In this document: piece after piece, positions 1 to 64,000 of the stretch
Layout of the letters: each line of letters begins with the position of its first letter
How positions within the stretch are numbered: position 1 is the first letter of the stretch
Assembly (NCBI GenBank): GCA_001779195.1
Contig: MFJL01000041.1
Span: 16,881-80,880, forward strand
Origin: Candidatus Gottesmanbacteria bacterium RIFCSPHIGHO2_02_FULL_39_11
GTDB lineage: Bacteria > Patescibacteriota > Microgenomatia > 2-02-FULL-39-11
DNA: 64,000 nt
Direction of reading: 5' to 3'
Made by a program: the position numbers and the translations under genes
The notes under the pieces: generated by a model
What the model was told of the DNA's origin: nothing
The model's input: only the letters and a program-made list of their open reading frames with translations
Databases searched by the model: none

Positions 1-1
1 T

Positions 2-1186
2 GCTATTTTTCTGGCTCTTTTGCCGAATTACTTCGGATATCTTCATATAAACATGAAGGATATTCCCAACGCGTTTTTTTTCTCGCTCTCTCTTTATCTT
101 TTTTATAAACTCACACAAAAACAAACCGTTAGACGGCTTATCTGGGCGGCAATTTCTTTTGCAGTTGCTTTTAATACGAAGATAAATTCCATTTTTATTC
201 CGGTTATTTGTGTAGTTTACTTTCTTTTAAGTCACTTACAGAAGATAGGGGAAATGAGGGGGATATTGGGAATATGGGAGAAGAATAAAAAGGTAATTTT
301 ATATTTTGTTCTTGCACCTCTTGTCGCTTTTCTTCTGTGGCTTCCTTTCTGGAAAAATCCTATTTCTAAACTCGCTGAGATTCCCCGGTTTTATTCCAAT
401 AATACGTATAGAATGCCTGTTTTATTTTTTGGAAAAGTTTACCACTCAGGAGTTAATATTCCTTTTGGGTATCCTTTTATTTATATAGCAATTACAACAC
501 CTCCAGTTATCTTAATAGGGTTTTTAATCGGACTGATGGTATTAGTTAAATCTGTTATTAAAGGTGAAAAGAGGGTCGAAAGCCTTTTTTTAATAGTATG
601 GTTCTTTCTTCCCCTTATCCGTTATTTCAGTCCCACAGCCGGTGCAATTGACGGAGTAAGACACTTTATGGAAGTAGTCTATCCTCTCTCTTGTATCGCG
701 GGAATAGGAGTTGAATCGGCAATAAGTTACCTAAGCGTCTTAGGTAACTTAAAAAAATTGGGAATAATAGGACTCATTCTGATCTGTCTTTTTGTTCCCA
801 TCATTCATTATCATCCATACGAAACAAGCTACTTTAATTTTCTCATCGGGGGAGTCAGAGGCGCATCTCTCCAATTTGACATAGATTTCTGGGGAACTCC
901 CCAAAAAGAAGCAATGGAATGGTTGAATAAAAACGCCGCACCTAATTCAAAAGTTCATATTGTCATGGCTCAGAGTTCTGCTGCGGTATACCTTCGGAGT
1001 GATATGTTAACATATGCCAATACACTGCCCTTTGGTCAAAGTGATTATGTTGTACTTCTAAACCGAGAATCATTTTTTTCTCTTTATGGAATTAATTCTT
1101 TTAAAGATAAAAAAATTAAAGATAATAAAGTTGTATTTAAAAAAGAAATAGACGGTATTCCTCTTGTATGGATTTTCAAAAAATAA
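2..1186 (+). CDS. GT-C family integral membrane glycosyltransferase (ArnT/PMT-like), 5'-truncated by the window edge. The open frame runs to position 2, and the listed start at 20 is a TTG.
   Basis: No in-frame stop upstream of 20. Many hydrophobic helices and a periplasmic-type C-terminal domain. Sits beside a divergent GT2 polyprenyl-phosphate-sugar synthase, the typical GtrB/GtrC-style pairing. Confidence 0.55.
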   Translation, partial: AIFLALLPNYFGYLHINMKDIPNAFFFSLSLYLFYKLTQKQTVRRLIWAAISFAVAFNTKINSIFIPVICVVYFLLSHLQKIGEMRGILGIWEKNKKVILYFVLAPLVAFLLWLPFWKNPISKLAEIPRFYSNNTYRMPVLFFGKVYHSGVNIPFGYPFIYIAITTPPVILIGFLIGLMVLVKSVIKGEKRVESLFLIVWFFLPLIRYFSPTAGAIDGVRHFMEVVYPLSCIAGIGVESAISYLSVLGNLKKLGIIGLILICLFVPIIHYHPYETSYFNFLIGGVRGASLQFDIDFWGTPQKEAMEWLNKNAAPNSKVHIVMAQSSAAVYLRSDMLTYANTLPFGQSDYVVLLNRESFFSLYGINSFKDKKIKDNKVVFKKEIDGIPLVWIFKK

Positions 1187-1898
1187 AAGGAATCCTCGGC
1201 AGGAAAAAAAAGTAATCCTTAAACGTTCTGATTTTATTCATTTTACTTTTTCCCCAAACCCGGGGGGTATAGATAATAGGAATCTCGGAAATTCTAAATC
1301 CGCTTTTGTGGGAAATTAAAATAAATTCCAGATACGCAGGATATCCTTTTTCTTTTAACATCTTGCGGATGGCAGATATCGTTTCTGATTTTATCAACCG
1401 GTATCCTGAGGTAGCATCAGATATCGGAAGATCTAAAATCACTTTTAGAAATAAGTTAATGCATCTGCTTATTACCCGTTTCCAAAGACGCTTATCATAA
1501 AATGCTCCTTTTTCAATAAACCGCGAACCGACTACGATATCTGATTTTTTTTCTTTCATATTCTTAAAAAAACTCTGGATTATCTTAGGATCATGGTTAA
1601 GATCAGCATCCATAGTCAAAACATGGGTTGTCGATTTATTTATTTTTTCAAAACCGGTCTTATAAGCCATTCCAATTCCCAAAGGCCTAGTGAAATAATC
1701 TGCTTTGATTTTTTTAGGATATTTTTTTTGAAGCTTTCTAATTTCCATTTTGCTTTTATCATTTCCCTGAATAATAAAAAAAAGCCGGTAAGAGCTGGTT
1801 ATCTTTTTCAGATTTTGAATAAGGTGTGTGGTAAGAGGTTTTAGGTTACCTGCTTCGTTGTATGCTGGGATGACGCACAGTATTTTTATTTTATCCAT
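1176..1898 (-). CDS. GT2 polyprenyl/dolichyl-phosphate sugar synthase (DPM1/GtrB-like)
   Basis: N-terminal CVIPAYNE motif, then VLTMDADLNHDP (the DAD motif) and a PRVWGKSKM tail, as in DPM synthase and GtrB. Confidence 0.8.
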   Translation of the reverse strand: MDKIKILCVIPAYNEAGNLKPLTTHLIQNLKKITSSYRLFFIIQGNDKSKMEIRKLQKKYPKKIKADYFTRPLGIGMAYKTGFEKINKSTTHVLTMDADLNHDPKIIQSFFKNMKEKKSDIVVGSRFIEKGAFYDKRLWKRVISRCINLFLKVILDLPISDATSGYRLIKSETISAIRKMLKEKGYPAYLEFILISHKSGFRISEIPIIYTPRVWGKSKMNKIRTFKDYFFFLPRIPFIF

Positions 1899-1949
1899 AA
1901 AAGTATAGCGTTTATGATAATATAGCGATACCGATCTGGCAAATATACT

Positions 1950-3161
1950 ATGAATATAGGAATGATTTCTTACTGGTCTTCTCCTCTTGCCAGAGTCGGG
2001 GTGTGGGAAGCGGGAGGGATGAATGTATATATTTCAGGACTTTCTCAGGGGTTAATTGATCTTGGTCATAAGGTTGATATATACACCAAATCTCCCAATT
2101 GCAAGGAAATAAAAATAACAAATGTTGTAAAAAATCTTCGAGTCATTCATATTCCCATATACGGGAATTTATACGCAGGAGTACCAACTTTTACTCATAA
2201 AATTGAAGAACTGATCCAAAAAGAAAATATATCCTACGATGTGTTTCATTCTCATTATTTTTACTCAGGTCTGATAGTCGAAAATTTAAAAAAAGACCAT
2301 ATTCCCTGGGTACATAATTCTCATTCATACGGAATTCTGAAAGCCAAAACTATAGGAATAATAGATAAAAAAAGAATTAAGTATGAAAAAGAGATATTTC
2401 AAAGAGCAGACGCACTCATTGTATCTACCTATGCAGAAAGAGAAGTAGTATTGGAAGAATATCCTAAGGCATCGGAAAAGATTTATCTCATATCTCCGGG
2501 AATTGACCATAACATATTTAAGCCTTTAGACAAATACAAATCCCGCCAAAAGCTGAACTTATCCAGAAATAAAATATATATATTATTTGTAGGTAGAATT
2601 GATCCGGTAAAGGGAATACCCTCTCTTATAACCGCAGTACAAAAACTATTGCAAAGTGAGCCAAATTTAAAAAGTAACCTGGAAGTCTTACTAATTGGCG
2701 GAGATATATCTTCTAAAAAATTCTGGAAGCAAAAAGAAGTAAAAATGATAAAAGATCTTATCCAAAAAGTAAATCTTTCTGGCAACATCAGATTTTTGGG
2801 AAGCAGATCAAACACGGTTCTACCTTATTACTACAGCGCCTGTGATATAGTAGTTCTTCCTTCTGTTTATGAATCCTTTGGGCTTGTTGTTCTGGAAGCT
2901 ATGGCCTGCCGCGCATGTGTCGTTGCTTCAAAAGCTGGAGGTCCCGAGTATCTGATACAGGACGGAAAAAACGGACTGTTATTTGACCGCGAAAATACAG
3001 CCCAGCTAAATAGGATTTTAAAAGATCTTATACATAATCCCGGCAAAAGAGAGAAAATAGGCAAAAATGCAGTTACCAGAAGCTTTGATTTCTGCTGGAG
3101 TACCCAAGCTGAAAAAGTGGTGTCTTTGTATGGAAAAATGATGAAACGAACTTCTTATTAA
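1950..3161 (+). CDS. GT4 family glycosyltransferase
   Basis: N-terminal GGMNVYISGLSQGL and C-terminal FGLVVLEAMACRACVVASKAGGPEYLIQDGKNGLLFD (the EX7E-type GT4 motif region). Confidence 0.8.
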   Translation: MNIGMISYWSSPLARVGVWEAGGMNVYISGLSQGLIDLGHKVDIYTKSPNCKEIKITNVVKNLRVIHIPIYGNLYAGVPTFTHKIEELIQKENISYDVFHSHYFYSGLIVENLKKDHIPWVHNSHSYGILKAKTIGIIDKKRIKYEKEIFQRADALIVSTYAEREVVLEEYPKASEKIYLISPGIDHNIFKPLDKYKSRQKLNLSRNKIYILFVGRIDPVKGIPSLITAVQKLLQSEPNLKSNLEVLLIGGDISSKKFWKQKEVKMIKDLIQKVNLSGNIRFLGSRSNTVLPYYYSACDIVVLPSVYESFGLVVLEAMACRACVVASKAGGPEYLIQDGKNGLLFDRENTAQLNRILKDLIHNPGKREKIGKNAVTRSFDFCWSTQAEKVVSLYGKMMKRTSY

Positions 3162-3186
3162 GAATTACCATATTGATAGGTAATCT

Positions 3187-3768
3187 ATGAAATCGACAAA
3201 ACTAATTCTGCTTAGACATGGACAAGTACATAATCCGAAAAGTATTTTATATGGAAGACTTCCCGGGTTTGGTTTATCTGCTAAAGGCCGCGAAGATGTA
3301 CTGAAAGCATACGAAAAATTGAAGAACGAATCTATTGACACAATTTTTATGAGTCCTCTTCTTCGTACCCGCCAGACAGCCAGTATTTTTGCTAAAAATT
3401 TGGGACTTGCGGTCCATACTGATAAAAGACTTATTGAAGTCAAATTATATTGTGAAGGAGTAAGTTTAACTGAGTTTAAATCTGATTTACAGCCTGATTT
3501 ATACTCGGAAGAAAACTATAAAAAAGGACAGGAAAGTGTAGAAGAAATCTCACAGCGCATGAACAGATTCCTATCTTTTATTAAAGAAAAATACCCCGGA
3601 AAAACGGTTCTTGCTGTTTCTCACGGGGATCCGATTATCATTCTCGAGTCTCAAGTTTTAAAGACTCCTTTTACCTGGGAATTTAAAAGAGACAACTATG
3701 TAAATACTGCCTACTATCGTATAATTGAAACAGGAAGGCATGATAAAAAATGGCACGTACGCATCTAG
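3187..3768 (+). CDS. histidine phosphatase family protein (phosphoglycerate mutase-like branch)
   Basis: LLRHGQ catalytic motif near the N-terminus, then RTRQTA and SHGDP. Confidence 0.75.
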   Translation: MKSTKLILLRHGQVHNPKSILYGRLPGFGLSAKGREDVLKAYEKLKNESIDTIFMSPLLRTRQTASIFAKNLGLAVHTDKRLIEVKLYCEGVSLTEFKSDLQPDLYSEENYKKGQESVEEISQRMNRFLSFIKEKYPGKTVLAVSHGDPIIILESQVLKTPFTWEFKRDNYVNTAYYRIIETGRHDKKWHVRI

Positions 3769-4394
3769 CAAAGTCTGTACTTTTTTTTCTAATTTTTCTT
3801 TTTTTAAGCTTTATTACCACCTGGGGAATTTTTGACCGGTTTGACTATTTCTCAATGATTTTTTTACAAAGGATAATTCCGCCGCTTTTTGATATTCCGT
3901 TTGCTCTTTTATCCTTCAGCGGATCAACTGAGATAACGGCTCTTCTTCTTCTGGTATTTTCTTATATTTTTTTCGCAAAGAGAAAAAAAATTCCATTCGG
4001 AATTATTCTTTTTGCCCTGATATTTTTAATTGAGGTAGCCGGAAAGATATTTATTTTCCAGGAACCACCTCCTATCTATCTTCAGAAAAAAGTGATTCCC
4101 TTTATCTTTCCAAGCAGCTCTTTTGTCTTTACACCTTTTTCCTACCCTTCCGGACACATGGCACGGATATGCTTTCTTGCAACTCTTTATTTGACTTACG
4201 CAGTGAAATTTATCCGTGAAAAAAAGAAAATGAAAATTATTTTAGTAGTCGGTATATTCTACCTTTTTATTATGACTGTCAGCCGGATTTATCTGGGGGC
4301 GCACTGGTTTTCGGATGTTTTGGGAGGTGCGATACTGGGCATTTCTTTGGGACTTCTGGCAAATGACCTAATATATGAAAAAAACATCGGATAA
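3750..4394 (+). CDS. PAP2 (type 2 phosphatidic acid / undecaprenyl-PP) phosphatase family membrane protein
   Basis: PSGH and SRIYLGAHWFSDV motifs. Multiple TM helices. Overlaps both neighbours. Confidence 0.75.
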   Translation: MARTHLAKSVLFFLIFLFLSFITTWGIFDRFDYFSMIFLQRIIPPLFDIPFALLSFSGSTEITALLLLVFSYIFFAKRKKIPFGIILFALIFLIEVAGKIFIFQEPPPIYLQKKVIPFIFPSSSFVFTPFSYPSGHMARICFLATLYLTYAVKFIREKKKMKIILVVGIFYLFIMTVSRIYLGAHWFSDVLGGAILGISLGLLANDLIYEKNIG

Positions 4395-5073
4395 ATTCAA
4401 CAATTGTATTAACTCATACCTATACATGGATATTTTGGGAGTTAGTATTAACTGCCCCTACTGGGCAAATCGGATGGAAAATGGAGTTGTAACCGTCCGG
4501 GGGTTTGAAGAGGGAAAAGGGGAGGCGAGTACTATTCAAAATGAAATAATGCGACTTGCAAGCGGGAGTAAAAAAGATAAACCTGAAGGAAAATTGGATT
4601 TTGAAAATATTACTTTTTTGGCAAGAAAAAACAGAATAGGAATTGACTGCTCAGGACTTATTTTCCGTATTATGGAGGCGGTTCTTGAAAAAAAAGATAT
4701 GGACATGATATTTCCTTTAGGAATCAGGAAAACGAATGCGGATATGCTTACCCGTAATTTATATTCACAAAAGATTGACTCTATAAAAGAAATCGCTGTT
4801 GGCGATCTTATACGGCTTAGTTCAGGACATCATGCAGTAATTATTACTCACATAGAAGGTGAGACCGTTAAGTATGTACATTCGTCCTCCCGTACGCAAA
4901 TATCAGGAGTACATACGGGAGAAATGGTTATTAATAAAGGAAGTGAAACAATTGAAAGCCAGGTATGGAAGGAAAAAACTTTTCGGGGCCAGAACTGGAA
5001 GGATAAATATTTTCACGGAGAAGAAGATGGAGTATACCGGAATAAATTCTTATACACTGCCTTAAACCCATGA
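4375..5073 (+). CDS. NlpC/P60-like papain-fold hydrolase. Start uncertain; ATG candidates at 4426 and 4471.
   Basis: Cys in IDCSGLI. His in GDLIRLSSGHHAVII, followed by KYVHSS as a likely third residue. Spacing is typical of NlpC/P60. Confidence 0.5.
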   Translation: MKKTSDKFNNCINSYLYMDILGVSINCPYWANRMENGVVTVRGFEEGKGEASTIQNEIMRLASGSKKDKPEGKLDFENITFLARKNRIGIDCSGLIFRIMEAVLEKKDMDMIFPLGIRKTNADMLTRNLYSQKIDSIKEIAVGDLIRLSSGHHAVIITHIEGETVKYVHSSSRTQISGVHTGEMVINKGSETIESQVWKEKTFRGQNWKDKYFHGEEDGVYRNKFLYTALNP

Positions 5074-6464
5074 TGAAAAAACCTTTTTCACTTGCCGAAT
5101 TTAGGAATAAATCCGTTCATATTGTAGGAGTCACCGGGTCTGAAGGAAGTGCAATCCTGAGATTATTAACACAGGAAAAGTTTAAAAATATTACGGTACA
5201 TGATTACAGTCCTTTGGAATATTCGGAGAGAAGCTTTAAAGTGTGGCACAAGGGTATACCATTGCGTGATCGGAATAACGCATTTAAAATATTTGCACAA
5301 GATATAAAAACAGTTAACAAAAACTTTGGAAATGATTATTTAAAGGAAATTGAATCCGGTGATATTATTTTTGCTCCTCAGTCGTGGAGACTGTATAAAA
5401 GGCAAAATGTCCCGTTGTTAGAAGCACATCAAAAAGGGATTCTATTTTGTTCATTAACTTCCCTGTATCTGGATTTGTCACCTGCAAAAGTTATTGCCGT
5501 TTGCGGAACCGTAGGCAAGGGAAGCGTATCCCACCTAATTTATGATGTTTTAAAAGGAAGTGGCAAGTCTGTGTACTATGGAGGAAATGACACGTGGAAT
5601 ATACAGTCTCTTGAGAATATTACTTCCCTTAGCAGAGAAGATTATTTAGTTCTTGAAGTTTCTCACCGGCAGCTTCAGGAAGGACTACAGAAGGGTCCCT
5701 TTATCGGCGTTCTTACCAATATTTATCCGAATCATTTGGATGAAACAGGCTTGGAGGAATACAAAAAACTGAAATATTCACTTTTTACCTCTCAACTATC
5801 TTCTGATTTTGCCGTACTCAACAATGACTATAAAGATATAAGTGATCTGGCAAAAGAAATAAAATCACAAGCAGTTTTTTTCAGCACTAAGGATTTAAAA
5901 TTGAACACAAAATATGTTCAAATTATTTATGATTATTTTATGAGGAATAAAAGTAATCATTTAATTGAAAATATAATAGCGACAGGCGCAGTACTTGAGT
6001 TATTGAACATTTCTGTTGAACAGACAATTAAAGAAATTTCCAGCTCAAAATCATTACAGGCAAGAATGCAAAAAATTGCAGAAAATGGAGAGATTGAATG
6101 GTATGACGATGTCAAAAGCACAACCCCGTGGGCAACACTAGCGCTTATTAATAAATTGGGTAATAATCTTATCCTTATTATGGGGGGGAAAACTAAGGGT
6201 ATTGATTACAAAGATGCACTAAAAGAAATACAGAAAAGAGTTTTAAAATTAATTATTTTAGAAAGCGAGTTAAGGAGCGAAGCTTCAAAGTATTTAATGC
6301 CGGGAAGCTACATGATTGCCGGTACGTTAAAAGATGCATTAGCCCTATCTTATAAAGAAGCAAAAAAGGGAACAAAAATTGCCGTATCTCCCGGAGCTGC
6401 TTTTTTTTATACCGATTTTATAAAAGGTAAAAGTTCAATAAGACAGATCTTATATAACTTGTAA
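5070..6464 (+). CDS. Mur ligase family protein, MurD-like
   Basis: N-terminal Rossmann-like VHIVGVTGSEGSA. P-loop VIAVCGTVGKGSV. C-terminal domain with DDVKSTTPWAT...IMGGKTKG, resembling MurD NDSKATN...GG. It is not in a cell-wall synthesis gene context, so it may be a paralog with a different substrate. Confidence 0.55.
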   Translation: MMKKPFSLAEFRNKSVHIVGVTGSEGSAILRLLTQEKFKNITVHDYSPLEYSERSFKVWHKGIPLRDRNNAFKIFAQDIKTVNKNFGNDYLKEIESGDIIFAPQSWRLYKRQNVPLLEAHQKGILFCSLTSLYLDLSPAKVIAVCGTVGKGSVSHLIYDVLKGSGKSVYYGGNDTWNIQSLENITSLSREDYLVLEVSHRQLQEGLQKGPFIGVLTNIYPNHLDETGLEEYKKLKYSLFTSQLSSDFAVLNNDYKDISDLAKEIKSQAVFFSTKDLKLNTKYVQIIYDYFMRNKSNHLIENIIATGAVLELLNISVEQTIKEISSSKSLQARMQKIAENGEIEWYDDVKSTTPWATLALINKLGNNLILIMGGKTKGIDYKDALKEIQKRVLKLIILESELRSEASKYLMPGSYMIAGTLKDALALSYKEAKKGTKIAVSPGAAFFYTDFIKGKSSIRQILYNL

Positions 6465-6475
6465 AGGACCGTCCC

Positions 6476-6664
6476 TTACTTTTCTTCTTCAATCGGGGTG
6501 ATGGTGAGAGGATCTAAATCTACAACTTCTGATTCACTGGCACATTTCTGACACTCATAAATTGTCCCAACTTTAATGGGATTTTGGATAACCATAGAGG
6601 AATTACACATCGGACATGCGATAATGATTGCGCTGGTAGAGTTTTTTTGAATATCGGCGATCAT
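6476..6664 (-). CDS. LysW/ArgW-like amino-group carrier protein (zinc-ribbon with an acidic tail)
   Basis: CPMC...ECQKC zinc ribbon. ESEVVDLDPLTITPIEEEK aligns with Thermus LysW (CPECG...CEDCG...ELEVVGLDPL...EEAEDWGE). The tail ends in EEEK rather than a terminal Glu. Confidence 0.6.
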   Translation of the reverse strand: MIADIQKNSTSAIIIACPMCNSSMVIQNPIKVGTIYECQKCASESEVVDLDPLTITPIEEEK

Positions 6665-6692
6665 AGGGTAAAATTAAACCACATTTCTATCT

Positions 6693-7541
6693 ATGAAGCA
6701 ACATAACATTACTATCGGTAATACTCAACTTGCAAATATTGAATCTGTCTATTTCAAATGCGAGTTTGAAAATCCGACCGGATCGGTAAAAGACAGATCC
6801 ATAATAAATCAGGTATTAAATGCTAAAAAGAGAGGATTTAAACTAGCCGTAATTTCCTCATCCGGAAATGCGGCAATTTCAGCCTCTAACTATTGTAAGG
6901 AAGCAAATATCAATTTAACCGCATTTGTTTCGTATCACATAAACTTGGGCAAACTTGAGAAACTTAAAGAATCAGGGACAGACATTATTCAAAGCCAAAA
7001 ACCCATAAGTGATGCGGCATCATTTTCTTTAAAAAATAATGCATATAATCTCAGACAGTCCCTTGATTCTGAGGCAGTATCAGGATATCAAAATATTTCT
7101 TATGAACTTTTAAAACAAATCCCAAATGCAGATGCCATCTTTATTCCGGTAAGTAGCGGGACAATGTTTGTAGGAATTGCCCGGGGATATATGGGATATG
7201 AAGGGCCAGCGTTACATGCGACGCAGACAGAAGCAGTTCACCCCATTTCTCAACAGTTCGATCGTGAGTTTTCTCCCAGTTCTGAAAGTATTGCTGATGG
7301 AATTGTTGCAAAAGTTACCACACGTGAGAGTGAAGTAATTGATCTTATTGAAAAGTCTGACGGGTTTGGATGGGTTATTGGGGATGATCAAATAAAAAAA
7401 GCACACCAGTATTTAAGAGCTTATGGTATTAGAACTTCCTACGAAGGTGCGATGGCTTTAGCAGCAGTTTGGAAAGCAAAAGAAAAAGGATATAGGTATA
7501 AAAGTCCGGTATGCATATTATCAGGAAGTTTTTATGGATAA
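6693..7541 (+). CDS. PLP-dependent fold-type II enzyme (ThrC/CysK/TrpB-like)
   Basis: FENPTGSVKDR, the PLP-lysine motif of the tryptophan-synthase-beta superfamily. Glycine-rich SSSGNAA loop. Short at 282 aa. Confidence 0.65.
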   Translation: MKQHNITIGNTQLANIESVYFKCEFENPTGSVKDRSIINQVLNAKKRGFKLAVISSSGNAAISASNYCKEANINLTAFVSYHINLGKLEKLKESGTDIIQSQKPISDAASFSLKNNAYNLRQSLDSEAVSGYQNISYELLKQIPNADAIFIPVSSGTMFVGIARGYMGYEGPALHATQTEAVHPISQQFDREFSPSSESIADGIVAKVTTRESEVIDLIEKSDGFGWVIGDDQIKKAHQYLRAYGIRTSYEGAMALAAVWKAKEKGYRYKSPVCILSGSFYG

Positions 7542-8854
7542 TGAATTTAATGAATAACAAAACATATATCCAATACCTTTTTAAAGATGATGATTTTTTT
7601 TATGTTACAACAGATGTAAAACGTGCATTAGGGCTTGAAGACATACTCCCTAATTTTCACGTTATTACATCTGTTTATGATCCTCTTATTCCGCTTCTTC
7701 GGAATAAAAATATACACGTTTTTTGTTTGGAAGAAGAAGTTGAAAAAGAGAATATGTCGGTTAAAAGTGCAAGGCAACTTTTTTTCCATCCTAAAGCCCA
7801 AAATTATATTCATAACCAGTCCAGTCGACCTAATATTCTTACTTTTAAGCCGGTTGAAGGAATGGGGGAAGAAAAGGGAGAGGATGGATATGAGTATATA
7901 GGAAACGGAAGAGAGCTTAATGAACAGTTTGAGGACAAGATAAACTTTTACCAGATATTAAAAGACAATTTTAAAGAGAATATGGTTCCCTCTATTATTG
8001 GACAGCTTGCAGAACTGACATACGGTAATATTAGAGATCAGTTAGGAGAGTCTCTCGTTATCCAATTCGGAAAAGGGTGGGCAGGAAATACCAGTTTCGA
8101 TGTAGAAAATGAAAGTGATTTTGAAAATTTGAAAAAAAGGTTTCCTCAAACGCATGTTCGAGTGAGCAAAAGAATTAACGGTAATACATTTTTGAATAAT
8201 TGCTGTATTTATAAAAATACAATATTTCACAGTTCTCCTGCAATTCAGATAAACGGAATTTCATGGCTAAATAAAAATCCTTTGGCAACTTCAGGAAGAG
8301 AATGGGGAAATAAGTTTTTAAGTTCAAAAGAGACAGAAGAAATAAGATTTCTTACCGAAAAAATGGGAAGGCTGCTTATTAAATCCACATACCGGGGATA
8401 CTTTGGACTGGATTTTATTGTGGATTCTGTAACCGGAAAGGTATACGTCTCAGAAATAAATGCACGCTTTACCGCTTCTTGCCCTTTCTATACAAAACTG
8501 GAATTAGGGAGTGAGATTCTGCCGTTATACGTCTATCATTTAGCTGAGTTTTTAGGAAAAGACATTAAAAAAGAATACAGAAGGTATGAGGGCATTGAGG
8601 GATGTGAGGTAAATGGAGAGTTAGACAAAATGTCAAATTTAAGAGTTGGAACATATAAAATAGAAGATGACGGGACATTTGATTTTGAAAATGACTCTTA
8701 TGATCCAGCAAAAATATTAAAAGACGAGGTAGTCTTAATTACAGACCCAAAAAATTCAGTGAAGATCCAAACTAATTATCCACTCCTTGCAAGTCCAGGG
8801 AAATTTCAGGAAAAGTTTGAGAAAATCATCAAAAAGGAGATTATAACGGGATAA
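7541..8854 (+). CDS. ATP-grasp ligase (LysX/RimK-like C-terminal domain with an N-terminal extension of about 170 aa)
   Basis: YRGYFGLDFIVDSVTGKVYVSEINARFTAS ATP-grasp motif. The start codon overlaps the upstream stop as TAATG. The ORF track start at 7511 would overlap the PLP gene by 31 nt. Confidence 0.65.
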   Translation: MNLMNNKTYIQYLFKDDDFFYVTTDVKRALGLEDILPNFHVITSVYDPLIPLLRNKNIHVFCLEEEVEKENMSVKSARQLFFHPKAQNYIHNQSSRPNILTFKPVEGMGEEKGEDGYEYIGNGRELNEQFEDKINFYQILKDNFKENMVPSIIGQLAELTYGNIRDQLGESLVIQFGKGWAGNTSFDVENESDFENLKKRFPQTHVRVSKRINGNTFLNNCCIYKNTIFHSSPAIQINGISWLNKNPLATSGREWGNKFLSSKETEEIRFLTEKMGRLLIKSTYRGYFGLDFIVDSVTGKVYVSEINARFTASCPFYTKLELGSEILPLYVYHLAEFLGKDIKKEYRRYEGIEGCEVNGELDKMSNLRVGTYKIEDDGTFDFENDSYDPAKILKDEVVLITDPKNSVKIQTNYPLLASPGKFQEKFEKIIKKEIITG

Positions 8855-8894
8855 TACTGTATCTGGTATAATTGTAAACTTATTAACAAGCACT

Positions 8895-9911
8895 ATGGAA
8901 GAACTTAAAAAAAGATTAACTGAACTTACCTCAAAGCTGGATATTCCGGGCAAAAAGAAGAAGGTAGAGGAAATTGAGACTCAGTCCTCAGACCCTGCAT
9001 TTTGGCAGGAGCAGGAAAAGTCAACCCGGATAATGAAGGAATTATCCCGACTTAATAAGCAGATAAAGCAGATTGAAAACTTAGAAATTTTGATCGAACT
9101 CGGAGATTTTAAGGAAGCAGAGAGCCAGATAGGACAACTTGAATTTGATCTCTATTTCTCAGGACCCCATGATGAACTCGGATGTATTCTCTCCATCCAT
9201 GCAGGTCAGGGAGGGACTGAAGCTATGGACTGGGCATCCATGCTTTTTCGCATGTATCTGAGATTTTGTGAGATACAGGGATGGAAGTATGAAATGGTTG
9301 ATGAAGTCGCGGGCGATGAGGCGGGAATTAAAAGTGCTGTTTTATCAATTGACGAGCCTTTGGCATATGGGTATTTAAAGGCGGAAAGGGGAGTGCACCG
9401 TCTCGTCCGTCAGTCACCTTTTAATGCAGATAAGCTTCGCCAAACTTCTTTTGCACTTATCGAGGTTTTGCCTATTTTTGAAGATACGGAAGAAGTTGAA
9501 ATAAAAGACGGAGATGTGGAATGGGAGTTTTTCAGAAGCGGGGGAAAAGGAGGACAGAATGTAAATAAAGTAGCAACGGCGGTTCGCCTTAAACATAAAG
9601 CAACCGGGCTAATTGTTGAGTGTCAGGAGCAAAGATATCAGGGGCAAAATAGAGAGACAGCACTGAAAATTCTGCGGGGGAAACTATGGCAGATGATGGA
9701 AGAGCAAAAAGTAAAAGATATATCGGAGTTAAAAGGAGAGCATAAAATGGCTTCCTGGGGGAATCAGATCCGCTCTTATGTACTCCACCCCTATCATTTG
9801 GTAAAAGATTTAAGAACGGGTTATGAGACAAGCGATACGAAGTCGGTCTTAGACGGTAACATTGAACCGTTTATCCTTGCCTACTTGAAAAAATTTTCAT
9901 CCGGCGTATAG
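8895..9911 (+). CDS. prfB: peptide chain release factor 2
   Basis: SPF tripeptide (QSPFNAD), GGQ motif (GGKGGQNVNKVATAVRL) and EQRYQGQNRE. One continuous ORF with no +1 frameshift site. Confidence 0.9.
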   Translation: MEELKKRLTELTSKLDIPGKKKKVEEIETQSSDPAFWQEQEKSTRIMKELSRLNKQIKQIENLEILIELGDFKEAESQIGQLEFDLYFSGPHDELGCILSIHAGQGGTEAMDWASMLFRMYLRFCEIQGWKYEMVDEVAGDEAGIKSAVLSIDEPLAYGYLKAERGVHRLVRQSPFNADKLRQTSFALIEVLPIFEDTEEVEIKDGDVEWEFFRSGGKGGQNVNKVATAVRLKHKATGLIVECQEQRYQGQNRETALKILRGKLWQMMEEQKVKDISELKGEHKMASWGNQIRSYVLHPYHLVKDLRTGYETSDTKSVLDGNIEPFILAYLKKFSSGV

Positions 9912-9919
9912 TTATAGGT

Positions 9920-10399
9920 ATGGAAAATAACCGTCAAAAAACATCAGTTAACCACCCCGCTGACGAGGAAAAAATGCTTCACGATCTGGAAAGCAGGAAA
10001 AATCCCGGAAAACAGGTGCTACTTGGAATTATTTTAATTGTTGTGGTGGGAATCGGAAGCGGATATGCCCTTTTTAAAGTAGTCGGAGCAAATAACTTAG
10101 AGAGCGGTATTTCCGGAAGTGCTTCCTCAGGATCAGTCAAAAAAGTGGTAGTGGGGGCAAAAGATCCCAGCAGTTTAAAAGACAGTGCACAAGGCGAGCT
10201 TCAAGAGGGAGGGATTGACGGAGAGGGCACTCATAAACTTCTTCGTCCCGGAGGAGAAAGTCAAACGGTCTATTTAAATTCATCAACACTTGATCTAACT
10301 CCCTTTGTAGGTAAAAAGGTCAAAGTATACGGTGAGACATTTGCAGGCAAAAAAGCAGGATGGCTTATGGATGTCGGTAAAGTAGAAGTTTTGCAATAA
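9920..10399 (+). CDS. hypothetical membrane-anchored protein (one N-terminal TM, Gly/Ser-rich linker, small C-terminal domain)
   Basis: ORF with a hydrophobic segment LLGIILIVVVGIGSGYALF. No recognisable family. Confidence 0.4.
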   Translation: MENNRQKTSVNHPADEEKMLHDLESRKNPGKQVLLGIILIVVVGIGSGYALFKVVGANNLESGISGSASSGSVKKVVVGAKDPSSLKDSAQGELQEGGIDGEGTHKLLRPGGESQTVYLNSSTLDLTPFVGKKVKVYGETFAGKKAGWLMDVGKVEVLQ

Positions 10400-10427
10400 T
10401 AAATTTTTTCCCTCAAAAATACGCGTT

Positions 10428-11105
10428 ATGATTCGTTTTGTTGGTATTTCAAAAACATATCCAAGCGGCAACATTGCTTTAAAAGATATTAACCTTTCAA
10501 TTGCGGACGGAGAATTTGTTTTTTTGATCGGATCATCCGGGGCCGGTAAGACAACCTTGCTTCGACTTTTAGACCGGGAACTTGCTCCTACCTCGGGGCA
10601 TGTGTATATAGATGATGTCAATATTTCATCACTTTCTAAGAATCGGGTGTATGAGTTTAGACGGAAGATGGGATTTGTGTTTCAGGACTTTAAACTTCTT
10701 TCCGACCGGACTGCTGCTGAAAATATAGGAGTGGTCCTTGAGATTATGGGCAGGAATAGGGGCGAGATTGAAAAAAAAGTAAAAGAAACGCTTCAATTTG
10801 TAGGTCTGACTGATAAAATGGATTATTTTCCGGTACAGTTATCTTTAGGTGAACAGCAGAGAGTAGCAATAGCCCGGGCAATTATAGGAGGAGCCAAAAT
10901 TTTACTTACGGATGAGCCTACCGGAAATCTGGACCCTAAAACATCTTGGGAAATTCTTAAGATTATCTCTGATATAAATAAATCTGGGACAACGGTTATA
11001 ATGGCAACCCATAACGCAGATATTGTAAACAGCATGAGAAAACGGGTCATCACCCTTAAAAAAGGTGAAGTTATAAAAGATGAAAAGAAAAGCAGATACG
11101 GGTAA
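10428..11105 (+). CDS. ftsE: cell division ATP-binding protein FtsE
   Basis: Walker A GSSGAGKTT, ABC signature LSLGEQQRVAIARA, Walker B LLTDEPTGNLD. Immediately upstream of ftsX. Confidence 0.9.
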   Translation: MIRFVGISKTYPSGNIALKDINLSIADGEFVFLIGSSGAGKTTLLRLLDRELAPTSGHVYIDDVNISSLSKNRVYEFRRKMGFVFQDFKLLSDRTAAENIGVVLEIMGRNRGEIEKKVKETLQFVGLTDKMDYFPVQLSLGEQQRVAIARAIIGGAKILLTDEPTGNLDPKTSWEILKIISDINKSGTTVIMATHNADIVNSMRKRVITLKKGEVIKDEKKSRYG

Positions 11106-11108
11106 CCT

Positions 11109-12017
11109 ATGACATCATCAGTTTCTTTTTTTAAGAGAATCAGGCGTACTCCATATCAGGCTTTGGCTGCTATTTTTATGATTTTTGTGACCCTTCTTGT
11201 GACCGGCGTATTTATTGTACTTGCGCTAGGATCCTCATCTCTTATTTCTTATTTTGAATCCAAACCTCAACTGACAGTATTTTTTAAAGATGAGAAAGAT
11301 AAGGAAAGCATAGACAGTCTTACTCAAAAGCTTAAAAATACGCAAAAAGTATCCACTGTACAATTTATTTCAAAAGAACAGGCGCTTGAAGTATATAAAG
11401 AACAGAATAAGAACGACCCTTTGCTTCTTGAGATGGTGACGGCGGAGATACTGCCTGCATCTTTGGAAATTTCGGCAACCAGCCCTGAATATTTAAGTGA
11501 ATTAAATGACATGGTAAAAAAAGAACCGGGAGTAGATGATGTCGTTTTTCAAAAAGATGTAGTCGATACTCTCATCACATGGACAACTATTCTTCGGAAA
11601 GTTGGAATTGTATTTATCATTTTTCTTCTTGTTGCAACACTTTTTATACTCCTGACAACAATCGGAATGAAAATTGCTTTGAGAAAAGAGGAAATCGAAG
11701 TTTTAAATCTAATTGGGGCTAGCAACTGGTATATAAGAAAACCTTTTATCAAAGAAGGACTTGTGTACGGACTGGGAGGAAGTATCGGTGCGTCTTTGGT
11801 AATCACCCTTTTTCTTCTCTATTTTGAGCCTTTTGCACAGTCTTTTTTAAGAGGCATACCGGATCTGACACTATTTAAATTAAACGAAGTCACGGTTTCC
11901 ATATGGCCTCCTAATATGTATTTTTATATTTTAATTTGGGCAGTAATCATGATAAGCGGAATGGTCATCGGTCTTTTGGGAAGCAGTATCGCATTGTCGA
12001 GGTATCTAAAAGACTAA
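11109..12017 (+). CDS. ftsX: cell division permease FtsX
   Basis: N-terminal TM, periplasmic domain, three C-terminal TM helices. Sits directly after ftsE. Confidence 0.85.
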   Translation: MTSSVSFFKRIRRTPYQALAAIFMIFVTLLVTGVFIVLALGSSSLISYFESKPQLTVFFKDEKDKESIDSLTQKLKNTQKVSTVQFISKEQALEVYKEQNKNDPLLLEMVTAEILPASLEISATSPEYLSELNDMVKKEPGVDDVVFQKDVVDTLITWTTILRKVGIVFIIFLLVATLFILLTTIGMKIALRKEEIEVLNLIGASNWYIRKPFIKEGLVYGLGGSIGASLVITLFLLYFEPFAQSFLRGIPDLTLFKLNEVTVSIWPPNMYFYILIWAVIMISGMVIGLLGSSIALSRYLKD

Positions 12018-12166
12018 ATCCGAAATAACTATTTAAATCCGAAACTCGAGATCCGATGCGAATTATAAATCTTAAATTTTAATATAGTTTCGAATTTCGT
12101 TTACCCTGGAAATTTCTTAAGAAATTTTCATGGGATATTCGAATTTAGAATTTTTTTACTGTATGT
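12018..12166. repeat. AT-rich intergenic repeat element containing AAATCCGAAA / TTTCGAATTTCG motifs. Related copy at 25320-25438.
   Basis: Shared strings AAATCCGAAAC, TTAA(A)TTTTAAT and GTTTCG(T/A)ATTT in both intergenic regions. Confidence 0.45.
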
Positions 12167-13378
12167 ATGAAGTCAATAAGATCCCTGCTTTTAAGCATAT
12201 TATTTATAATTTTTCTTCTCACCCCCGCTTATGTAATTTCTGCTTCCTGTCCGACAGATGATCCGTGTCGAGATCTTGGAAGCGCCTTTGAAAAAGTCTC
12301 CTGTTATACAGATACGGTCAATCGGTGTGCCAACGAACGGGAGAGTATGCAGGCGCAGATTGTGTATCTCTCAACCCGGATTGAACTTACTAAATCAAAA
12401 ATTGATTCCGCCAAACAAAAAGTAGAACAGCTTGAAAAAGAGATAACAACACTGGATGGCAAGATAACCAATCTTGAAAACTCTCTGACGAAAACTACCA
12501 ACCTTTTTATAGACAGAACCGCCGCCTCCTATAAATACGGAGGGGTGTCCTACCTCAGCTTAATTCTTTCGACACAAAAATTTTCTGATTTTTTTAATAG
12601 ATTCAAATATATTCAAACGGTCCAGACACATGACAGGCAAATCCTTTTTCAACTCCAAAACAGTAAAGAGAACTTTAAAGAACAGAAAACCCTGCGGGAA
12701 GAAAAAAAAGTTGAATTGGAACAAACTCAGGCACAACTCGTAAAAGACCAGGCAACCTTAGATCTGCAAAAAAGAGATAAAGAAGTTTTTCTCTCCGTCA
12801 CTAAAAATAGTGAGAAAATTTATCGTCAGAATCTGGAGGCAGCAGCGCGTGAAGCGGCTACCATTCAACAGGCAGCTTCTATATTATCAGCTGCCGGAGT
12901 ACCTAAGAAAGTTTCAAAAGGAGATGTGATTGGGCTTATGGGTAATACCGGGTTTTCAACCGGATCGCATCTGCACTTTTCCGTATATAATTTAAATGAA
13001 TCAGACCTGAATAAATTTAATTTTGATGTGGGATATGAAAATCCCTTTAATTTACTGACGTCCCGGGATATGCCGTTTAACAAAAACTCCTGTGATGATG
13101 TAGGCAACGATCTGACAAAAAATATAGGTTCCGGATCCTGGGAGTGGCCGATGGCAAACCCCAAAATTTCTCAATGTTTCGGACATACTCCTTTTTCCTC
13201 AGCCTATTATAAATCAGGGATTCATAACGGGGTTGATATGTATGATGATAAAAATTTAGCGATTAAAGCAGTTGATGAAGGGAATGCATATTTTTACCGG
13301 GGAGGGCAAAGTAAAGGAAACGGAGTATTTATTTTTCATGGTAACGGGAAGATGACTCTATATTGGCATCTGCAGTGA
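12167..13378 (+). CDS. M23 family metallopeptidase with an N-terminal coiled coil (EnvC-like)
   Basis: Long coiled-coil region (QLEKEITTLDGKITNLEN...). M23 motifs GNTGFSTGSHLHFSVY and HNGVDM. Follows ftsEX. Confidence 0.8.
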   Translation: MKSIRSLLLSILFIIFLLTPAYVISASCPTDDPCRDLGSAFEKVSCYTDTVNRCANERESMQAQIVYLSTRIELTKSKIDSAKQKVEQLEKEITTLDGKITNLENSLTKTTNLFIDRTAASYKYGGVSYLSLILSTQKFSDFFNRFKYIQTVQTHDRQILFQLQNSKENFKEQKTLREEKKVELEQTQAQLVKDQATLDLQKRDKEVFLSVTKNSEKIYRQNLEAAAREAATIQQAASILSAAGVPKKVSKGDVIGLMGNTGFSTGSHLHFSVYNLNESDLNKFNFDVGYENPFNLLTSRDMPFNKNSCDDVGNDLTKNIGSGSWEWPMANPKISQCFGHTPFSSAYYKSGIHNGVDMYDDKNLAIKAVDEGNAYFYRGGQSKGNGVFIFHGNGKMTLYWHLQ

Positions 13379-13403
13379 AATTTCACAATTTAACAATTTT
13401 ACA

Positions 13404-14261
13404 ATGATACAATTAAAATTCATTAAAAGAATTTTTGTTTTATTTTTATTAATTTTTTTTACACAGTATTCTTCAGTTTCTGCAGCGCCGTCCTCCATAA
13501 CTCTTTCTGATTTTTCGCCAAGCAGTATTACTGATGCCAATCAGGAAGTAAGTGTAAAAGTAAATCTATCAATTAATTCAGATGATGGGACGGTGTACTA
13601 TTTTCAGGGAGTTTTTTCAAAAGATAATACGATCAATTATTGCGGGTATACCTGGAATGGAACTGACTGGTTTTCCGGTCCCTCAACGGATGAAAGATGG
13701 AAGGAGTTTCTTTCCGTGACCATTTCCTCATCCTCAGCAACCACAACACTCAAGGCAAAGCTTGATACATCAGATTCCGGATGCAGGGAATCCGGAAGTT
13801 ATAAATTTAAAGTTCGAAGATTTACTGCAGGCGGTTCGCCTAATTTCGATGATCAAAATATTCAAACGGTGTCTGTTACGCTTCCTACTCTTACTCCTAC
13901 TCCTAACCCTACCAATACTCCCGCTCCTACGTCCTCTCCTTCCTTAACTCCGAATCCTACAAATACTCCTAAGGTACCCACAAATACTCCTAAACCTACC
14001 GTGAAAATATTACCCACGTCCCGCCCAACTATTTATTCAGATGGGGAAGGATTGGATAAGAGCTCAAGCTCAAGCTCTGAAGAGTTAAAAAGCGATACAA
14101 AAGTATTGGGAGAATCAACTAAGAATGATGAAAATGGATCAGGTTTATCAAAAAGCTCTCCTTATTTTTTCGTGTGGATTTTGATAGGACTCGGGACTGT
14201 ATGTTTTGCAGTCAGCGGGATCAGTATTTATAAGACGGTGAAGAAAGAGAAAAAGATATAG
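13404..14261 (+). CDS. secreted, cell-surface-anchored protein with a Pro/Thr-rich linker and a C-terminal TM helix plus basic tail
   Basis: Signal peptide. PTPNPTNTPAPT repeats. C-terminal FFVWILIGLGTVCFAVSGISIY followed by KTVKKEKKI. Confidence 0.55.
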   Translation: MIQLKFIKRIFVLFLLIFFTQYSSVSAAPSSITLSDFSPSSITDANQEVSVKVNLSINSDDGTVYYFQGVFSKDNTINYCGYTWNGTDWFSGPSTDERWKEFLSVTISSSSATTTLKAKLDTSDSGCRESGSYKFKVRRFTAGGSPNFDDQNIQTVSVTLPTLTPTPNPTNTPAPTSSPSLTPNPTNTPKVPTNTPKPTVKILPTSRPTIYSDGEGLDKSSSSSSEELKSDTKVLGESTKNDENGSGLSKSSPYFFVWILIGLGTVCFAVSGISIYKTVKKEKKI

Positions 14262-14306
14262 ATTGATATTGTTATCCTGACATGATAGGCTAAAACCTTA
14301 AATCTT

Positions 14307-14753
14307 ATGAAAACGATACTAACCGAAACAGCAGGCCAGACCCGAAAATTAGGGGTAAAAATAGGGGAGTCGATAAAGGGGGGAGAGGTGATTTTACTTT
14401 TCGGGCCCTTGGGAAGCGGAAAAACTACATTTGCGGGAGGTCTTGTCACATACCTTAGCGGAATAAAACGAGTCCTCTCCCCTACATATAATATTGTGCG
14501 ACAATATAATCCTAAAAATAACAACTCACTTCTTAGCCATATTTTTCATCTGGATTTATACCGGATCGACTCCCCTTCCCAAGTTCTCAATTTGGGAATA
14601 TGGGATTTATTAGGTCAAAAAAATATACTTATCGTTATTGAGTGGCCTGAGATTATCATTGATTTATTGCCCAAGAGAAGGATTGATATTAAGTTTAAAA
14701 CGATTGATGACGGAAAAAGAGAGATTAAAATTGAAGACTACCAAATTAAATAA
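14307..14753 (+). CDS. tsaE: tRNA threonylcarbamoyladenosine biosynthesis protein TsaE
   Basis: P-loop GPLGSGKTTF followed by SPTYNIV, the TsaE/YjeE SPT motif. Confidence 0.8.
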   Translation: MKTILTETAGQTRKLGVKIGESIKGGEVILLFGPLGSGKTTFAGGLVTYLSGIKRVLSPTYNIVRQYNPKNNNSLLSHIFHLDLYRIDSPSQVLNLGIWDLLGQKNILIVIEWPEIIIDLLPKRRIDIKFKTIDDGKREIKIEDYQIK

Positions 14754-14788
14754 AATGCGGACCGAGTTATAAACTCGCTCCGGCAAAA

Positions 14789-14869
14789 ATTTGTCATCCT
14801 GAGCTAAAGCGAAGGATCCCGTTGGCTCTACTTAAACCGATCGGGATTCTTCACTTCGTTCAGAATGAC
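14789..14869. repeat. palindromic intergenic element of the TTTGTCATCCTGAG...GAATGAC family (MITE/REP-like)
   Basis: TTTGTCATCCTGAGCTAAAGCGAAGGATCCCG ... CGGGATTCTTCACTTCGTTCAGAATGAC forms an imperfect long hairpin. The core is near-identical to the copy at 56733-56768. Confidence 0.6.
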
Positions 14870-14886
14870 GCATGCGAGTTTAAGTT

Positions 14887-15225
14887 ATGAACCTTCATAT
14901 TGACACTACACACCATAATGGAATTTTTATAAAAGTCTCAGATTCTGAAAAAGAATATTCCTTAAAAAAAGAAACAACGTCATGGGCTTCTCAGATACTT
15001 CTTCCCGCAATTGAGGAGTTGTTAAAAGCTCACTGTTTAACTTTTAAGGATATTTCATCCGTTACAGTTGGAACCGGACCGGGATCATATACGGGAATTA
15101 GAGTCGGAATTGCAGTTGCCCAGACGATTGCCTGGATATTGGATATTCCCTTAAACGGAAAGAAAAATAATACAGTTTCTCCTGTGTATGGAGAGAATGA
15201 TAAGTTTGGAGAGTTAAATGGTTAA
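14887..15225 (+). CDS. tsaB: tRNA threonylcarbamoyladenosine biosynthesis protein TsaB (short form, 112 aa)
   Basis: VGTGPGSYTGIRVGIAVAQ matches the TsaB/YeaZ GPGSFTGxRIG motif. Truncated relative to the roughly 220 aa homologs. Confidence 0.65.
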   Translation: MNLHIDTTHHNGIFIKVSDSEKEYSLKKETTSWASQILLPAIEELLKAHCLTFKDISSVTVGTGPGSYTGIRVGIAVAQTIAWILDIPLNGKKNNTVSPVYGENDKFGELNG

Positions 15226-15237
15226 ATTGTTTTATTG

Positions 15238-16752
15238 TTATATGGTTGGAATATGCGGTCCGATCAGAGAAGAAGATTTTCTTTTAAAAATAGCACTGAC
15301 TCGGTCTTCATACAGCAGTTCCCATCTGTTTTCGTTTACTAATGCCAACATTCTTTTGTAGATAGGTTTATGTGTAGAAATGTAAACTGTATCATAGGGG
15401 GATTTATTAATATCCAGAATGTTCTGTTCCAGATAAAAATTATTTTCAAATGCGCTGTAGTCTTTATTATCTCTCCAGAAGGACATGCGTCCGTCAACTG
15501 AGGGTTTAATCTTGGGATAATTCCATATAAGCCATCCTCCCCAGTCATAAAAAGTATAGAGATTTTTATACGGAACTTTTTTTAAAAATTCAGCCGATGC
15601 AAATGAACAGCTTGTATATCTGCAGTAATTTTCCCAACTTAAATTTCTTATTCCATAGGGAGTTACTAGTTTTAGATAAAGTGAGTAGATAATAATTCCA
15701 GAAAAAACAAGAAAGTAAATGATTTTTATGGTTTTTTGTGAAATGACGGAGATAATATTATCCAGATATTTAATAATGGGAATGGATAATAAAAGAAGAG
15801 TCCATGTATATCTGCGGGCGCTAAATGAGAGGAAAAATATTAAAACAAGGGGTAGGATTTCAGGAAGATACTCTCTGAGTTTTTTATTCTTAAAAAGAAT
15901 AAAAATGGAAACTCCTATATAAAGCCCCCAGGAGAGAAGCCTCCACCAATAGATAGTATAGGCATCAAATGAGGTCCACTCGACGATATATTGAGAAAGA
16001 GGATTTCCGAAGTGGTGAAGGGCTTCTCCGTAGATAGATATTCCGAAGGGATTTATGAGAGTTACAAATACTGAAACTAATAACGCAAGTAAAGGTAATA
16101 AGTAATAAAAAATTTTGTGTTTAATATTGGAAAAATATGAAGATGCTGAAACTAGTTCAGCATGACGAGGCAGTAAATTAATTACCAGATAAAATATAGA
16201 CCAAAGAAAGAAAAGTCCTAGTCCTTGGATAAATCCTCCGTGAAAGTTGACCCAAATAAGGAAAAGAAGCGGGAGGAAAAAAAGATATTTGACACTCCCC
16301 TTTTTAAATTTGCTGAAAATTAAATAGGCACAGCAGGTAAACATCAGAGTGACCAGTTGCGCGCGGAATGAGACTTTATTAAGAAGCTCCATAAAGTAGA
16401 GAGTAAGAGGAAAGAGAAAACTCTTTTGCCACCAGGTAAGGGATGCCGATTTTGATATAAAAAAAAGCGTTCCCACAACCGTTAGTGCTCCCAAGAGGGA
16501 AACTCCTAAAAATCCAAGATCGCGATATGCAAAATATGTCACACTATCTGAAAGCCAGGAGTGGTTTATCCAATGATAAGAATTCATTTCAGAGGAAAAA
16601 ATATTGTCTCTTAATATTTTTCCGTGAGTAAAGAAGTATTCTCCGTACTTTAAGTGCCACCCCAGATCAGAATCTATAGGCTGATAGAGAGAAAAAAGAA
16701 AGACAGAAATGTAGGGGAGAATATTAAGAATAATAGGGAAAAGCCGTTTCAT
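15238..16752 (-). CDS. polytopic integral membrane protein, GT-C-like putative glycosyltransferase
   Basis: 504 aa with more than 10 predicted TM helices. Loop-1 acidic motif DSDLGWHLKYGEYF. Hydrophilic C-terminal domain. Confidence 0.45.
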   Translation of the reverse strand: MKRLFPIILNILPYISVFLFSLYQPIDSDLGWHLKYGEYFFTHGKILRDNIFSSEMNSYHWINHSWLSDSVTYFAYRDLGFLGVSLLGALTVVGTLFFISKSASLTWWQKSFLFPLTLYFMELLNKVSFRAQLVTLMFTCCAYLIFSKFKKGSVKYLFFLPLLFLIWVNFHGGFIQGLGLFFLWSIFYLVINLLPRHAELVSASSYFSNIKHKIFYYLLPLLALLVSVFVTLINPFGISIYGEALHHFGNPLSQYIVEWTSFDAYTIYWWRLLSWGLYIGVSIFILFKNKKLREYLPEILPLVLIFFLSFSARRYTWTLLLLSIPIIKYLDNIISVISQKTIKIIYFLVFSGIIIYSLYLKLVTPYGIRNLSWENYCRYTSCSFASAEFLKKVPYKNLYTFYDWGGWLIWNYPKIKPSVDGRMSFWRDNKDYSAFENNFYLEQNILDINKSPYDTVYISTHKPIYKRMLALVNENRWELLYEDRVSAIFKRKSSSLIGPHIPTI

Positions 16753-16864
16753 GGAAAGAGAGTATACAGGAAAAAATCCTAAAGTCCAAAGTATGTTTTA
16801 TAACTGCCTCTTGACACACGGTTAAAAAAATTCCTATAGTGATATAGATCATTAATAATTTCAT

Positions 16865-16917
16865 TTGCTGGCCGCAACCGGAGGCAATCACCTAAATAAA
16901 GGGATTGCTTTTTTTAT
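16865..16917 (+). ncRNA. conserved box TTGCTGGCCGCAACCGGAGGCAATC plus hairpin and U-tract. Candidate small RNA 3' end or attenuator. Paralogous to 19008-19070.
   Basis: About 25 nt shared with 19015-19040. Followed by the GCAATC...GATTGC stem and TTTTTTT. No upstream plus-strand gene, so it is not an ordinary gene terminator. Confidence 0.3.
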
Positions 16918-17215
16918 AAGTTTTTTGTGATTCATCTGCCCGATGAAGTTTTGTTGTCGACTATTGAATTTATAATGAAAATCTGCCCACTGCCCAATTC
17001 TGGCACTTTAGCCTTTTTTAAAAGGGAGAGTGTCTTTTTTTGTGCAGATCTTGTCGAGCTTGCGAGACATAGAGATGCATACCCTGAAAATTTTTTTAAA
17101 TTGCAAAGCAATTTGGAAAAATTTACACAGTAAATTTTTAAAAAATTTTTAGGGTAAGAAATACTGAGACTCACTTTGTTCGTCAAGTATTTCTAACGAA
17201 AGGAGGTGAAAATTT

Positions 17216-17815
17216 ATGAAAAAAAATATATTAGGAGTTATGTTGGGTACCGGTATGCTTTTTGTTTCTGTTCTTCCTGTATTTGCAGCAACTGACAGTT
17301 TCAACATAGCAACCGGATATCGCAGTACTAATAAAAGTAGGATTTTGAATAAAACCACAGCCGATGTTGATGTATTTAATCATGCACATGTGACAAATAA
17401 CATCACAACCAAAAGTGAGAGTGGTAAGAATGATCAAAATTACAACACGTTAGTTTTAGGAACCGGAATTGTTACAGATCCTGCGAGTTCTTCCACAACT
17501 CTAACCAATGGAGTCAATTCTACAGGAGTTTTGGTTGATCAAACCTCTCCTGAGTGCGGATGTGATTTATCTGCCGGAAATAGTTTAACCGGAGCTAAAT
17601 CTCACAATTATGCCAGTGTGAAAAATATTAAAGACGCGGATGTCACTGTTATAAACAGCGCATACGTTTCAAATACAGTATACACTGCTTCTGACACAGG
17701 ACATAACGACTCAAACGGCAATACAGTTGGCGGCAGTATCTCAACAGGCACAGCAACCTCAAGGACAAATGTGACAAATGATGTAAATACGACAACTGTT
17801 GTTGTAGCTCAATAA
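17216..17815 (+). CDS. secreted Asn/Thr/Gly-rich repeat protein (paralog family A, short member)
   Basis: Signal peptide. Repeat units such as TGHNDSNGNTVGGSISTGTATSRTNVTNDVNTTTVVV. Leader TTCTAACGAAAGGAGGTGAAAAT is identical to the one upstream of 19188. Confidence 0.7.
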   Translation: MKKNILGVMLGTGMLFVSVLPVFAATDSFNIATGYRSTNKSRILNKTTADVDVFNHAHVTNNITTKSESGKNDQNYNTLVLGTGIVTDPASSSTTLTNGVNSTGVLVDQTSPECGCDLSAGNSLTGAKSHNYASVKNIKDADVTVINSAYVSNTVYTASDTGHNDSNGNTVGGSISTGTATSRTNVTNDVNTTTVVVAQ

Positions 17816-17847
17816 TTCGTTTCATCAAGAAAGAAACGGGTTACAAA

Positions 17848-17881
17848 AAGGCGTGAGTATAAAAAACTTACGCCTTTTTTG
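17848..17881 (+). terminator. rho-independent terminator after the 17216 gene
   Basis: AAGGCGTGAGT-ATAAAAA-ACTTACGCCTT stem-loop followed by TTTTTT. Confidence 0.6.
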
Positions 17882-17992
17882 CGGCTAATATGCTCCGTAT
17901 GAATTAATTGATATAGTTTGTTATCTTGACATACATTAATTAGGATTGTAATATCGCTGTCACATTCATGAGTATTAATTAGCGCATTATAT

Positions 17993-18637
17993 ATGGATAA
18001 AAACGCAGCCGAAAATGATTTAAATTCTACTGGTGTTAATATAACCAAACCTGTGCACAAAAGAAGACTCTCTTTATTTTTAAAGGCATATAAAAAATTT
18101 TTAATAGTAATTGTTATAGTAATAATAGGACTATTTCTTATTTCAAAAATTTCAACCCCCAAAAATTCCACCAATTCACCTTCTTCTGTTCGTTCGGTTA
18201 CTACAAGAGTTGATAGAAGCTATGACTTTAGTGCATTAAATAATCAGGGGAAGCCAATTCCGACGACTACTGCGAGTCCCAGCCGGATAAAGCTCACCAT
18301 TACCAATGCTGAAAAAACAAGCCAGGTGCTGGTAGGTGATAAAACATTCAGCGCTAAAAACAATAAATTGTTTTTAATTCTAAATTTGGAACTTAGAAAC
18401 GACAGAGCAACTCCTGCAAATATCATTCCGGGCGATCTTATTCGTATGACATACGGAGGTGATGAGAGCCGCAAATTTGCGCCTGACCTTCATAATAATT
18501 TGGTGCCTGTGGCTGCTATATCAACCAAAATTGATCGGGTGGGTTTTGTAGTACCGGATAATGAAAAGATGTTTAAAATATACATAGGAGAATTGGAAGG
18601 AAAGAAAGATATTGTCACAATAGCATTTGGGTCTTGA
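17993..18637 (+). CDS. hypothetical membrane-anchored protein (N-terminal TM, extracytoplasmic domain)
   Basis: ORF with the TM segment FLIVIVIVIIGLFLI. No family recognised. Confidence 0.4.
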   Translation: MDKNAAENDLNSTGVNITKPVHKRRLSLFLKAYKKFLIVIVIVIIGLFLISKISTPKNSTNSPSSVRSVTTRVDRSYDFSALNNQGKPIPTTTASPSRIKLTITNAEKTSQVLVGDKTFSAKNNKLFLILNLELRNDRATPANIIPGDLIRMTYGGDESRKFAPDLHNNLVPVAAISTKIDRVGFVVPDNEKMFKIYIGELEGKKDIVTIAFGS

Positions 18638-18753
18638 CAATATATTTTAAAATTAGTTATAGTGAAATGAGACTGCCTCGTTTTGTTTATGCGTTAACTT
18701 CTGCCCCCGCATAAATTAATCATATTTTCTGTCCAAATTTATATTTAAAATAT

Positions 18754-18930
18754 AATGGCTGATTACCAGTCATCTATGAATACTCAACTTCTTCTTGATG
18801 AGCTGAAAAAAGCTTTGGCAAATGTACGTCCCTACGGATCTATCGAAATTATTGTACAAAATAATCAAATCACCCAGATAACAGCACGAAATATAAGGAA
18901 GACAACAGGAATTGCAATTGACCAGTTATA
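18754..18930 (+). CDS. small YezD/DUF2292-like protein (58 aa, below the ORF-track cutoff)
   Basis: Translation MADYQSSMNTQLLLDELKKALANVRPYGSIEIIVQNNQITQITARNIRKTTG. The GS.EI.VQ(N/D).....I pattern resembles the YezD family. Confidence 0.4.
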
Positions 18931-19007
18931 GAAAAAACGTTCTTCGTTTTTCGTGATTCGTATTTCGTTAGGACGAAGAACGAACAACGATAAACGAATA
19001 ACGGCAT

Positions 19008-19070
19008 AAAATTTGTTGCTGACCGCAAGCGGAGGCAAGAATCTTTATAAAAAGATTCTTGCCTTTTTTT
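19008..19070 (+). terminator. conserved box TTGCTGACCGCAAGCGGAGGCAAGAATC embedded in a rho-independent terminator
   Basis: GGCAAGAATCTTT-ATAAA-AAGATTCTTGCC followed by TTTTTTT. The 5' box is shared with 16865-16890. Confidence 0.55.
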
Positions 19071-19187
19071 GTGGGAGGAGAATAAAAAAATCATTCTTCG
19101 ATTATAAGAGGACGTAAGAATTTGTATTTCCTCATTAAATAATTCGAAAACAAATTCTAACGAAAGGAGGTGAAAATAATTAAATAT

Positions 19188-20387
19188 ATGAAAAAATTCG
19201 CAACAATAGTTGGAACTGCTGCTCTTTTTGGAGCCGCAATGCTTCCAGCTTTAGCAACAGGTAATAACTGTTCAAACGATACCACCGGTCCTTTCTCAAA
19301 CAACACATGTACAGTAAACAACACAAGTAATGTGCAAGTGAGTAACTACAATGACGCTAAAATAACAAATGATGTTGAATCAAACGTCAATACCGGGCAC
19401 AATAGCGCAAGCTATAACACTCTCGGAGGTGATATCGTCACAGGAAACGCTACTTCTAATACCGTCGTATCAACCGTTGCCAATATTAATACTACTAACG
19501 TAGTAGGTGGTGCAGCAGCAGGTCCAAACACCGGCTCAAACCACATTACTGGTCCCGGTTCTATATGGGGAGGAAGTGACGGAAACAATGCAGTATATAT
19601 CAACAATGACCAAAACGTTAACGTTGATAATCAAAACACCGCCGTCGTTTATAACGACGTCGATGCATCTTCCAACACTGGATATAACAGAGCTAAAGCT
19701 AACACTGGTCCTGCATTTATCAAAAGCGGTAATGGAGTACTCGGCGTAACCGTCGGGACCCACGTCAATGATAACTGGACACAGGTTACAACTGGAGCTG
19801 GTTCAACTGGAGGAAATACAGCAGGAAACAGTATCACCGGACCTTTCTCAGACAATATCGTCACATTAAATAACAGCAGCGATATCAGTGTAAGAAATTA
19901 CAATGATATGTTCGTTAAAAATGATGTTGACGCAAGTGTTGAGACCGGAGATAACAAAGCTTCTTACAACACTCTCGGAGGCGACATCGTCACCGGGGGC
20001 GCACGTGGGATAGTTGGAGTAAATACAGAAGGAAATATAAATACTACTTCTGTACAACAAGCTCTAGGAGGATTTGCCAACAACGGCAATAACTCAACCA
20101 CCGGACCTGGATCAGAAAATAATACCTATGTTAACAACGATCAGATCATAAGTGTAGACAACGCAAATAATAAGTGTTGGTCTCATAATGCTGACAGTAT
20201 TAATTGGGGTAGAAATTGCTATCCGTGGGATCTAGGGGTCGAAAATTTTGTTGACGCATCTTCCGAAACCGGAGACAATCGAGCCAACGGTAATACCGCT
20301 GGTGGATTTGTCAACGCAACTTTGGCAGATTTGTGGCAGAGTGTCGTGACTCATATCAACGATACTATGACTACAGTCACACAGTAA
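19188..20387 (+). CDS. secreted Asn/Thr/Gly-rich repeat protein (paralog family A)
   Basis: The track start 19170 is a GTG inside the Shine-Dalgarno sequence; the real ATG is at 19188. Signal peptide. Repeats TGHNSASYNTLGGDIVTGNATSN and ETGDNKASYNTLGGDIVTGGARG. Conserved leader. Confidence 0.7.
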   Translation: MKKFATIVGTAALFGAAMLPALATGNNCSNDTTGPFSNNTCTVNNTSNVQVSNYNDAKITNDVESNVNTGHNSASYNTLGGDIVTGNATSNTVVSTVANINTTNVVGGAAAGPNTGSNHITGPGSIWGGSDGNNAVYINNDQNVNVDNQNTAVVYNDVDASSNTGYNRAKANTGPAFIKSGNGVLGVTVGTHVNDNWTQVTTGAGSTGGNTAGNSITGPFSDNIVTLNNSSDISVRNYNDMFVKNDVDASVETGDNKASYNTLGGDIVTGGARGIVGVNTEGNINTTSVQQALGGFANNGNNSTTGPGSENNTYVNNDQIISVDNANNKCWSHNADSINWGRNCYPWDLGVENFVDASSETGDNRANGNTAGGFVNATLADLWQSVVTHINDTMTTVTQ

Positions 20388-20479
20388 CCGTTTTCTTTCT
20401 TGGCAGGCCCCGACTATCAAGTCGAGGGCCTCCAAGAAGGAACGAGATTAACAAAAGCTCAAAGCTAAAAGTTTAAAAA

Positions 20480-22846
20480 ATGACGACAAAATCACCCATA
20501 AATAAATTACACAGACTTATTAGCAGTTTTCTTATTGCTATTCTTCTTTTTGAAAGAATGTTTTCTTTTACTACCCTTTCTGCATATGCGGATGATCCCT
20601 CACCGACAAGTGCTCCTCAAGAACAGAATGCTCCGCCTCCGCCTCCGTCAGTACCGACAGCTCCTCCTCCGGCTCCTACTGTGCCTCCGGTAGATGCAGT
20701 ACCCACCGTTCCTCCTCCGGGCGGATCAGATGAACCTCCTTCCAATCAGTCTCCTCCGGTTCCAACATCAGCACCTACTGGTGAGGCCCAACCGACTATT
20801 TCTCCTAATGATCCGGTTCCGACTATTGTACCGGTAGGATATGTATCTCCGACGGGTAATCCTACTACTACTACATCGAGCGGAGCCTTGGCGGATTCAA
20901 TGGCAACGGGCGATGCGCAAGAAGGGAACGGAAGTACCTACTCGAAAGACGAATCCGTAAACGATCCAGCCAATACCAATACCGGTGCTTTTTCACAAAA
21001 TCAGGCAACAGAAGATCTAAATAAAAATTTAGAACAGGTTTCTAAAAACCTGGCAGATCTTAATAATAAAATTAATCAGTTATCCAATACCGGATTTAAT
21101 GTAGCAACCCTTAATACATTATCCGGAAATGTTTTTACGGGAGATGCCAATGCCTCAACAAATCTTTTTAACAAACTAAACAGCAATGTCACGGGTGAGG
21201 GAGGATTTGTCACTCAAAATATATACGGAAATCAGAGCGGGGACATCGTATTTCAACTAGCTGAGAGTAGTGCAACTGGAACATTTGACAGTGTCAGTCC
21301 AACAGTTACCAAAAATGCAACAACGGGAGCGGAATCTGACAATACTGCTACAACTAGCAACGGATTTACCGTCAAAGAAGCAAACGGAAATGACGCAACG
21401 ATAAATAATGATATAACTTTAAATGCCATTTCCGGAGAAAATAAAGCAGTATTAAATACCGGAAACGGTGTTGTAAAAACAGGAGATGCAAATGCACTCG
21501 CAAATATAATTAACCTTGCCAACACCAATCTGAATGTAGCAGAGTGGCTTTTCGGAGTAATTAATATTTATGGCACCCTAACCGGGAATATTATACTTCC
21601 CGATGGAACATCTGTTCTTGCCTCATCAATTACATCAAATTCACCTGTTTCAACCACAAGTAATTCACAAACCGGAGCCGGATCTGACAACACAGCTGTC
21701 TACCAAACTTCAGATACGTCCGAATTTAAAAACGTAAATACGGCAACGGTGGCAACCAATGTTGATGTAACCTCCAATACCGGAAATAACGCCAGTAACG
21801 GAAATACAAGTGGAGGAAGTGTAACCACCGGGGATGCAAATTCAGATGTAAACAGTACAACTGTTGCCAATACAAATGTAGATGATCCTGAGGGAACCGT
21901 ATGGATTGTCATGGTAAACGAGTTGGGGAAATGGATAGGAAAAATTATCGGAGCGCCATCTGAGGCTACCACGGCATCAAGTCTTCCCGCAACTATAACA
22001 ACTGGAGGAGAAGGACAGGCAACATATACCGACAGCACAACTAATTCACAAACCGGTGCAGGGTCATCAAATGACGCGCAAAATTCACAAAGTGCTAAAG
22101 AGACAACAGAGAACACAAACACTGCAGATATTAAGAATAACATAACCGTAAATGCAGATTCCGGAAACAATGCCGCAAACTACAATACCGGGGCAGGAAT
22201 AGTTGAAACCGGGGATGCAAATGCGGGAGTAAATATATTAAATCTTTCAAACCTTAACGTAAAAGCCAAGAAAGTAGTGGTGTTATTTATAAACGTCTTG
22301 GGAGATTTTATAGGAAACGTGGTAACTCCCGGACAGCCGAATGAACACGTAATAGCTGATAATTCTCAGCCGCAGACTACACCTACTCCTGATACAAGGA
22401 TTGGGGGTGCTGTATCTTCTGATCCGACACCAACTCCCACTGATGAGGTTGCAGTAAATTATGTTATTAACCAAACTGTTGTGAATATAAATCCGGTACA
22501 GACGGTTGTCAGTTACCTTACAAACAGCACGGATCAAACCGGAGAAGAGGCGTATGGAAATTCAGGCAGGATATTTACATATGCAACGGACGCTATCTAC
22601 TTTGCTGAGGTAAACCCGAATATTATTCCTACCAAGTCGCCACTTCGGGGCGTGTATCTTTCCCCTTCTTTTCTGAAAGCAACCGAGTCCACCCTCCCTG
22701 GTATGCTTCTGGGGGGAGTGTCTCTGAAAGTAAATGAACGATGGCTTTCTGTACTTCCGGTTGCAGTACTCTTGGTTATCTTAAGACGCAGACGAAAAAT
22801 CGACTTTTCAAAATATCTAAACATGCTTTTTGACATTGTACTGTAA
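20480..22846 (+). CDS. large secreted surface protein: Pro-rich N-terminal region plus the family-A repeat domain, C-terminal hydrophobic segment and RRRRK tail
   Basis: Signal peptide. PPPPSVPTAPPPAPTVPP region. Repeats NTGNGVVKTGDANALANIINLANTNLNV recurring about four times. C-terminal LPVAVLLVILRRRRK. Confidence 0.7.
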   Translation: MTTKSPINKLHRLISSFLIAILLFERMFSFTTLSAYADDPSPTSAPQEQNAPPPPPSVPTAPPPAPTVPPVDAVPTVPPPGGSDEPPSNQSPPVPTSAPTGEAQPTISPNDPVPTIVPVGYVSPTGNPTTTTSSGALADSMATGDAQEGNGSTYSKDESVNDPANTNTGAFSQNQATEDLNKNLEQVSKNLADLNNKINQLSNTGFNVATLNTLSGNVFTGDANASTNLFNKLNSNVTGEGGFVTQNIYGNQSGDIVFQLAESSATGTFDSVSPTVTKNATTGAESDNTATTSNGFTVKEANGNDATINNDITLNAISGENKAVLNTGNGVVKTGDANALANIINLANTNLNVAEWLFGVINIYGTLTGNIILPDGTSVLASSITSNSPVSTTSNSQTGAGSDNTAVYQTSDTSEFKNVNTATVATNVDVTSNTGNNASNGNTSGGSVTTGDANSDVNSTTVANTNVDDPEGTVWIVMVNELGKWIGKIIGAPSEATTASSLPATITTGGEGQATYTDSTTNSQTGAGSSNDAQNSQSAKETTENTNTADIKNNITVNADSGNNAANYNTGAGIVETGDANAGVNILNLSNLNVKAKKVVVLFINVLGDFIGNVVTPGQPNEHVIADNSQPQTTPTPDTRIGGAVSSDPTPTPTDEVAVNYVINQTVVNINPVQTVVSYLTNSTDQTGEEAYGNSGRIFTYATDAIYFAEVNPNIIPTKSPLRGVYLSPSFLKATESTLPGMLLGGVSLKVNERWLSVLPVAVLLVILRRRRKIDFSKYLNMLFDIVL

Positions 22847-22901
22847 TCTGCTTTTGCCCACTATCTGTCGTTATTAAACTGCCATTTTCATAAGGAGGGT
22901 T

Positions 22902-23381
22902 ATGAAAAAAATAATTGCAGTTCTATCTGCATTCTTTTTATTTTTCTTCTTCTGGGGACTTTTTACTCAAACTGTGTCACAAACAGAAGCTGACTGGTGG
23001 GTGCGTCCGACTGAACGGGAAGCACAGCCCACACGTGAGCCGCGGGTTAGTTTGGCACCCCGGACTCCCAGTCCTACTGATTCTCCTACACCCAAGCCTA
23101 CAGGCAGTTCTCCGTCCGACCAGAATCCCTGTGCGCCGGGACAATCATTTACCGGTACCAACTGCGGATGGTCACCGGGAATTTCTGAATACAAACATGA
23201 TCCGGAAGGAAGCAGTAGCCAGGCAGTCGGATATGGAATCGGAGGACCGGATGTACTAGGACTTTCCTATACGGGAAGCGTGAGTTCAAATAAGATTAGC
23301 AGTTCTGATGTAATCTTTCTCTTAGGAGTTCTATGTCTACTCGTATACACAAAGTCAAAACTCAGGGCAAAGATAAGGTAA
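22902..23381 (+). CDS. small secreted Pro-rich protein with a C-terminal sortase-type sorting signal (LSYTG + hydrophobic + basic tail)
   Basis: Signal peptide. C-terminal GLSYTGSVSSNKISSSDVIFLLGVLCLLVYTKSKLRAKIR. Overlaps the sortase gene start. Confidence 0.55.
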   Translation: MKKIIAVLSAFFLFFFFWGLFTQTVSQTEADWWVRPTEREAQPTREPRVSLAPRTPSPTDSPTPKPTGSSPSDQNPCAPGQSFTGTNCGWSPGISEYKHDPEGSSSQAVGYGIGGPDVLGLSYTGSVSSNKISSSDVIFLLGVLCLLVYTKSKLRAKIR

Positions 23382-23971
23382 AAAAAGCCCGCCTGACCTT
23401 TTTAATTATAGGAATTGTACTTCTTGTTCTGGGATTTTTGATACAAAATAGTTCTTTTATTTTTTCAAAACCTCGCGCCATCGTAGCCAAGTCAAATGGT
23501 TATACGCCTCTCTTATCCTATAATCCGGTCAAAATAGACCCTCTTTTTATCCAGTCTCAGACTTTGCCAAAGTTAATTCGGGATATTCCTACAAAAATTA
23601 TTATTCCCTCAGTTGGGATTGATGTAGGAGTTAAAAAAGCAAAAATTATAAACGGTTACTGGGAAGTTTTTGAAGATACTGCCGGATGGGGAGAAGGATC
23701 AGCTGCACCCGATGAAGCAGGAAACGTTGTAATGTTTGCTCACGCACGGGAAGGGTTATTTTTACCCCTTAGAAACGTAAAATCAGGGCAAAAAGTTTAT
23801 ATTCTGACTGGTAATATATTTTATACGTATGAAATTAAAGAGGTTCAGGAAGTAAATCCGACAGATACGGAGGTTATTAAACCGACACAAGATGCAATTT
23901 TAACCCTGTATACTTGTTCGGGATTTGCAGACAGCAAAAGGCTTATCGTAAAGGCAAAAAAGATTATCTGA
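23333..23971 (+). CDS. sortase family transpeptidase
   Basis: N-terminal TM anchor. His in MFAHAREG. Catalytic Cys in the LTLYTCSG motif (TLxTC). Confidence 0.75.
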   Translation: MSTRIHKVKTQGKDKVKKARLTFLIIGIVLLVLGFLIQNSSFIFSKPRAIVAKSNGYTPLLSYNPVKIDPLFIQSQTLPKLIRDIPTKIIIPSVGIDVGVKKAKIINGYWEVFEDTAGWGEGSAAPDEAGNVVMFAHAREGLFLPLRNVKSGQKVYILTGNIFYTYEIKEVQEVNPTDTEVIKPTQDAILTLYTCSGFADSKRLIVKAKKII

Positions 23972-24134
23972 ATCTTTCCACTATTCCCCCGGCCGGATTC
24001 CACCATTCTGGCCGCATTCATTTACCACAGTGGTCGTACGGATTATACTATATTTTTCCCTTGCATGACTTCGTTCTTTCTGACACAATAAATATACTAA
24101 AAAACTCAAGTTTATGTGTTGTTTTTCAGTATAT

Positions 24135-24179
24135 CCCCCTCTAATCCTTCCCGATTGAATCGGGATCGGAAAGAGGGGT
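24135..24179 (+). promoter_or_regulatory. GC-rich nested hairpin immediately upstream of the CAP gene
   Basis: CCCCTCT-aatcc-TTCCCGATT-ga-ATCGGGA-tcgga-AGAGGGG. No U-tract, so not a classic terminator. Confidence 0.3.
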
Positions 24180-24189
24180 AAAAAAGTCT

Positions 24190-25068
24190 ATGAACCGGTT
24201 TATTTTTCCTATCCAGCATTATTTTTTTCCGCATCATTCAAACAACTACAAGGCAAAATCGCTCCATCTTTCTTCTTTGCTTTTTTATGTCGCTTTGCTT
24301 CTTCTGGTACAGTTTACTGTCAAAACATTTAGAAAAGATTATCCTGAGATTTTGGGATACGCAAAAGATGTAAATATTAACAGGATATTAACCCTCGTTA
24401 ATCAAAAGAGACAGGAGGCGGGACTTTCTCCCCTTGCTCTCTCACCGCTTCTAACAACATCAGCAACCAATAAGGGGAATGATATGTTTGGCAATAATTA
24501 CTGGGCTCATATATCTCCCTCCGGCAAAACTCCGTGGGAGTTTATAAGGGAGACAGGATATGATTATGACTATGCCGGGGAGAATTTAGCTAAAAGCTTT
24601 GATAGTTCAGATCAGGTGGTTGATGCCTGGATGAATTCTCCGACACATCGGACAAATCTACTTAAACCTGAGTATACCGAGATGGGACTTGCTGTTATCA
24701 ACGGCAAGCTTCTGGGTGAGGAGACAACTCTTGTAGTTCAGGAATTCGGAACACGAACTTTATCTGATACCGTTGCCCAAATTACACCTGAGGCGATTGT
24801 GCCTACACAAGCGGTTGCAGTTGTCCTGCCTCCGAACAGCTTCTCCGCAACGACCATTAATACGGTTCCAAAAGTTGTCGTCTATACTCCTCTTAAGTCA
24901 ATCTCCATCCTCACAGCCGAGTTTCTCCTAGTCGTTCTTTTCTTAGACGGGATTTATATGTGGAAATTTAAGCCTCATAGGCTTTCTTCACGGACTCTTG
25001 CCCATATTATATTTATAGGTGCTTTAATTGGTGCAATGGGAGCAACCGGAATAGGAGCCATACTATGA
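24190..25068 (+). CDS. CAP/SCP/PR1-like domain protein (YkwD-like) with C-terminal TM segments
   Basis: HISPSGKTPWEF, GENLAKSF and VVDAWMNSPTHRTNLLKPEYTEMGLAV are typical CAP-domain blocks. Confidence 0.7.
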   Translation: MNRFIFPIQHYFFPHHSNNYKAKSLHLSSLLFYVALLLLVQFTVKTFRKDYPEILGYAKDVNINRILTLVNQKRQEAGLSPLALSPLLTTSATNKGNDMFGNNYWAHISPSGKTPWEFIRETGYDYDYAGENLAKSFDSSDQVVDAWMNSPTHRTNLLKPEYTEMGLAVINGKLLGEETTLVVQEFGTRTLSDTVAQITPEAIVPTQAVAVVLPPNSFSATTINTVPKVVVYTPLKSISILTAEFLLVVLFLDGIYMWKFKPHRLSSRTLAHIIFIGALIGAMGATGIGAIL

Positions 25069-25319
25069 AAGTCCACAAACATACTCCCGATTACCTCATA
25101 CTTCTTCTGGTAGTTTTAATCAGTCTCGTGTTTTTTATCGCAAATATTTCAAATCCAATGAGACAGTATGAGATTATTATCTCTTTAAGCTTTCTTTATA
25201 TTGCTTGGGGAATTTTCCACCACGCCCGAAATCATGATTTGCACCTGAAAGTTGTGGTAGAATACGTTGTCATAGCAGTTATTGGCATACTCTTACTAAG
25301 AGGAGCCATTTTTCATTAA
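25065..25319 (+). CDS. small hypothetical membrane protein (2-3 TM)
   Basis: Overlapping ORF, hydrophobic throughout. Confidence 0.4.
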   Translation: MKVHKHTPDYLILLLVVLISLVFFIANISNPMRQYEIIISLSFLYIAWGIFHHARNHDLHLKVVVEYVVIAVIGILLLRGAIFH

Positions 25320-25438
25320 ATTCGAAACACGAAATCCGAAACAATATTATTAAAATCTGAGATACGAACCAGTTAATTTAATGTTTAAATTTGTTTCGTA
25401 TTTTTGATATTTAGGATTTCGGATTTATTTACATAATT
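25320..25438. repeat. AT-rich intergenic repeat element (AAATCCGAAAC ... GATTTCGGATTT inverted pair). Related to 12018-12166.
   Basis: Inverted AAATCCGAAA / TTTCGGATTT arms. Shares internal strings with the 12 kb copy. Confidence 0.45.
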
Positions 25439-26173
25439 ATGAAAGGTGTAATTTTAGCTGGGGGACTTGCAACCCGACTTTATCCGCTTACTTACGCTAC
25501 AAACAAGCATCTTCTGCCAATTTTTGATCGGCCGATGATTTTTTATCCTATAAACACTCTGGTTAAAGCAGGAATTACGGAGGTTCTTATTGTGACAAGC
25601 GGTCCTCATGCGGGTCATTTTTTACGGGTCTTAAAAAACGGGAAAGAGTTAGGAGTTACGCACCTTGAGTATGCATATCAGGAAAGGGCAAACGGAGGTA
25701 TTGCCGATGCTCTAAAACTTGCTGAGGATTTTGCGGATAACGACCCCATCACCGTAATTTTAGGAGATAACACAACGGATGCGGATATAAAAAAAAGCGT
25801 TGATAATTTTAAAGACGGGGCCTTAATTTTCCTGAAAAAAATTGAGAATAAAAAAGAACTGTCACGCTTTGGAGTTCCCGAATTTGGAGAGCCGGATAAG
25901 TCAAAAGTAATTTCGCTTGAAGAAAAACCAAAAAATCCTAAGAGCAAATTTGCAGTGTGCGGGTTGTATATGTATGACAAACATGTTTTTGATCTCATAC
26001 GTAAATGCACGCCCTCAGCCCGGGATGAGCTTGAAATTACGGATGTAAATAATTTGTATATTAAAGAGGGCAAACTCTCCTGGGAAGAATTAAAAGGATT
26101 TTGGTCTGATACCGGTACATTTGATACGCTTTATGCAGCAAATAAATATTGGGCAAAGAAAGCGGGGATATGA
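25439..26173 (+). CDS. rmlA: glucose-1-phosphate thymidylyltransferase-like sugar nucleotidyltransferase (short form)
   Basis: MKGVILAGGLATRLYPLTYATNKHLLPI N-terminal signature. First gene of an rml-type block. Confidence 0.75.
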   Translation: MKGVILAGGLATRLYPLTYATNKHLLPIFDRPMIFYPINTLVKAGITEVLIVTSGPHAGHFLRVLKNGKELGVTHLEYAYQERANGGIADALKLAEDFADNDPITVILGDNTTDADIKKSVDNFKDGALIFLKKIENKKELSRFGVPEFGEPDKSKVISLEEKPKNPKSKFAVCGLYMYDKHVFDLIRKCTPSARDELEITDVNNLYIKEGKLSWEELKGFWSDTGTFDTLYAANKYWAKKAGI

Positions 26174-27162
26174 AACTTCTGGTTACAGGCGGTGCCGGTT
26201 TTATAGGAAGCAATTTTATCCTCTACTGGATTTCTCACTATCCGAATGATGCGATCGTTAACCTGGATAAATTGACGTACGCGGGAAATTTAGAAAACCT
26301 CAAAAGTATTGAAAAAAATCAAAATTATACGTTTATCCGGGGGGATATTTGTGACTGCGATGTTGTTGAAAAAGCGATGCAGGGAGTTGATACGATTGTC
26401 CATTTTGCGGCTGAGAGCCATGTGGACCGGTCAATTACAGAACCAAGTGATTTTATCAAAACAAATATCACCGGTACTTATACTCTTTTGGAATCTGCAT
26501 TAAAAAACCATGTTAAACGCTTCCACCATATCTCAACAGATGAAGTATTCGGATCTTTAGAATTAGATTCCCTGGAAAAATTTGATGAAAATACCCCTTA
26601 TGATCCGAGCTCTCCATACTCAGCATCAAAAGCATCATCTGATCATTTAGTAAGAGCGTATTTTAGAACGTATCAATTGCCTATTACCATTTCAAACTGC
26701 TCAAATAACTTTGGCCCTTTTCAGTATCCTGAAAAATTGATTCCCCTTACCATTACCAATTTGATGGAGGGTAAGAAAGTGCCGGTATACGGAGACGGGA
26801 AAAACGTAAGGGACTGGTTATATGTAGAGGATCACTGCCGGGCAATTGACCTTATTTTGCAAAAAGGAAAAGTCGGGGAGACATACACAATCGGAGGAAT
26901 GACACAGGATGTTTCAAATATCGAAATTGTCGGAAAAATAATAACCCTTATGGATGAGGATAAGGGTAAAATTGAATTTGTCACAGACAGAAAAGGACAT
27001 GACAGAAGGTATGCAGTAGACTGGAAAAAAATTGAGGGTGAACTGGGATGGAAACCCGTTTCCGATTTTGACACATGGCTTGCCAAAACTATTGATTGGT
27101 ACAGAAAAAACGAAAATTGGTGGCAACCACTTAAAAATCAAAAATGGATAAATCAATCTTGA
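26170..27162 (+). CDS. rmlB: dTDP-glucose 4,6-dehydratase
   Basis: ATGA overlap with the rmlA stop. MKLLVTGGAGFIGSNF. YSASKASSDHLVRAY (YxxxK). Confidence 0.8.
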   Translation: MKLLVTGGAGFIGSNFILYWISHYPNDAIVNLDKLTYAGNLENLKSIEKNQNYTFIRGDICDCDVVEKAMQGVDTIVHFAAESHVDRSITEPSDFIKTNITGTYTLLESALKNHVKRFHHISTDEVFGSLELDSLEKFDENTPYDPSSPYSASKASSDHLVRAYFRTYQLPITISNCSNNFGPFQYPEKLIPLTITNLMEGKKVPVYGDGKNVRDWLYVEDHCRAIDLILQKGKVGETYTIGGMTQDVSNIEIVGKIITLMDEDKGKIEFVTDRKGHDRRYAVDWKKIEGELGWKPVSDFDTWLAKTIDWYRKNENWWQPLKNQKWINQS

Positions 27163-28013
27163 CAACCGGTTTTAACGGGATGGTGGGGTCCCGTTTCTTG
27201 GAGCTATTTCCGGATTATACCGTTCTCAATCTCGGTAAATCGGATGGAGTTGATATCACCGATTATGAAAAAATCATTAACTATTTTGAAGAGTCAAAAG
27301 CTCCTACGGTTGTCCATATGGCCGGAAAAACGGATGTTGATTCCTGTGAGGATGATAAATTGTTTGGGGAGGGTGGCGAAGCATGGAGAGTAAATGTGGA
27401 AGGTACTCGAAATATTGTCAAAGCCTCTCAAAAAACAGGGAAACGTCTCATCTATATCTCAACAGACTTTGTTTTTAACGGAACAAAAGATTTTTATACA
27501 GAAGAAGACGTACCTGATCCGGTGAACTGGTACGGATACACAAAATACGAAGGAGAGCTCTCTGTCGCATCATCCGGAATTGGCTATTCTATTTTGCGCA
27601 TATCATATCCGTACCGGGCGTATTATCCGAAGAAAAAAGACTTTGTCAGAAGAATTTTGGAAAAAATGACGAACAAGGAAAAAATTTACGCTCTTTCTGA
27701 TCATATATACACTCCCACCTTTATTGACGATATCGCACAGGGTATCAACCTGTTTCTGGAAAAAAACATAGAGGGAACCTATCACTTAGTAGGAAGGGAA
27801 AGTTTATCGGTTATAGAGGGAATAACCACAATTGGGGGTGTGTTTGGTCTAAATCCACAGCTTGTTCCCATTACCCGGGAACAGTACTTTAAAGACCGGG
27901 CATACCGTCCATTTAAGTTGGGACTTAAAAGTGATAAAATAAGAAATCTTGATTTAAAGATGAATTCATTTAGCGAGGGGCTGGAAAAAGTTAAAAAACA
28001 GTTATCCATTTAA
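27144..28013 (+). CDS. rmlD: dTDP-4-dehydrorhamnose reductase-like NAD(P)-dependent oxidoreductase
   Basis: ILTTGFNGMVGSRF Rossmann motif, YGYTKYEGE (YxxxK). About 290 aa. Follows rmlB. Confidence 0.7.
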   Translation: MDKSILTTGFNGMVGSRFLELFPDYTVLNLGKSDGVDITDYEKIINYFEESKAPTVVHMAGKTDVDSCEDDKLFGEGGEAWRVNVEGTRNIVKASQKTGKRLIYISTDFVFNGTKDFYTEEDVPDPVNWYGYTKYEGELSVASSGIGYSILRISYPYRAYYPKKKDFVRRILEKMTNKEKIYALSDHIYTPTFIDDIAQGINLFLEKNIEGTYHLVGRESLSVIEGITTIGGVFGLNPQLVPITREQYFKDRAYRPFKLGLKSDKIRNLDLKMNSFSEGLEKVKKQLSI

Positions 28014-28018
28014 AATAT

Positions 28019-29314
28019 ATGAAAATAGGTTTTATCGGACACGGATACGTGGGACTGGTTACTGCTTCTGTATTTGCGGATTTAGGAAATACTGTTTATG
28101 TTGCCGGCAGAACAAAGGAAAAAATTGAGAAACTCAAAAAAGGAATAAGCCCTTTTTATGAGCCGGGACTGGATGAAATGGTTAAAAGAAACGTAAATGC
28201 CGGGCGTATTAAATTTACTCTGGATATTTCCGAAGTTGTAAAATCCTCTAAAATTATTTTTATTTGCGTCGGGACTCCTCCTAAGGAGACGGGTGAGGCT
28301 GATCTTTCATCCGTTTTTAAAGTAGCGGAGGATATCGGAAAGTCACTGGATCACTATGCCGTTATCGTAACCAAAAGTACGGTTCCGGTTGGCACAAATA
28401 GAAAAGTAGCTGAAATTTTAAGAAAAAATCTAAAGCCGGGAGTAAGTTTTGATATTGCCTCCTGTCCTGAATTTCTGCGGGAAGGAACCGCAATTTCAGA
28501 TACAACCAGTCCCGATAGAATTGTAATAGGCAGCGATTCTTCCAAAGCTCGGGATTTGCTTCTGGATCTTCACAAAGCGATTCCGGGGCATAGGATTACC
28601 TCGACAATTGAAACTGCAGAAATGATTAAATATGCATCCAACTCCCTTCTTGCAACCAAAATTTCGTTTGCCAATGCGATGTCATTTCTCTGTGATGCAG
28701 TTCATGCGGATGTGGAAGCAGTTCTGGATGGAATGGGACTGGATAAACGCTTAGGCCGCCAGTTTTTATATCCGGGAGTAGGATTTGGAGGAAGCTGTTT
28801 TCCTAAAGATGTCAAAGCACTTGTTGCCATTGCCCGAGAGCACGGGTACGACTTTGAGCTTTTACGTGCAGTTAACCACATCAATACCTATGCCAAGAAA
28901 AAATTTGTGGATACTATCATTGAAAAGCTTGGTGGAGTTAAAGGAAAAACGATTGGAATTTGGGGCCTTTCTTTTAAAGCCAACACGGATGATATGAGAG
29001 AAGCATCCAGTATCGACATTATAAACGGACTTTTGGAGAAGGGCGCTAAAATAAAAGCATTTGATCCAATTGCGACTGAAACGGCCAAAAAAGTGCTTCC
29101 CGAAAAAGTGCAGTTTTGTTCAAGTCCCACTGAGGCTGCCAAAGATGTAGATGGGCTTGCCCTTATCACCGAGTGGAACGAATTTAAACAAATCGATTTA
29201 TCTGAAGTAAAAAAAGTAATGAAGGGGAATTTTATTTTTGACGGACGAAACATATATGATCCGGAAAAAGTTAAAGCTCTTGGATTTAATTATAAAGGAA
29301 TTGGAAGGGAATAA
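28019..29314 (+). CDS. ugd: UDP-glucose 6-dehydrogenase family protein
   Basis: MKIGFIGHGYVGLVTA. Catalytic GFGGSCFPKDV. Confidence 0.85.
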   Translation: MKIGFIGHGYVGLVTASVFADLGNTVYVAGRTKEKIEKLKKGISPFYEPGLDEMVKRNVNAGRIKFTLDISEVVKSSKIIFICVGTPPKETGEADLSSVFKVAEDIGKSLDHYAVIVTKSTVPVGTNRKVAEILRKNLKPGVSFDIASCPEFLREGTAISDTTSPDRIVIGSDSSKARDLLLDLHKAIPGHRITSTIETAEMIKYASNSLLATKISFANAMSFLCDAVHADVEAVLDGMGLDKRLGRQFLYPGVGFGGSCFPKDVKALVAIAREHGYDFELLRAVNHINTYAKKKFVDTIIEKLGGVKGKTIGIWGLSFKANTDDMREASSIDIINGLLEKGAKIKAFDPIATETAKKVLPEKVQFCSSPTEAAKDVDGLALITEWNEFKQIDLSEVKKVMKGNFIFDGRNIYDPEKVKALGFNYKGIGRE

Positions 29315-29316
29315 TC

Positions 29317-30300
29317 ATGAAAGATGATCCTATTATGAAACAAAATAAAAAAATTGCACTTATTACCGGAATTACCGGATTTGCGGGAAGCCATCTGGCT
29401 GAACTTCTATTAAAAGAGGATGTAGAAGTGCACGGCATTCAGAGATGGAGAAGTAAAAGCGATAATATTGAAGCTATAAAAGATAAAATTCAGTTTCATG
29501 AAGCAGATTTGCTCGATGCTCATTCGCTCTATACGGTGATTGATGAGGTAAAACCGAACTATATCTTCCATCTGGCAGCCCAGTCCTATGTACAGTCTTC
29601 ATGGGCATCTCCTTCCAATACGCTGGAAGTTAACATTATCGGCACGGTCCATCTATTTGAAGCCGTTCGAAAAAGCGGACTTCCTCTTGCTATCCAAATT
29701 GCGTGCAGTAGCGAAGAATACGGAAAAGTGATGCCTGATGAAGTTCCCATTTCAGAGGGTAATCCTTTGCGTCCTCTTTCTCCCTACGCAGTTTCCAAAC
29801 TTGCAATGGATTATTTGGGCTATCAGTATTTTGAAAGCTACGGAATTAAAATAATCAGGACCCGGGGATTTAATCATACCGGTCCAAGGCGGGGCGATGT
29901 TTTTGCTGAATCGACATTTGCCAAACAGATTGCGGAAATTGAAAAAGGAAAGAAAGAGCCGGTTGTGTATGTAGGAAATCTGGATGCAAAGCGTGATTAT
30001 ACCGATGTTCGGGATATGGTGCGGGCATATTATTTATCGGTTGAAAAATGCAAACCCGGAGAAGTATATAATATTGCAACCGGAAAAGCGTGGAAAATTG
30101 GAGAAGTGCTAAATCTGCTTTTATCGAAAAGCCTCGTTAAAATAGCAATTAAAGAAGATCCGACACGTATGCGTCCCTCGGATGTTGAAGTGCTTGTGGG
30201 GGATTCAACCAAATTCAGAAACGCAACCGGTTGGAAGCCGGTTATTCCTTTTGAAAAAACAATGGAAGATCTTCTTAATTATTGGAGAGAGAAGGTATAA
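29317..30300 (+). CDS. NAD-dependent sugar-nucleotide dehydratase, GDP-mannose 4,6-dehydratase-like
   Basis: ALITGITGFAGSHLAE, YAVSKLAMDY, RGFNHTGPRRG (compare GMD FNHESPRRG). Confidence 0.6.
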   Translation: MKDDPIMKQNKKIALITGITGFAGSHLAELLLKEDVEVHGIQRWRSKSDNIEAIKDKIQFHEADLLDAHSLYTVIDEVKPNYIFHLAAQSYVQSSWASPSNTLEVNIIGTVHLFEAVRKSGLPLAIQIACSSEEYGKVMPDEVPISEGNPLRPLSPYAVSKLAMDYLGYQYFESYGIKIIRTRGFNHTGPRRGDVFAESTFAKQIAEIEKGKKEPVVYVGNLDAKRDYTDVRDMVRAYYLSVEKCKPGEVYNIATGKAWKIGEVLNLLLSKSLVKIAIKEDPTRMRPSDVEVLVGDSTKFRNATGWKPVIPFEKTMEDLLNYWREKV

Positions 30301-30413
30301 TAATTATCCAATTAACCAATTTCTAATTATCCAATTAACCAAAAAAACATTTGTTTAATTTTAAATTGGTTTATTGGGTAATTGGTATTTATTGGATAAT
30401 TGGATAATTATCA
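30301..30413. repeat. complex AT-rich palindrome: two direct TAATTATCCAATTAACCAA units facing inverted TTGGATAATTGGATAATTA units
   Basis: The direct 19-mer occurs at 30301 and 30325. Its reverse complement occurs as 3-4 degenerate copies at 30367-30413. It directly abuts the uxs start. Confidence 0.55.
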
Positions 30414-30414
30414 A

Positions 30415-31380
30415 ATGAATACCTTACCTATTTCTATCGTTACTGGAGGAGCTGGATTTATAGGCTCTAACTTGTGTTCAGAGCTTTTAAGGCGCGGGCA
30501 TTTTGTATACTGTGTCGATAATCTTATAACCGGAAGTGAGAAGAATATAAAACCGCTTCTTTTAAATCCCAACTTTGCGTTTTTAAAGCATGATGTTATA
30601 AATCCACTTCCGGACTCCTTTAAAAAAAAACTTAACCCCCCCTTATTTATTTTTCATTTAGCATCTCCTGCATCTCCTCCTAAATATAAAAAATGGTCTA
30701 TAGAAACCATGCGCGTCAATTCCGTAGGAACGTATAATATGCTCAATTTAGCAAGCGATTATCTGTACTCCCGGTTTTTGCTGGCTTCAACTTCTGAGGT
30801 TTACGGAAATCCGGAGGTGCATCCCCAGAAGGAAAACTACAACGGAAACGTAAATCCCCTTGGTACCAGAGCTTGTTACGATGAAAGCAAAAGATTTGCG
30901 GAAAGTCTGACCATGGAATTTTTAAGAAAGAAAAATACGGCAGTCCGCATTGTCAGAATTTTTAATACATACGGGCCGAACATGGAGAAAAGTGACGGGA
31001 GAGTAGTTTCAAATTTTATTAATCAGGCACTTTCCGGACAGAGTTTAACCCTATATGGGGACGGTTCTCAGACACGGTCTTTGTGCTATGTCTCTGATTT
31101 AGTAGAAGGAATTATTAAGATGATCCAGAAAGATAATATTAATGGGGAAGTAATTAATTTAGGAAATCCGAATGAAATGAAAGTCCGCGAAATTGCTGAA
31201 ATAATATTAAAACTTACCAAGTCAAATTCCCAAATCATTAAATCAGGTGAGAAAGATGCAGATGATCCAAAGAGGAGAAAACCTGATATTTCAAAAGCAA
31301 AAAAGATATTAGGATGGGAACCGCATGTCAGCGTGGAGGAAGGACTGCTAAAAACAATTGAGTATTTTAAGAATATATGA
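30415..31380 (+). CDS. UDP-glucuronate decarboxylase (UDP-xylose synthase)
   Basis: GGAGFIGSNLCSELL. LLASTSEVYGNPEVHPQKENYNGNVNPLGTRACYDESKRFAE is near-invariant in UXS/ArnA-decarboxylase enzymes. The track start 30400 is a TTG inside the palindrome; ATG is at 30415. Confidence 0.8.
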   Translation: MNTLPISIVTGGAGFIGSNLCSELLRRGHFVYCVDNLITGSEKNIKPLLLNPNFAFLKHDVINPLPDSFKKKLNPPLFIFHLASPASPPKYKKWSIETMRVNSVGTYNMLNLASDYLYSRFLLASTSEVYGNPEVHPQKENYNGNVNPLGTRACYDESKRFAESLTMEFLRKKNTAVRIVRIFNTYGPNMEKSDGRVVSNFINQALSGQSLTLYGDGSQTRSLCYVSDLVEGIIKMIQKDNINGEVINLGNPNEMKVREIAEIILKLTKSNSQIIKSGEKDADDPKRRKPDISKAKKILGWEPHVSVEEGLLKTIEYFKNI

Positions 31381-32537
31381 AAATAGTACACATCATTCCT
31401 ACATTTAACGAAAAAGAAAATATAGAACGCATGGTTACGGTTCTTACTGAAGTTGCCAAAAAAACTCCTCAAGATATCCATGAAATTTTATTTGTGGATG
31501 ACTATTCTCCGGACGGAAGCGGCGAGCTGGTGAAAAAACTGCAGAAAAAAAACAGCAAAGTTCATCTCATTGAGAAGAAAAAAGAAGGCTTGGGGAAAGC
31601 TCTTATCATGGGATACGATTATGCCATACGAAAACTTCACGCGGATATTGTAATTCCAAACGATGCTGATTTTCAGTGGGATCCGGAGGATATTCCTTCC
31701 CTTATTAAAAAATTGAATGAAGGATATGATGTAGTAGTTGCTTCCCGGCATGTTGCGGGAGGAAAAGTGGTCGGATGGAATTGGTTTAGGAATCTAAATC
31801 ATCAACTTTCAAATTCACTCCTTGCATGGTGGGTAGCAGGAGTAAAAGAGGTGCATGATCATGCGGGAAACTTCAAAGCAATCCGGGTAAAAGGAATTTT
31901 GGATAAGATTTCACTTCATAAAATGCAGAATGCCGGTTTTTCATTTCAGCTTCATATTCTATATGAGCTTTCAAAAACGGGAGCAAAATTTACGGAGGTA
32001 CCGGTAATTTTTCATGAAAGAAGATTCGGTAAATCAAAGATCGGATTTAACCGGTATTACGTACGGGATGTTTTTGAATATATAAAAAGCAGCATCAGCA
32101 TCCGGTATGATAGGTCTGCAAGTTTTTTTAAATACTGCATGGTCGGTGGAACCGGATTTTTGGTACAAACATTTATTTCCCATTTTTTGATTTTAACCGG
32201 TCTTCCTGCAGGAGCATCCGTTGCACTCGGGGCTGAAGGCTCTATTATTTCAAATTTTCTCTTTAATAATTTTTGGACGTTTAAACATGCCAAAATTGAA
32301 GAGGGAAAACTGTTTAAAAAATTTCTTCATTTTAACGGAGTCTCACTGGGTGCCATTCTTATACAATCGGTTGTAGTAACGGTGGGCACACATTTTTTTG
32401 GGACATCATCCTGGTTTATCTTTATGGTTTTGTCCATTGTACTTATTGTTATTCCATACAGTTACCTTATGTATAATTTTTTTATATGGAAGACAAAAAA
32501 AGTTCCGGATTTCAAAAAATACTTTTTGAATAATTGA
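31377..32537 (+). CDS. GT2 polyprenyl-phosphate sugar synthase fused to a C-terminal GtrA-like membrane domain
   Basis: IIPTFNEKENI ... VDDYSPDGS ... DADFQWDPED, then four TM helices (FFKYCMVGGTGFLVQ...). Confidence 0.75.
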   Translation: MKIVHIIPTFNEKENIERMVTVLTEVAKKTPQDIHEILFVDDYSPDGSGELVKKLQKKNSKVHLIEKKKEGLGKALIMGYDYAIRKLHADIVIPNDADFQWDPEDIPSLIKKLNEGYDVVVASRHVAGGKVVGWNWFRNLNHQLSNSLLAWWVAGVKEVHDHAGNFKAIRVKGILDKISLHKMQNAGFSFQLHILYELSKTGAKFTEVPVIFHERRFGKSKIGFNRYYVRDVFEYIKSSISIRYDRSASFFKYCMVGGTGFLVQTFISHFLILTGLPAGASVALGAEGSIISNFLFNNFWTFKHAKIEEGKLFKKFLHFNGVSLGAILIQSVVVTVGTHFFGTSSWFIFMVLSIVLIVIPYSYLMYNFFIWKTKKVPDFKKYFLNN

Positions 32538-34033
32538 CCCGCAATTTTTTTACTATGCGCTTATCCTCTCTACTTATCTTAATTATTCTGATATTATCCG
32601 CATTCCTCAGGCTTTACCATATTCGGGAGTATATGACTTTTTTAGGAGACGAAGGACGGGATATGCTGGTTGTTAAACGGATGATTGTAAATGGCGAATT
32701 TACACTTTTAGGTCCCATCACATCGATCGGAAGAATGTATATGGGACCGGTGTATTACTACATGATTTCTCCATTTTTAGCTCTGTGGAACTTTGATCCC
32801 GTCGGGCCCTCTATTATGGTTGCGGTTCTTTCCATAGCAACCGTGTACCTGATATATTTTTTTTGTAAAAAATTTTTCTCCGCGCGAAGTGCCCTTATTG
32901 CCGCACTTTTCTATGCGATCTCGCCTCTTACTGTACTTTACGGACGCGCTTCCTGGAATCCGAATGTGGTCCCCTTTTTTTCCATGCTTTTTATTCTTTC
33001 CCTCTCAATCGCTTCCATAAAGAAGAAATATCCTCTTTTAATACTGGCAGGCTTCTCTTTAGGAATTCTCATTCAGCTTCATTATGTCACTCTCCTTTTG
33101 GGTCTTACCCTGATTTTAACTTTTCTCTTATTAATCCGTCCCTGGCCTCCTCTAAAATATCTGATTGCTTTGGCCCTGTCTTTTATTTTGGGATATTCTC
33201 CTTTTTTGCTTTTTGAACTTCGGCACAAGTTTGTAAATACCCAAAATACAGTACGGTTTATTCTGGAGAATAAAAAAGAAGATGTTTCCATTCCCTTATA
33301 TATATCAATTACGGCAATCGTGCAGGATGTAACTGTGCGCCTTTTTTGGAGGCTTTTAATTGTTCAAAGCGCTGAGCTCTCCAAAGTATTTATTTTATCT
33401 ATAGGAGGAATTATTTTTTGGATATTTAAAACAAAAAAAATCGGGAAAAACAGCAGGACGGCACTTTTGATAATTCTTATTTGGTTTCTTTCAGGTCTTA
33501 TTTTATTCAGTCTTTACCGGGGGATAACCTATGACTATTATTTTGGTTCCTTATTTCCGATTCCTTTTATCATCTTGGGAATCTCCATATCTTTTTTATG
33601 GAAGCTTAAAAATAGTGCCCTTAAGATAGTCTGTTTCGGATTTCTTCTGTACCTTATTATTGTAAATACTCTTCACTCTCCTCTTCAGAGTAAACCTAAT
33701 AATATTCTCACAACAACGGAAAAAGTTTCCCAATTTGTTTTTAACCGGGTAAACAACCGTCCATATAATTTTGCTCTTATGGCCCTTCATAATTCCGATC
33801 ATGCCTATCGTTATTTTTTTGATTTATGGGGAAATCCTCCGATTACGATCCAAAATCCCGCTCTGGATCCGGAAAGAAAAAGTGTTGCTCCGGAATTATG
33901 GGTGATATGCGAGGATAAGGATTGTAAGCCATTGGGAAATCCTCTATGGGAAATAGCGGGATTTGGGCCGGCTGAGATTGAAGAGGAATGGAAAATTGCG
34001 CAGGTTACTGTTTTTAAATTAGTTCACTTATGA
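32534..34033 (+). CDS. GT-C family membrane glycosyltransferase (ArnT/PMT-like)
   Basis: Polytopic. Loop-1 acidic motif FLGDEGRDMLVVKRM. C-terminal soluble domain. Confidence 0.6.
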   Translation: MTRNFFTMRLSSLLILIILILSAFLRLYHIREYMTFLGDEGRDMLVVKRMIVNGEFTLLGPITSIGRMYMGPVYYYMISPFLALWNFDPVGPSIMVAVLSIATVYLIYFFCKKFFSARSALIAALFYAISPLTVLYGRASWNPNVVPFFSMLFILSLSIASIKKKYPLLILAGFSLGILIQLHYVTLLLGLTLILTFLLLIRPWPPLKYLIALALSFILGYSPFLLFELRHKFVNTQNTVRFILENKKEDVSIPLYISITAIVQDVTVRLFWRLLIVQSAELSKVFILSIGGIIFWIFKTKKIGKNSRTALLIILIWFLSGLILFSLYRGITYDYYFGSLFPIPFIILGISISFLWKLKNSALKIVCFGFLLYLIIVNTLHSPLQSKPNNILTTTEKVSQFVFNRVNNRPYNFALMALHNSDHAYRYFFDLWGNPPITIQNPALDPERKSVAPELWVICEDKDCKPLGNPLWEIAGFGPAEIEEEWKIAQVTVFKLVHL

Positions 34034-34794
34034 GAAAAATAGAACTTAGTATTATTGTTCCCTGTTATAACGAGGAAAGAAATATCCGTCTGGGAGTTCT
34101 GGACCATATAGATGCCTATTTAAGAAAAGTAAAATATTCATATGAAGTTATTATTGTTGATGATGGATCAACAGATGAAACTCTTCACTTACTTACCGAT
34201 TTTATTTCCGAACATCCGAAATTTAAGGTTATTAAATCCCGTCACGGAGGAAAAGCACTGGCGGTTATTTCAGGAATGAATGAGGGAAAGGGAGATTATC
34301 TTCTTTTTTGCGATATGGATCAGGCTACCCCTCTTCCGGAATGGGAGAAACTGCATCCGTTTTTCGAGAAGAATTATGATGTAGTAATCGGCTCCCGAAG
34401 AGATATCCGGCAAGGGGCACCGCGGTTTCGCGTAATCATGGCAAAGGGTTTTATGATATTAAGAAACATTATTCTAGACTTAGGGATCACAGATACCCAG
34501 TGTGGTTTTAAGGCATTTAAGAGTGATGCTGCAAGAACTATACTCAATCGGCTGGTTTATTATAAAGGGGAGAGAAGCGTGAGGGGCTCAACGGTAACTG
34601 CTGGATTTGATGTAGAACTTCTTTTTATCGCAAAAGAGTTAGGGTATAAGATTAGTGAGGTACCGATTGACTGGCATTATCAGGAGACGAGACGCGTAAG
34701 TCCCGTTAAGGATTCTTTAGAGGGGTTTGCCGCTCTTCTTCGGATAAAATTTAACAGTCTGAGGGGGTATTATAGTAAAAAAACTCAGATCTAA
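34030..34794 (+). CDS. GT2 polyprenyl-phosphate glycosyltransferase (DPM1/GtrB-like)
   Basis: IIVPCYNEERNI, VDDGSTDET, FCDMDQATP. Confidence 0.8.
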   Translation: MRKIELSIIVPCYNEERNIRLGVLDHIDAYLRKVKYSYEVIIVDDGSTDETLHLLTDFISEHPKFKVIKSRHGGKALAVISGMNEGKGDYLLFCDMDQATPLPEWEKLHPFFEKNYDVVIGSRRDIRQGAPRFRVIMAKGFMILRNIILDLGITDTQCGFKAFKSDAARTILNRLVYYKGERSVRGSTVTAGFDVELLFIAKELGYKISEVPIDWHYQETRRVSPVKDSLEGFAALLRIKFNSLRGYYSKKTQI

Positions 34795-34841
34795 TCGGCT
34801 CCCGACTAAATAGGGAGCGGAAAGATGGGTATATAAAGTAA

Positions 34842-35993
34842 ATGAAAAAAGATATTCTGTTTTATATTATTACCTTGTTTTACTCTGTTTCTCTTGTCCT
34901 TTTTTCCGTTTATTCCTATTCTCAAATTGATTTAAATCTGACGCTTTGGGGAAATCCCGTGTATCAGAGTTTTCAGAACCACATGATTTATTTGGGTTAT
35001 TTTAACCGCCCGCTTTCATTCTGGATTTTTATCTCTTTAGTTGTCTGCTTTTTTGCATGCTACATTTTTTTTCTAAAACTGGCACTTGGGAAAAAAATAT
35101 CAGAAGGAAAAGTTCTATTTCTTATTCTGTTTTCCAGCGGTCTTCTCTTTTTTTCATATCCGGCATTTTCTTCTGATATTTTTAATTACATGTTTGATGC
35201 GCGTATTGTAACTAAATATCATCTAAATCCTTATGAGTACAAGCCCTTGGATTTTTCATCTGATTTATGGCTTCGGTTTATGAGATGGACACACAGGACT
35301 TATCCCTATGGACCTCTCTGGCTTATTCTCACGGTTCCTCTCTCACTCTTAGGAATGGAAAAATTTGTGCTGACACTTTTACTATTTAAATTTTCTTTTT
35401 TTCTTTTGCATCTCTCAAATACATTTCTTATATATAAAATCGTTAAGGGAATGAAAAAGGATTTGGCATTTTTTTCATCTTTATTTTATGCTCTTAATCC
35501 CTTAATTCTAATTGAATCTGTTACCAGTCCTCATAATGATTCCATAATGCTGACTCTTCTTTTACTCTCTTTTTATTTTATAAATAAAAAAAAGAATATA
35601 ATTTCCTTGGCATTTTTGTTTTTATCAGGAGCTGTCAAATTCAGTACGTGGATTTTGGCACCGTTATTTATTTTTAAACTATTCAGAAAAAACCTGGTTT
35701 ATATTTCGGCGCTGGCCTTAATCATTCCTCTTATTGTTCAAATTGTTAACCGAGAACCCTATCCGTGGTACTTTGTTCCCCTGTTGGGAATTATTAGTTT
35801 ATTCACCAATTATTTTTATCTGCAGGTTGCGGCAATTGTTTTTTCTTTTATGGAAGTTTTTCAGTATGCTCCGTATCTTCTCTTAGGGGTATATACTACG
35901 GAAGTTGCTGAGATTAAAACATATATTTTTTACATATCTTTATACATTATTTTTATATGCGTATTTTTGTATAAAATAAAAACCAGAAGGTAA
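34842..35993 (+). CDS. GT87/DUF2029-like polytopic membrane protein (PimE-like mannosyltransferase family)
   Basis: SSDIFNYMFDARIVTKYHLNPYEY matches the conserved DUF2029 block (...D...Y..aR......NPY). Confidence 0.5.
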   Translation: MKKDILFYIITLFYSVSLVLFSVYSYSQIDLNLTLWGNPVYQSFQNHMIYLGYFNRPLSFWIFISLVVCFFACYIFFLKLALGKKISEGKVLFLILFSSGLLFFSYPAFSSDIFNYMFDARIVTKYHLNPYEYKPLDFSSDLWLRFMRWTHRTYPYGPLWLILTVPLSLLGMEKFVLTLLLFKFSFFLLHLSNTFLIYKIVKGMKKDLAFFSSLFYALNPLILIESVTSPHNDSIMLTLLLLSFYFINKKKNIISLAFLFLSGAVKFSTWILAPLFIFKLFRKNLVYISALALIIPLIVQIVNREPYPWYFVPLLGIISLFTNYFYLQVAAIVFSFMEVFQYAPYLLLGVYTTEVAEIKTYIFYISLYIIFICVFLYKIKTRR

Positions 35994-35995
35994 CT

Positions 35996-37498
35996 ATGAT
36001 AAAAAAAATCATTCAAAATAATAATTTTTTGTTCATTTTTATACTCAGCGGGTTAACTTTTATTACCCGCATAATTAATTTACTTAACATACCTATATTT
36101 ACTGATGAAGCGATATACATTCGCTGGGCGCAAATTGGACTTGCAGACCGTGCACAATGGTTTATTTCCCTTACAGATGGTAAACAGCCTCTTTTGACAT
36201 GGCTTATGTATCCGACCCTTTTATTTTTTAAGGATCCTCTTGTTGCAGGAAGGCTTGTATCCGTATTGTCGGGATCTGTCTCTGTTGTTGCTCTCTATTT
36301 GATCGGAAAAGAGATTTTTAACCGGAGGGTAGGTATTATTTCAAGTTTTATTTATATCTTTTCTCCCTTTACTATGGTTTATGACAGACTTGCCGTAATG
36401 GATAGCTTGCTTGCATGCTGTATAGTGTGGGCGCTTTATTTTCAAATAAAACTGGTTAAAAAACCCGATATTAAAAATGCTCTTATTGCAGGAATTGTAT
36501 CCGGATTAGGTTTAATTACCAAATCTTCTGCCATGTTTACACTATATCTCTTGCCTGCCGGTTTAATTCTATATCCGTTTGGAAACAAAAAATTTTTTAA
36601 AAATACGTTCCGGTGGGTTCTATTTGCTGGTATTGTTTTTGTCATAGGAGAGGTAATTTATAATTCTCTTCGGGTGTCTCCCTGGTTTTATATCATAAAA
36701 CTTAAAAATTATTCATTTATTTATACAGTTAAAGAATTTATCTCCTCGCCCTTTCAGTTTTTTATCCCTAATCTAAACGGACTGGTTGGATGGTTTTTAG
36801 AATATGCAACACTTCCCATAATTGGCGCCATAATTTTAGGAATAATTTTCGGAATATTTTCCCGTAAAAAAGAAATTTTACTGTTATTTCTCTGGTTTAT
36901 ATTCCCATTTTTATCTCTGGGCGCATTCGGGAAAGTTATTTTCCCCCGGTTTATTTTGTTCATGACACTTCCATTATTTGTTATCGCCGCATACGGATTA
37001 ACTAAAGTAATTCAATTATTCAAAACTACAATGATACAAATCATTGTAGTATTTCTTTTTCTTGTGTATCCTCTATATCAATCAATTGTATTGATGGTTG
37101 ACCCGGTGTATGCCTCTATTCCCCAAACTGACCGCAATCAATTTTTTGATGACTGGCCCTCAGGATACGGGGTAACGGAAGTTATTTCATTTTTGGAAAG
37201 CAAAGCTAAAAGTGAAAAAGTTGTTATTGGAACCGAAGGAACATTCGGGCTCTTCCCGGCAGTTTTTGAAATATATCTTCAGAATAATCCCAATGTAGAG
37301 ATACACGGATTCTGGCCGGTAAGTGAAGTGCCTCCGCTTCTTATAGAAAAGGCAAAAACAACATCTACTTATTTAGTTTTTAAAGATACTCAAAAGGTTC
37401 CCGATACCTGGTCTTTGAAGCTTGTCTCCAAATACAGAAGGGGAATCGGAAATACGTATCTGCTTTTTTATCAGGTAATTCCCAAACAAGCGGTATGA
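35996..37498 (+). CDS. GT-C family glycosyltransferase (PMT/ArnT, GT39/83-like)
   Basis: PIFTDEAIYIRWAQ loop-1 DE motif. More than 10 TM helices, then a C-terminal periplasmic domain. Confidence 0.65.
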   Translation: MIKKIIQNNNFLFIFILSGLTFITRIINLLNIPIFTDEAIYIRWAQIGLADRAQWFISLTDGKQPLLTWLMYPTLLFFKDPLVAGRLVSVLSGSVSVVALYLIGKEIFNRRVGIISSFIYIFSPFTMVYDRLAVMDSLLACCIVWALYFQIKLVKKPDIKNALIAGIVSGLGLITKSSAMFTLYLLPAGLILYPFGNKKFFKNTFRWVLFAGIVFVIGEVIYNSLRVSPWFYIIKLKNYSFIYTVKEFISSPFQFFIPNLNGLVGWFLEYATLPIIGAIILGIIFGIFSRKKEILLLFLWFIFPFLSLGAFGKVIFPRFILFMTLPLFVIAAYGLTKVIQLFKTTMIQIIVVFLFLVYPLYQSIVLMVDPVYASIPQTDRNQFFDDWPSGYGVTEVISFLESKAKSEKVVIGTEGTFGLFPAVFEIYLQNNPNVEIHGFWPVSEVPPLLIEKAKTTSTYLVFKDTQKVPDTWSLKLVSKYRRGIGNTYLLFYQVIPKQAV

Positions 37499-39108
37499 AG
37501 CAACATGCTTTTTTTCTTTCTTTTATAGTTATAGCCTGTTTTTTAATAACGCAGCCCTTTTTTAAGGAAGGGTACTTCCCAACAGATGACGGTGAGTGGG
37601 CAATTGTCCGATTGGCTGAAATGAAAAGTGAGATAAAAGATCTCCAAATTCCTCCCCGGTGGTCCGGGTTTTTAAATCACGGGTACGGGTATCCCCTTTT
37701 TAATTTTGTTTATCCTTTTCCTTATTATTTAGGACTTATTCCAAATCTTCTGGGATTTAATCTGACAGAAAGCATCAAAATTTTGTTTGTTTTAAGCATT
37801 TTTTTATCCGGAACGGGCATGTATCTTTTAGGAAAATATTTGAAAGATGAATGGACGGGAATTATTGCCTCAATTTTTTATCTGGTCATTCCCTACCGGA
37901 TTGCAAATCTATACGAGCGTGGTTCACTCGGAGAAGTATTAAGCGGGGGAATTTTTCCCTTTTTAGTTTTATTTTCTATTTTATTTATTAGGAAGGGAAG
38001 TAACATATTTTATTTGTTAAGTTCTTTATTTTTATTTTTTATTTTGCTGAGCCATAATGTTTCTGCGTTATTTTTTATACCTGTTTTAATCATCATATCC
38101 GCTCTTGAATTATTTGGGGGTAAAAAGGAAAAATATGTGATAATAAGAAGAACTTTTTTTATTTTAGTTTCAGGCTTTACCCTTTCATCTTATTTTATTA
38201 TTCCCGCCATTCTTGAAAAGAAAAATATTTTATTGTCTGTAATTCCCCTTACCCATATTTCAGAATATTTTTTATCTTTTTCTTCAATCGTAGGAGTAAC
38301 CGTTTCAAAAGAGAGACCTCTTTTTCAGATAGGTATTTTTCATGCTCTTTCCTTTTGCCTCGTATTATTAGTCGGCAAGGTTAATAAAAAACTATACTCG
38401 ATTAGCATTCTTTCAATTCTTCTTTTCTTCTATATTCTTATGATGACCCCTATTTTACGGCCTCTGTGGAATCTTCCGTTTCTATCATCCATTGATTTTC
38501 CATGGAGACTTTTAGGTCCAATTTCATTTCTTATATCATTTATTCTTATTTTTTTGGCTGAATCAAAACAGATAAAAATTGTTTTAACTGTTCTTGCAGT
38601 TTTCTCTTTATTATGGGTTTTGCCGTATGTAAAAATAAATACTTTATTTGTCAAAAATGATACGTACTATACAAGTAATGATGCAACAACTACTTCAACT
38701 GATGAACTGATGCCTGTGTGGGTTTTAGAAAAACCTACGGAAAGATACCAGAATAAAATAGAATTTCTGAAGGGTTTGGGAAACATTCATCTTAGGGATC
38801 AGAAATCAAACTACTTAAAAGCAACCATAGATACAAGTATGAATTCCCAGGTCCAGGTAAATACCATTTATTACCCCGGGTGGGAATATAAAATAAACGG
38901 AGTTATTATCAAACCTATACTTACTAATAAGAACGGAACTGTAATATTTAATCTATCCCGGGGATATAATATGCTGGAGGGAACATTTAAGGAGACACCG
39001 TTACGATTGGTTTCCGACTTAATAAGTATATTTTCTGCTATTGGTATATTATTAACAGTCATTTGGTTAAGCAGGAAAAACGTTGTGAGAAAATATTCTA
39101 AGCAGTAA
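37495..39108 (+). CDS. GT-C-like polytopic membrane protein, tandem paralog 1
   Basis: FFKEGYFPTDDGEWAIVRLAEM ... GYGYPLFNF, shared with the next gene. Confidence 0.5.
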   Translation: MKQHAFFLSFIVIACFLITQPFFKEGYFPTDDGEWAIVRLAEMKSEIKDLQIPPRWSGFLNHGYGYPLFNFVYPFPYYLGLIPNLLGFNLTESIKILFVLSIFLSGTGMYLLGKYLKDEWTGIIASIFYLVIPYRIANLYERGSLGEVLSGGIFPFLVLFSILFIRKGSNIFYLLSSLFLFFILLSHNVSALFFIPVLIIISALELFGGKKEKYVIIRRTFFILVSGFTLSSYFIIPAILEKKNILLSVIPLTHISEYFLSFSSIVGVTVSKERPLFQIGIFHALSFCLVLLVGKVNKKLYSISILSILLFFYILMMTPILRPLWNLPFLSSIDFPWRLLGPISFLISFILIFLAESKQIKIVLTVLAVFSLLWVLPYVKINTLFVKNDTYYTSNDATTTSTDELMPVWVLEKPTERYQNKIEFLKGLGNIHLRDQKSNYLKATIDTSMNSQVQVNTIYYPGWEYKINGVIIKPILTNKNGTVIFNLSRGYNMLEGTFKETPLRLVSDLISIFSAIGILLTVIWLSRKNVVRKYSKQ

Positions 39109-39111
39109 CGT

Positions 39112-40611
39112 ATGAAAATTCTTTTGTCTCTTACTATTATTCTAGTTATTTCCTTCTTTTCAATCCGTCCCTTATTAATTGAGGGGTATTTTCCCATGCA
39201 TGATGATACCCAGCCCTCCCGCGTCTATGAAATGTCACAGCAGTTAAAAGAGAGACAATTTCCGGTTCGGTGGGTTGCCGATCTGGGATACGGATACGGG
39301 TATCCTCTTTTTAATTTTTACGCACCTCTTCCTTACTACATCGGTTCACTGTTTAATCTATCCGGATTTAATTCGATAGATTCAGCAAAAATTATGATGG
39401 GGATCGGGATGCTTCTTGCGGGGACTACCATGTTTTTTCTGGCAAAAGAGCTGGGTGGATATATATTAGGAATAACCGCATCACTTTTGTATCAGTTTGC
39501 GCCGTATCATGCATTGGATTTATACGTCAGAGGTGCAGTAGGAGAGGTATATGCTTATGCGCTTTTGCCTATAGCTGTACTTGGAGCAGTTCTTATTTTC
39601 AAATCAAAATATAAGAAAGGAATGATTATATACGCGTTGGGTACTTTTCTTGTATTGACATCGCATAATATTCTCGGAATGATTTTTCTTTATTTTTCAT
39701 TTTTTGTTTTAGTTTTCTCATTCATTTTTTTTCTAGCAAAAAAAGTATCAAAAAAAATGGTAATAAGCTTATTAAAAGGACTGTTACTGGGCGTTGGTCT
39801 TTCTTCGTTTTTTATTCTTCCTGCATTTTTGGAAAAAGATCTTACAAAAGTTTCGTCTCTTACAATGAAAGGAAGTAATTTTTCCGATCACTTTGTATAC
39901 CTTAATCAGTTATGGGATTTTCCCTGGGGATACGGAGGATCAGCACCGGGACTTGACGATGGTTTATCTTTTAAAATAGGAAAGATAAATATTCTTATTT
40001 CTTTATTTGCAGTAATGATCTTTATCCATTTCGTTTTAAATAATAAAAGGAAAAAAGAAAACAAATTAAATGTAGTATTCTATATATTAGTGTTATTAAC
40101 TTTCATCTCCATATTCCTCACTGTTGATATATCGCAAACTCTTTGGGAAGTTCTTCCTAACTTTTTTTATATTCAATATCCCTGGAGATTTTTAAATTTT
40201 ATTTTGCTTTTTTTATGCATGATTACTTCTTTGGGATTATCCGAATCTACACGACTATTAAAGCTCTCAATATTAATAATTGCCGTGATCGCAATAATTA
40301 CAACTCATTTTAAATACTTTCAGCCGCAGTATATATATCCTCTGGATGAGCAAAAATATATTTCCCAAAAATCACTAAACTGGGATATTTCTAAAATTTC
40401 AGATGAATACCTACCTTCCTCCTTTATTCCTCCTAAATCATACAGTGAATTATTAAATGACCCACGTACAACAGATATTACAAATAACCCGGGACAAAAA
40501 ATTAATTCTCCCATCCGTTCCGTTTCAAATGCTATTTCACTTTTATCGTTTGTTTTGCTGACACTGATAGCCGGCTGGAGTAGAAAGAAGGATATTGTTA
40601 GTATTGACTAA
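39112..40611 (+). CDS. GT-C-like polytopic membrane protein, tandem paralog 2
   Basis: LLIEGYFPMHDDTQPSRVYEM ... GYGYPLFNF. Paralog of 37495-39108. Confidence 0.5.
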   Translation: MKILLSLTIILVISFFSIRPLLIEGYFPMHDDTQPSRVYEMSQQLKERQFPVRWVADLGYGYGYPLFNFYAPLPYYIGSLFNLSGFNSIDSAKIMMGIGMLLAGTTMFFLAKELGGYILGITASLLYQFAPYHALDLYVRGAVGEVYAYALLPIAVLGAVLIFKSKYKKGMIIYALGTFLVLTSHNILGMIFLYFSFFVLVFSFIFFLAKKVSKKMVISLLKGLLLGVGLSSFFILPAFLEKDLTKVSSLTMKGSNFSDHFVYLNQLWDFPWGYGGSAPGLDDGLSFKIGKINILISLFAVMIFIHFVLNNKRKKENKLNVVFYILVLLTFISIFLTVDISQTLWEVLPNFFYIQYPWRFLNFILLFLCMITSLGLSESTRLLKLSILIIAVIAIITTHFKYFQPQYIYPLDEQKYISQKSLNWDISKISDEYLPSSFIPPKSYSELLNDPRTTDITNNPGQKINSPIRSVSNAISLLSFVLLTLIAGWSRKKDIVSID

Positions 40612-40666
40612 ATGTGTTATTTTCTGAGCATCGGTATAAATAAGAATGCTCCGTATATAAAAAATA

Positions 40667-41410
40667 ATGAAGAAATCAGTTGAAATAGTTATTCCGGCAT
40701 ATAACGAAGAAAAACAGCTTAGAGAAAGCGTTCTAAAACTGGCAACATTTTTAAATACTGAGCTTAGAAAATTTATTTGGAAAATTACTATTGCAGATAA
40801 TGCTTCAACAGATGGGACACTGGGTGTTGCCAAAGAGTTGACAAAGGAAAATAAAAATATACACGTTCTTCATTTGGATTTAAAAGGAAGAGGTCGGGCT
40901 GTAAAAAAAGCATGGAAAGAGAGCAGTGCCGACTATGTCGGGTATACTGATGTTGACCTTTCAACGGATTTAAAAAGTCTTCTTAATTTATTAGACGGAC
41001 TTGAAAAAGGGTATGATATTTCAATCGGATCCCGATTATTGCCTGGTGCAAAAGTAGTCGGGAGAACTCTAAGACGCGAAATTATGTCGAGGGTTTATAA
41101 TATCATAATTAAGATTTTTTTCCAGACTCATTTCTCAGATGCGCAATGCGGGTTTAAGTTTGTAAATAAAAGAGTAATGAAAGAACTGTTGCCGTATATC
41201 CGGGATGATGCATGGTTTTTTGACAGCGAGATGCTCATTGTCGGAGAGAAACTGGGATTTAAAATTTATGAAAAAGCAGTGCACTGGGTGGATGATCCGG
41301 GTTCAACGGTGAGAGTCATGGGGACAGTAAAAGGAGATCTTTTAGGATTGTGGCGGCTTTTTAAAGATAGACCGTGGAATCAAATTAGAAAAATTGCACC
41401 AGAGGTCTGA
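40667..41410 (+). CDS. GT2 polyprenyl-phosphate glycosyltransferase (DPM1/GtrB-like)
   Basis: VIPAYNEEKQL, ADNASTDGT, YTDVDLSTD. Confidence 0.8.
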   Translation: MKKSVEIVIPAYNEEKQLRESVLKLATFLNTELRKFIWKITIADNASTDGTLGVAKELTKENKNIHVLHLDLKGRGRAVKKAWKESSADYVGYTDVDLSTDLKSLLNLLDGLEKGYDISIGSRLLPGAKVVGRTLRREIMSRVYNIIIKIFFQTHFSDAQCGFKFVNKRVMKELLPYIRDDAWFFDSEMLIVGEKLGFKIYEKAVHWVDDPGSTVRVMGTVKGDLLGLWRLFKDRPWNQIRKIAPEV

Positions 41411-41416
41411 TTTTTT

Positions 41417-42448
41417 ATGAATAAAAAAATTTTAATCATAGGAGGTGCAGGATTTATAGGATCTAATGCCTCTCACTATTTTTCCAAAAAAGGGTATGAA
41501 GTTACGGTTTTTGATAATTTATATCGGATAGGAACAGATAAAAATTTAAACTGGCTTAAAGAAACTCATCCCCAAATAAAATTTATTAAAGGGGACATCC
41601 GTAAATATGCTGATCTTAAAGATGCTGTCAAAGGGTTTGATGTGGTTATCCATCTGGCTGCTCAAGTTGCGGTAACTACTTCCGTTGTTGATCCCCGAAC
41701 TGATTTTGAAATAAATGCGTTGGGAGCTTTTAATGTTTTAGAAGCCGTTCGGGAAAACGGAGAAAAGCCTTTTGTCATTTTCTCATCGACAAATAAAGTA
41801 TACGGCGGAATGGAAGAAATAAAAATTGTGGAAAAAAACGGACAGTACGCGTATAAGGATTTTCCAGGGGGAATTTCAGAAAAAAGTACTATAGATTTTC
41901 ACTCTCCTTACGGATGTTCAAAAGGATGTGCGGATCAGTACGTTAGAGATTACTTCAGAATCTATGATATTCCGACGGTTGTTTTTCGTCAGTCATGTAT
42001 ATACGGTCCTCGTCAGTTTGGGATAGAAGATCAGGGATGGTTAGCATGGTTTATTATCGCAACCACTCTCTCGAAATTCATTTCCGTTTACGGGGATGGA
42101 AAACAGGTTCGGGATGTTTTATATGTTGATGATTTGGTGCGAGCATATGATTTGGCAATTGAAAATATGAGAAATGTGAAAGGAAAAATATATAATATAG
42201 GAGGAGGACCCGGCAATACCCTTTCTGTCTGGAAGCAGTTCGGAGGAATTCTTGAAAAATTATTTGGAAAAAAACTAAATCCAAAATGGGGACCCTCCCG
42301 GCCGGGAGATCAAAAAGTATATATAAGCGATATCTCAAAAATAAAAAAAGAATTAAATTGGACTCCACAAGTGAAAGTGGAAGAAGGGATAGAAAAACTT
42401 TTCAACTGGGTGCAGGAAAATAAAGAATTGTTTAAAGACTTTATATAA
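41417..42448 (+). CDS. NAD-dependent epimerase/dehydratase (CDP-paratose 2-epimerase-like)
   Basis: ILIIGGAGFIGSN, SSTNKVYGG, YGCSKGCADQYVRDY. Confidence 0.65.
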   Translation: MNKKILIIGGAGFIGSNASHYFSKKGYEVTVFDNLYRIGTDKNLNWLKETHPQIKFIKGDIRKYADLKDAVKGFDVVIHLAAQVAVTTSVVDPRTDFEINALGAFNVLEAVRENGEKPFVIFSSTNKVYGGMEEIKIVEKNGQYAYKDFPGGISEKSTIDFHSPYGCSKGCADQYVRDYFRIYDIPTVVFRQSCIYGPRQFGIEDQGWLAWFIIATTLSKFISVYGDGKQVRDVLYVDDLVRAYDLAIENMRNVKGKIYNIGGGPGNTLSVWKQFGGILEKLFGKKLNPKWGPSRPGDQKVYISDISKIKKELNWTPQVKVEEGIEKLFNWVQENKELFKDFI

Positions 42449-42453
42449 TTCAT

Positions 42454-42513
42454 TTGTCATCCCGGGCTTGACCCGGGATCCATGATAGATTCCCGCCTTC
42501 GCGGGAATGACAA
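42454..42513. repeat. palindromic intergenic element TTTGTCATCCC-[CCCGGG hairpin]-[TTCCCGC hairpin]-GGGAATGACAAA (same family as 14789 and 56733)
   Basis: Outer inverted arms TTTGTCATCCC / GGGAATGACAAA. Two internal GC-rich hairpins. Fills the gap between two epimerase genes. Confidence 0.6.
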
Positions 42514-42525
42514 AAAAACAACAGT

Positions 42526-43647
42526 ATGAAGTATAAAAAAATATTAGTTACCGGAGGCGCAGGATTTATCGGCTCTCATCTAGTTGACGGGCTTATTAAA
42601 AAAGGATATAGAGTTCGTGTCATGGATAATCTGTTTAAGCAAATTCATCCGAGTGGAAAACTTCCCGATTATTTCAACAAAAAAGCGGAATTTTTTAAAG
42701 GGGATGTCACGAAACGTGAAGGCTGGAAAACGGCATTGAAAGAGATTGATGTGGTGTATCATCTGGCATCGGCTGTAGGGGTGGGGCAGAGCATGTATGA
42801 AGTTGAGCATTACGTAAAAGTAAATAGTCTGGGTACTGCATTGTTTTTGGATATTTTAGCAAATGAAAACCATTCTGTACAAAAAATAATTGTAGCCGCT
42901 TCTATGAGTTCTTACGGGGAAGGGACATACCATTTCGAAGGAAAAGGATTATTCCAGCCGCCTCTTCGAAATGAAAAAGATTTAAAAAAAGGAGACTATA
43001 ATGTTTATTATCCGGGCACACGCATTATGGGAGAGCCCCGGGCAACATCTGAGGACGTCAAGCAAAATTCAAACTCCATCTATGCAATCGGGAAGAAAAA
43101 TCAGGAAGAAATGATTCTTGTCTTCGGAAAAGCATATGGCATTCCTTCTGTTGCCATGAGATATTTTAATGTATACGGACCCCGCCAGAGTCTCTCAAAT
43201 CCGTATAACGGTGTCGTTGCCATATTTCAAAGCAGGGTAAAAAATAACAAGCTGCCCATAATTAATGAAGACGGGACGCAGACGCGGGATTTTATTCATG
43301 TAACAGACGTCACAGCGGCAAATATCAAAGCGATGGAAGAAGATAGTGCAAATTACGAAGTTTTTAATGTGGGATCGGGAAATCCGATTTCAATTTCCGA
43401 AGTTGCCCGGATTTTAATACAGTTAAACGGTAAGAAATTTAAATCCGATATTACGGGTAAAATAAGAAAGCTGGATGTCAAACACTGTTTTGCGGATATA
43501 ACAAAAATCAAAAAACTTTTAGGATGGAATCCTACAATCCGTTTTGAAGAAGGACTTAAAGAAGTATTAAAATGGAGTGAGGGCGAGAAGGCCGAAGATA
43601 AATTAGATTTTGCACTTTCGCAGCTTGAAAAACGCGGACTTAGATGA
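42526..43647 (+). CDS. NAD-dependent epimerase/dehydratase family protein (UDP-sugar 4-epimerase-like with an insertion)
   Basis: ILVTGGAGFIGSHLVDGL. YAIGKKNQEEM (YxxxK). Confidence 0.6.
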   Translation: MKYKKILVTGGAGFIGSHLVDGLIKKGYRVRVMDNLFKQIHPSGKLPDYFNKKAEFFKGDVTKREGWKTALKEIDVVYHLASAVGVGQSMYEVEHYVKVNSLGTALFLDILANENHSVQKIIVAASMSSYGEGTYHFEGKGLFQPPLRNEKDLKKGDYNVYYPGTRIMGEPRATSEDVKQNSNSIYAIGKKNQEEMILVFGKAYGIPSVAMRYFNVYGPRQSLSNPYNGVVAIFQSRVKNNKLPIINEDGTQTRDFIHVTDVTAANIKAMEEDSANYEVFNVGSGNPISISEVARILIQLNGKKFKSDITGKIRKLDVKHCFADITKIKKLLGWNPTIRFEEGLKEVLKWSEGEKAEDKLDFALSQLEKRGLR

Positions 43648-44387
43648 AAATCTCCTTTATTATACCTTTCCATAACGAAGAAAAGAACTGTATCCTCATG
43701 CTTAAACGGGTCTCTGAATATGCGGATAAAACCGGATTAAATTATGAAATTGTCCCCATAGATGATAGAAGCGCGGATAAAACTACTGAACTTATTAAAT
43801 CATTTTCCGAAAAAAATAACTGTGTATTTCCCCTATTTAGAAAAATAGATTCAGAGGAAAAAGGAAATACCATGGGAAAATCTCTTATTGAAGCAACCAA
43901 AAAATCAAAAGGAGACATTATTATTTGGACCATGGGAGATATGGCTGATGATACCAAAACATACAGAGAGATTATAGAGAAAATTGAAAAAGGGTATGAT
44001 ATGGTATTCGGATCCCGGTATATGCCGGGAGGGTCGCGGGGAAATTTAGATCCATTTAAGGCCTTTTTCAGTTCATGGGGAACTATGCTTGCGCGGGTTT
44101 TATTTTCAGTTCCGGTTCATGATATTACAAATGCTTTTCGGGGATTTAGACGAAGTGTATTTGATTCGATAACGCTTACCTCTTCCGGGTTTGCCATCTC
44201 TCCTGAATTTGCAATAAAAGCTCATCTCTCAGGATTTAAGTTAGGCGAAATTCCGACGGTTTATACCAATCGGGTGGAAGGAGTCTCAAGCTTTAAGCTT
44301 TTTAAAATGATTAGAAGCTACTTATCTTTATTTTTAAATTTATTTTATCAATACAAAATCAGAAGAATTAAATACGCGTTATCATGA
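43644..44387 (+). CDS. GT2 polyprenyl-phosphate glycosyltransferase-like
   Basis: FIIPFHNEEKN, IDDRSADKT, GSRYMPGG. Confidence 0.7.
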   Translation: MKISFIIPFHNEEKNCILMLKRVSEYADKTGLNYEIVPIDDRSADKTTELIKSFSEKNNCVFPLFRKIDSEEKGNTMGKSLIEATKKSKGDIIIWTMGDMADDTKTYREIIEKIEKGYDMVFGSRYMPGGSRGNLDPFKAFFSSWGTMLARVLFSVPVHDITNAFRGFRRSVFDSITLTSSGFAISPEFAIKAHLSGFKLGEIPTVYTNRVEGVSSFKLFKMIRSYLSLFLNLFYQYKIRRIKYALS

Positions 44388-44479
44388 GATTTTAAAGAAA
44401 CTTAATAATATCATTTATATATGGAAAAAAAAAGGAGCTTGAGCAAAGAATCAGACAGATAGAGGAGAGAAATAAAGGT

Positions 44480-44695
44480 GTGGAATTAAATAAAGCCTGG
44501 GAAACAAGTTATACACGGAGAGTTTTAGTTGCGCTTTTTACATACTTGGTAATTGTTTTGTATCTAAAGTTTATCGTTGGTATTGATCCATGGATTAATG
44601 CTATTGTTCCGACTGTCGGTTTTCTGCTTTCAACACTTACCCTACGTTTTTTTAAAGAAATGTGGAAACAATTCCTATATAAAAAAAATAAATAA
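44480..44695 (+). CDS. small hypothetical membrane protein (GTG start)
   Basis: Two TM helices. SD GAGGAGAG upstream. Confidence 0.35.
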   Translation: MELNKAWETSYTRRVLVALFTYLVIVLYLKFIVGIDPWINAIVPTVGFLLSTLTLRFFKEMWKQFLYKKNK

Positions 44696-44705
44696 GTTTA
44701 TATTT

Positions 44706-45911
44706 TTATTTTTTAATCCACTCTTTTTTCAATTTTAAAAAGTTATTTTCTTCAATTGAATTTCTGATTTCTTCCATCACACTCCCAAAAAATGAAAGAT
44801 TGTGAATTGTTGCCAGACGGTATCCCAATAGTTCACGGGACTTAAATAAGTGATGAATATATGAGCGGGTAAAATTACTGCATGTATAGCATCTGCAGCC
44901 CCGGCTTAAAATATTATTATCCAGTTTAAATTCTGACTTAGTTATGTCATATCGATACTTTTTTGAAAGTCCCATTTCTTTTGAAAAAATATACCCAAGC
45001 CGTCCCATACGGGTGGGGATTACGCAGTCCAATGTGTCAATTCCGCGCTGTATGCTTTCAAATATATCTTCGATTTCTCCGATGCCCAAAAAATGAACGG
45101 GTCTTTCAGAGTAATTCAGTATCGGAAGTGTCCAGTCCAGAACTTTAAATACAAATTCGCGGGGCTCTTTTGCATTTGCAACGCTTCCAATTGCGAATCC
45201 TTCAACATCTTTTGATTTGATAAAACGGGCAGACTCCATCCTTAAATCTTCAAATATTGAACCCTGAACAACTCCGTATAAAGCCTGAGAGAGATTTATT
45301 TTATTTTTATTATTTTTGTGCTGCTCTATGCATACCTCAAGCCAGGCATGCGTTCTTTTTAAAGCCTCTTTGGCATAATTGTGTTTTATCGGATAAAACG
45401 TACATTCGTCAAATGACATCATGATGTCAGACCCTAATTCCTGTTGAGCTTCAATTGATTCTTTGGGACCTAAAAATATTTTTTTTCCGTCCCAGGCCGA
45501 GGTAAATTCAATTCCATCTTCCAAAATTTTTACCAGAGTCTTCTCATTGAATTGGGTTTTCTCATTACCCGCTTTGGTTTGCTTTCTCGGTCCATTTTCT
45601 CCGAGTGAAAATGCCTGAAATCCTCCCGAGTCTGTCATCACAGATCCTTCCCAGTTCATAAATTTATGCACGCCTCCTGCATTTTTCACCACATCAATAC
45701 CCGGACGAAACATCATGTGATACGTATTTACAAAAAAGACATCAATTGAGCATGCCTTAATTTCCTCAGGGGTTAGAGACTTGATAGTTGCCGCAGTTCC
45801 GCAGGAAACAAATCCCGGGGTTCTTATTTTCCCATGTGATGTAGTTATGATTCCAGTTCGTGCGTTTGAGTTTTTGTCGCGGTGGTGAATTTTGAAATTG
45901 AATTTGTCCAT
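44706..45911 (-). CDS. tgt: queuine tRNA-ribosyltransferase (tRNA-guanine transglycosylase)
   Basis: Catalytic MTDSGGFQ. Zinc site CRCYTCSNFTRSYIHHL. TIM-barrel length. Confidence 0.9.
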   Translation of the reverse strand: MDKFNFKIHHRDKNSNARTGIITTSHGKIRTPGFVSCGTAATIKSLTPEEIKACSIDVFFVNTYHMMFRPGIDVVKNAGGVHKFMNWEGSVMTDSGGFQAFSLGENGPRKQTKAGNEKTQFNEKTLVKILEDGIEFTSAWDGKKIFLGPKESIEAQQELGSDIMMSFDECTFYPIKHNYAKEALKRTHAWLEVCIEQHKNNKNKINLSQALYGVVQGSIFEDLRMESARFIKSKDVEGFAIGSVANAKEPREFVFKVLDWTLPILNYSERPVHFLGIGEIEDIFESIQRGIDTLDCVIPTRMGRLGYIFSKEMGLSKKYRYDITKSEFKLDNNILSRGCRCYTCSNFTRSYIHHLFKSRELLGYRLATIHNLSFFGSVMEEIRNSIEENNFLKLKKEWIKK

Positions 45912-45946
45912 AACTGCTATGGATTCCCGCTTTGCGGGAATGACAA
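45903..45946. repeat. degenerate copy of the TTTGTC...TTCCCGC-hairpin-GGGAATGACAA element
   Basis: TTTGTCCATAACTGCTATGGATTCCCGCTTTGCGGGAATGACAA. Sits between the divergent tgt and ogt starts. Confidence 0.5.
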
Positions 45947-45951
45947 CACGT

Positions 45952-46293
45952 ATGTTGGAATTTTACATGATCGGGCTTATAATTACTAATATGGGAACTT
46001 TTCAAAAAATCAATGATATAGTTGCCAAAATTCCTCAGGGAAAAGTAGCAACATACGGGCAAATCGCAAAGCTTGCAGGAGTTTCAAGTCCGAAAATTGT
46101 CGGATTTGCACTTCACGTAAACAAAGATCCGATCGCTGTCCCCTGTCACAGAGTAGTAAACCGGTTTGGGCACTTAGCATCAGGATACGCAATGGGAGGA
46201 AAGGACAAACAGAAGAAACGTTTGGAAGATGAAGGCGTTAAAATAGATTCGGATAATAAAGTTGATTTAGATAAATACCTCTGGGTACCATGA
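45952..46293 (+). CDS. ogt: methylated-DNA-protein-cysteine methyltransferase, C-terminal-domain-only form. Start uncertain (45952, 45967 or 45991).
   Basis: GTFQKINDIVAKIPQGKVATYGQIA ... PCHRVV (the PCHR active site). Confidence 0.75.
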   Translation: MLEFYMIGLIITNMGTFQKINDIVAKIPQGKVATYGQIAKLAGVSSPKIVGFALHVNKDPIAVPCHRVVNRFGHLASGYAMGGKDKQKKRLEDEGVKIDSDNKVDLDKYLWVP

Positions 46294-46460
46294 AAACCTT
46301 CACCATAAAAGGGAAAGAATTTATCCCGGCAAGCCATGAAGATGCAACTCTTGTTTGTCCCGACTCACATTTGCAGATGGTTAATTGGGCAAAAATTCCT
46401 GCCGGGAAACATTTCAATCTCATTGTCATGAAGATATGGATGAGATTTTATAATAATTGA
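46290..46460 (+). CDS. small ORF (56 aa) translationally coupled to ogt by an ATGA overlap. Hypothetical.
   Basis: Translation MKTFTIKGKEFIPASHEDATLVCPDSHLQMVNWAKIPAGKHFNLIVMKIWMRFYNN. The ATG overlaps the ogt TGA stop. Below the ORF-track cutoff. Confidence 0.3.
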   Translation: MKTFTIKGKEFIPASHEDATLVCPDSHLQMVNWAKIPAGKHFNLIVMKIWMRFYNN

Positions 46461-46593
46461 AGGGGAATGCGAGATAGATATTGGGCGCGAGAAGAAGGTA
46501 ATGGGAAAAGGAGACGGGGTAGTCGTACCGTTAAAATCAATTGTTTTTATTTAGCAATGGGGTTTAGTCTTGGTAAAGGCGGAAAGACGGTAA

Positions 46594-48012
46594 ATGTTAA
46601 ATAAATCATTGCTCAGGGCAAACAAGTCCGGGATGATAGAGAGTAATATGAATAAGAAAATTATTCTCATTCTTTTTTTAATCAATTCTCTACTTGTACT
46701 CTTTCTGTATCGCAACTCTTTTTCTTCCTATTTTTTTCAGGACGACTGGTTTACACTAAAAATCAGTTCGGCAAAAAATATCGGTGACTTCTTAAATTTT
46801 TTTATCCCAAGAACTGATGTTATCTATTACCGTCCTTTAGGAATGCAGGTTTATTTTTTCATTCTTCAATTGTTATTCGGCCTGAAATCATTCCCTTTTC
46901 ATGCCACTGCTTTTATTACCCATATTGCTAATTCCGGTTTAATTTTTCTGATTTCTTTATTTCTTACTAAGAATAAAATTCAATCTGTTCTAATTTCTAT
47001 CCTGTATGCGTCATCCGCTGTTCACTTTACTCCTTTTTACTGGGCTTCTACATATCCGTTTATTTTAGGACCGGGACTTACTTTTCTGTCTTTCTATTCT
47101 TTCTTAATCTATGACAAAGCTGGTCATAACAAGTGGCTTCTACTCTCAGGTATGGCTTATGTATCGGCAATTTTTACAAATGAGATGGCAATTGTTTTTC
47201 CAGTGTTAGCGTTTTTATATGCGTTGTTATTTTCACCAAAAAGAATAAAAAGTACATTTATTTTTTTTATTATTTCACTTTTATTTTTAGGAAGACTTAT
47301 TTTTTTCCGTCCTCCAACGGTGGGGACGTATGCATTTGCTGTAAACAGAACCAGTTTTTACAACCTCCTGGGATTTGGCATGTGGACTTTCAATTGGCCG
47401 GAGGATATGAAAGCTCAGATGGTAAGTCTCGGGAAGTTTAACCCTGTTTTTATTTCCGAGTTTTATTCTTATTACACGCGGTTTATGACAAGTTTTGGAA
47501 TACTCTTTATCTCTCTTTTTATCATTCCTTTTATTTATACGATTATTAAAAAAACAAAAAATAATACTATGGTTAAAATTATTATTTTTGGTTCTCTGTG
47601 GTACTTCGCCGGACTTTTTCCCGTATTGTTTTTTCCGAATCATACATTCAGCTACTATTTACCCATTTCTCTATTCGGATTTCTGATTTTATCAACTTCA
47701 TTTCTATTTAAAGCAATTAAATCATCACAATTAAAAATTGCATTATCATCAGTTGTACTGGGGGCCTGGCTTATCTCATCTGAGGCATCAACCGATTTTA
47801 ATCAAAAAATTCACTGGGCGCCAAGAAGGGCTAAACGATCACAGGAACTTACACTAACAATTGCTGAGAAAAAAAGACAGCAGCCTGACAGAGAATATTT
47901 TTATATTTTTCCGGCTTCTGAGAATAAATTAGCCTTAAACGACCAGGATGGCTTACAGGTATATTTTAAGGATAAAAACATGAAAACGATATATGCATAC
48001 GGGGAAAATTGA
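46594..48012 (+). CDS. polytopic membrane protein, GT-C-like putative glycosyltransferase. Alternative start 46648.
   Basis: More than 10 TM helices. Acidic loop motif YFFQDDWFTLK. Hydrophilic C-terminal domain. Confidence 0.45.
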   Translation: MLNKSLLRANKSGMIESNMNKKIILILFLINSLLVLFLYRNSFSSYFFQDDWFTLKISSAKNIGDFLNFFIPRTDVIYYRPLGMQVYFFILQLLFGLKSFPFHATAFITHIANSGLIFLISLFLTKNKIQSVLISILYASSAVHFTPFYWASTYPFILGPGLTFLSFYSFLIYDKAGHNKWLLLSGMAYVSAIFTNEMAIVFPVLAFLYALLFSPKRIKSTFIFFIISLLFLGRLIFFRPPTVGTYAFAVNRTSFYNLLGFGMWTFNWPEDMKAQMVSLGKFNPVFISEFYSYYTRFMTSFGILFISLFIIPFIYTIIKKTKNNTMVKIIIFGSLWYFAGLFPVLFFPNHTFSYYLPISLFGFLILSTSFLFKAIKSSQLKIALSSVVLGAWLISSEASTDFNQKIHWAPRRAKRSQELTLTIAEKKRQQPDREYFYIFPASENKLALNDQDGLQVYFKDKNMKTIYAYGEN

Positions 48013-48071
48013 CGTAATGGCTATATTCTGGTATTCATCCGTTAACCTGCAATAAATAGTATAATTAGGAG

Positions 48072-49529
48072 ATGGAAAAGGTGGACGTTTCAGAAATCAA
48101 AAGAAAGATATTAAGCGGAGTTTTTGCCCTCACCTCACGAACCCTTATTCTTCAAGTTGTCTCCGTTATATCCCAGACTCTCCTTACAGTCATCCTGACT
48201 CCTGCTGTTTTTGGAACGTATTATATTGCTACAGCATTTACTGACTTTTTTAACTATTTCGCAGACATCGGCCTTGCCGCAGCCCTTATTCAAAAAAAGG
48301 ATGAACCGACTTTAAAAGACCTCAGAACTGTTTTTACCGTTCAGCAGATGCTGATTACCGTTTTGGTTGTTTTAGGTCTTATTTTTTCAGATACAGTAGG
48401 AAATTTTTATCATTTGGATGCGGGAGGAATATTTTTAGTGAGAGCTCTTTTAATCTCATTTTTTCTTTCATCACTTAAAACCATTCCCTCAATTCTTCTG
48501 GAAAGAAGGCTTAATTTTAATCTACTTGTGGTTCCTCAACTTTTTGAAAGTATTGTGTTTAATATTTTAGTTATCCTGTTTGCCCTAAACGGAATGGGAG
48601 TATACAGTTTTGCGTGGGCCGCAATTGCCCGGGGAATTGTCGGAGTTGTTACCATATATATAATCAGTCCCTGGAGTATCGGGTTTGATTTGTCAATAAA
48701 AGAATTAAAAAAGCTTCTTTCATACGGAGTTCCGATTCAAGCAAATTCATTTTTGGCCCTTATTAAAGATAATTTGATGACATTATTCTTAGGAAGGGTA
48801 TTAAATCTCACTCAAGTGGGATACATCGGCTGGGCAAAAAAAACGTCAGAACTCGTTCTGAGGCTCTTTATGGACAATGTTATACGGGTCACCTTCCCGG
48901 CATATTCGCGCCTTCAAGAGCACCTGGAAATTCTGGCAAAAGCAGTTGAGAGGTCATTTTTTTTCCTTGCATTTTTTATTTTTCCTACATCGGCAGCCCT
49001 CATCCTCTTTATGCATCCTCTTATGGAAATTGTTCCCCGGTATTCCAAATGGGAGCCGGCGCTTTTATCCTTTTATCTTTTCAGCTTCGCGAGCCTTTGG
49101 GCAGCATTTTCAACAGCCGCTATTAATGCCCTTAATGCAATCGGAAAAATAAAATGGACACTTATACTTATGGTGTTATGGACGGCAATTACCTGGATAG
49201 GAATTCCAATACTTATTCATCTGGTTGGGTTTAACGGTGCTGCCATAACTGCTGCAATTATTGCAGCAACAGGGATACTTCCCATAATTCTTCTTAAAAG
49301 GAAAATTAATTATGATGCGCTTGGTCCCCTTCTAAAACCGTTAACTGCTACTTTTCTTATGATAGTTCTTATTTCGTTCTTTTTATCCCAGATTCATTCA
49401 GTTATATCATTTGGAACTTTGCTTGTAGTGTTTATTTTAGGGTATGCTTTAATTAGCTTTATCTGGATGAAGAGTGATATTAAACCCTATGTACTTCCTA
49501 TACTAAATAAAATAATTAAAAATAAATAA
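48072..49529 (+). CDS. wzx: polysaccharide/oligosaccharide flippase (MOP superfamily, Wzx-like)
   Basis: 485 aa with 12-14 TM helices. Wzx-like N-terminal block. Confidence 0.7.
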   Translation: MEKVDVSEIKRKILSGVFALTSRTLILQVVSVISQTLLTVILTPAVFGTYYIATAFTDFFNYFADIGLAAALIQKKDEPTLKDLRTVFTVQQMLITVLVVLGLIFSDTVGNFYHLDAGGIFLVRALLISFFLSSLKTIPSILLERRLNFNLLVVPQLFESIVFNILVILFALNGMGVYSFAWAAIARGIVGVVTIYIISPWSIGFDLSIKELKKLLSYGVPIQANSFLALIKDNLMTLFLGRVLNLTQVGYIGWAKKTSELVLRLFMDNVIRVTFPAYSRLQEHLEILAKAVERSFFFLAFFIFPTSAALILFMHPLMEIVPRYSKWEPALLSFYLFSFASLWAAFSTAAINALNAIGKIKWTLILMVLWTAITWIGIPILIHLVGFNGAAITAAIIAATGILPIILLKRKINYDALGPLLKPLTATFLMIVLISFFLSQIHSVISFGTLLVVFILGYALISFIWMKSDIKPYVLPILNKIIKNK

Positions 49530-49533
49530 TTTT

Positions 49534-50433
49534 ATGATCTCAGCGGTTATAAACACATACAACGAAGAGAAAAATATCAAAAAATGCCTTTCTTCCTTAT
49601 TGTGGGCGGATGAGATTATTGTTGTTGACATGGGATCAACTGATAAAACAAGGGAAATTGCAGAAGAGTTCGGAGCAAAGGTTTACGAACATAACTATGT
49701 AGGATTTGTAGAGCCTGCACGGAATTTCGGTATTGAAAAAGCTCACGGAGAATGGGTATTTATTTTAGACGCCGATGAAAGAGTTTCTCAAATTCTTTCT
49801 AAACTCCTTTTGGAAAAAAGCAGGCAAAAAGATATAAATTATTTTCGGGTGGCGAGGAAAAACATCATTTTTGACAAGTGGATAAAACATGCCGGTTGGT
49901 GGCCGGACTATCAAATCAGGTTTTTCAGAAAAGGAAGTGTGAGTTGGGTTGAGAAAATTCACGGTATTCCCTTTACGGTAGGAAACGGATTTGATATGGA
50001 GGCAAGTGAAGATCTCTCCATTATTCATAATAATTATCAAAGCATCACTCAGTATCTTACCCGGATGGATAGATACACTTCCATAATGGCAAAAGAATTG
50101 TCAGATTCCGGTTATTACTTCTCAGTATCAGATGTTTTCGGCAAACCCGTTTCCGAATTTTTAAACCGCTTTTTTGCCCAGGAGGGATACAAAGATGGGC
50201 TTCACGGGCTCTCTCTTTCTCTTTTGCAAGCTTTCTCAGAGCTTATTGTTTATCTTAAAGTCTGGGAAAGTATCGGATTTAAGCCGCATACATTTTCAAT
50301 TGATGATTTAGGCAGAAAAGGCAGGTCAATTGCTGAAAGCATGAATTACTGGCTCATTAATGAACAGCTCAAAAAAGATCCCTCATATCCCCGTAAATTT
50401 ATCATAAAACTTAAAAATAAACTTAGAATATGA
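49534..50433 (+). CDS. GT2 family glycosyltransferase
   Basis: MISAVINTYNEEKNI, VVDMGSTDKT, ILDADERV. Confidence 0.75.
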   Translation: MISAVINTYNEEKNIKKCLSSLLWADEIIVVDMGSTDKTREIAEEFGAKVYEHNYVGFVEPARNFGIEKAHGEWVFILDADERVSQILSKLLLEKSRQKDINYFRVARKNIIFDKWIKHAGWWPDYQIRFFRKGSVSWVEKIHGIPFTVGNGFDMEASEDLSIIHNNYQSITQYLTRMDRYTSIMAKELSDSGYYFSVSDVFGKPVSEFLNRFFAQEGYKDGLHGLSLSLLQAFSELIVYLKVWESIGFKPHTFSIDDLGRKGRSIAESMNYWLINEQLKKDPSYPRKFIIKLKNKLRI

Positions 50434-51335
50434 ACAGAATTGCACTTATCATTCCTCATTACGCCAATGTGTCAGACACGTATGAGTGTCTGGAATCGCT
50501 TAAAAAGCAAAGTATATATTCTCAATTTAAAATATATCTGACTTTTATATCGGAAGAAGAATTTGAAAGTGATAATTTTATAAAACAGAATCCTCATGTA
50601 GTTCCCGTAAAGCTTTCCTCAAATTTAGGATTTGCCGGCTCCTGTAATGTTGGCCTTAAAAAAGCTCTTGAGGGAAACTCGGATATTTTTATTACGTTAA
50701 ACAACGATATTATTCTTGATAAATACTGTATTGACAGTCTTGTCATGCATGCCGCTTCACTTTCAAACGGAGCGATAATATCTCCCAAAATTTATTTTTA
50801 TACAGGCCAGGAATATCATAAGGACAGGTACCAAGAGAAAGATTTGGGAAAGGTGATTTGGTATGCAGGAGGAAAACTGGATGTTAAAAACGTATACGCA
50901 TCCCACCGCGGAGTTGATGAGCCTGATTGCGGCCAATTTGATATTCCCGAGGAAACTGATTTTGCAACCGGCTGCTGTATGGTAATTACAAAAAAAGTCA
51001 TCGAAACGGTGGGTTTTTTTGATGAGAAATATTTTTTATATTACGAAGATGTAGATTACTCTATGCGCTGTAAAGATAGAGATTTAGGAGTGCTATACTA
51101 TCCTAAAGCACGTCTCTGGCACAAAAACGCAAGCGCAAGCGGAAAGCCGGGGTCGGCACTTCATGAATATTACCTTACCCGAAACCGGCTTTATTTTGGA
51201 AACAAATATGCTCCCACACGGACAAAACTGGCATTATTCCGGGAAAGCGTTCAGATGCTCGCGAGTGCTGGTGTAAAAGCAAAGGCTGTGAAAGATTATT
51301 ACTTCGGATATATGGGGAAAAGGGAAATCATATGA
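50430..51335 (+). CDS. GT2 family glycosyltransferase (rhamnosyltransferase-like)
   Basis: IIPHYANVSDT, GFAGSCNVGL, YYEDVDYSMR. Confidence 0.7.
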   Translation: MNRIALIIPHYANVSDTYECLESLKKQSIYSQFKIYLTFISEEEFESDNFIKQNPHVVPVKLSSNLGFAGSCNVGLKKALEGNSDIFITLNNDIILDKYCIDSLVMHAASLSNGAIISPKIYFYTGQEYHKDRYQEKDLGKVIWYAGGKLDVKNVYASHRGVDEPDCGQFDIPEETDFATGCCMVITKKVIETVGFFDEKYFLYYEDVDYSMRCKDRDLGVLYYPKARLWHKNASASGKPGSALHEYYLTRNRLYFGNKYAPTRTKLALFRESVQMLASAGVKAKAVKDYYFGYMGKREII

Positions 51336-52111
51336 AAAAAAATCTAAGCGCAGTTATTATTACGAGAAATGATAGCGATGATTTAGAAGACTGCATAAAA
51401 GAGTTATCCTTCGCCGATGAAATAATTGTTATTGACAATAACTCAACCGATGATACGGCAAAAATAGCCAAATCGTTAAAAGCTATGGTTTACAATGTTG
51501 GAGGACTTGATTTTTCGTATTTGCGAAATATCGGAAAAGAAAAATCGGAAGGGGAGTGGATTTTATATATTGATACGGATGAAAGGATCACAAAAGAGCT
51601 GAAAAATGAAATTGTATCATTCCTTAAAAAACCTGGCGATTATATGGCAGGGCTTTTTATCAGGAAAAATTTCTTTTTCGGAAGTCCCTGGAATCATTCG
51701 GACCGGATGACCAGACTCATGAAAAAAGAAGCCCTTATCGGATGGCACGGGCAGCTTCATGAAACTCCTCATGTAAGGGGCAATGTCTATACATTTAAAA
51801 ATCCGCTCTTACACTATACTCATGATAATTTAACCCAAATGGTTAGTAAGACAAATGAGTGGTCTGAAATTGAAGCACAACTTAGGTATCAGAATAATCA
51901 TCCTCATATCGTCGGGTGGCGCTTAATACGAGTTATGATTACGGCATTCTTTCAATCCTATATTCGGGAGGGAGGATGGAAGTGCAAAACGGTGGGGGTG
52001 GTAGAAAGTATTTATCAATCTTTTAGTATGTTTATTACTTATGCAAAATTATGGGAAAAACAAAATCGCGCGCTGATTGAAGAAAAAGACTATGATAAGC
52101 CGAACTCCTAA
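51332..52111 (+). CDS. GT2 family glycosyltransferase
   Basis: LSAVIITRNDSDDL, VIDNNSTDDT, YIDTDERI. Confidence 0.7.
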   Translation: MKKNLSAVIITRNDSDDLEDCIKELSFADEIIVIDNNSTDDTAKIAKSLKAMVYNVGGLDFSYLRNIGKEKSEGEWILYIDTDERITKELKNEIVSFLKKPGDYMAGLFIRKNFFFGSPWNHSDRMTRLMKKEALIGWHGQLHETPHVRGNVYTFKNPLLHYTHDNLTQMVSKTNEWSEIEAQLRYQNNHPHIVGWRLIRVMITAFFQSYIREGGWKCKTVGVVESIYQSFSMFITYAKLWEKQNRALIEEKDYDKPNS

Positions 52112-53177
52112 ACCTCTTAAAATCGGCATGTACAGTCCCTATCTTTCTATTTTAGGAGGTGGGGAACGTTACTTTCTCTCAATTGCTGAAATTTTATCCC
52201 AAAAAGAGAACGTCACCATTTTTTTTGATAAAAGTATTTCCCCGAAAGTTAAAGACACCCTCGGAATTAATCTGGACAAAGTATCTTTTGAATCAGAGAA
52301 AAAAATTTCTTCATCTTCTGCGATATCAAAATTTAAGCTTCTGTTAAAAATGGACGCATTTTTCTACATGACGGATGGGAGCGTTTTTTTGCCCGGTGCC
52401 AAACGGAATTTTCTTATTATCCAGTCTCCTGGTCATATGCCGGGGATTACCATTTCCCAAACGATTAAAACAGCCGGATGGAAAGTGTTGTGCTACTCGC
52501 AATTTATGAAAAGTATTCTTGAGAATCGTCTTAAAAAACCGGCAACCATACTCTCTCCGGGAATTGATACTCTGGTGTATCACACGACTACGAAAACGAA
52601 ACAGCCGATTATTCTCACAGTCGGCAGATTTTTTTCCTACCCCCATGACAAAAAACAAAAAATACTCATAGAAACTTTTAAAGAACACTCTCTTACTCTT
52701 TTTAAAGGATGGAGACTTATAGTTGCCGGAGGACTTACGGAAAAAAGCGGTGAGAAGGTTTTGGAAGATCTACAAGAATGTGCCTCCGGGTATCCCATCG
52801 ATTTTAAAGTAAATGTATCTTTTCTGGAGCTAATCAAAATTTATAAAAAGTCAACCATTTATTGGCATGCAGCCGGGTACGGAGAGGATCTGTACAGCCA
52901 TCCGGAGAGGGCAGAGCATTTTGGAATTACAACGCTTGAGGCGATGGCGGCAGGATGTGTGCCGGTTGTATATGACGGGGGTGGACAGAGGGATATCGTA
53001 GAAAATGGGGTAAACGGGTATCTCTGGCGAGAACCTCTTGATCTTGTCAAACACACGATGCATATTTTAGACCATGAGGAAACGTATCTAAGTCTTGTGG
53101 GAAACGCGTTTAAAAAAGCAGAAGAATATTCACAGCCGAATTTTTATGAAAAAGTTGTCAAGCTTCTTCACAGATAG
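52077..53177 (+). CDS. GT4 family glycosyltransferase. Start may be 52092 or 52128.
   Basis: EHFGITTLEAMAAGCVPVVYDGGGQRDIVENGVNGYLW. Confidence 0.75.
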   Translation: MKKKTMISRTPKPLKIGMYSPYLSILGGGERYFLSIAEILSQKENVTIFFDKSISPKVKDTLGINLDKVSFESEKKISSSSAISKFKLLLKMDAFFYMTDGSVFLPGAKRNFLIIQSPGHMPGITISQTIKTAGWKVLCYSQFMKSILENRLKKPATILSPGIDTLVYHTTTKTKQPIILTVGRFFSYPHDKKQKILIETFKEHSLTLFKGWRLIVAGGLTEKSGEKVLEDLQECASGYPIDFKVNVSFLELIKIYKKSTIYWHAAGYGEDLYSHPERAEHFGITTLEAMAAGCVPVVYDGGGQRDIVENGVNGYLWREPLDLVKHTMHILDHEETYLSLVGNAFKKAEEYSQPNFYEKVVKLLHR

Positions 53178-55389
53178 AAAGATATTTTTGTTTTTGGTGG
53201 GTTTAGGAGGAATATTTTTTTATCCATTTTTTATTTTCGGAAAAATTCCCATTCCCTCAGATGCCTTGGTGGGATTATATTATCCCTTCCGGGATACTCT
53301 AAATACCCGGTACCCGAACGGTTATCCGTATAAAAATCCGCTAATTACTGATCCTGTCCGTCAACAATATGTCTGGAGGGAGCTCTCAGTTGATGCGTTT
53401 AGAAAGGGGAAACTTCCCCTGTGGAATCCCTATTCATTCGCAGGTACTCCGCTTCTTGCCAATTTTCAGTCTGCTTCTTTTTATCCCTTAAATATATTAT
53501 TTTTTATTTTTTCATTTCCTTTTGCCTGGGGAATTCTAGTTTCCCTTCAGCCAACCCTCTCATTGATTTTTATGTATTTTTATCTTCGGGAGTTAAAAAT
53601 TACAAAAGCAGCATCCGTTGTCGGGAGTCTGGCTTTTTCATTTTCAGGCTTTTCCATTTCATGGCTTACGTGGAACACCGTGGGCCATACCGTTCTTTGG
53701 CTTCCCCTTATACTTCTCTCTGGTGAAAAAATTATTAAAAACACTTCCCTGAAATGGTCTCTTGTTCTTCTTTTTTCTCTGTGCTCATCTTTTTTTGCCG
53801 GTCATCTGCAGACGTTTTTCTATATAGGAGTTTTTTCACTGATTTACTTTGTTGCTAAATTAATTAATGGTATTCGTCATCCTGGATTTATTTACCCGGA
53901 AAATCCTTATGACGTACGGAAAAAATTAATAGTCTTTTTTATTTTTGTAATTCTTTTCACTGCCATCACCTCCGTCCAATGGATTCCGACTCTTGGTTTT
54001 ATTTCACAAAGTGCCAGAAATGCAGATCAGGCTAACTGGCAGAAGGAAGGATGGTTTGTGCCTCCTCAAAATCTGTTGCAGTTTTTTGCTCCTGATTTTT
54101 TCGGAAACCCAGCAACCGGTAATTATTACGGAGTCTGGAATTACGGTGAATTTATCGGATATATAGGAATGATTCCACTATTCTTTGCCCTGTATGCTGC
54201 TCTGAAATTAAAAGATAAAAAATCTATTTTCTTTGTATCCATTATTATGGTATCCATTGTTTTAATCACCGATAATCCTGTTTCTGAAATTCCTTACCGG
54301 TTAAATATCCCATATATTGGGACAAGTCAGCCCACACGGCTTATGTCTCTTATTGATTTTTCCCTCGCTGTTCTTGCCTCTTTAGGAGTAGACCAGCTCA
54401 GGAGCAACACAAAGCAGAAAAGATCTGTCTTATTCTCAATTGCAATAATACTAATGCTATTAGGAATTTGGACATTTTCCAGAAATCCGGTTGCCCGGAA
54501 TAATTTATATCTCTCCATTTTCCTGGGGCTTATTATCATTCTTACCACACAGGCATATCGTATACGGCCCTCCAAAATAGTATTGCCCGTATATTTACTG
54601 GTTACCGTTTTTGATCTTTTTCGTTTTGGGTGGAAGTTTACACCATTCACAAGTACCGATCTTTTGTATCCTCAAAGTTCCCTATTAAGTTATTTAGAGG
54701 ATAACTCACACAATTACCGGGTTATGGCAAATGACAGAAGGATTTTGCCTCCCAATGTATCCTCCCATTACAAAATTCAGGATGTTTCAGGATATGATCC
54801 TCTGTATTTACTCTCATACAATAAGTTTGTTTCTTCCTGGAACAGCAACAGCCTGAATTTGAAGCCAAGCGCATTTAACCGGATCGTAACTCCTCAAAAT
54901 TACGAGTCGCCCGTAAGCGATCTTTTAGGCATTAAATATCTTCTCAGTCTTACACCGGTTCAGTCTTTAAAATGGGAGTATGTTATGAGGGACGGGGAGA
55001 CATATCTTTATCAAAATAAAGATGTATTGCCCCGGGCGTATTTGGCACAAACCGTTTTCCAAAAAGAGACGGATCAGGATGTAATGAGAGAAGTTTTAAA
55101 TAATAAAAATTCAGATTCTGCTTTCTCAACCGAAAATATTACACTCGGGTCAAAATCTCTTACACCCAGTGAGTCAGCAGTAATTGAAAATTATGAAGAA
55201 AACGATATTCGTATTAAAGTTATATCAGGTGATACGCGAATGTTGGTATTAACTGATCCCTACTACAAAACGTGGAAAGCTTTCGTAGATGAAAAAGAAA
55301 CACAAATATTCAAAGTAAACTTTTTATTCAGAGGCGTTGTAATTCCATCAGGTGAACATATAATAGAATTTAAAAATTATTTGTTCTAG
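53149..55389 (+). CDS. YfhO-family GT-C membrane protein
   Basis: About 745 aa. N-terminal polytopic domain plus a large C-terminal extracytoplasmic domain, the YfhO architecture. The track start 53095 overlaps the preceding gene, so 53149 ATG is preferred. Confidence 0.55.
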   Translation, partial: KKLSSFFTDRKIFLFLVGLGGIFFYPFFIFGKIPIPSDALVGLYYPFRDTLNTRYPNGYPYKNPLITDPVRQQYVWRELSVDAFRKGKLPLWNPYSFAGTPLLANFQSASFYPLNILFFIFSFPFAWGILVSLQPTLSLIFMYFYLRELKITKAASVVGSLAFSFSGFSISWLTWNTVGHTVLWLPLILLSGEKIIKNTSLKWSLVLLFSLCSSFFAGHLQTFFYIGVFSLIYFVAKLINGIRHPGFIYPENPYDVRKKLIVFFIFVILFTAITSVQWIPTLGFISQSARNADQANWQKEGWFVPPQNLLQFFAPDFFGNPATGNYYGVWNYGEFIGYIGMIPLFFALYAALKLKDKKSIFFVSIIMVSIVLITDNPVSEIPYRLNIPYIGTSQPTRLMSLIDFSLAVLASLGVDQLRSNTKQKRSVLFSIAIILMLLGIWTFSRNPVARNNLYLSIFLGLIIILTTQAYRIRPSKIVLPVYLLVTVFDLFRFGWKFTPFTSTDLLYPQSSLLSYLEDNSHNYRVMANDRRILPPNVSSHYKIQDVSGYDPLYLLSYNKFVSSWNSNSLNLKPSAFNRIVTPQNYESPVSDLLGIKYLLSLTPVQSLKWEYVMRDGETYLYQNKDVLPRAYLAQTVFQKETDQDVMREVLNNKNSDSAFSTENITLGSKSLTPSESAVIENYEENDIRIKVISGDTRMLVLTDPYYKTWKAFVDEKETQIFKVNFLFRGVVIPSGEHIIEFKNYLF

Positions 55390-55423
55390 TTTTTTTGTTA
55401 TCTGTCAAATATTATTTGTTCAT

Positions 55424-56440
55424 ATGGATCTAAGTATCATTATCCCCAACTTTAACGGAAAAAAACTTTTAGAAAATAATCTTCCGAAAGTTTTAGAAGC
55501 AGGAAAAGATTGTGAAATAATTATTGTTGATGATGCATCAACAGATGGAAGCGTAGAATTTCTCAAAAAAGAATTTCCTCAAATAAAAGTTTTACAAACA
55601 TCTTATCATCCTGAACTTGTTTACTCGGAAAATTCGTTAGAATTGTTCCGAGATTCAGGATCTTCTTCAAACAAGGGCTTTTCTGCCTCCGTTAATCTTG
55701 GCGTTAGCCATGCCAAGTCTGACTTTGTTTTTCTCCTAAACAGTGACTGCTATCCTGAAAAAGGGAGTATTGAGAAAGTGATAAAGTTATTTGAAGATCG
55801 CAATTTATTTGCTGTGGGATTTGCACAGAAAAATTTAGAAGATGGAAAAACAGTCATTCGGGGAAGGGCCTTAGGGAAATTTGAAAAAGGATTTTTTGTT
55901 CATTCATACGGAAGTCCTGATAAAACAACCACTCAATGGGTGGGAGGTGGGGCGGGAGTTTTCAAAAAATCACTATGGGATCGTTTAGGAGGAATGGATG
56001 AAATTTATAATCCTTTTTATTGGGAGGATATAGATCTCTCATACCGTGCGTTAAAATCAGGGTATTCCATCCGGTTTGTTCCGGATGCATATGTTGTCCA
56101 CGAGCAAAGTAAAGGAACCATACGCAGCCATTATTCAGATTCCTATATTAAGTCCATTTCTTATAGAAATCAGATCTTATTTGTGTGGCTGAATATATCA
56201 GATCCCTACCTTTTATTAAGTCATTTCTTTTATTATCCCTATGAAGTCATTAAATCCTGGGTTAGGTTAGTGTGGTATGTCGTAAGTCGTAGGAAGAACA
56301 AAATCAGATCTTCTTCAGATCTTTCTTTTATAAAAGCTGATATCGCCTCAGAACTGAAATTCTTTTTGGCACTCGGAAAAAGATTTCAAAGAAAAAAAAT
56401 GTGGAAGAAAAAAGATAAAGAATGTTTTGTGAAGAACTAG
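55424..56440 (+). CDS. GT2 family glycosyltransferase
   Basis: LSIIIPNFNGKKLL, VDDASTDGS, YWEDIDLSYR. Confidence 0.75.
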   Translation: MDLSIIIPNFNGKKLLENNLPKVLEAGKDCEIIIVDDASTDGSVEFLKKEFPQIKVLQTSYHPELVYSENSLELFRDSGSSSNKGFSASVNLGVSHAKSDFVFLLNSDCYPEKGSIEKVIKLFEDRNLFAVGFAQKNLEDGKTVIRGRALGKFEKGFFVHSYGSPDKTTTQWVGGGAGVFKKSLWDRLGGMDEIYNPFYWEDIDLSYRALKSGYSIRFVPDAYVVHEQSKGTIRSHYSDSYIKSISYRNQILFVWLNISDPYLLLSHFFYYPYEVIKSWVRLVWYVVSRRKNKIRSSSDLSFIKADIASELKFFLALGKRFQRKKMWKKKDKECFVKN

Positions 56441-56846
56441 AAGTCATCCCAAAACCTCTTTTGCGAACTCGAGCGGGATTGCTTCGCTACGCTCGCAATG
56501 GCGGGTATTGAGATGAGTTCTAGATCAAATTTATTATCTAAGGAATTTGTACACAACTCAGAGGGGATATCAGAAATAGTATATCCATAGCTGTGGTCAT
56601 TTTCTACGCGAACTTATACCTCTGGAATAAAATTCCACTCTGTCATACTGTTATATCAGTGTTGTTCCCGCGCAGGCCTGCCTGCGCAGACAGGCGGGAA
56701 TCCATCGTTAAATTTTGTTACCCTATTTTATTTTTGTCATCCTGAGGTCTCCCGAAGGATCCCGTCCGATACCAGAAGCCTTTAAAAGAAATAGTTAGGA
56801 AATATAAAATCTCTTGTATACACTAAATATCTGATATACTCAAATT
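56441..56846. repeat. repeat-rich spacer holding at least three palindromic elements of the GTCATCC family. It separates the glycan cluster from the defense island.
   Basis: At 56441: AAGTCATCCC...CTCGAGCGGGATTGCTTCGCTACGCTCGCAATGGCGGG. At 56665-56703: TTCCCGCGCAGGCCTGCCTGCGCAGACAGGCGGGAATCC. At 56733-56768: TTTGTCATCCTGAGGTCTCCCGAAGGATCCCGTCCG. All GC-rich compared with the surrounding sequence. Confidence 0.55.
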
Positions 56847-57284
56847 ATGACTCAGCTTTTCACCACCGGTTATCAAGGGGAAACCATACATGAATTTATT
56901 CAAAAAATCACTACAAAAAATATAGAAGCAATTATTGATATCAGAGAAAATCCCACAAGCAGAAAACCAGGGTTTAGTAAAAACGCGCTTCAGAGACGAC
57001 TTGATTCTGTTGGTATAGATTACTATCATTTTCAGGAATTAGGAACCCCAAAACCCCTTCGTAATCTTTTAGCACATAGTCAAAACTATAATCAGTTTTT
57101 TGAAGAATATAAACAATTTTTACCGGAGTTTCAGGATGCTCTTGATGATATTATCGAGATAGGCAGTAATAAAAGAATTTGTCTATTGTGTTTTGAAAAA
57201 GATCCACATTATTGTCATCGAAAAATTGTCGCGAATCTTATCTCTTTCTACACCGGCAGAGATATTTCAGTCGTTCATATATAA
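56847..57284 (+). CDS. DUF488 (YeaO-like) family protein
   Basis: MTQLFTTGYQGETIHEFIQKI ... IDIRENPTSRKPGFSKNAL ... ICLLCFEKDPHYCHR, characteristic of DUF488. Confidence 0.65.
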   Translation: MTQLFTTGYQGETIHEFIQKITTKNIEAIIDIRENPTSRKPGFSKNALQRRLDSVGIDYYHFQELGTPKPLRNLLAHSQNYNQFFEEYKQFLPEFQDALDDIIEIGSNKRICLLCFEKDPHYCHRKIVANLISFYTGRDISVVHI

Positions 57285-57291
57285 TGTCTCC

Positions 57292-58083
57292 ATGGAATGG
57301 AGAGACGAAGAAATATTAATGCTTGTAAAAGTCTATCCCACACCAAGTAAGAAATATGGTGAAACCGTTTGTTCAGCAGGCATAACCCGTCATGGAAAAT
57401 GGATAAGAGTTTATCCTGTTCCATATCGTGATCTTCCTCCCAGTCAACAGTTTGTTAAATTTCAATGGATTAGGGCTAGGATTACACAAGCTAAAGAAAA
57501 ACTTAGCAGACCGGAAAGTCACAAAATAGATCTTAATAGTATAAAGTTATTAGAAAAAATTCCGGCAGGTGATAAATGGGGTGAGAGAGAAAACTATTTC
57601 TTACCTTATGTCAGTAAATCTTTAGAGGTACTTTTTGAAAATCAAAAAATCCACAACGTATCTCTTGGCGCATTTAAACCTAAGAAAGTAAAAGATTTTA
57701 TTATCGAACCCTCTGAAGATGAATGGGACTTAGGTCAAAAGGGAATACTCAGCCAAACAAGTCTCTTTAACGACAGACGTGCGACTTTAGAAAAAACACC
57801 TTACCGTTTTAGATATAAATTTACCTGTAATGACGATCGCTGTGTGGGACATAACATGATAATTCTTGACTGGGAAGTCTTTGAAAGCTACCGGAGATGG
57901 AAAAGAATTTATAAGGATGGGAAATTGACATTGGAAAAACTTAAGGAAAAATGGTTGACCTACTTTTTTCAAAAAAGAGAATCTTATTTTGTTGTCGGTA
58001 CCGAATCTGAGTTCGGAAAATTCATGATTCTTTCCATAATCAGTCCAAAACGCAAAGAGTCACAACTCAGATTTGGTTTTTAG
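57292..58083 (+). CDS. hypothetical protein (264 aa), no recognisable family. Coupled to the DUF488 gene. A TTG alternative at 57193 would overlap the DUF488 gene by 92 nt.
   Basis: ORF begins 8 nt after the DUF488 stop. Hydrophilic. Cys/His cluster CNDDRCVGHNM. Confidence 0.4.
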   Translation: MEWRDEEILMLVKVYPTPSKKYGETVCSAGITRHGKWIRVYPVPYRDLPPSQQFVKFQWIRARITQAKEKLSRPESHKIDLNSIKLLEKIPAGDKWGERENYFLPYVSKSLEVLFENQKIHNVSLGAFKPKKVKDFIIEPSEDEWDLGQKGILSQTSLFNDRRATLEKTPYRFRYKFTCNDDRCVGHNMIILDWEVFESYRRWKRIYKDGKLTLEKLKEKWLTYFFQKRESYFVVGTESEFGKFMILSIISPKRKESQLRFGF

Positions 58084-58112
58084 TAGGGTAAACAACGACA
58101 TAATAGTATCTG

Positions 58113-58155
58113 AATTTCTTGTGGATAAGTACTATAATCCACGTATAAGGTTTTT
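58113..58155 (+). repeat. direct repeat copy 1 (GAATTTCTTGTGGATAAGTACTATAATCCACGTATA). Copy 2 is at 59616-59658.
   Basis: About 43 nt with about 88% identity between the copies. Contains a TATAAT -10-like hexamer and TGTGGATAA. Confidence 0.6.
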
Positions 58156-58165
58156 TTATTTATGG

Positions 58166-58255
58166 ATGAAAGAGTTGATGAGTGAATTTACAAGTTTAGC
58201 TGAAGAGGCGCGCAAACTAGAAAAGAAAATAGTTGAGGGTTGGAAAAGTATTTAA
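58166..58255 (+). pseudogene. 3'-terminal remnant of a type I RM hsdM gene
   Basis: MKELMSEFTSLAEEARKLEKKIVEGWKSI parallels the C-terminus of the intact HsdM at 61210-61299 (MKELTEEFRTLTKEAHELEKKIEEDWEKII). Confidence 0.6.
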
Positions 58256-58302
58256 TCATGGCAAATTCGCCATAATTAAATATTAATATCTTAGCTAAAA
58301 AT

Positions 58303-59319
58303 ATGAAAAACTCACAGCCTCAATCTCAAATAATTATCTATAAAGCAGAAACTGGCGAGACTAAAATCGACGTGCGTTTTGATGGGGACACGGTCTGGTT
58401 GAGTCAGGATGAAATGGCTCGATTGTTTGACAAAGGCCGTTCAACTATTGCAGAACATATTGCTAAAGTATTTAAGGAAAAAGAACTAGTCGAGGGATCA
58501 GTATGTCGGGAATTCCGACGTACTGGCGCTGATGAAAAAGAATATCAGGTAAAATATTACAATCTCGATGTTATTATCTCCGTTGGTTACCGAGTCAAGT
58601 CACTCCGTGGTACTCAATTTCGTATTTGGGCAACCAAGCGTCTGCGCGAATATATCGTCAAAGGTTTTGTGATGGATGATGAGAGACTGAAAAACCCCGA
58701 TCTGCCGTTTGATTATTTTGAAGAACTCACTCGTCGTATTGCTGATATCCGCACTTCAGAAAAAAGATTTTATAGAAAAATTACAGACATCTATGCTACC
58801 AGTGTCGATTATGACCCGACAGACAAACAGAGTATTCTCTTTTTCAAAACGGTCCAAAACAAAATGCATTATGCAATTACCGGAAGTACTGCGGCGGAGA
58901 TAGTAGCCAGTAGAGTGGATAGTAAAAAACCAAATGTGGGACTGACAAACTTCAGGGGTAATAAACCAACAAAAGAAGAAGTAGTGATCGCCAAAAATTA
59001 TTTGAGTGAACAAGAGCTTCTTGTTTTAAATAATCTTGTCGAGCAATATCTCGTATTTGCGCAAGGACAGGCCATACAAAGAGTGCCAATGTATATGAAA
59101 GACTGGATTGGTAAACTCCATGCATTTTTACAGATTAATAATAAAGATATTTTGAAAGATGCAGGAAGAATCTCTCACGAGTTGGCTACAGAAATAGCCG
59201 AAAGGAATTTTGATGAATACAAGAGAAATGAAGTAAAAAAATTAGATAATAATTTTGATTTGGCTGCTTTACACGCGCTTGAAATTGCAAAGAAAAAGAA
59301 AGGGGAGGATAAAAAATGA
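58303..59319 (+). CDS. RhuM family virulence/defense-island protein
   Basis: IIYKAETGETKIDVRFDGDTVWLSQDEMARLFDKGRSTIAEHI ... YNLDVIISVGYRVKSLRGTQFRIWATKRLREYIVKGF, a strong match to the RhuM family core. Confidence 0.8.
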   Translation: MKNSQPQSQIIIYKAETGETKIDVRFDGDTVWLSQDEMARLFDKGRSTIAEHIAKVFKEKELVEGSVCREFRRTGADEKEYQVKYYNLDVIISVGYRVKSLRGTQFRIWATKRLREYIVKGFVMDDERLKNPDLPFDYFEELTRRIADIRTSEKRFYRKITDIYATSVDYDPTDKQSILFFKTVQNKMHYAITGSTAAEIVASRVDSKKPNVGLTNFRGNKPTKEEVVIAKNYLSEQELLVLNNLVEQYLVFAQGQAIQRVPMYMKDWIGKLHAFLQINNKDILKDAGRISHELATEIAERNFDEYKRNEVKKLDNNFDLAALHALEIAKKKKGEDKK

Positions 59320-59381
59320 CTATGCAATTTTAAAAAATGCAAAATTACTTCATGGAAATAGGCCTGTCAAGAAAACTCTTC

Positions 59382-59528
59382 TGTCATCCTGAAATCGTCT
59401 ACCCTGAGTCTTATCGAAGGGTTTCAGGATCTTCTTTTTGTCATTCTAGCTTGTCCAGAATCTGTGTTGTTTCCATGTCATCCTGAATTTGCTTGTACTG
59501 AGCTTGTCGAACGTATCCAGAATCTGTC
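59382..59528. repeat. cluster of three imperfect palindromic GTCATYCTGA...CCAGAATCTG elements
   Basis: TGTCATCCTGAAA...TTTCAGGATC, then TTTGTCATTCTAGCTTGTCCAGAATCTG, then TGTCATCCTGAATTTG...TCCAGAATCTG. Confidence 0.5.
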
Positions 59529-59615
59529 TTTCCTTTTTCTTTCTCTCTTCTTTTGCTTTCCTCCTCTAAACCTCTAAACCTTTCTCCATAAAGAAAAATT
59601 GAATACGTATCGGAA

Positions 59616-59658
59616 TTTCTTGTGAATAAGCAGTATAATCCACGTATACAAGTTAGGA
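59616..59658 (+). repeat. direct repeat copy 2 (GAATTTCTTGTGAATAAGCAGTATAATCCACGTATA), about 60 nt upstream of hsdM. Probable promoter region.
   Basis: See copy 1. The TATAAT hexamer is retained. Confidence 0.55.
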
Positions 59659-59721
59659 GCCTTCAACCAATTAAGAAGATAAAACAAACAAATTAGTATT
59701 TTGCTGACTTATAATAAATAT

Positions 59722-61299
59722 ATGAATACACACAGTAGTCAACTTCAGGAACAATTGTGGGCAGCAGCTGAGCACATGCGTGCAAATAGCAGTCTAAAGC
59801 TGAACGAAATCTCAGAGCCAATTTTAGGTCTTATTTTTCTCAAATTTGCTGATGTATGTTTTCAAAGAGCTACAAAAGAGCTAGAAAAAGATAGATTATC
59901 CATAAAATCTTCAAGACAAAGACCTCTTATTTCAGATGACTATAAAGCAATGGGAGTTATTTATATTCCGAAAGAAGCATCATACTCATATCTTATTAGT
60001 CTCCCGGAAAATGAAAATCTAGGAAAAACAATAAACGGTGCCATGAAAACAATTGAGGAAGAAAATCGTGAGCTTGCTGGAGTATTACCCCAAGATTATA
60101 CCAATATTTCTAGGAAAGCTGATGAAAATAACCGAATACTTATATCGCTACTAAAAAGCTTTAATCAAATTCCTGATGATATTGAAGGGGACTCTTTTGG
60201 TGAAATATATGAATACTTTCTGGGGAATTTCGCTCTTTCTGAAGGAAGAAATGGAGGAGAATTCTTTACAGCACAATCAATAGTAAAGCTTTTAGTTGAA
60301 ATTATTGAACCCTATCATGGAAGGATTTATGATCCTGCTTGCGGAAGCGGGGGCATGTTTGTACATTCTGCTCATTTTGTGGCTGAACATATAAAAAATA
60401 AATCTCATGTGATGGACGAAGTGGCAATCTATGGACAAGAGAAAACAGACTCTACCGTCAAAATTGCCAAAATGAATCTCTCAATTCATGGACTTTCAGG
60501 AAAAATTATCCAAGCAAACTCATTTTACGAAGATGTATATGAAAGTGTCGGAAAATTTGATTTTGTGCTTGCAAACCCTCCTTTTAATGTAAAAGGGAAA
60601 GATAAAAGAGGACAATTGGTCATAGATCCCGCTCGACTTCATGGGGATCCCAGGTATTATTTCGGTCTTCCTCTTACAGGTAAAAAAGAGATAAGTAATG
60701 CTAATTATCTCTGGATTCAGATCTTTACCAGCGCATTGTCATCAAAAGGGCGTGCCGGATTTGTTATGGCTAATTCTGCAACGGATGCAGGTAATGCGGA
60801 AAAGGGAATTAGGGAAAAACTAATTGAAGAGGGAATTGTGGATGTTATTATCTCAACTCCTCCCAATATGTTTCTTAACGTTACTCTTTCATCAACGTTA
60901 TGGTTTTTAGATAAAGGTAAAAAAAGCACGGATAGACAAAATAAAATTTTGTTTATTAACTCCCAAGATATTTTTACTCCTGTTGATCGCGCACACAATA
61001 GATGGACGGATGAACAAATCCAAGAAATCGCTGGAATTGTTCGGCGATATCGAAGTGAAGAAGGAAACGAAAAATATAAAGATATAAAAGGCAGGTGCAA
61101 AGTTGCAACTCTTGATGAAATTAAGGCCAATGATTATTCGCTAAATCCTGGAAGATATATAGAAATAGTTGAAAAAGAAATGGATGATGTGGAGTTTGAA
61201 GCAAGAATGAAAGAATTAACTGAAGAATTCAGAACTCTAACCAAAGAAGCTCACGAGCTTGAAAAGAAAATAGAGGAAGATTGGGAGAAAATTATATGA
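59722..61299 (+). CDS. hsdM: type I restriction-modification system DNA methyltransferase subunit M
   Basis: Motif I IYDPACGSGGMF. Motif IV LANPPFNVKG. N-terminal HsdM_N-like helical domain. The track start 59701 is a TTG; ATG is at 59722. Confidence 0.9.
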   Translation: MNTHSSQLQEQLWAAAEHMRANSSLKLNEISEPILGLIFLKFADVCFQRATKELEKDRLSIKSSRQRPLISDDYKAMGVIYIPKEASYSYLISLPENENLGKTINGAMKTIEEENRELAGVLPQDYTNISRKADENNRILISLLKSFNQIPDDIEGDSFGEIYEYFLGNFALSEGRNGGEFFTAQSIVKLLVEIIEPYHGRIYDPACGSGGMFVHSAHFVAEHIKNKSHVMDEVAIYGQEKTDSTVKIAKMNLSIHGLSGKIIQANSFYEDVYESVGKFDFVLANPPFNVKGKDKRGQLVIDPARLHGDPRYYFGLPLTGKKEISNANYLWIQIFTSALSSKGRAGFVMANSATDAGNAEKGIREKLIEEGIVDVIISTPPNMFLNVTLSSTLWFLDKGKKSTDRQNKILFINSQDIFTPVDRAHNRWTDEQIQEIAGIVRRYRSEEGNEKYKDIKGRCKVATLDEIKANDYSLNPGRYIEIVEKEMDDVEFEARMKELTEEFRTLTKEAHELEKKIEEDWEKII

Positions 61300-61328
61300 A
61301 AAAGTAGTCGGATAAGGTGAATTGTTTA

Positions 61329-61358
61329 TTGACTTTTTATTCTGTTATAGTGTAATAT
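61329..61358 (+). promoter_or_regulatory. sigma-70-like promoter candidate for the ATPase gene (TTGACT, 18 nt spacer, TAATAT)
   Basis: Hexamers read directly from the sequence. Ends about 30 nt upstream of the 61390 start. Confidence 0.3.
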
Positions 61359-61389
61359 ATGTGCATGATCATTATTTTAGCCTTATTAC

Positions 61390-62862
61390 ATGACGGAAAT
61401 TGATGTCCAACTACTCGCCCAACTTCGCACCTGGAATCCCTGGTGGCAACAAGGTAGAGAAGGAATTGATAGGTATAAAGATCCTTCTTATAAGCGTGAG
61501 CTCTATACTAACATCTGTAATCAGTATAAAGACGGCAACCAGATCGTAAGCATCATAGGGATGCGTCAGGTAGGAAAATCTACTTTGATGCGCCAAGTGA
61601 TCAAAAATTTACTTGACTCTGGAGTTGATCCTAAGACAATTCTCTATATTTCATTCGATGATCCATTCGTTCGGGTTAAATACGATAAGAAAAAAATATT
61701 CGACATCATAGTTGAGATTTTCCTGCAGGGATTGATTCAGGAGGACCTGGATGTATATAAGGGCACATTGTATTTTTTTCTGGATGAGATCCACCAGCTT
61801 CCCAACTGGGAAAAAACACTGAAAACTTACTATGATCGATCATTTCCCATTCGGTATATGGTCAGCGGATCATCATCGATCCAGTTGCAGTCGAAAAATA
61901 AAGAGAGTTTACTCGGAAGGATATCCGAATATGTTCTTTGGCCATTTTCATTCCGTGAATATCTCGAGTTTCATGAGAATAAGGATAAGCAGATACAAGG
62001 TGTGATACAGGAAGCCCGAGAAGTTTTTACGAAATATAACACCACATTTGATATACACACAATATATGAATCATTACAAGATCTCTACAAAAAAGCATTT
62101 GTGTGGAGTAAGCAACCTATCCAGTCCAATCTTCAAAAATTTATAGTCTGTGGCGGGTTCCCGAGAGCTTGGCAGCAGCTTGATTTTATATCCCGGCAGC
62201 GGATCTTGTGGGAACAGCATGTCGGGAAAGTGATTTTTGAAGATCTGGTACAGGTAGCAAATATCCGTAAACCGCGAGACCTCGAGTTTTTGTTCACCTA
62301 CATCATCGAAAACAACGGCAAAGAAGTGAAACTGGGTGAGATGAAACATAACTTAAATATTCATTGGGAAACACTCGATAGATATCTCAGCTATCTTATC
62401 CGTACGTTTCTTATTTTTCGCGTCGAGCGGACGAAGACGAAGCGTCTCCTGCAGAAAAGAAGATCGGGGAATGTGAAGTTCTACCTTACTGACGTAGCAC
62501 TGCGAAACGCATTTTATAACCGTACTGAAGATGTTTTTTTTGATTCCGAAGAGATGTCCTTTATTGCGGAAAATCTTGTCTGCACGGCAATCGAGCGTTG
62601 GCTACGTGGGCCTAAGAAAGAAGAGCAGGTATCCTTTTATAAAGACAGGAGCGGAGAAGTGGACTTTATATTTAAAGGACCAAATAATATCACGCCAATC
62701 GAAGTCAAATGGAGATCCGACATGCCGCCCTTGAAAACATTACTAAAACTAGAAACATCCTGGAGCACGACGCAAAGTCTTCTCATTACGAGAGATCAGG
62801 AACTTGACTTACGGGGAGGCAGACTCTCGATCCCTTTATGGTTTTTCCTATTATGTTTTTAA
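61390..62862 (+). CDS. AAA-family ATP-binding protein of the DUF4143/COG1373 type, embedded between hsdM and hsdS
   Basis: Walker A IIGMRQVGKSTL. Walker B-like FFLDEIHQL. About 490 aa with the typical length and architecture. Confidence 0.7.
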   Translation: MTEIDVQLLAQLRTWNPWWQQGREGIDRYKDPSYKRELYTNICNQYKDGNQIVSIIGMRQVGKSTLMRQVIKNLLDSGVDPKTILYISFDDPFVRVKYDKKKIFDIIVEIFLQGLIQEDLDVYKGTLYFFLDEIHQLPNWEKTLKTYYDRSFPIRYMVSGSSSIQLQSKNKESLLGRISEYVLWPFSFREYLEFHENKDKQIQGVIQEAREVFTKYNTTFDIHTIYESLQDLYKKAFVWSKQPIQSNLQKFIVCGGFPRAWQQLDFISRQRILWEQHVGKVIFEDLVQVANIRKPRDLEFLFTYIIENNGKEVKLGEMKHNLNIHWETLDRYLSYLIRTFLIFRVERTKTKRLLQKRRSGNVKFYLTDVALRNAFYNRTEDVFFDSEEMSFIAENLVCTAIERWLRGPKKEEQVSFYKDRSGEVDFIFKGPNNITPIEVKWRSDMPPLKTLLKLETSWSTTQSLLITRDQELDLRGGRLSIPLWFFLLCF

Positions 62863-62875
62863 CGAAAAATATTTT

Positions 62876-64000
62876 ATGACAACCTGGACAAAACAAAAAT
62901 TGGGAGATTGTCTCAGTTTCAGAACCGGCAAACTTAATTCAAATGCTGCAATTAAGAATGGAATGTATCCATTCTTTACATGCTCTCAAGAAGTATACAA
63001 AACGAATACATGGAGTTTTGATACTGAATGTGTGCTTTTGGGGGGAAATAATGCTGATGCAATTTACCCCCTTTTTTATTTTAAGGGTAAGTTTGATGCT
63101 TATCAAAGGACCTATGTTATAGAATCTAAAAATAATAACAATATACGGTTTTTTTATTACGTTTTGCGTAAAAAGCTTGAAGACCTTCGAAATCAATCAA
63201 CAGGAGCTACTACAAAGTTTTTAACACTAAAAATCTTAAACAACCTTCAGATAACCACTCCAAATGAATTTATACAATCTCAAATGGTTGCTGTTCTCTC
63301 CTGTTATGATGACCTAATCGAAAACAACGAGAAGCGAATAAGGATTTTAGAGGAAATGGCGCAGAGGCTTTATACAGAATGGTTTGTAAAATTCAAATTC
63401 CCGCTTGCCCGCCGTAGCCTTAGCGAAGGACGGGGACATGAAAAAGTGAAAATGCTTGAAAGCGGAACAGAATATGGAATGATTCCTGAAGGATGGAAGG
63501 TAGTTTTAATGAAGGATGTTGCAGAAATAGTGGACTGTTTGCATTCAAAGAAACCAGAACGAATTAGAAGCGGAACTCATATATTATTACAGTTAAATAA
63601 TATTTTAGAAAACGGTCTTATAGATATATTAGATAAGTACATAATAAGTGAGGATGATTATCAGAAATGGATAAAAAATATTGAATTACGGAAGGGAGAC
63701 TGCGTAATAACAAATGTTGGACGAATTGCAGCAACAGCACAAATTTCTGGTGAAATCAGGTTAGCAGCCGGTAGAAATATGACTGCAATAAGACCTAAAA
63801 GAATTCCTGATTCATTCTTAATTCAATATCTAAAATCTCCTCACATTGAGAGAGAAGTCAAAATGAAAATTGATGCGGGGGCTATTATGGGAAGCTTGAA
63901 TGTTAAAAGTATCTATATATTGAAAATACTCTTACCTGATGATAGCACACTAGAGAATTTTTCAGTAATAGCTTCTTCTTGGAGAGAAGAAATGAATATA
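62876..64000 (+). CDS. hsdS: type I restriction-modification system specificity subunit S, 3'-truncated by the window edge. Not in the ORF track because no stop is reached.
   Basis: Translated by hand from ATG 62876: MTTWTKQKLGDCLSFRTGKLNSNAAIKNGMYPFFTCSQEVYKTN...GGNNADAIYPLFYFKGKFDAYQRTYVIESKNNN...RFFYYVL. Central coiled spacer NEKRIRILEEMAQRLYTEWFVKFKFP, then a second TRD (GMIPEGWKVVLMKDVAEIVDCLHSKKPE...). Confidence 0.85.
   Translation, partial: MTTWTKQKLGDCLSFRTGKLNSNAAIKNGMYPFFTCSQEVYKTNTWSFDTECVLLGGNNADAIYPLFYFKGKFDAYQRTYVIESKNNNNIRFFYYVLRKKLEDLRNQSTGATTKFLTLKILNNLQITTPNEFIQSQMVAVLSCYDDLIENNEKRIRILEEMAQRLYTEWFVKFKFPLARRSLSEGRGHEKVKMLESGTEYGMIPEGWKVVLMKDVAEIVDCLHSKKPERIRSGTHILLQLNNILENGLIDILDKYIISEDDYQKWIKNIELRKGDCVITNVGRIAATAQISGEIRLAAGRNMTAIRPKRIPDSFLIQYLKSPHIEREVKMKIDAGAIMGSLNVKSIYILKILLPDDSTLENFSVIASSWREEMNI

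Follow-up and report, generated by a model that had tools for sequence, protein, structure and literature searches.

The window, a stretch of 64,000 nucleotides from a Gottesmanbacteria-like organism within the Patescibacteria (CPR), carries a run of eight genes, five of which we group as a module. With their profile scores and cut-offs, they are:

1950..3161, + strand: GT4 glycosyltransferase, first gene of the co-directional run (Glycos_transf_1, 154 bits)
3187..3768, + strand: histidine phosphatase, branch 1, 193 aa (His_Phos_1, PF00300, 113.5 bits, cut-off 21.7)
3750..4394, + strand: PAP2 membrane phosphatase, 214 aa (PAP2, PF01569, 59 bits, cut-off 27.2)
4375..5073, + strand: divergent NlpC/P60 cysteine peptidase, 232 aa; module component 1
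5070..6464, + strand: MurD-clade ligase with a remodelled amino-acid site, 464 aa (Mur_ligase_M, 73.5 bits, cut-off 24); module component 2
6476..6664, - strand: LysW-like four-Cys zinc-ribbon protein, putative carrier (Zn_ribbon_LysW, PF21344, 35.9 bits, cut-off 27); module component 3
6693..7541, + strand: fold-type II PLP enzyme (PALP, PF00291, 154.7 bits, cut-off 35); module component 4
7511..8854, + strand: ATP-grasp ligase of an unnamed family, assigned by its ATP-grasp fold (start at 7541 in the source annotation); module component 5

The earlier note had read the four open reading frames at 3187-6464 as one operon with overlaps of 4-19 nt. Profile scores and motifs bear out its domain calls for all four. 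The overlapping frames are real as well, but the overlaps measure 19, 20 and 4 nt, and so the range given was slightly too narrow. The 20-nt overlap between the PAP2 and NlpC/P60 genes depends on the ATG at 4375; the source annotation places the NlpC/P60 start at 4426. We consider 4375 the better start because the 17 residues preceding the second Met (that of the 4426 start) are conserved in NlpC/P60 homologues, and because the homologue at locus L003 has Ile in place of this Met. The GT4 gene ends 25 nt before the start of the histidine phosphatase gene on the same strand, and therefore the co-directional run begins upstream of the proposed operon. At the other end, the carrier frame, which has no annotation on the source contig, is convergent to the ligase gene as described, but its stop lies 11 nt past the ligase stop, not 12. 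Over the window and 81 kb of the source contig, neither mraY, murG, ftsW nor a second Mur ligase was found, in agreement with the statement that the ligase lies outside a cell-wall synthesis (dcw) cluster on this contig.

The GT4, histidine phosphatase and PAP2 genes are envelope-related neighbours in Gottesmanbacteria only; they share the transcript here but stand outside the mechanism proposed below. The GT4 protein finds its best NCBIfam match in the MshA-type D-inositol-3-phosphate glycosyltransferase (264.5 bits, below the cut-off of 462.5), and its synteny is limited to the Gottesmanbacteria loci L002-L018, L025 and L029. The histidine phosphatase, whose translation shows RHG and SHGD motifs, matches no NCBIfam equivalog at cut-off. 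The PAP2 translation contains PSGH and SRx5Hx3D motifs, with the usual Arg missing from the first, and NCBIfam models for SepP, PgpB and undecaprenyl-diphosphate phosphatase match it weakly; the predicted protein is of the undecaprenyl-diphosphate or lipid-phosphate phosphatase type. The gene order PMT2-GT2-GT4-HisPhos-PAP2-NlpC-Lig-carrier(-)-PALP-ATPgrasp-prfB-FtsEX-M23 is kept in ~18 Gottesmanbacteria genomes. The four-gene operon does not hold as the functional unit, since the two phosphatases accompany the ligase in Gottesmanbacteria only, where the histidine phosphatase is itself missing from L002 and L003.

Outside Gottesmanbacteria, Lig-carrier-PALP-ATPgrasp and NlpC/P60 alone survive, in Gracilibacteria, Peribacteria, Altimarinota and other lineages including non-CPR ones. 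This set of NlpC/P60 peptidase, MurD-like ligase, LysW-like zinc-ribbon protein, PLP enzyme and ATP-grasp is kept across distant lineages and was found in 30 fetched loci. Its members also occur as fusions of NlpC/P60 with the ligase, of the ligase with PALP (P0313, P0336), and of ATP-grasp, SH3 and NlpC/P60 in that order. Over very distant lineages, the five genes occur side by side, form fusions among themselves and are passed on as a set. A link between the ligase locus and the adjoining carrier, PLP enzyme and ATP-grasp locus, previously suggested from their proximity, is upheld by this shared synteny from Gottesmanbacteria to non-CPR lineages and by the fusions, and is our best-supported result; it extends to the NlpC/P60 and ligase genes, and not to the histidine phosphatase and PAP2 genes. 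At L088, an Asp-type racemase gene, closest to cysteate racemase (174 bits, cut-off 190), lies upstream of NlpC-ligase-carrier, and the PLP enzyme and ATP-grasp are missing. We found no published description of the five-gene module in the literature.

In two mutually related genomes, the whole module sits in the murD slot of the dcw cluster, between mraY and ftsW. The order at these loci, L087 and L173, is MraY-hyp-Amidohydro_3-NlpC-Lig-carrier(-)-PALP-ATPgrasp-FtsW-(MurG-MurC-MurB), with dcw genes of ordinary appearance further downstream in L087. L125 and L157, relatives with the same unusual Amidohydro_3 gene, have a MurD with the canonical motif in that slot. The same Amidohydro_3-MurD pair is found on the short contig of L115, which ends short of mraY and ftsW. 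Thus, the module takes the place of murD in the dcw cluster in some lineages, and the picture of an orphan ligase apart from wall synthesis fails at L087 and L173. When a canonical dcw MurD was used as the query and ±10 kb were read around the matches, 0 Gottesmanbacteria entries were returned. The module ligase may functionally be the only murD of the Gottesmanbacteria genome, in which case the finding would be reframed, not refuted. Genome papers on Gracilibacteria and Peribacteria report complete peptidoglycan pathways, without gene-level detail.

The window ligase consists of a MurD-like N-domain, P-loop and C-domain, and shares its type of N-terminal domain with the bona fide dcw MurDs of L084 and L090. 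Among NCBIfam models it matches murD (TIGR01087) best, with 169.8 bits; the cut-off of 211.95 is passed by the orthologue at L087 (251.6 bits) but not by the window ligase. The best solved relative is MurD 3lk7 (E 3.5e-31). Module-type ligases form one clade (72/100 neighbour-joining bootstraps), and the grouping of the ligase in the MurD clade agrees with the earlier assignment as MurD-type. An Mpl/MurC-type identity was considered and rejected: the ligase sits in the MurD clade, and mpl is not among the NCBIfam matches of the window ligase.

Residues were compared by aligning 19 module ligases with E. coli MurD and 26 canonical MurDs. The catalytic set (P-loop K115, N138, E157, H183, carbamylated K198, N271, R302 and D317 in E. 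coli) is conserved in all 19, and the window ligase keeps these residues together with those matching T321, K348 and D35. In the D-Glu site, module-type ligases keep T321 and K348; S415-L416-D417...F422...R425-G426 is replaced, as is the canonical H301. Among 117 ligases, comprising 28 of module type (27 adjoining module genes and one whose contig stops at the ligase) and 89 others, the C-terminal motif S-[FWY]-[DG]-x-[FY]-x-[ND]-[FY]-x-x-R-G is missing from 28/28 and kept in 89/89, the latter including every ligase of a plain dcw cluster. Motif loss coincides exactly with the module set. According to the MurD structural literature, this motif holds the gamma-carboxylate of free D-Glu, and the assignment of individual MurD residues to the alpha- or gamma-carboxylate is taken from the same source. 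On that assignment, the ligase keeps its machinery for ATP, Mg and the acyl phosphate, together with the residues that bind the alpha-carboxylate of the amino acid to be added.

The NlpC/P60 protein of the window scores 17.8 bits against PF00877, below the Pfam gathering score of 23. The original NlpC/P60 call nevertheless survives profile and fold tests. Of the 19 family members, 13 match PF00877 at E <= 0.1 (best E 3.3e-5), Cys92, His153 and His169 in GIDCSG...GxH...HSS are invariant, and hhalign against Pfam-positive NlpC/P60 proteins that occupy this position in other lineages aligns the triad, with E 4.1e-5. A Cys-His-His/polar catalytic triad on a papain-like fold is present. The nearest folds are gamma-D-Glu-diamino-acid and DL-endopeptidases, with glutathionylspermidine synthetase/amidase also among the matches.

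The zinc-ribbon protein is a putative carrier. Its four Cys are conserved in 30/30 fetched loci, and in each of these 30 module loci, as in the window, the zinc-ribbon frame ends in EEK, an ending shared by only 36/32,179 of all frames of all loci. The window carrier falls below the LysW equivalog cut-offs (TIGR01206, 30.2 vs 53.2 bits; NF041070, 19.1 vs 75 bits). In the PLP enzyme, the S-S/T-S/T-G-N motif is present, and K33, the PLP lysine, does not vary among 20 sequences. Its family profile lies at roughly the same distance from threonine synthase, serine racemase, aspartate racemase and SbnA; the best NCBIfam matches are threonine synthases, and no NCBIfam equivalog (ThrC, racemase, SbnA, CysK) is reached at cut-off. 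It is a putative racemase/epimerase or, alternatively, a beta/gamma-replacement enzyme. The ATP-grasp protein has the fold of its superfamily. Its top structural neighbours, PurK and biotin carboxylase, are unspecific, and it resembles the amino-acid ligases PylC, BesA (L-propargylglycine--L-glutamate ligase) and L-amino-acid ligases. PylC acylates the epsilon-amine of Lys.

Our data suggest that the module probably performs the second-amino-acid step of peptidoglycan synthesis in a carrier-protein-dependent manner. In the reading we prefer, which we give an even chance of being correct, the five proteins would constitute a variant MurD step of peptidoglycan precursor synthesis with a carrier-tethered amino acid, probably Glu. 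The ATP-grasp would attach L-Glu, by the carboxyl of the side chain, to the flexible tail of the carrier, where the most economical acceptor would be the epsilon-amine of the invariant terminal Lys. The PLP enzyme would flip the tethered Glu, which presents a free alpha-amino-acid head group, from L to D; the racemase gene upstream of NlpC-ligase-carrier at L088 is in keeping with such a step. The ligase would couple UDP-MurNAc-L-Ala to the alpha-amine of the tethered D-Glu, and the NlpC/P60 peptidase, in the cytoplasm, would cut the product free of the carrier. How the amino acid is attached, which amino acid it is and in what order the steps run are all inferred. As a general route, we can offer only tentatively that a broad range of uncultivated bacteria, many CPR lineages among them, make the second stem-peptide residue and install it while it is bound to a carrier protein, with L-Glu placed on the terminal Lys, racemised, ligated and cut free. 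If true, the module would replace both MurD and the supply of free D-Glu (MurI or D-amino-acid transaminase), and peptidoglycan precursor synthesis would have its first step that depends on a carrier protein. Several points run against the preferred reading. The PLP profile is at least as near threonine synthase as racemases, and a replacement reaction is possible. A free racemase suffices in ordinary bacteria, and there is no obvious need for a tether. The unspecific structural neighbours of the ATP-grasp, the differences from canonical LysW loading, the dcw placement in two mutually related genomes and the complete pathways reported for Gracilibacteria and Peribacteria also count against it.

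A ligase that belongs to the MurD clade with its catalytic residues kept, and whose L087 orthologue stands in the murD slot above the murD cut-off, could also be an ordinary divergent MurD acting on free D-Glu (or L-Glu). The PLP enzyme would then be a racemase supplying the amino acid, as the racemase gene near the ligase at L088 would fit, and the ATP-grasp, zinc-ribbon and NlpC/P60 proteins would serve otherwise in wall metabolism (adding or trimming side-chain residues, or regulation). We think this unlikely, as it leaves unexplained the motif loss that tracks the carrier, ATP-grasp and NlpC/P60 genes among the 117 ligases, and also the co-travel of the five genes, their fusions and the invariant carrier tail. 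The rebuilt side-chain pocket of the ligase might instead accommodate a residue other than D-Glu, or a modified Glu, at stem position 2. The PLP enzyme, behaving like threonine synthase, cysteate synthase or SbnA, would start from phosphorylated serine or homoserine and make this residue on the carrier through beta/gamma-replacement, and the peptidoglycan of these organisms would be of unusual composition. Its threonine synthase matches, the SbnA-type enzymes among its structural relatives and the cysteate racemase affinity of the L088 racemase agree with such chemistry. However, the ordinary-looking dcw genes downstream in L087, together with the need of MurE for the gamma-carboxyl, make this quite unlikely, and no substrate-defining residues could be assigned.

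The remaining two explanations place the module outside precursor synthesis. By analogy with Mpl and YkfC, it might recycle or remodel murein peptides, as the earlier note had proposed, with NlpC/P60 cutting scavenged stem peptides and the ligase re-attaching the fragments. SH3-bearing NlpC/P60 enzymes like YkfC process free murein peptides, the fused versions of the module have SH3, and CPR bacteria are thought to scavenge from hosts. We nevertheless regard recycling as highly improbable: the ligase is of the MurD clade and not the Mpl/MurC clade, the module replaces murD in place and is not added to a complete dcw set, and neither the carrier protein nor the PLP enzyme would have a role. With a LysW-like domain, an ATP-grasp, another amide ligase and a peptidase for release, the module could also make a product unrelated to peptidoglycan. 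This might be a modified amino acid, a cyanophycin-like polyamide or a small peptide, built on a carrier protein along the lines of amino-group-carrier-protein and pearlin pathways. Carrier-borne amino-acid biosynthesis has a precedent (PMC9303977). The dcw placement would then be incidental, which is very unlikely given its precision in two genomes, the match of the ligase N-terminal domain to genuine dcw MurDs, the conservation of the module in genome-reduced CPR, its position among division and envelope genes in Gottesmanbacteria, and the low cyanophycin synthetase score.

Several known systems share parts with the proposed carrier-tethered MurD step. Cyanophycin synthetase (TIGR02068), an analogy drawn in the earlier note, also has ATP-grasp and Mur-ligase superfamilies side by side. 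However, the ligase scores 27.8 bits against a cut-off of 850, compared with 169.8 for murD; it is of the MurD clade with a MurD-type nucleotide-binding N-domain, and the module ATP-grasp, a member of another subfamily, is encoded by a gene of its own, so that the analogy finds no support in sequence. The LysW/LysX system of lysine and arginine biosynthesis likewise pairs an ATP-grasp ligase with a small zinc-ribbon protein whose flexible C-terminal tail is acidic (PF21344), and releases the product with a hydrolase. Canonical LysW is loaded on its C-terminal Glu by the RimK-type LysX. Both are missing from the module, where the carrier ends in -E-E-K and no LysZ, LysY, LysJ or LysK partners were found. 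YkfC and AvPCP-type gamma-D-glutamyl-L-diamino-acid endopeptidases have the fold closest to the NlpC/P60 protein and the same Cys-His-His triad, and SH3 domains like theirs are present in fused and non-Gottesmanbacteria versions of the module. In contrast, the Gottesmanbacteria protein is cytoplasmic-looking, lacks SH3, is sub-threshold in Pfam and has a conserved N-terminal CPYW...RGFxNGKG extension. In glutathionylspermidine synthetase/amidase, an ATP-grasp synthetase and a papain-fold amidase act on the same amide bond. The substrates of this enzyme and of trypanothione synthetase are, however, small-molecule thiol-polyamine conjugates, not a protein tail or wall precursor, and these systems have neither a Mur ligase nor a PLP enzyme.

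The closest comparisons are with MurD itself and its variant. In the MurD2/MurL route of Xanthomonas, L-Glu is ligated and then epimerised in an ATP-dependent manner by MurL, an enzyme without recognised domains whose substrate is the nucleotide-peptide (PMC8788868). Like the module, this route has a MurD paralogue with changed amino-acid recognition and extra ATP-using partners in place of the free D-Glu supply, at two ATP per residue. The chirality determinants of MurD2 are Glu in place of D182 and Arg in place of K348 (PMC8788868), whereas module ligases have Asn and Lys, respectively, at these sites. In addition, the MurD2/MurL route has no carrier protein, PLP enzyme or peptidase, and the neighbours of the module ligase, unlike MurL, have recognisable PALP and ATP-grasp folds. 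With MurD (TIGR01087), the module ligase shares the three-domain layout, the P-loop, the carbamylated-Lys position, the Mg ligands, T321 and K348, and its orthologues hold the murD slot in L087 and L173. It differs in that the C-terminal motif (S415, D417, the F422 region and R425-G426) and H301 are replaced in every module-linked ligase. The window ligase falls below the family cut-off and lies outside any dcw cluster on this contig, and the module ligase is always accompanied by the carrier, the PLP enzyme, the ATP-grasp and the NlpC/P60 peptidase.

The conserved unit in this region of the genome is a module of five proteins: an NlpC/P60 peptidase, a MurD-like ligase, a LysW-like zinc-ribbon carrier, a PLP enzyme (PALP) and an ATP-grasp protein. 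Its genes lie among the following features of the window.

Features of the window (coordinates, strand where given, and description)
1950–3161, + strand, GT4 glycosyltransferase, ending 25 nt 5' of the histidine phosphatase gene
3187–3768, + strand, histidine phosphatase; Pfam/NCBIfam confirm the call
3750–4394, + strand, PAP2 phosphatase; Pfam/NCBIfam confirm the call
4375–5073, + strand, NlpC/P60-like peptidase, from family alignment and profile comparisons
5070–6464, + strand, MurD-like ligase; Pfam/NCBIfam confirm the Mur ligase call
6476–6664, − strand, LysW-like carrier ORF of 62 codons with a LysW zinc-ribbon domain, convergent with the ligase gene
6693–7541, + strand, PLP enzyme of fold-type II
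7511 or 7541 to 8854, + strand, ATP-grasp protein with alternative starts
3' of the ATP-grasp gene, downstream neighbours prfB, ftsE, ftsX and an M23 peptidase gene
~25,400–57,000, sugar enzymes of a glycosylation island: nucleotidyltransferase, several NDP-sugar epimerases/dehydratases, UDP-glucose dehydrogenase
~25,400–57,000, transferases and membrane proteins of the same island: many GT2/GT4; PMT_2, PMT and YfhO membrane glycosyltransferases; MptA_B and PTPS_related; a Polysacc_synt flippase

The four co-directional ORFs from 3187 to 6464 overlap by 19, 20 and 4 nt, and the GT4 gene is a fifth on the same strand, 5' of this run. The carrier stop is 11 nt from the ligase stop in convergent orientation and the carrier ORF is 28 nt from the start of the PLP-enzyme gene, so the carrier promoter must lie within the neighbouring genes. 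A promoter and terminator scan of window positions 1800–9000 gave no excess over shuffled sequence (28 versus 24.9 and 4 versus 4.2). Farther along, the large glycosylation island is followed by a RhuM-family gene and, just 3' of it, a type I restriction-modification system (HsdM, an AAA_14/DUF4143 protein, HsdS and HsdR) that begins at ~59,700 and runs off the end of the window past 64,000.

Loci around ligase relatives (L numbers) were collected from one genome per GTDB species, and their ORFs were searched with the window proteins. The full order PMT2-GT2-GT4-HisPhos-PAP2-NlpC-Lig-carrier(-)-PALP-ATPgrasp-prfB-o159-FtsE-FtsX-M23 is present in ~18 Gottesmanbacteria genomes. Just Lig-carrier(-)-PALP-ATPgrasp is left of it in Gracilibacteria, Peribacteria, Altimarinota and other bacteria (L019–L026), where the ATP-grasp gene has ~655 codons and encodes C-terminal SH3 and NlpC/P60 domains above Pfam thresholds. 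The order NlpC/P60-Lig-carrier(-)-PALP-ATPgrasp is found in L085 and L091 and carrier-NlpC-Lig-PALP-ATPgrasp in L116, and L169 has all five module genes on the same strand. In addition, fused database proteins (P numbers) unite the ligase either with NlpC/P60, in some cases together with SH3 (P0012, P0070, P0086, P0304, P0309, P0314, P0317, P0335), or with the PLP enzyme (P0313, P0336). The five proteins are genetically locked together.

The earlier note took the four-gene run from histidine phosphatase to ligase as the unit. In the fetched loci, the histidine phosphatase, PAP2 and GT4 genes never lie beside the ligase outside Gottesmanbacteria, and the histidine phosphatase is already absent in L002 and L003. 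Therefore, the unit is the five-protein module, and the proposed operon dissolves into the module's first two genes, NlpC and ligase, which recur in relatives, and lineage-specific envelope neighbours, with histidine phosphatase and PAP2 limited to Gottesmanbacteria. The synteny of the ligase with carrier, PLP enzyme and ATP-grasp, which that note had raised as a possibility, is kept from Gottesmanbacteria to Gracilibacteria, Peribacteria and Altimarinota. GT4 was considered as a further conserved partner and rejected on its absence from module loci beyond Gottesmanbacteria. The PAP2 protein (3750–4394) carries the PSGH and SRx5Hx3D motifs, and its first motif, KIFIFQEPP, lacks the Arg usually present there. 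NCBIfam matches it weakly to undecaprenyl-diphosphate and phosphatidylglycerophosphate phosphatases, and a role in lipid-carrier recycling beside wall genes would fit. One Gottesmanbacteria bin holds two full module copies with flanks on different contigs (L011, MFJM01000045.1; L013, MFJM01000004.1), their ligases each 43% identical to the window ligase, more likely a sign of a mixed bin than of a duplication.

A link to the cell wall comes from gene order. The JGI metagenome contig L087 reads MraY-hyp-Amidohydro_3-NlpC/P60-Lig-carrier(-)-PALP-ATPgrasp-FtsW-hyp-MurG-MurC-MurB, and its ligase is module-type in sequence. L173 (GCA_964559275.1), with a ligase 65% identical, shows the same order, starting at MraY and running to the contig end at FtsW. 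Thus, in both loci the module fills the murD slot of the dcw cluster, the place between mraY and ftsW. Related loci with the same unusual Amidohydro_3 gene (L125, L157) have a single ligase between mraY and ftsW, without carrier, PLP enzyme, ATP-grasp or NlpC/P60, and the same Amidohydro_3-ligase pair is seen in L115, a short contig that stops before either mraY or ftsW. The module is able to take the place of murD, as documented in two related genomes only. The Amidohydro_3 metallohydrolase (L087 3741–5315, L173 6096–7670, also L125, L157 and L115; best match NF006560, below cut-off) lies beside the murD slot in one lineage whether the slot holds canonical murD or the module. Its superfamily includes N-acyl-D-amino-acid deacylases.

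The ligase of the window itself lies outside a cell-wall cluster, as the earlier note had it: there is no second Mur ligase in the window and no dcw gene in 81 kb (record positions 46,328–128,014) of the 136-kb source contig, which belongs to a Gottesmanbacteria-like member of the Microgenomates (Patescibacteria/CPR). A search seeded with the canonical dcw MurD P0119 matched entries labelled 'bacterium' or Armatimonadota, with no Gottesmanbacteria among the matches. Genome papers on Gracilibacteria and Peribacteria describe the peptidoglycan pathway as complete without further detail, and their supplements contain nothing on murD or murI.

The best NCBIfam family for the window ligase is murD (169.8 bits, below the cut-off of 211.95), and its best solved relative is MurD 3lk7. 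MurE, MurF, MurC, cyanophycin synthetase, CfbE, PgsB and FolC lie far below this, and NCBIfam scores rule out cyanophycin synthetase, FolC, CapB, MurT and CfbE as its identity. MurD2 of the MurD2/MurL route is also ruled out because the residues at the chirality-determining positions are not MurD2-like. Among 117 complete ligases, the canonical C-terminal motif S-[FWY]-[DG]-x-[FY]-x-[ND]-[FY]-x-x-R-G is missing in all 28 module-type ligases, 27 of which adjoin module genes (the contig of the other, L023, ends at the ligase), and is kept in the remaining 89, including L125, L157, L115 and every plain MraY-Lig-FtsW locus. The ligase belongs to the MurD clade, in keeping with the MurD-type domains seen in the earlier note, and the window protein falls short of MurD proper in both score and D-Glu-site motif. 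A neighbour-joining tree places the 28 in one split (72/100 bootstraps), with L084 and L090 as nearest canonical relatives.

In alignment with E. coli MurD, module ligases keep D35, the P-loop K115, N138, E157, H183, K198, N271, R302, D317, T321 and K348, and replace H301, S415, D417 and R425-G426. In the MurD structural literature, T321 and K348 are assigned to the D-Glu alpha-carboxylate and S415, L416 and F422 to the gamma-carboxylate; on that assignment, module ligases would retain the head-group site and have a remodelled side-chain site. Their N-terminal domain has an HxVGxxGxEG motif, a ~35-residue insert and a PQSW motif, all common to the canonical dcw MurDs L084 and L090; therefore, the UDP-MurNAc-L-Ala side of the reaction is probably unchanged. 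Sequence comparison shows the ligase to be a MurD derivative whose predicted amino-acid side-chain pocket changed along with partner acquisition. A search at E <= 1e-30 gave 190 cluster representatives (50% identity clusters); non-canonical motifs of several subtypes occur in at least 80 of the best 150 of these, so the clade is a large one, and some of its members come from high-GC organisms that are not CPR. A third kind of MurD-like ligase, with C-terminal SPAC(N/E)YGPYF, is neither canonical nor module-type (L170 2112–3503, P0117; P0327, P0331, P0337, P0375). Its neighbour in L170 is a gene for a MurJ-like flippase (Polysacc_synt), and module genes are absent from its surroundings.

The NlpC-like protein of the window scores 17.8 bits against PF00877, below the Pfam threshold of 23. 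In a 19-member alignment of the family drawn from relatives, Cys92 (within GIDCSG), His153 and His169 are invariant, and 13 of the 19 match PF00877 at E <= 0.1. Profile–profile comparison with Pfam-positive NlpC/P60 proteins at the same position elsewhere gives E 4.1e-5 with the triad aligned, and PDB sequences match the family profile weakly, at the GIDCSG motif. The NlpC/P60 call of the earlier note therefore survives profile searches.

The carrier (62 aa) matches the LysW zinc-ribbon domain at 35.9 bits (cut-off 27), lies below both LysW equivalog cut-offs, and ends in ...PIEEEK. A four-Cys zinc-ribbon ORF ending in E-E-K is present in 30/30 fetched module loci, with ligases down to ~30% identity. 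Such endings are rare: across all loci collected, 36 ORFs out of 32,179 have one, and 30 of the 36 are the carriers. Carrier or substrate proteins are typified by such a tail, flexible and invariant, on a LysW-like domain, and we predict this protein to be one. The gene is antisense to the ligase or flanking genes in 28 of the 30 loci. It is absent from the gene calls of the source contig, with nothing annotated between ligase and PLP enzyme, which helps explain why the module went unnoticed.

In the PLP enzyme, the lysine that binds PLP is invariant and an S-S/T-S/T-G-N motif is present; no equivalog cut-off is reached. Its family profile finds threonine synthases at E ~1e-24, and threonine dehydratase, serine racemases, aspartate racemase and SbnA at E 1e-21 to 1e-18. 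The ATP-grasp protein, confidently modelled by AF2 (pLDDT 92), is 'hypothetical' in all databases naming it. Members of its family match NF005096 (PRK06524, 'biotin carboxylase') along their whole length, yet at 99–141 bits, far below the cut-off of 684, so the broader unnamed family probably bears a misleading name. L088 lacks both proteins and has instead an Asp-type racemase directly 5' of NlpC/P60-Lig-carrier (TIGR00035, 153 bits, above cut-off; cysteate racemase CuyB, 174 bits versus 190). This racemase (L088 277–2328) is part of a 683-aa fusion whose GT4-like part resembles mannosylglucosylglycerate synthase (155 bits) and is remote from the window GT4 (E 0.002). The presence of this racemase suggests that the commodity is a D-amino acid.

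We put even weight on the module being a carrier-dependent variant of the MurD step. The exact chemistry that follows is offered tentatively and is rather doubtful in its details. The ATP-grasp protein would load L-Glu through its gamma-carboxyl onto the carrier tail, most economically onto the epsilon-amine of the invariant terminal Lys. PylC forms bonds to the Lys epsilon-amine, and BesA forms gamma-glutamyl amides. The PLP enzyme could then epimerise the tethered residue: it needs a free alpha-amine, and a gamma-carboxyl linkage leaves one. The ligase would couple UDP-MurNAc-L-Ala to the tethered D-Glu, and NlpC/P60 would hydrolyse the gamma-D-glutamyl amide, giving the normal MurE substrate and free carrier.

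Other readings share parts of this evidence. An ordinary MurD with an adjacent racemase is unlikely: the L088 racemase, the MurD-clade position of the ligase and its retained catalytic residues are in keeping with it, and the rebuilt side-chain site and the invariant carrier tail sit poorly with it. Somewhat less probable is a non-Glu or modified residue made by a threonine-synthase-like replacement reaction, favoured by the threonine synthase matches, the altered pocket and the closeness of the L088 racemase to cysteate racemase, and disfavoured by the ordinary look of the dcw genes downstream in L087. A product unrelated to peptidoglycan is improbable; the combination of a LysW-like domain, an ATP-grasp protein, an amide ligase and a peptidase would suit it, and the murD-slot position of the module in L087 and L173 speaks against it. 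Murein-peptide recycling is the least probable reading, given that same slot, even with an NlpC/P60 peptidase in the module.

The cytoplasmic steps of peptidoglycan synthesis (MurA–F, MurI, Ddl) are held to be nearly universal and are antibiotic targets. In our assessment the module is best read as a MurD-step variant that works by the logic of carrier proteins, and our literature searches on LysW/AmCP, MurD, D-glutamate, NlpC, Gottesmanbacteria and Gracilibacteria found no description of it. If this is true, carrier-protein chemistry would extend beyond lysine and arginine synthesis to the cell wall, apparent gaps or oddities in how CPR and other uncultivated bacteria make their walls would be accounted for, and a function would be found for four families that are now 'hypothetical' or wrongly labelled threonine synthase or biotin carboxylase. 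If carrier-tethered chemistry is confirmed, peptidoglycan precursor synthesis might have its first step that depends on a carrier protein. The sole alternative to the MurD/MurI step met in this work is MurD2/MurL (PMC8788868); the module would be a second, in which a MurD paralogue works with a LysW-type carrier, a PLP enzyme, an ATP-grasp protein and a cytoplasmic NlpC/P60. The module carrier and LysW have a common fold, but the LysX-type partner and pathway enzymes of LysW do not accompany the module, and whereas LysW ends in Glu, the module carrier ends in Lys.

Follow-up and report, generated by a model that had tools for sequence, protein, structure and literature searches.

The window, by which we mean the whole 64-kb stretch of DNA that was analysed, belongs to the Gottesmanbacteria lineage of the Microgenomates and contains three adjacent open reading frames (ORFs) that are the subject of this work. 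They lie at 6476..6664 on the minus strand and at 6693..7541 and 7511/7541..8854 on the plus strand, and their presence, noted in a preliminary description, was confirmed. The first encodes an acidic, LysW-like zinc-ribbon carrier of 62 aa with two CxxC pairs and a tail that reads ...LTITPIEEEK before the stop codon TAA. The second encodes a 282-aa fold-type II PLP enzyme that resembles threonine synthase (ThrC), serine dehydratase and racemases, with K33 in the motif GSVKDR and an SSSGN loop, and the third encodes a 437-aa ATP-grasp ligase. Direct reading of the sequence agrees with the reported spacer of 28 bp (6665..6692) between the divergent carrier and PLP-enzyme genes. The TAATG overlap that translationally couples the PLP-enzyme and ATP-grasp genes is also real, with TAA at 7539-7541 and ATG at 7541-7543. 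We take 7541 as the start of the ATP-grasp gene, since an identical database protein (P0001, 100% identity) has 437 aa.

A gene for a 464-aa MurD-like Mur ligase (5070..6464, plus strand) is convergent with the carrier gene and lies 11 bp from it, a direct adjacency that had gone unnoticed in the preliminary description. It is preceded by another gene that the preliminary description did not mention, for a putative cytoplasmic cysteine amidase of the NlpC/P60 type (4375..5073, plus strand), whose ORF spans 232 aa and whose database protein begins at 4426 and has 215 aa. The remaining context, of Gottesmanbacteria type, consists of a histidine-phosphatase-family gene (3187-3768) and a PAP2 phosphatase gene (3750-4394), both on the plus strand. 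The ORF coordinates of the two phosphatase genes and the NlpC/P60 gene overlap, which suggests a single operon, and the order of these three genes followed by the MurD-like gene is kept in Gottesman-type loci only.

The carrier, the PLP enzyme and the ligase

The proposal that the small protein is a LysW-type zinc ribbon holds up well. It scores 35.9 bits against PF21344 (Zn_ribbon_LysW, gathering score 27), a match also precomputed for its relatives, and it aligns with the solved LysW chains of T. thermophilus (PDB 3wwl, E 1.2e-7) and T. kodakarensis (PDB 5k2m, E 6.5e-6). Both CxxC pairs (C17/C20 and C38/C41) are present. We rejected the narrower assignment to a LysW or ArgW equivalog because the protein falls below the cutoffs of TIGR01206 (30.2 versus 53.2 bits) and NF041070 (19.1 versus 75 bits) and has Lys in place of the terminal Glu.

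This tail is the most distinctive feature of the carrier. In solved LysW proteins the chain ends in Glu (E53 or E54), and the amino acid is loaded through its alpha-amino group onto this residue (PMC12998189). The alignment of the carrier to 3wwl ends six residues short of the LysW C-terminus. The non-canonical EEEK ending, already pointed out from the single sequence, proves to be a family trait: 77 of 78 distinct relatives end in Lys, with the pattern E-[E/Q/T/D]-K. Glu(-3) occurs in all 77 K-ending relatives, Pro(-11) in 76 of them, and position -2 is Glu in 72. Tail length is also fixed, at 21 residues past the second CxxC in 75 of 78, and the relatives have a mean net charge of -7. The canonical LysW tail (...GEDWGE) appears in only one distant match (P0085). 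One natural variant (L034) ends in EEKG, a weak argument against ligation at the alpha-carboxylate of the Lys.

The PLP enzyme belongs to fold-type II, as shown by its match to PF00291 (4e-45, 154.7 bits, gathering score 35). When the family profile was searched against the PDB, ThrC ranked highest (8e-28), followed by serine dehydratase (1e-24), serine/aspartate racemases (8e-22 and 3e-20) and CysK/SbnA (~1e-17). Judged by such sequence comparisons, the enzyme is placed between threonine synthase and serine dehydratase/racemase. A beta-replacement of the SbnA/CysK kind on the carrier, as suggested earlier, may occur, but this ranking does not favour it. The residues K22, E24, K33, D34, R35, G58, N59, K87, S123, E138 and S249 are invariant, and among 38-80 relatives at least 90% share K33 (S-V-K-D-R), the S55-S56-x-G58-N59 loop and S155-G156. 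The residue before G58 is usually Ser, which is not diagnostic of a racemase because serine dehydratase and CysK have it too.

Threonine synthase itself was considered and rejected. Scores against the NCBIfam ThrC models reach at most 127 bits with cutoffs of at least 167 (127 versus 358; TIGR00260, 51 versus 167), and the N-S-x-N-P-x-R motif of ThrC is replaced by Q-S-L-D-S-E-A in the window enzyme. The Arg of this motif, which binds phosphate in ThrC, is not conserved in the family.

The AlphaFold (AF2) model of the ATP-grasp ligase has a pLDDT of 91.2. A Foldseek search returned 602 PDB matches at E<=1e-3, of which the top 50 are all ATP-grasp enzymes. The protein has the three-domain fold, the E-x-N Mg/ATP motif and the conserved Lys of the superfamily, and its invariant residues are E305-x-N307-x-R309, K103, E131 and K133. 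The supposed N-terminal extension of about 170 aa does not exist, as the full length superposes on ordinary three-domain ATP-grasps. The full-length matches include PurK and biotin carboxylase (TM ~0.6, 8-15% identity). The best NCBIfam model for the family, PRK06524 ('biotin carboxylase'), is matched by 27 of 27 members (best 3e-35), far below its cutoff; NF005096 gives 99 bits versus a cutoff of 684, and the accC and purK models are matched by 1-3 of the 27 with weak E-values. We therefore rejected a biotin carboxylase or PurK identity on these sub-cutoff scores, the likeness being one of overall architecture only.

The ligase had also been described as LysX/RimK-like, and this did not stand. 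TIGR00768 (RimK) is matched by just 2 of 27 members at E 0.004, the RimK Pfam entry is not matched, and a profile search of the PDB yielded no chain of LysX, ArgX or RimK at E<=1; on these grounds a LysX/ArgX partner was rejected. Its weak named relatives are amino-acid ligases: the pseudomurein Ddl-like model (12 of 27 members), MfnD (8), LdmS (5) and BesA (4).

The carrier thus lies outside the canonical LysW/ArgW lysine or arginine pathway, as had been argued, given its EEEK tail, a ligase that is not LysX and the lack of pathway neighbours. A scan of the genes annotated up to 10 kb away on either side, and of window ORFs (those of 150 aa or more from 17.2 kb onwards, with three smaller ones at 9.9-14.3 kb), turned up no kinase, reductase, aminotransferase or M20-deacylase gene (the LysZ, LysY, LysJ and LysK types), and the annotated loci of relatives contain no LysZ, LysY, LysJ or LysK domains.

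Conservation of the module and its genomic context

The expectation that the trio would be a conserved neighbourhood in CPR relatives was borne out. The carrier gene, the PLP-enzyme (PALP) gene and the ATP-grasp gene are contiguous, in the orientation LysW-like<, PALP>, ATP-grasp>, in 72 of 80 species-representative Microgenomates loci, a grouping far beyond chance. All 73 GTDB loci in which a carrier was found have its gene on the opposite strand. The module occurs in at least 128 species-level genomes of this uncultivated radiation, and in one genome (L040) the ATP-grasp homologue stands alone without the rest of it. We found no description of the module in the searchable literature.

The preliminary description had missed the division/cell-wall (dcw) cluster and the place of the module at the murD position. 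Among the 80 Microgenomates species genomes, 55 loci hold both mraY and ftsW, and in 54 of these the module lies exactly between the two genes, in the canonical murD slot. None of the 55 loci contains a MurD-type ligase. The Mur ligases identified in module-bearing clusters are MurE, MurC-like and MurF, and one cluster (L010) combines MurA, MraY, MurF, Ddl, MurE and MurC-like with the module, MurD being absent. In the MurE of these clusters the motif reads DDTR or EDPR and the Arg of the DAP-type DNPR is thus retained, which presumably indicates a substrate with a distal carboxylate. A gene resembling aminoacyl-tRNA transferases lies between MurE and MurC.

In the Gottesmanbacteria the module is found outside the dcw cluster, and the MurD-like gene separates the amidase gene from the carrier gene (NlpC/P60, MurD-like, carrier<, PALP, ATP-grasp, in this order, in 12 loci); only this arrangement has a MurD-like ligase inside the module. 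The window protein contains the Mur_ligase_M and Mur_ligase_C domains and scores 169.8 bits against TIGR01087 (murD), below the cutoff of 211.95 and well ahead of the next Mur model at 67 bits.

The putative amidase resembles in structure the DL-endopeptidases of the NlpC/P60 (C40) family, which is defined by a papain-like fold with a catalytic Cys in D-C-S-G and a His. It has a beta-rich N-terminal domain of about 70 aa, with the Cys/His pair intact and no signal peptide. Its best Foldseek match is the amidase of glutathionylspermidine synthetase/amidase, a remote likeness (TM ~0.3); that amidase reverses an amide bond made by an ATP-dependent ligase. The NlpC/P60 amidase accompanies the module in 62 of 80 Microgenomates loci and is likely to be its release enzyme. 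It may instead be an independent muropeptide-processing enzyme, because it is not adjacent to the trio in at least seven complete loci and occurs without the trio in Amesbacteria and on one other contig. Given its place at or next to that of the gene for adding D-Glu to the wall, the trio looks like a carrier-based step in cell-wall building.

A possible role in peptidoglycan precursor synthesis

We infer that the module attaches, modifies and releases an amino acid for peptidoglycan, and that the likeliest cargo is D-Glu tethered by its side chain to the terminal Lys. Our preferred reading, offered tentatively, is that this LysW-type carrier module works in peptidoglycan-precursor synthesis and delivers D-Glu for the MurD step. 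The ATP-grasp would convert the gamma-carboxylate of free L-Glu into an acyl phosphate and link it through an isopeptide bond to the epsilon-amine of the carrier's invariant C-terminal Lys, a polarity opposite to that of LysX. The tethered Glu would retain its free alpha-amino and alpha-carboxylate groups, and the PLP enzyme could therefore form an external aldimine with it and invert C-alpha from L to D. NlpC/P60 enzymes typically act on gamma-D-glutamyl amides, and the amidase here would cut the D-form only, freeing D-Glu for MurD. With ATP-driven loading and release of the D-form alone, the cycle would run in one direction.

Several observations are consistent with this scheme. The Asn loop of fold-II enzymes (S-S-S-G-N), which binds the free alpha-carboxylate of the substrate, is kept, so a carrier-bound substrate would have to be tethered by its side chain. 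Serine and aspartate racemases are close relatives of the PLP enzyme (in the E 1e-20 range), which together with the missing phosphate Arg of ThrC supports D-Glu. MfnD and BesA, both among the weak named relatives of the ATP-grasp, couple free L-Glu to an amine through its activated gamma-carboxylate, in support of the proposed activation step. The mraY-ftsW position and the MurD-like ligase in the Gottesmanbacteria module support the link to the cell wall. No Asp/Glu-racemase or alanine-racemase domain was found within the 64-kb window, which is weak evidence given how little of the genome the window covers. Other points argue against D-Glu: a four-protein, ATP-consuming route is more elaborate than the widespread MurI, the nearest profiles of the PLP enzyme are ThrC and serine dehydratase rather than racemases, the amidase is missing beside the trio in at least seven complete loci, and the ATP-grasp stands alone in L040. 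We likewise infer the substrate, the attachment residue (the Lys epsilon-amine, the Glu(-3) gamma-carboxyl or the terminal carboxylate) and the type of PLP reaction. It is conceivable that most Microgenomates make, and perhaps install, the position-2 D-Glu on a carrier in place of glutamate racemase and possibly of MurD, the latter specifically in lineages without murD in the dcw cluster.

The same parts could be arranged with the polarity of canonical amino-group carrier proteins (AmCPs) to give another product, a DAP-like diamino-dicarboxylate (lanthionine- or cystathionine-like) for MurE, which we regard as rather unlikely. In this scheme a small amino acid, such as Cys, homocysteine, Ser or Dap, would be loaded by the ATP-grasp through its alpha-amino group, either onto the gamma-carboxylate of Glu(-3) or onto the C-terminus. 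By beta- or gamma-replacement with an activated Ser or homoserine, the PLP enzyme would then create another alpha-amino-acid centre on the tethered side chain, and NlpC/P60 would release the product by cutting the gamma-glutamyl amide. Such chemistry would suit an enzyme closest to ThrC (gamma-elimination/replacement) and related to CysK/SbnA; a fold-II PLP enzyme makes the lanthionine of the Fusobacterium wall, and the DAP-type Arg kept in the DDTR/EDPR motif of MurE suggests that the substrate has a distal carboxylate. Glu(-3) and the terminal Lys are equally invariant, canonical LysW loads the alpha-amino group on its C-terminal Glu (PMC12998189), and CPR bacteria are reported generally to lack amino-acid biosynthesis (PMC7143001). 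However, the module occupies the murD slot and adjoins a MurD-like ligase, not MurE, the invariance of the terminal Lys is left unaccounted for, the ThrC-type Arg is absent from the PLP enzyme, and no gene for activated Ser or homoserine lies nearby. The 55 MraY- and FtsW-containing loci with MurC-like, MurE and MurF and no MurD-type ligase, and L010 with its MurA, MurF, MurE and MurC-like genes and no MurD, invite a different idea: the module might replace MurD (and MurI) outright in most Microgenomates, the ATP-grasp ligating glutamate to UDP-MurNAc-L-Ala, the PLP enzyme supplying D-Glu and the LysW-like protein carrying nothing covalently but serving as adaptor or substrate chaperone. ATP-grasp enzymes and Mur ligases share acyl-phosphate chemistry, and 12 of 27 members match a 'pseudomurein biosynthesis ATP-grasp' model. 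We consider this replacement improbable, as a MurD-like ligase coexists with the full module in Gottesmanbacteria, this window included, MurD could lie elsewhere in the other genomes, and the conserved tail and the amidase would have no role.

Two further readings seem quite improbable to us. The tail, ending in ...Glu-Lys-COOH, could mimic the end of a stem tripeptide (D-iGlu-L-Lys), since Glu precedes the invariant terminal Lys; the ATP-grasp would then put Asp or Glu on the Lys epsilon-amine, as enterococcal D-aspartate ligase does on a precursor, the PLP enzyme would invert it, and NlpC/P60, as a thioester transpeptidase, would hand the D-residue to a wall precursor. In favour of such a donor, NlpC/P60 enzymes form acyl-enzyme intermediates, a racemase-like PLP enzyme plus an ATP-grasp resembles the racemase/ligase pair of D-iAsp cross-bridges, and the aminoacyl-tRNA-transferase-like gene between MurE and MurC makes branched stems plausible. 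Against it, MurE keeps the DAP-type Arg and not a Lys-type motif, the amidase is not always present, and no precedent is known for a protein-borne donor of cross-bridge residues. The carrier could also be unconnected with the wall and be the substrate or scaffold of a post-translational modification, such as closure of a graspetide-like lactam between Glu(-3) and Lys(-1), or a scaffold peptide for making an amino-acid-derived metabolite; its dcw place would then reflect inherited history inside one phylum-level lineage. All examples do come from one clade, the Microgenomates, so that gene order could partly reflect vertical inheritance, one ATP-grasp homologue is solitary elsewhere, graspetide ATP-grasps form Lys-Glu lactams, and scaffold-peptide pathways are known. 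Yet the order is held across divergent lineages at 30-40% protein identity and survived a rearrangement that carried the module along with the MurD-like gene. A lactam would leave the PLP enzyme without a task, RiPP-type transporter, protease and immunity genes are absent from the loci, and small CPR genomes would be less likely to keep dispensable secondary metabolism. Graspetide systems have a leader/core precursor with repeated Thr/Ser/Lys and Asp/Glu motifs, a dedicated ligase and often a transporter or protease, whereas the carrier is a folded zinc ribbon with a single E-x-K.

Relation to known carrier systems

LysW-type carriers are known from lysine, ornithine and arginine synthesis (PMC12998189). 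The novelty here is a LysW carrier fold with a strictly conserved E-x-K tail, served by a different ATP-grasp family and a PLP enzyme and located in the most conserved gene cluster of bacterial cell biology. Such carriers also occur in a few actinomycete natural-product pathways, and all known ones end in Glu and are served by a LysX-type ligase. If the module supplies or installs a wall amino acid, it would close a gap in the picture of peptidoglycan assembly by genome-reduced CPR bacteria and establish a new polarity, an amine-bearing carrier with side-chain tethering. It would also be a case of a fold-II PLP enzyme whose substrate is an amino acid bound to a protein. Under the D-Glu reading, it would provide the first amino-group carrier protein in which a Lys amine takes the place of the Glu carboxylate, and the first in core cell-wall synthesis.

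The module shares with the LysW/ArgW AmCP pathways of Thermus, Sulfolobus, Thermococcus and haloarchaea a small acidic Cys4 zinc ribbon with a flexible acidic C-terminal tail, an ATP-grasp partner, an available hydrolase for release and the logic of attaching, modifying and releasing. It differs in that its carrier ends in E-E-K, where LysW ends in Glu (PMC12998189), its ATP-grasp is outside the LysX/RimK family, and it lacks kinase, reductase and aminotransferase alike. Modification falls to a fold-II PLP enzyme, release putatively to a cysteine amidase rather than an M20 metallohydrolase, and the setting is the dcw cluster rather than amino-acid biosynthesis. The AmCP carriers of Streptomyces secondary metabolism, which hold non-proteinogenic amino acids, likewise show a LysW-type carrier recruited beyond lysine and arginine chemistry; unlike the module, they are known to keep LysX/Z/Y/J-type enzymes and a Glu-terminated carrier, and their natural-product clusters belong to large genomes, whereas the module belongs to the core wall and division cluster of reduced ones.

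Two of the few named ATP-grasp families matched, BesA (propargylglycine-Glu) and MfnD (tyramine-Glu), share the polarity proposed here. Only a minority of members match them, weakly (E 1e-4 to 5e-5) and mostly in the C-terminal catalytic core, and the acceptors of these enzymes are small molecules, not a protein Lys. Judged from its position, the module would share with MurI and the MurD2/MurL route the provision of D-Glu for stem position 2; those routes use unrelated proteins, with no carrier and no PLP. The E. coli glutathionylspermidine synthetase/amidase, in contrast to the module, is one bifunctional protein that acts on small molecules, with neither carrier nor PLP. The CysO-CysM system of Mycobacterium, which makes cysteine, similarly combines a carrier C-terminus, a fold-type II PLP enzyme and a dedicated hydrolase, whereas its ubiquitin-like carrier bears a GG-thiocarboxylate and depends on adenylation, not on an ATP-grasp, for its activation.

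Carrier, PLP and ATP-grasp genes and the carrier terminus

The three genes claimed in the preliminary description are all present, as seen from the ORF listing and from direct reading of the sequence. The carrier gene lies at 6476-6664 on the minus strand and encodes 62 aa (MIADIQKNSTSAIIIACPMCNSS...ECQKCASESEVVDLDPLTITPIEEEK) followed by a TAA stop. A 28-bp spacer (6665-6692) separates it from the gene for the fold-II PLP enzyme, a protein of 282 aa (6693-7541, plus strand). The true start of the ATP-grasp gene, which extends to 8854 on the plus strand, is the ATG at 7541 that overlaps the TAA of the PLP gene (TAATG); a database protein with 100% identity to its product is 437 aa long. Proteins identical to the window's are annotated in Candidatus Gottesmanbacteria bacterium RIFCSPHIGHO2_02_FULL_3x, which places the window in a Microgenomates (CPR) genome. 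Among the relatives' proteins, all those with a source name bear the label 'hypothetical protein', except one with a truncated UniRef name that begins 'Nl'.

The 62-aa protein scores 35.9 bits against the Pfam LysW zinc-ribbon model (gathering score 27) and aligns with the T. thermophilus (E 1.2e-7) and T. kodakarensis (E 6.5e-6) LysW structures over the stretch that runs from the first CxxC up to where the tail begins; it falls below both NCBIfam equivalog models, LysW and LysW/ArgW. Because this alignment breaks off about six residues short of LysW's C-terminus, the carrier lacks the canonical ...EDWGE end. In canonical systems the substrate is loaded onto the carrier via its alpha-amino group, and in a solved complex it is joined to the carrier's C-terminal Glu (PMC12998189).

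We collected tail statistics from 78 distinct carrier relatives taken from the fetched loci. A terminal Lys is found in 77/78. Counting from the C-terminus, Glu(-3) never varies, position -2 holds Glu in 72/77 and Q, T or D in the rest, L, I or V stands at position -5 without exception and Pro(-11) occurs in 76/77. The distance from the second CxxC to the C-terminus is exactly 21 residues in 75 of the 78, and the relatives carry a mean net charge of -7. We rejected an artefact of the stop codon or genetic code as the cause of the short tail, since TAA, TAG and TGA all follow the Lys in relatives. The carrier combines the LysW fold with an E-x-K terminus that is new and invariant.

A word-indexed homology search with the 62-aa carrier returned only the carrier itself. 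An exhaustive search of 1.84 billion representatives recovered the carrier family, with 50 proteins at E<=1e-3; these include many more clusters ending in E-E-K, one canonical ...GEDWGE LysW and a separate multi-ribbon group. The carriers therefore form a coherent and distinct subfamily within the LysW fold, marked by a new terminal motif.

The multi-ribbon proteins (database proteins P0058-P0062, P0064, P0067, P0068, P0071-P0076 and others) consist of two or three ribbons of LysW type followed by a long poly-acidic tail that ends, for example, in ...EDW, ...DWE or ...DDD; they form another uncharacterised branch of the fold. A more distant double-ribbon carrier ending in IEEEK also lies beside PALP (PLP enzyme), ATP-grasp, FtsW and MurG genes. 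At this locus (L095:8001-8312 and 5247-6434, minus strand), the carrier variant consists of two tandem LysW-like ribbons, a 98-aa gene without assigned function separates it from PALP, and the neighbouring ATP-grasp was found by tblastn, where the source annotation has only small ORFs.

The PLP and ATP-grasp enzymes

The PLP enzyme matches PF00291 (4e-45) and is far below the cutoff of every threonine synthase model. Ranking PDB chains with a 38-member profile of the PLP family placed ThrC at the top (E 8e-28), followed by serine dehydratase (1e-24), threonine dehydratase (5e-22), serine racemase (8e-22), aspartate racemase (3e-20) and CysK/SbnA (about 1e-17). The family keeps the PLP lysine K33 (S-V-K-D-R), the S-S-S-G-N loop, the S-G phosphate loop and S249. 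The ThrC block N-S-x-N-P-x-R-x-E-G-Q-K-T reads Q-S-L-D-S-E-A-V-S-G-Y-Q-N in the window's enzyme; its Arg, which we take to be phosphate-binding, is lost, and another Arg, R121, is conserved. We therefore ruled out a true threonine synthase, as the cutoffs are unmet and the phosphate Arg is gone. From the general mechanism of the fold, retention of the Asn loop would imply a substrate with a free alpha-carboxylate and alpha-amine, and such a substrate, if carrier-bound, would have to be tethered via its side chain.

The ATP-grasp enzyme had been described as LysX/RimK-like, with an N-terminal extension of about 170 aa, and neither part of that description holds. Its AlphaFold model (pLDDT 91.2) can be superposed, along about 430 columns, with PurK, biotin carboxylase and the BC domains of pyruvate carboxylase (TM about 0.6, 8-15% identity), so the first 170 residues are simply the usual A and B domains. 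Across 27 homologues (30-55% identity), the model matched by every member was PRK06524 ('biotin carboxylase'), at about 99 bits against a cutoff of 684; a pseudomurein biosynthesis ATP-grasp model matched 12/27, the CPSase large subunit 11/27, the MfnD tyramine-Glu ligase 8/27, the LdmS Asp-Met ligase 5/27 and BesA 4/27. RimK family models matched just two, at E 0.004, and a PDB profile search with the family placed BesA and an 'ATP-grasp peptide ligase' at the top, with no LysX, ArgX or RimK chain at E<=1. Residues K103, E131, K133, Q175 and D291 and the motifs E305-x-N307-x-R309 and T-C-G-R-x-W are common to all 27. The protein is an amino-acid- or amine-ligase-type ATP-grasp in a family of its own. 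A role as Ddl replacement was rejected because a normal Ddl occurs in several of the same clusters. One 458-aa homologue (L040:5956-7332, on a 295-kb contig) has neither carrier nor PLP genes beside it; its flanks hold a RadC-like gene and a large ORF resembling PEP-utilising enzymes.

Position in the wall and division cluster

We scanned one genome per GTDB species, which gave 128 confirmed hits, and analysed the best 80 by script in fetched loci of about 13-21 kb each, along with the loci of homologues. In these best 80 of 128, the PLP gene is present in 77, the carrier gene in 73 (on the opposite strand every time), and the three genes are contiguous in 72; most of the eight remaining loci are cut by contig ends. 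The carrier's linkage with these two enzymes, the PLP enzyme of fold type II and the ATP-grasp outside the LysX family, is tight and ancient. The loci are titled Gottesman-, Roizman-, Shapiro-, Woese-, Microgenomates or Patescibacteria, plus some obviously mislabelled. Many GTDB records with typical Microgenomates dcw order are titled 'uncultured Gammaproteobacteria bacterium' (e.g. L018, L020, L022 and L023) and one 'Clostridia bacterium', almost certainly mislabelled submissions.

In the Shapiro/Woese type, the order is MurE, tRNA-transferase-like, MurC-like, MurA, (MurF), MraY, module, FtsW, MurG, FtsQ, FtsA, FtsZ, the module being NlpC/P60, carrier (reversed), PALP and ATP-grasp. It sits exactly between MraY and FtsW, the canonical murD position, in 54 of the 55 loci that have both. 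NCBIfam typing of the ligases from these clusters gave MurE, MurC-like and MurF, never MurD, and the fetched loci of this type hold no counterpart of the window's MurD-like protein. The Gottesman order, that of the window, is HisPhos, PAP2, the module, RF2, FtsE, FtsX and PcsB-like; here the module has moved out of the dcw cluster along with a MurD-like ligase (5070-6464, plus strand) located between the amidase and carrier genes. This ligase scores 169.8 bits with TIGR01087, under the cutoff of 211.95 and far over any other Mur model. With respect to the wall and division cluster, the module lies at the murD position or next to it.

The MurD-like and carrier genes of the window are convergent (6462-6478), with stops just 11 bp apart, and in relatives they overlap by about 30 nt (L001:6967-6998), leaving no space for a terminator.

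The fourth gene, for a probable cytoplasmic NlpC/P60-type amidase (4375-5073, plus strand), adjoins the trio in 62 of the best 80 of 128 loci, is not beside it in at least seven complete loci, and has paralogues without the trio on one Amesbacteria contig and one other. It is therefore a frequent, non-obligatory partner. The Amesbacteria contig (L098:7001-8487) carries two tandem NlpC/P60-like paralogues by an Asn-synthase-like gene, an alpha/beta hydrolase and a MurF-like fragment; the other (L099:2469-3215) has a single copy.

A gene of about 200 aa lies between MurE and MurC-like in L006 (2922-3548), L010 (17086-17754) and about 20 other Shapiro/Woese-type loci. It weakly matches NCBIfam PRK01305 models (E 2e-8 to 1e-4, far under cutoff), and could encode an aminoacyl-tRNA-dependent transferase acting on a wall precursor; a MurT/GatD amidation system was ruled out, as the gene resembles arginyl/leucyl-tRNA protein transferases. 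The DNPR motif of E. coli MurE was looked for in the MurE of these clusters, which have ...DDTRNE... or ...EDPRTE... instead (L006:1594-2925, L008:1609-2934, L010:15776-17083). The kept Arg hints at a DAP-like residue, with a distal carboxylate, at stem position 3 in organisms that are reported to lack amino-acid biosynthesis.

Possible chemistry and the remaining window

The preliminary description was right to see a minimal, non-canonical carrier system, although it overlooked the cell-wall context, with MurD and the amidase. We tentatively favour, as one possibility among several, a carrier cycle of reversed polarity that would supply D-Glu to MurD, the substrate being putative. The ATP-grasp would activate the gamma-carboxylate of free L-Glu, as we take its weak relatives MfnD and BesA to do, and acylate the epsilon-amine of the terminal Lys; the PLP enzyme would racemise the free alpha-centre, and the NlpC/P60 amidase, if gamma-D-glutamyl-specific, would free D-Glu. 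Such a cycle accounts for the invariance of the terminal Lys, for the fact that an EEKG end is tolerated (the carrier of L034) and for the requirement of a free alpha-amino acid moiety; it also accounts for the family of the amidase and the linkage with murD. Against it, the PLP enzyme is nearer to ThrC and dehydratases than to racemases, and the amidase is not universal beside the trio.

Loading of Glu(-3) in the LysW-like direction, after which the PLP enzyme would build a DAP-like diamino-dicarboxylate for use by MurE, finds support in the DAP-type Arg of the DDTR and EDPR motifs, and we regard it as unlikely. That the module replaces MurD outright seems quite improbable to us; very improbable, in equal measure, are a donor of D-iAsp or D-iGlu side branches and a peptide modification unrelated to the wall.

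The carrier has the AmCP fold. The module differs from AmCP systems in its biological setting, in the family of its ligase, in its modifying and putative release enzymes and in the chemistry of the terminus. In the searchable library, we found no paper mentioning LysW along with CPR, Patescibacteria or Microgenomates, linking LysW, peptidoglycan and ATP-grasp, or joining an amino-group carrier protein with threonine synthase; nor did it yield any on CPR with MurD and glutamate racemase, on Microgenomates peptidoglycan with murD, or on BesA.

The remaining window is an envelope region, coding for enzymes of rhamnose and UDP-sugar metabolism, numerous glycosyltransferases, a sortase and the like. 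Neither a racemase nor LysZ/Y/J/K-type genes were found there among the ORFs scanned, which were those of 150 aa or longer from 17.2 kb onward and three smaller ones at 9.9-14.3 kb. Two large ORFs of 405 and 788 aa (19170-22846), without Pfam match at E<=1e-4, are followed by the sortase (23333-23971) and a CAP-domain protein (24190-25068), and possibly encode sortase-anchored surface proteins. A long envelope-glycan region (25439-56440) comprises an RmlA-like nucleotidyltransferase, 4,6-dehydratase/epimerase genes, an RmlD-like reductase, UDP-glucose dehydrogenase, many GT2/GT4 glycosyltransferases, PMT_2/PTPS-related membrane proteins, a Wzx-like flippase and YfhO. Towards the window's end (58303-62862), a RhuM-family gene, a type I restriction-modification HsdM methylase and an AAA_14/DUF4143 ATPase occur together in what looks like a defence or mobile patch.

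Follow-up and report, generated by a model that had tools for sequence, protein, structure and literature searches.

Intergenic hairpins dispersed in a Candidatus Gottesmanbacteria contig are probably members of the NTS/SRM family of Ssn nuclease recognition sites

Results

Hairpin units at five intergenic sites. The window analyzed here, a stretch of 64,000 nt from a metagenome-assembled genome (MAG) of Candidatus Gottesmanbacteria (CPR), contains five intergenic sites with a common hairpin unit, which consists of GTC, a palindrome beginning with AT, a loop, and a closing AT-C. The units are of the NTS type described below or, more often, of a GA type with a tandem G.A/A.G mismatch in the stem; three stem types coexist in this genome. 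On their 3′ side, the units are flanked by CCCGT, CAT, or A-runs. All five sites had been reported in an initial annotation as a dispersed REP/MITE-like family. The sites are real, with starts one base off at two of them. The description was borne out in kind, the elements being multicopy intergenic hairpins with two inserted pairs; the specific family, probably NTS/SRM, had not been recognized.

E1 (14790 to 14871) lies between tsaE (stop at 14753) and a short tsaB-like gene (start at 14887). It is an inverted pair of GA-type units, GTCATCCTGAGC-taaa-GCGAAGGATC on the plus strand (14793 to 14818) and GTCATTCTGAAC-gaa-GTGAAGAATC on the minus strand (14845 to 14869), with the GTCAT heads facing outward and CCCG/CGGG on the inner side. 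E2 (42453 to 42514) is an inverted pair between two epimerase/dehydratase genes (stop at 42448, start at 42526), formed by an NTSvar-like plus-strand unit, GTCATCCCGGG-cttga-CCCGGGATC (42456 to 42480), and an NTS-type minus-strand unit, GTCATTCCCGC-gaag-GCGGGAATC (42488 to 42511), with an outer stem of 8 bp (TTTGTCAT/ATGACAAA). The hairpins TTCCCGC-N4-GCGGGAA (42490 to 42507; chance expectation, 0.00) and CCCGGG-N5-CCCGGG (42462 to 42478) were located here as previously described. E1 and E2 had each been counted as one copy but are inverted pairs of two units.

E3 (45919 to 45947, minus strand) is a single NTS-type unit, GTCATTCCCGC-aaa-GCGGGAATC (45922 to 45944), in the 40-nt divergent spacer of tgt (start at 45911) and ogt (probable start at 45952), 10 nt upstream of the tgt start. 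The TTTGTC to its left, formerly taken for an arm, represents tgt codons 2 and 3. With the ogt start as called, at 45919, the hairpin would be read as the peptide MDSRFAGMT.

The cluster at 56.4 kb comprises E4a, E4b, and E4c. E4a (56443 to 56502), immediately 3′ of the stop codon of a GT2 gene, is a degenerate pair of a plus-strand head unit, GTCATCCC...GGGAT, and a minus-strand GA-type unit with a mutated head, GCCATTGCGAGC-gta-GCGAAGCAATC (56478 to 56502); we read it as a decayed copy. E4b (56642 to 56702, plus strand) contains a degenerate unit, GTCATACTG-ttatat-CAGTGT, followed by an altered NTS-type unit in which the head is lost and the loop is expanded (TTCCCGCGCAGGC...GGCGGGAATC). E4c (56733 to 56765, plus strand), located 82 nt upstream of a DUF488 gene, is an intact single GA-type unit, TTTGTCATCCTGAGG-tctc-CCGAAGGATCCCGT (56736 to 56761). 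The nearly identical cores noted earlier, TTTGTCATCCTGAG-6nt-CGAAGGATCCCGT, were found at 14790 to 14822 and 56733 to 56765; E1 and E4c have 27 identical specified bases in common, and the loop-closing pair, G-C in E4c and C-G in E1, represents a compensatory change.

E5 (59383 to 59524), in the interval from a RhuM-like gene to hsdM, consists of three plus-strand units: a composite whose outer stem of 8 bp, GTCATCCTGAAA/TTTCAGGATC, surrounds ACCCTGAG-tcttat-CGAAGGGT (59383 to 59431), a weak unit, GTCATTCTAG-cttgt-CCAGAATC (59440 to 59462), and a decayed copy of the composite (59477 to 59524). Several of the copies at 56443 to 56702 and 59440 to 59524 are degenerate, as is roughly half of the window set. 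The notion that the largest clusters flank a defense island holds for the 56.4-kb cluster, which borders the DUF488/RhuM/type I R-M block, but the 59.4-kb cluster lies inside this block, and the far border is without any element.

Relation to the NTS/SRM family. The Ssn/SRM system was first described in 2025 (Chenal et al. 2025, Nat Commun 16:2388). Ssn is a single-domain GIY-YIG nuclease of ~94 amino acids that binds the NTS/SRM ("Ssn-related motif") hairpin solely as single-stranded DNA, cuts a few bases 5′ of GTC, and is inactive on double-stranded DNA, RNA, and the opposite strand; in the case of SsnA, the three bases before the palindrome determine cleavage and the C after it determines binding, and SRMs flank 71% of the ssn genes (PMC11893778). 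The NTS is CGTCATTCCCGCGMAVGCGGGAATCYRG, and NTSvar is CGTCATACTCGGGN5CCCGAGTATC (PMC11893778). The published search string for SRMs is HGTCWYN(0-2)YYVSBRHN(0-5)WNVSBRGN(0-2)RNCYNB, and one member of the family is the dRS3 repeat of Neisseria, ATTCCC-N8-GGGAAT.

We defined a strict unit as GTCAT followed by at least 7 stem pairs (tandem G.A allowed) and then ATC. The window contained 8 strict units, compared to 0.91 ± 0.92 (maximum, 4) in 300 dinucleotide shuffles, and GTC-AT...AT-C was kept in all of them, so that the SsnA determinants, GTC directly 5′ and C directly 3′ of the palindrome, are present in 8 of 8. The published string matched twice (0.085 expected), at the two units of E2 (42455 to 42483, plus strand; 42485 to 42512, minus strand); E3 falls outside it for the sole reason that its loop is one base shorter. 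Profiles trained solely on units from loci of other organisms were then run on the window with nhmmer and recognized five units in four sites at E values of 5.5e-5 to 8e-11: both units of E1 (14790 to 14822, 2.7e-9; 14841 to 14869, minus strand, 6.4e-7), one of E2 (42485 to 42514, minus strand, 8.4e-11), E3 (45919 to 45947, minus strand, 1.2e-6), and E4c (56733 to 56765, 5.5e-5). Signals were weak for E4a (1.1), the 3′ half of E4b (56691 to 56705, 0.017 with the NTS profile), and E5, of which the heads alone were recognized (about 0.2). No significant copies were found in the window beyond the sites already reported. All significant copies lie outside genes, with only ~7% of the window not covered by long open reading frames (ORFs), and the GC content of the elements is 42 to 57%, compared to 37% for the window. 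Enrichment over chance and intergenic placement, both expected of SRMs, were thus observed. Units were also present in hundreds of unrelated contigs, which shows that the similarity is not confined to the window.

Inverted repeats of 20 to 50 nt able to form hairpins in single-stranded DNA, with conserved pairing, were found. When folded as DNA, E1 (−15.4 kcal/mol; z = −3.4), E2 (−19.5 kcal/mol; z = −5.0; a three-way junction), and E3 (z = −4.1) were well below their shuffles, followed by the first unit of E5 (z = −2.5) and E4b (z = −1.9); E4a and the remainder of E5 folded no better than shuffles. Among 82 units collected with a regular expression that did not require pairing, stem position 3 was T-A in 55, C-G in 16, G-C in 6, and non-Watson-Crick in 5. 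The presence of three pair types and of Watson-Crick pairing in 77/82 indicates that the stems covary, and G.T pairs were rare (2/82). Pairs with outward heads outnumbered those with inward heads by 56 to 7, with spacers typically of 7 to 105 nt, another Gottesmanbacteria MAG included.

GA-type units and Ssn genes. The GA type has the form GTCATCCTGAGC-loop-GCGAAGGATC, in which G.A mismatches occur in tandem. The published string matched 0 of 307 distinct units of this type, compared to 148 of 212 NTS-type units. At six independent loci representing several phyla, Ssn genes are flanked by GA-type units. These loci are L246 (Patescibacteria), L283 (Verrucomicrobiia), L263 (Myxococcales), L330, and L375 and L385, the last two being sets of low-GC contigs; the ends of E1 match those of the ssn cassette in L375. 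NTS-type units flank Ssn-like genes in L045, L105, and L006. The Ssn-like ORFs adjoining hairpins all belong to PF01541 (GIY-YIG) and contain invariant Y7, Y18, and E65, spaced as Y6, Y17, and E64 of SsnA. As the GA-type units fail the published string, their tie to Ssn nucleases is one of genomic association only.

The GA-type consensus core across phyla, GAGC-GAA-GCGA, contains GCGAAGC. Hirao and colleagues reportedly found d(GCGAAGC) to form an extra-stable DNA mini-hairpin. This sequence belongs to the family consensus and not to the window copies, in which the loops are TAAA, TCTC, and GAA closed by A-C/G-T.

Empty orthologous junctions. Judged from relatives in which the orthologous junctions are empty, both inverted pairs, E1 and E2, are insertions. 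The comparison is one of relatives with 62 to 77% protein identity and not one within a population; all same-species contigs were 100% identical. The E2 junction lacks a hairpin in four relatives with 62 to 71% identity (L362, L363, L365, and L366), with lengths among them of 0, 0, 11, and 63 nt, and a fifth, L364, carries a different pair. The E1 junction is empty in L396 (10 nt), and a degenerate single unit remains in L395. Presence/absence polymorphism at orthologous sites, as known for MITEs, was thus seen at E1 and E2. Target-site duplications, for which the initial annotation had proposed a check, were not visible at E1, E2, the L364 pair, or CPR pairs. The inverted pairs of 60 to 80 nt with outward GTCAT are arranged like an SRM-ssn-SRM cassette minus the gene.

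Search for ssn in the host. A search of 82 kb of contig k141_3161789, which corresponds to ~8% of the genome at an assumed, not measured, size of 1 Mb, gave no ssn gene or remnant (best six-frame HMM match, E = 0.37). None of the best 120 homologues of a Patescibacteria Ssn was labeled as this MAG.

Discussion

We consider it likely, with a probability of roughly 0.7, that the window elements are NTS/SRM hairpins, i.e., members of the family of single-stranded-DNA recognition sites of Ssn nucleases. A role at the RNA level, as terminators, mRNA-stabilizing hairpins, or small RNAs, appears quite improbable. Most units lie on the coding strand among codirectional genes and are therefore probably transcribed, and E3 is situated within the tgt 5′ leader. 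However, no unit in an intergenic region is followed by a T-run and none was called in a terminator scan, which speaks against the terminators or insulators suggested earlier and leaves no unit with the GC-rich stem and T-run of an intrinsic terminator. A scan of the window against Rfam at the gathering threshold gave nothing; below it, RF02748 (FtrB, Francisella sRNA B) matched at 42436 to 42521, where E2 aligns along the full model, but the score of 36.4 bits is far under the gathering score of 66. The FtrB probe contains GTCATTCCCGCGTAGGCGGGAATC, an NTS-type hairpin, and from this probe sequence the similarity is probably due to shared hairpins and not to a shared RNA gene. The scarcity of G.T pairs fits pairing in DNA better than in RNA, the conserved unpaired GTC and C match the determinants for an enzyme that binds DNA and not RNA, and relatives have the same junctions without the elements.

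Still less do the data favor REP/REPIN-type elements as in E. coli and Pseudomonas, which are recognized and spread by RAYT, a Y1 transposase of the IS200/IS605 family, and we regard this assignment as very improbable. The window elements resemble them in being short, intergenic, and multicopy, with a conserved 5′ head before a variable palindrome, in the predominance of REPIN-like inverted doublets, and in acting as insertions. On the other hand, the head is GTCAT and not GTAG, gene calling in the 82 kb yielded no Y1_Tnp, the recurrent neighbor gene of the hairpins encodes a GIY-YIG protein instead of a Y1 transposase, and the sole Y1_Tnp gene seen (L390) has its own unrelated inverted repeats; a Y1_Tnp gene flanked by the same repeats with a GTAG-type head was accordingly not found. 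The elements could also be inert relics of past invasions or horizontal transfer, decaying in a genome with no cognate nuclease left. The absence of ssn from the 82 kb, the three stem types side by side, the degeneracy of about half of the copies, and the decayed single unit in L395 at the E1 site are in line with this assumption. It is nevertheless improbable, as E1, E2, E3, and E4c are intact in head, tail, and stem in a genome of 37% GC, E1 and E4c are identical over 27 specified bases, and ssn was sought in ~8% of a genome of assumed size.

If the elements are NTS/SRM hairpins, each unit would be a directional single-stranded-DNA hairpin composed of GTC, the AT-starting palindrome, the loop, the return arm, and C. 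In the single-stranded state, during uptake or replication, a cognate Ssn would nick beside each unit, and an inverted pair would offer one cleavable unit per strand, with the cut sites at its outer borders. The 60- to 80-nt pairs may be gene-less derivatives of SRM-ssn-SRM that arrived by insertion, and those copies in the 56.4- and 59.4-kb clusters that are degenerate may be decaying insertions. That an Ssn from elsewhere in the genome spreads the pairs in trans is our conjecture; to our knowledge, GIY-YIG enzymes have no known transposition chemistry. Tentatively, and with considerable doubt, the GA-type pairs might be non-autonomous mobile elements spread in trans by a distinct Ssn clade that nicks single-stranded DNA at the outer arm borders. 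If true, this would define a GIY-YIG-based, hairpin-guided class of mobile elements parallel to REPIN/RAYT with a different chemistry, which moves between phyla as distant as CPR bacteria, Acidobacteriota, and Firmicutes.

The GA type may represent a second widespread hairpin class, invisible to the published search string and paired with its own Ssn clade, and would enlarge the candidate set of site-specific single-stranded-DNA nucleases, which are of interest as tools. SRM-ssn-SRM as a mobile cassette is a published speculation. The evidence at two orthologous junctions for insertion of gene-less pairs supports it. The results also place putative NTS/SRM elements in a CPR bacterium. The genomes of CPR bacteria are small, and these bacteria are believed to rely on DNA uptake, the setting of Ssn action in Neisseria. 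In practical terms, translated hairpins lead to spurious ORFs and wrong start codons, as for ogt here, and NTS/SRM repeats break metagenome assemblies.

Among known systems, REP/BIME/REPIN share with the window elements the short extragenic palindromes, the conserved 5′ head, the inverted doublets, and a putative single-copy gene flanked by like repeats, but differ in the head and in the associated gene, which here encodes a GIY-YIG protein and not an HUH/Y1 transposase. MITEs such as the Correia element of Neisseria are likewise small and noncoding, have terminal inverted repeats, show insertion polymorphism among relatives, and share their ends with a longer gene-bearing element. The window elements have inverted termini (TTGTCAT/ATGACAA) and differ in the missing target-site duplication and in a gene-bearing relative without a known transposase; the pairing of inverted termini with a duplication typical of MITEs was not observed. 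The window elements depart from the described NTS/SRM elements in that most copies are of the GA type (CCTGAGC/GCGAAGG stem with tandem G.A mismatch), in their CPR host, in being dispersed as inserted gene-less inverted pairs, and in the partner nuclease, which was not found in 82 kb of this contig. What they have in common is the GTC head, the AT-starting palindrome, and the C tail, the intergenic, multicopy, and directional occurrence, and the small GIY-YIG genes flanked by identical hairpin types, and E3 (45922 to 45944) is the NTS itself with a 3-nt loop.

Hairpin units in the window

Reading of the five reported sites confirmed them and revealed a recurring unit of 23 to 27 nt, composed of GTC, a palindrome arm beginning with AT, a short loop, a return arm ending with AT, and a C. 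Three stem types occur among the units of the window. The NTS type, corresponding to the NTS hairpin of Neisseria, is represented by GTCATTCCCGC-gaag-GCGGGAATC at 42488-42511 (minus strand), by a unit at 45922-45944 (minus strand), and by a damaged copy at 56668-56702, and the CCCGGG type is represented by GTCATCCCGGG-cttga-CCCGGGATC at 42456-42480. GA-type units, whose stem of nine positions includes a tandem G.A/A.G mismatch, were found at 14793-14818 (GTCATCCTGAGC-taaa-GCGAAGGATC), 14845-14869 (GTCATTCTGAAC-gaa-GTGAAGAATC, minus strand), 56736-56761, nested within 59383-59431, and, with a mutated head, at 56478-56502 (minus strand). Compensatory changes are present between copies; the pair that closes the loop, for instance, is C-G in the copy at 14793 and G-C in that at 56736. 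In the elements E1 (14790-14871) and E2 (42453-42514), two units form an inverted pair with the GTCAT heads pointing outward.

With a strict definition of the unit (GTCAT, at least 7 pairs, ATC), the window contained 8 units, compared to 0.91 ± 0.92 (maximum, 4) in 300 dinucleotide shuffles. A looser definition was not discriminating (12 units versus 6.0 expected). Profile HMMs trained solely on units from DNA of other organisms detected five window units in four sites, with E values between 5.5e-5 and 8.4e-11, and gave no further significant matches elsewhere in the 64 kb. All significant copies are intergenic, and the GC content of the elements is 42 to 57%, compared to 37% for the window. 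As single-stranded DNA, E1 (z = -3.4), E2 (z = -5.0), and the element E3 at 45919-45947 (z = -4.1) folded better than shuffles, E2 into a three-way junction with the closing stem TTTGTCAT/ATGACAAA. The fold was no better than that of shuffles for the isolated GA-type unit, which is probably due in part to the nearest-neighbor energies not crediting G.A pairs, and for the copies at 56443-56502 and 59436-59530, which we ascribe to decay. A perfect GTC-hairpin-C, GTCATGCTGAA-cta-TTTCAGCATC, is also located at 16142-16166 (minus strand) inside a 504-aa ORF (15238-16752); about one such match is expected by chance, and the family profiles do not recognize it.

Assignment to the NTS/SRM-Ssn system

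A full-text literature search with GTCATTCCCGC led to the paper on Ssn, a small single-domain GIY-YIG nuclease (Chenal et al. 2025, PMC11893778), and to FtrB. The Neisseria NTS is CGTCATTCCCGCGMAVGCGGGAATCYRG, which includes the classical dRS3 repeat, a variant is CGTCATACTCGGGN5CCCGAGTATC, and a degenerate "Ssn-related motif" (SRM) has been defined (PMC11893778). The Neisseria enzyme SsnA, a single-domain GIY-YIG protein of 94 aa, binds the hairpin exclusively in ssDNA and cleaves a few bases upstream of it, while being inactive on dsDNA, RNA, and the reverse strand; cleavage depends on the three bases 5' of the palindrome, and binding on the C 3' of it (PMC11893778). SRMs usually flank ssn genes, and the arrangement NTS-ssnA-NTS was likened by the authors to an insertion sequence (PMC11893778).

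The SRM string was matched exactly by the NTS-type and the CCCGGG-type unit of E2 (two matches versus 0.085 expected), and a loop shorter by one base is the only reason why the unit at 45922 misses it. The window elements probably belong to this recently described NTS/SRM-Ssn system. The initial annotation had proposed a REP/MITE-like palindromic family, which is correct in part: the elements behave in a REP/MITE-like way, the specific family probably being NTS/SRM-Ssn.

Intrinsic terminators, also suggested in the initial annotation, are not supported, as T-runs are absent and a terminator scan was silent at the intergenic units. For an sRNA like Rfam FtrB, the sole match of an Rfam E-value scan, which involved E2, has a score of 36.4 bits, below the gathering score of 66, and scanning the window at gathering thresholds gave no match; an NTS-type hairpin like that of E2 is also present in the FtrB probe and probably accounts for the similarity. 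REP elements mobilized by RAYT have a head different from that of the window units, no Y1 transposase was found in the region, and the single Y1_Tnp gene encountered, in locus L390 of a CPR-like contig, carries unrelated repeats. This gene (918-1712; 264 aa, PF01797) lies between the arms of an inverted repeat of its own, GGGGGCTCCGCCCCGGGGTCAGACCTCGGGGTAAC and the reverse complement, and represents a RAYT/REP-like element that is inserted beside an ssn cassette and is missing from the otherwise matching locus L385. Inert relics are a possible reading of the degenerate copies and would become the main one if the genome lacked ssn.

Genomic setting

The window lies in a 136-kb contig (ENA ERZ4903137 k141_3161789), of which 82 kb was readable, comprising the window and ~9 kb on each side; its GenBank proteins are OGG12763-OGG12801 (locus tag A3D77_) of a groundwater Candidatus Gottesmanbacteria MAG. 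These 82 kb contain no ssn gene or fragment, and no GIY-YIG sequence was found in the window by regex, jackhmmer, or six-frame HMM search including short fragments. The gene names assigned initially (tsaE, a short TsaB-like gene, two epimerases, tgt, and ogt) hold. The public ogt call begins at 45919, so that its N terminus, MDSRFAGMT, consists of translated hairpin; a start at the ATG at 45952 is more probable. Translated hairpins (VILSAAKDL, RSFAALRMT, DSRLRGND, SFPRKRES) also form spurious ORF clusters in unrelated contigs.

A glycosyltransferase cluster occupies 25-56 kb, and 56.8-67.8 kb encodes DUF488, a RhuM-like gene, and a type I R-M system. The largest hairpin concentrations had been reported to flank this defense island. 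The 56.4-kb cluster (56443-56765) does lie at the left border of the DUF488/R-M block, but the 59.4-kb cluster (59383-59524) is inside the block, and a search of its right border revealed no hairpin cluster. An AAA_14/DUF4143 ATPase gene (61390-62862) is located between hsdM and hsdS. A 42-nt direct repeat with 90% identity (58106-58147 and 59607-59648) containing TTGTGnATAAG...TATAAT precedes the RhuM-like gene and hsdM and looks like a promoter block duplicated within the R-M region. Elsewhere, a 35-nt repeat with 86% identity (17179-17213 and 19143-19177) ends in AGGAGGTGAAAAT directly before two ORF starts and is apparently a common leader with the ribosome-binding region. An operator-like inverted repeat of TATCCAATTA-like words (30305-30346 and 30388-30421) is found in the spacer upstream of a gene starting at 30400.

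A second hairpin class linked to Ssn homologues

The published SRM string matched none of the 307 distinct GA-type units collected here, compared to 148 of 212 NTS-type units, although GA-type units retain both the GTC head and the terminal C. The similarities are not confined to the window: 113 stretches of a viral-contig collection contain GTCATCCTGAG-N5-8-CGAAGGATC, and a scan of one genome per species for the longer pattern, TTGTCATCCTGAG-N5-7-CGAAGGATCCC, yielded at least 119. The matches listed include Patescibacteria (Gottesman-, Peri-, Komeili-, Magasanikii-, and Saccharibacteria, Parcubacteria) as well as Acidobacteriota, Verrucomicrobiota, Gemmatimonadota, Proteobacteria, Chloroflexota, Bacteroidota, and Firmicutes. 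Beyond the repeats, none of these listed loci resembles the window. Stem position 3, counted with a regex not demanding pairing, was T-A in 55, C-G in 16, G-C in 6, and other in 5 of 82 GA-type units, a strong covariation. G.T pairs are rare in these stems, which fits a DNA hairpin.

An iterative search of all fetched loci starting from two GIY-YIG ORFs beside NTS-type hairpins yielded seven such ORFs, all assigned to PF01541, with invariant Y7, Y18, and E65 in the same spacing as the catalytic Y6, Y17, and E64 of SsnA. Three of the ORFs (L045, L105, L006) are flanked by NTS-type units and four by GA-type units: L246 (Patescibacteria), L283 (Verrucomicrobiia), L263 (Myxococcales), and L330. 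The L246 protein, used as a database query, retrieved 1607 homologues, the named ones mostly from CPR lineages, and two of them, on contigs with 31% and 40% GC, are also bracketed by GA-type units. From this genomic association, we conclude that the GA-type units probably represent a second specificity class of SRMs.

When small ORFs adjoining hairpins in 219 viral loci were clustered without bias, only translated hairpins and phage genes emerged, and Ssn was present in just two or three of these loci, a scarcity that is expected where hairpins number in the hundreds per genome and ssn genes are few. The best 120 of the 1607 homologues (P0013-P0132; L375-L394) are very often on contigs of <2 kb, suggesting that metagenome assemblies break at repeat-flanked ssn-like genes. 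In a Candidatus Magasanikiibacteriota MAG (L314, 2709-4924), NTS-type and GA-type pairs occur together in a 2.2-kb stretch, as in the window, which suggests several hairpin specificities per genome. Searches for GA-type consensus strings in open-access article texts gave nothing relevant, and GTCATCCTGAG occurred in the full-text literature in primers only. NCBIfam holds no model for Ssn-like proteins, and the PDB offered only distant UPF0213 structures.

Inverted pairs as gene-less insertions

In the 119 genome loci listed and the window, neighboring units were arranged heads outward 56 times versus heads inward 7 times, with pair spacers of 7 to 105 nt. Other CPR MAGs, among them a second one from Gottesmanbacteria, contain near-identical pairs of 75 to 90 nt. 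At the E2 junction (epimerase/epimerase/GT2), relatives with 62 to 71% protein identity show overlapping stop and start codons (two relatives), an 11-nt spacer (one), a 63-nt AT-rich spacer without hairpin (one), or an inverted pair unlike E2 in its place (one). At the E1 junction (tsaE/tsaB-like), the spacer measures 10 nt in a relative with 63% identity, and in a relative with 77% identity a lone degenerate unit occupies the position of the right arm. The hairpin-free orthologous junctions indicate that the E1 and E2 pairs are insertions, and the E1 insertion is older than the split from the closer, 77%-identical relative. No target-site duplications, proposed initially as a check, are visible at the pairs; the T-rich 5' and A-rich 3' flanks belong to the inverted motif. 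Same-species contigs were all 100% identical and gave no polymorphism to compare. No GIY-YIG enzyme is known to catalyze transposition.

The new findings are modest but specific. A GA-type hairpin class that the published motif does not cover is widespread, is associated with a distinct Ssn clade, and is present in CPR genomes, and the empty sites of relatives are evidence that the gene-less pairs are insertions. E1 has the layout tttGTCATCCTGAGC...GCGAAGGATCCCG - 20 nt - CGGGATTCTTCACttcGTTCAGAATGACgca, and the ssn cassette of L375 reads tatGTCATTCTGAAC...GTGAAGAATCCCG - 15 nt - ssn - 4 nt - CGGGATTCTTCGGCttcGCCTCAGAATGACagg. The two share their ends, inner CCCG/CGGG included, but E1 lacks the gene.
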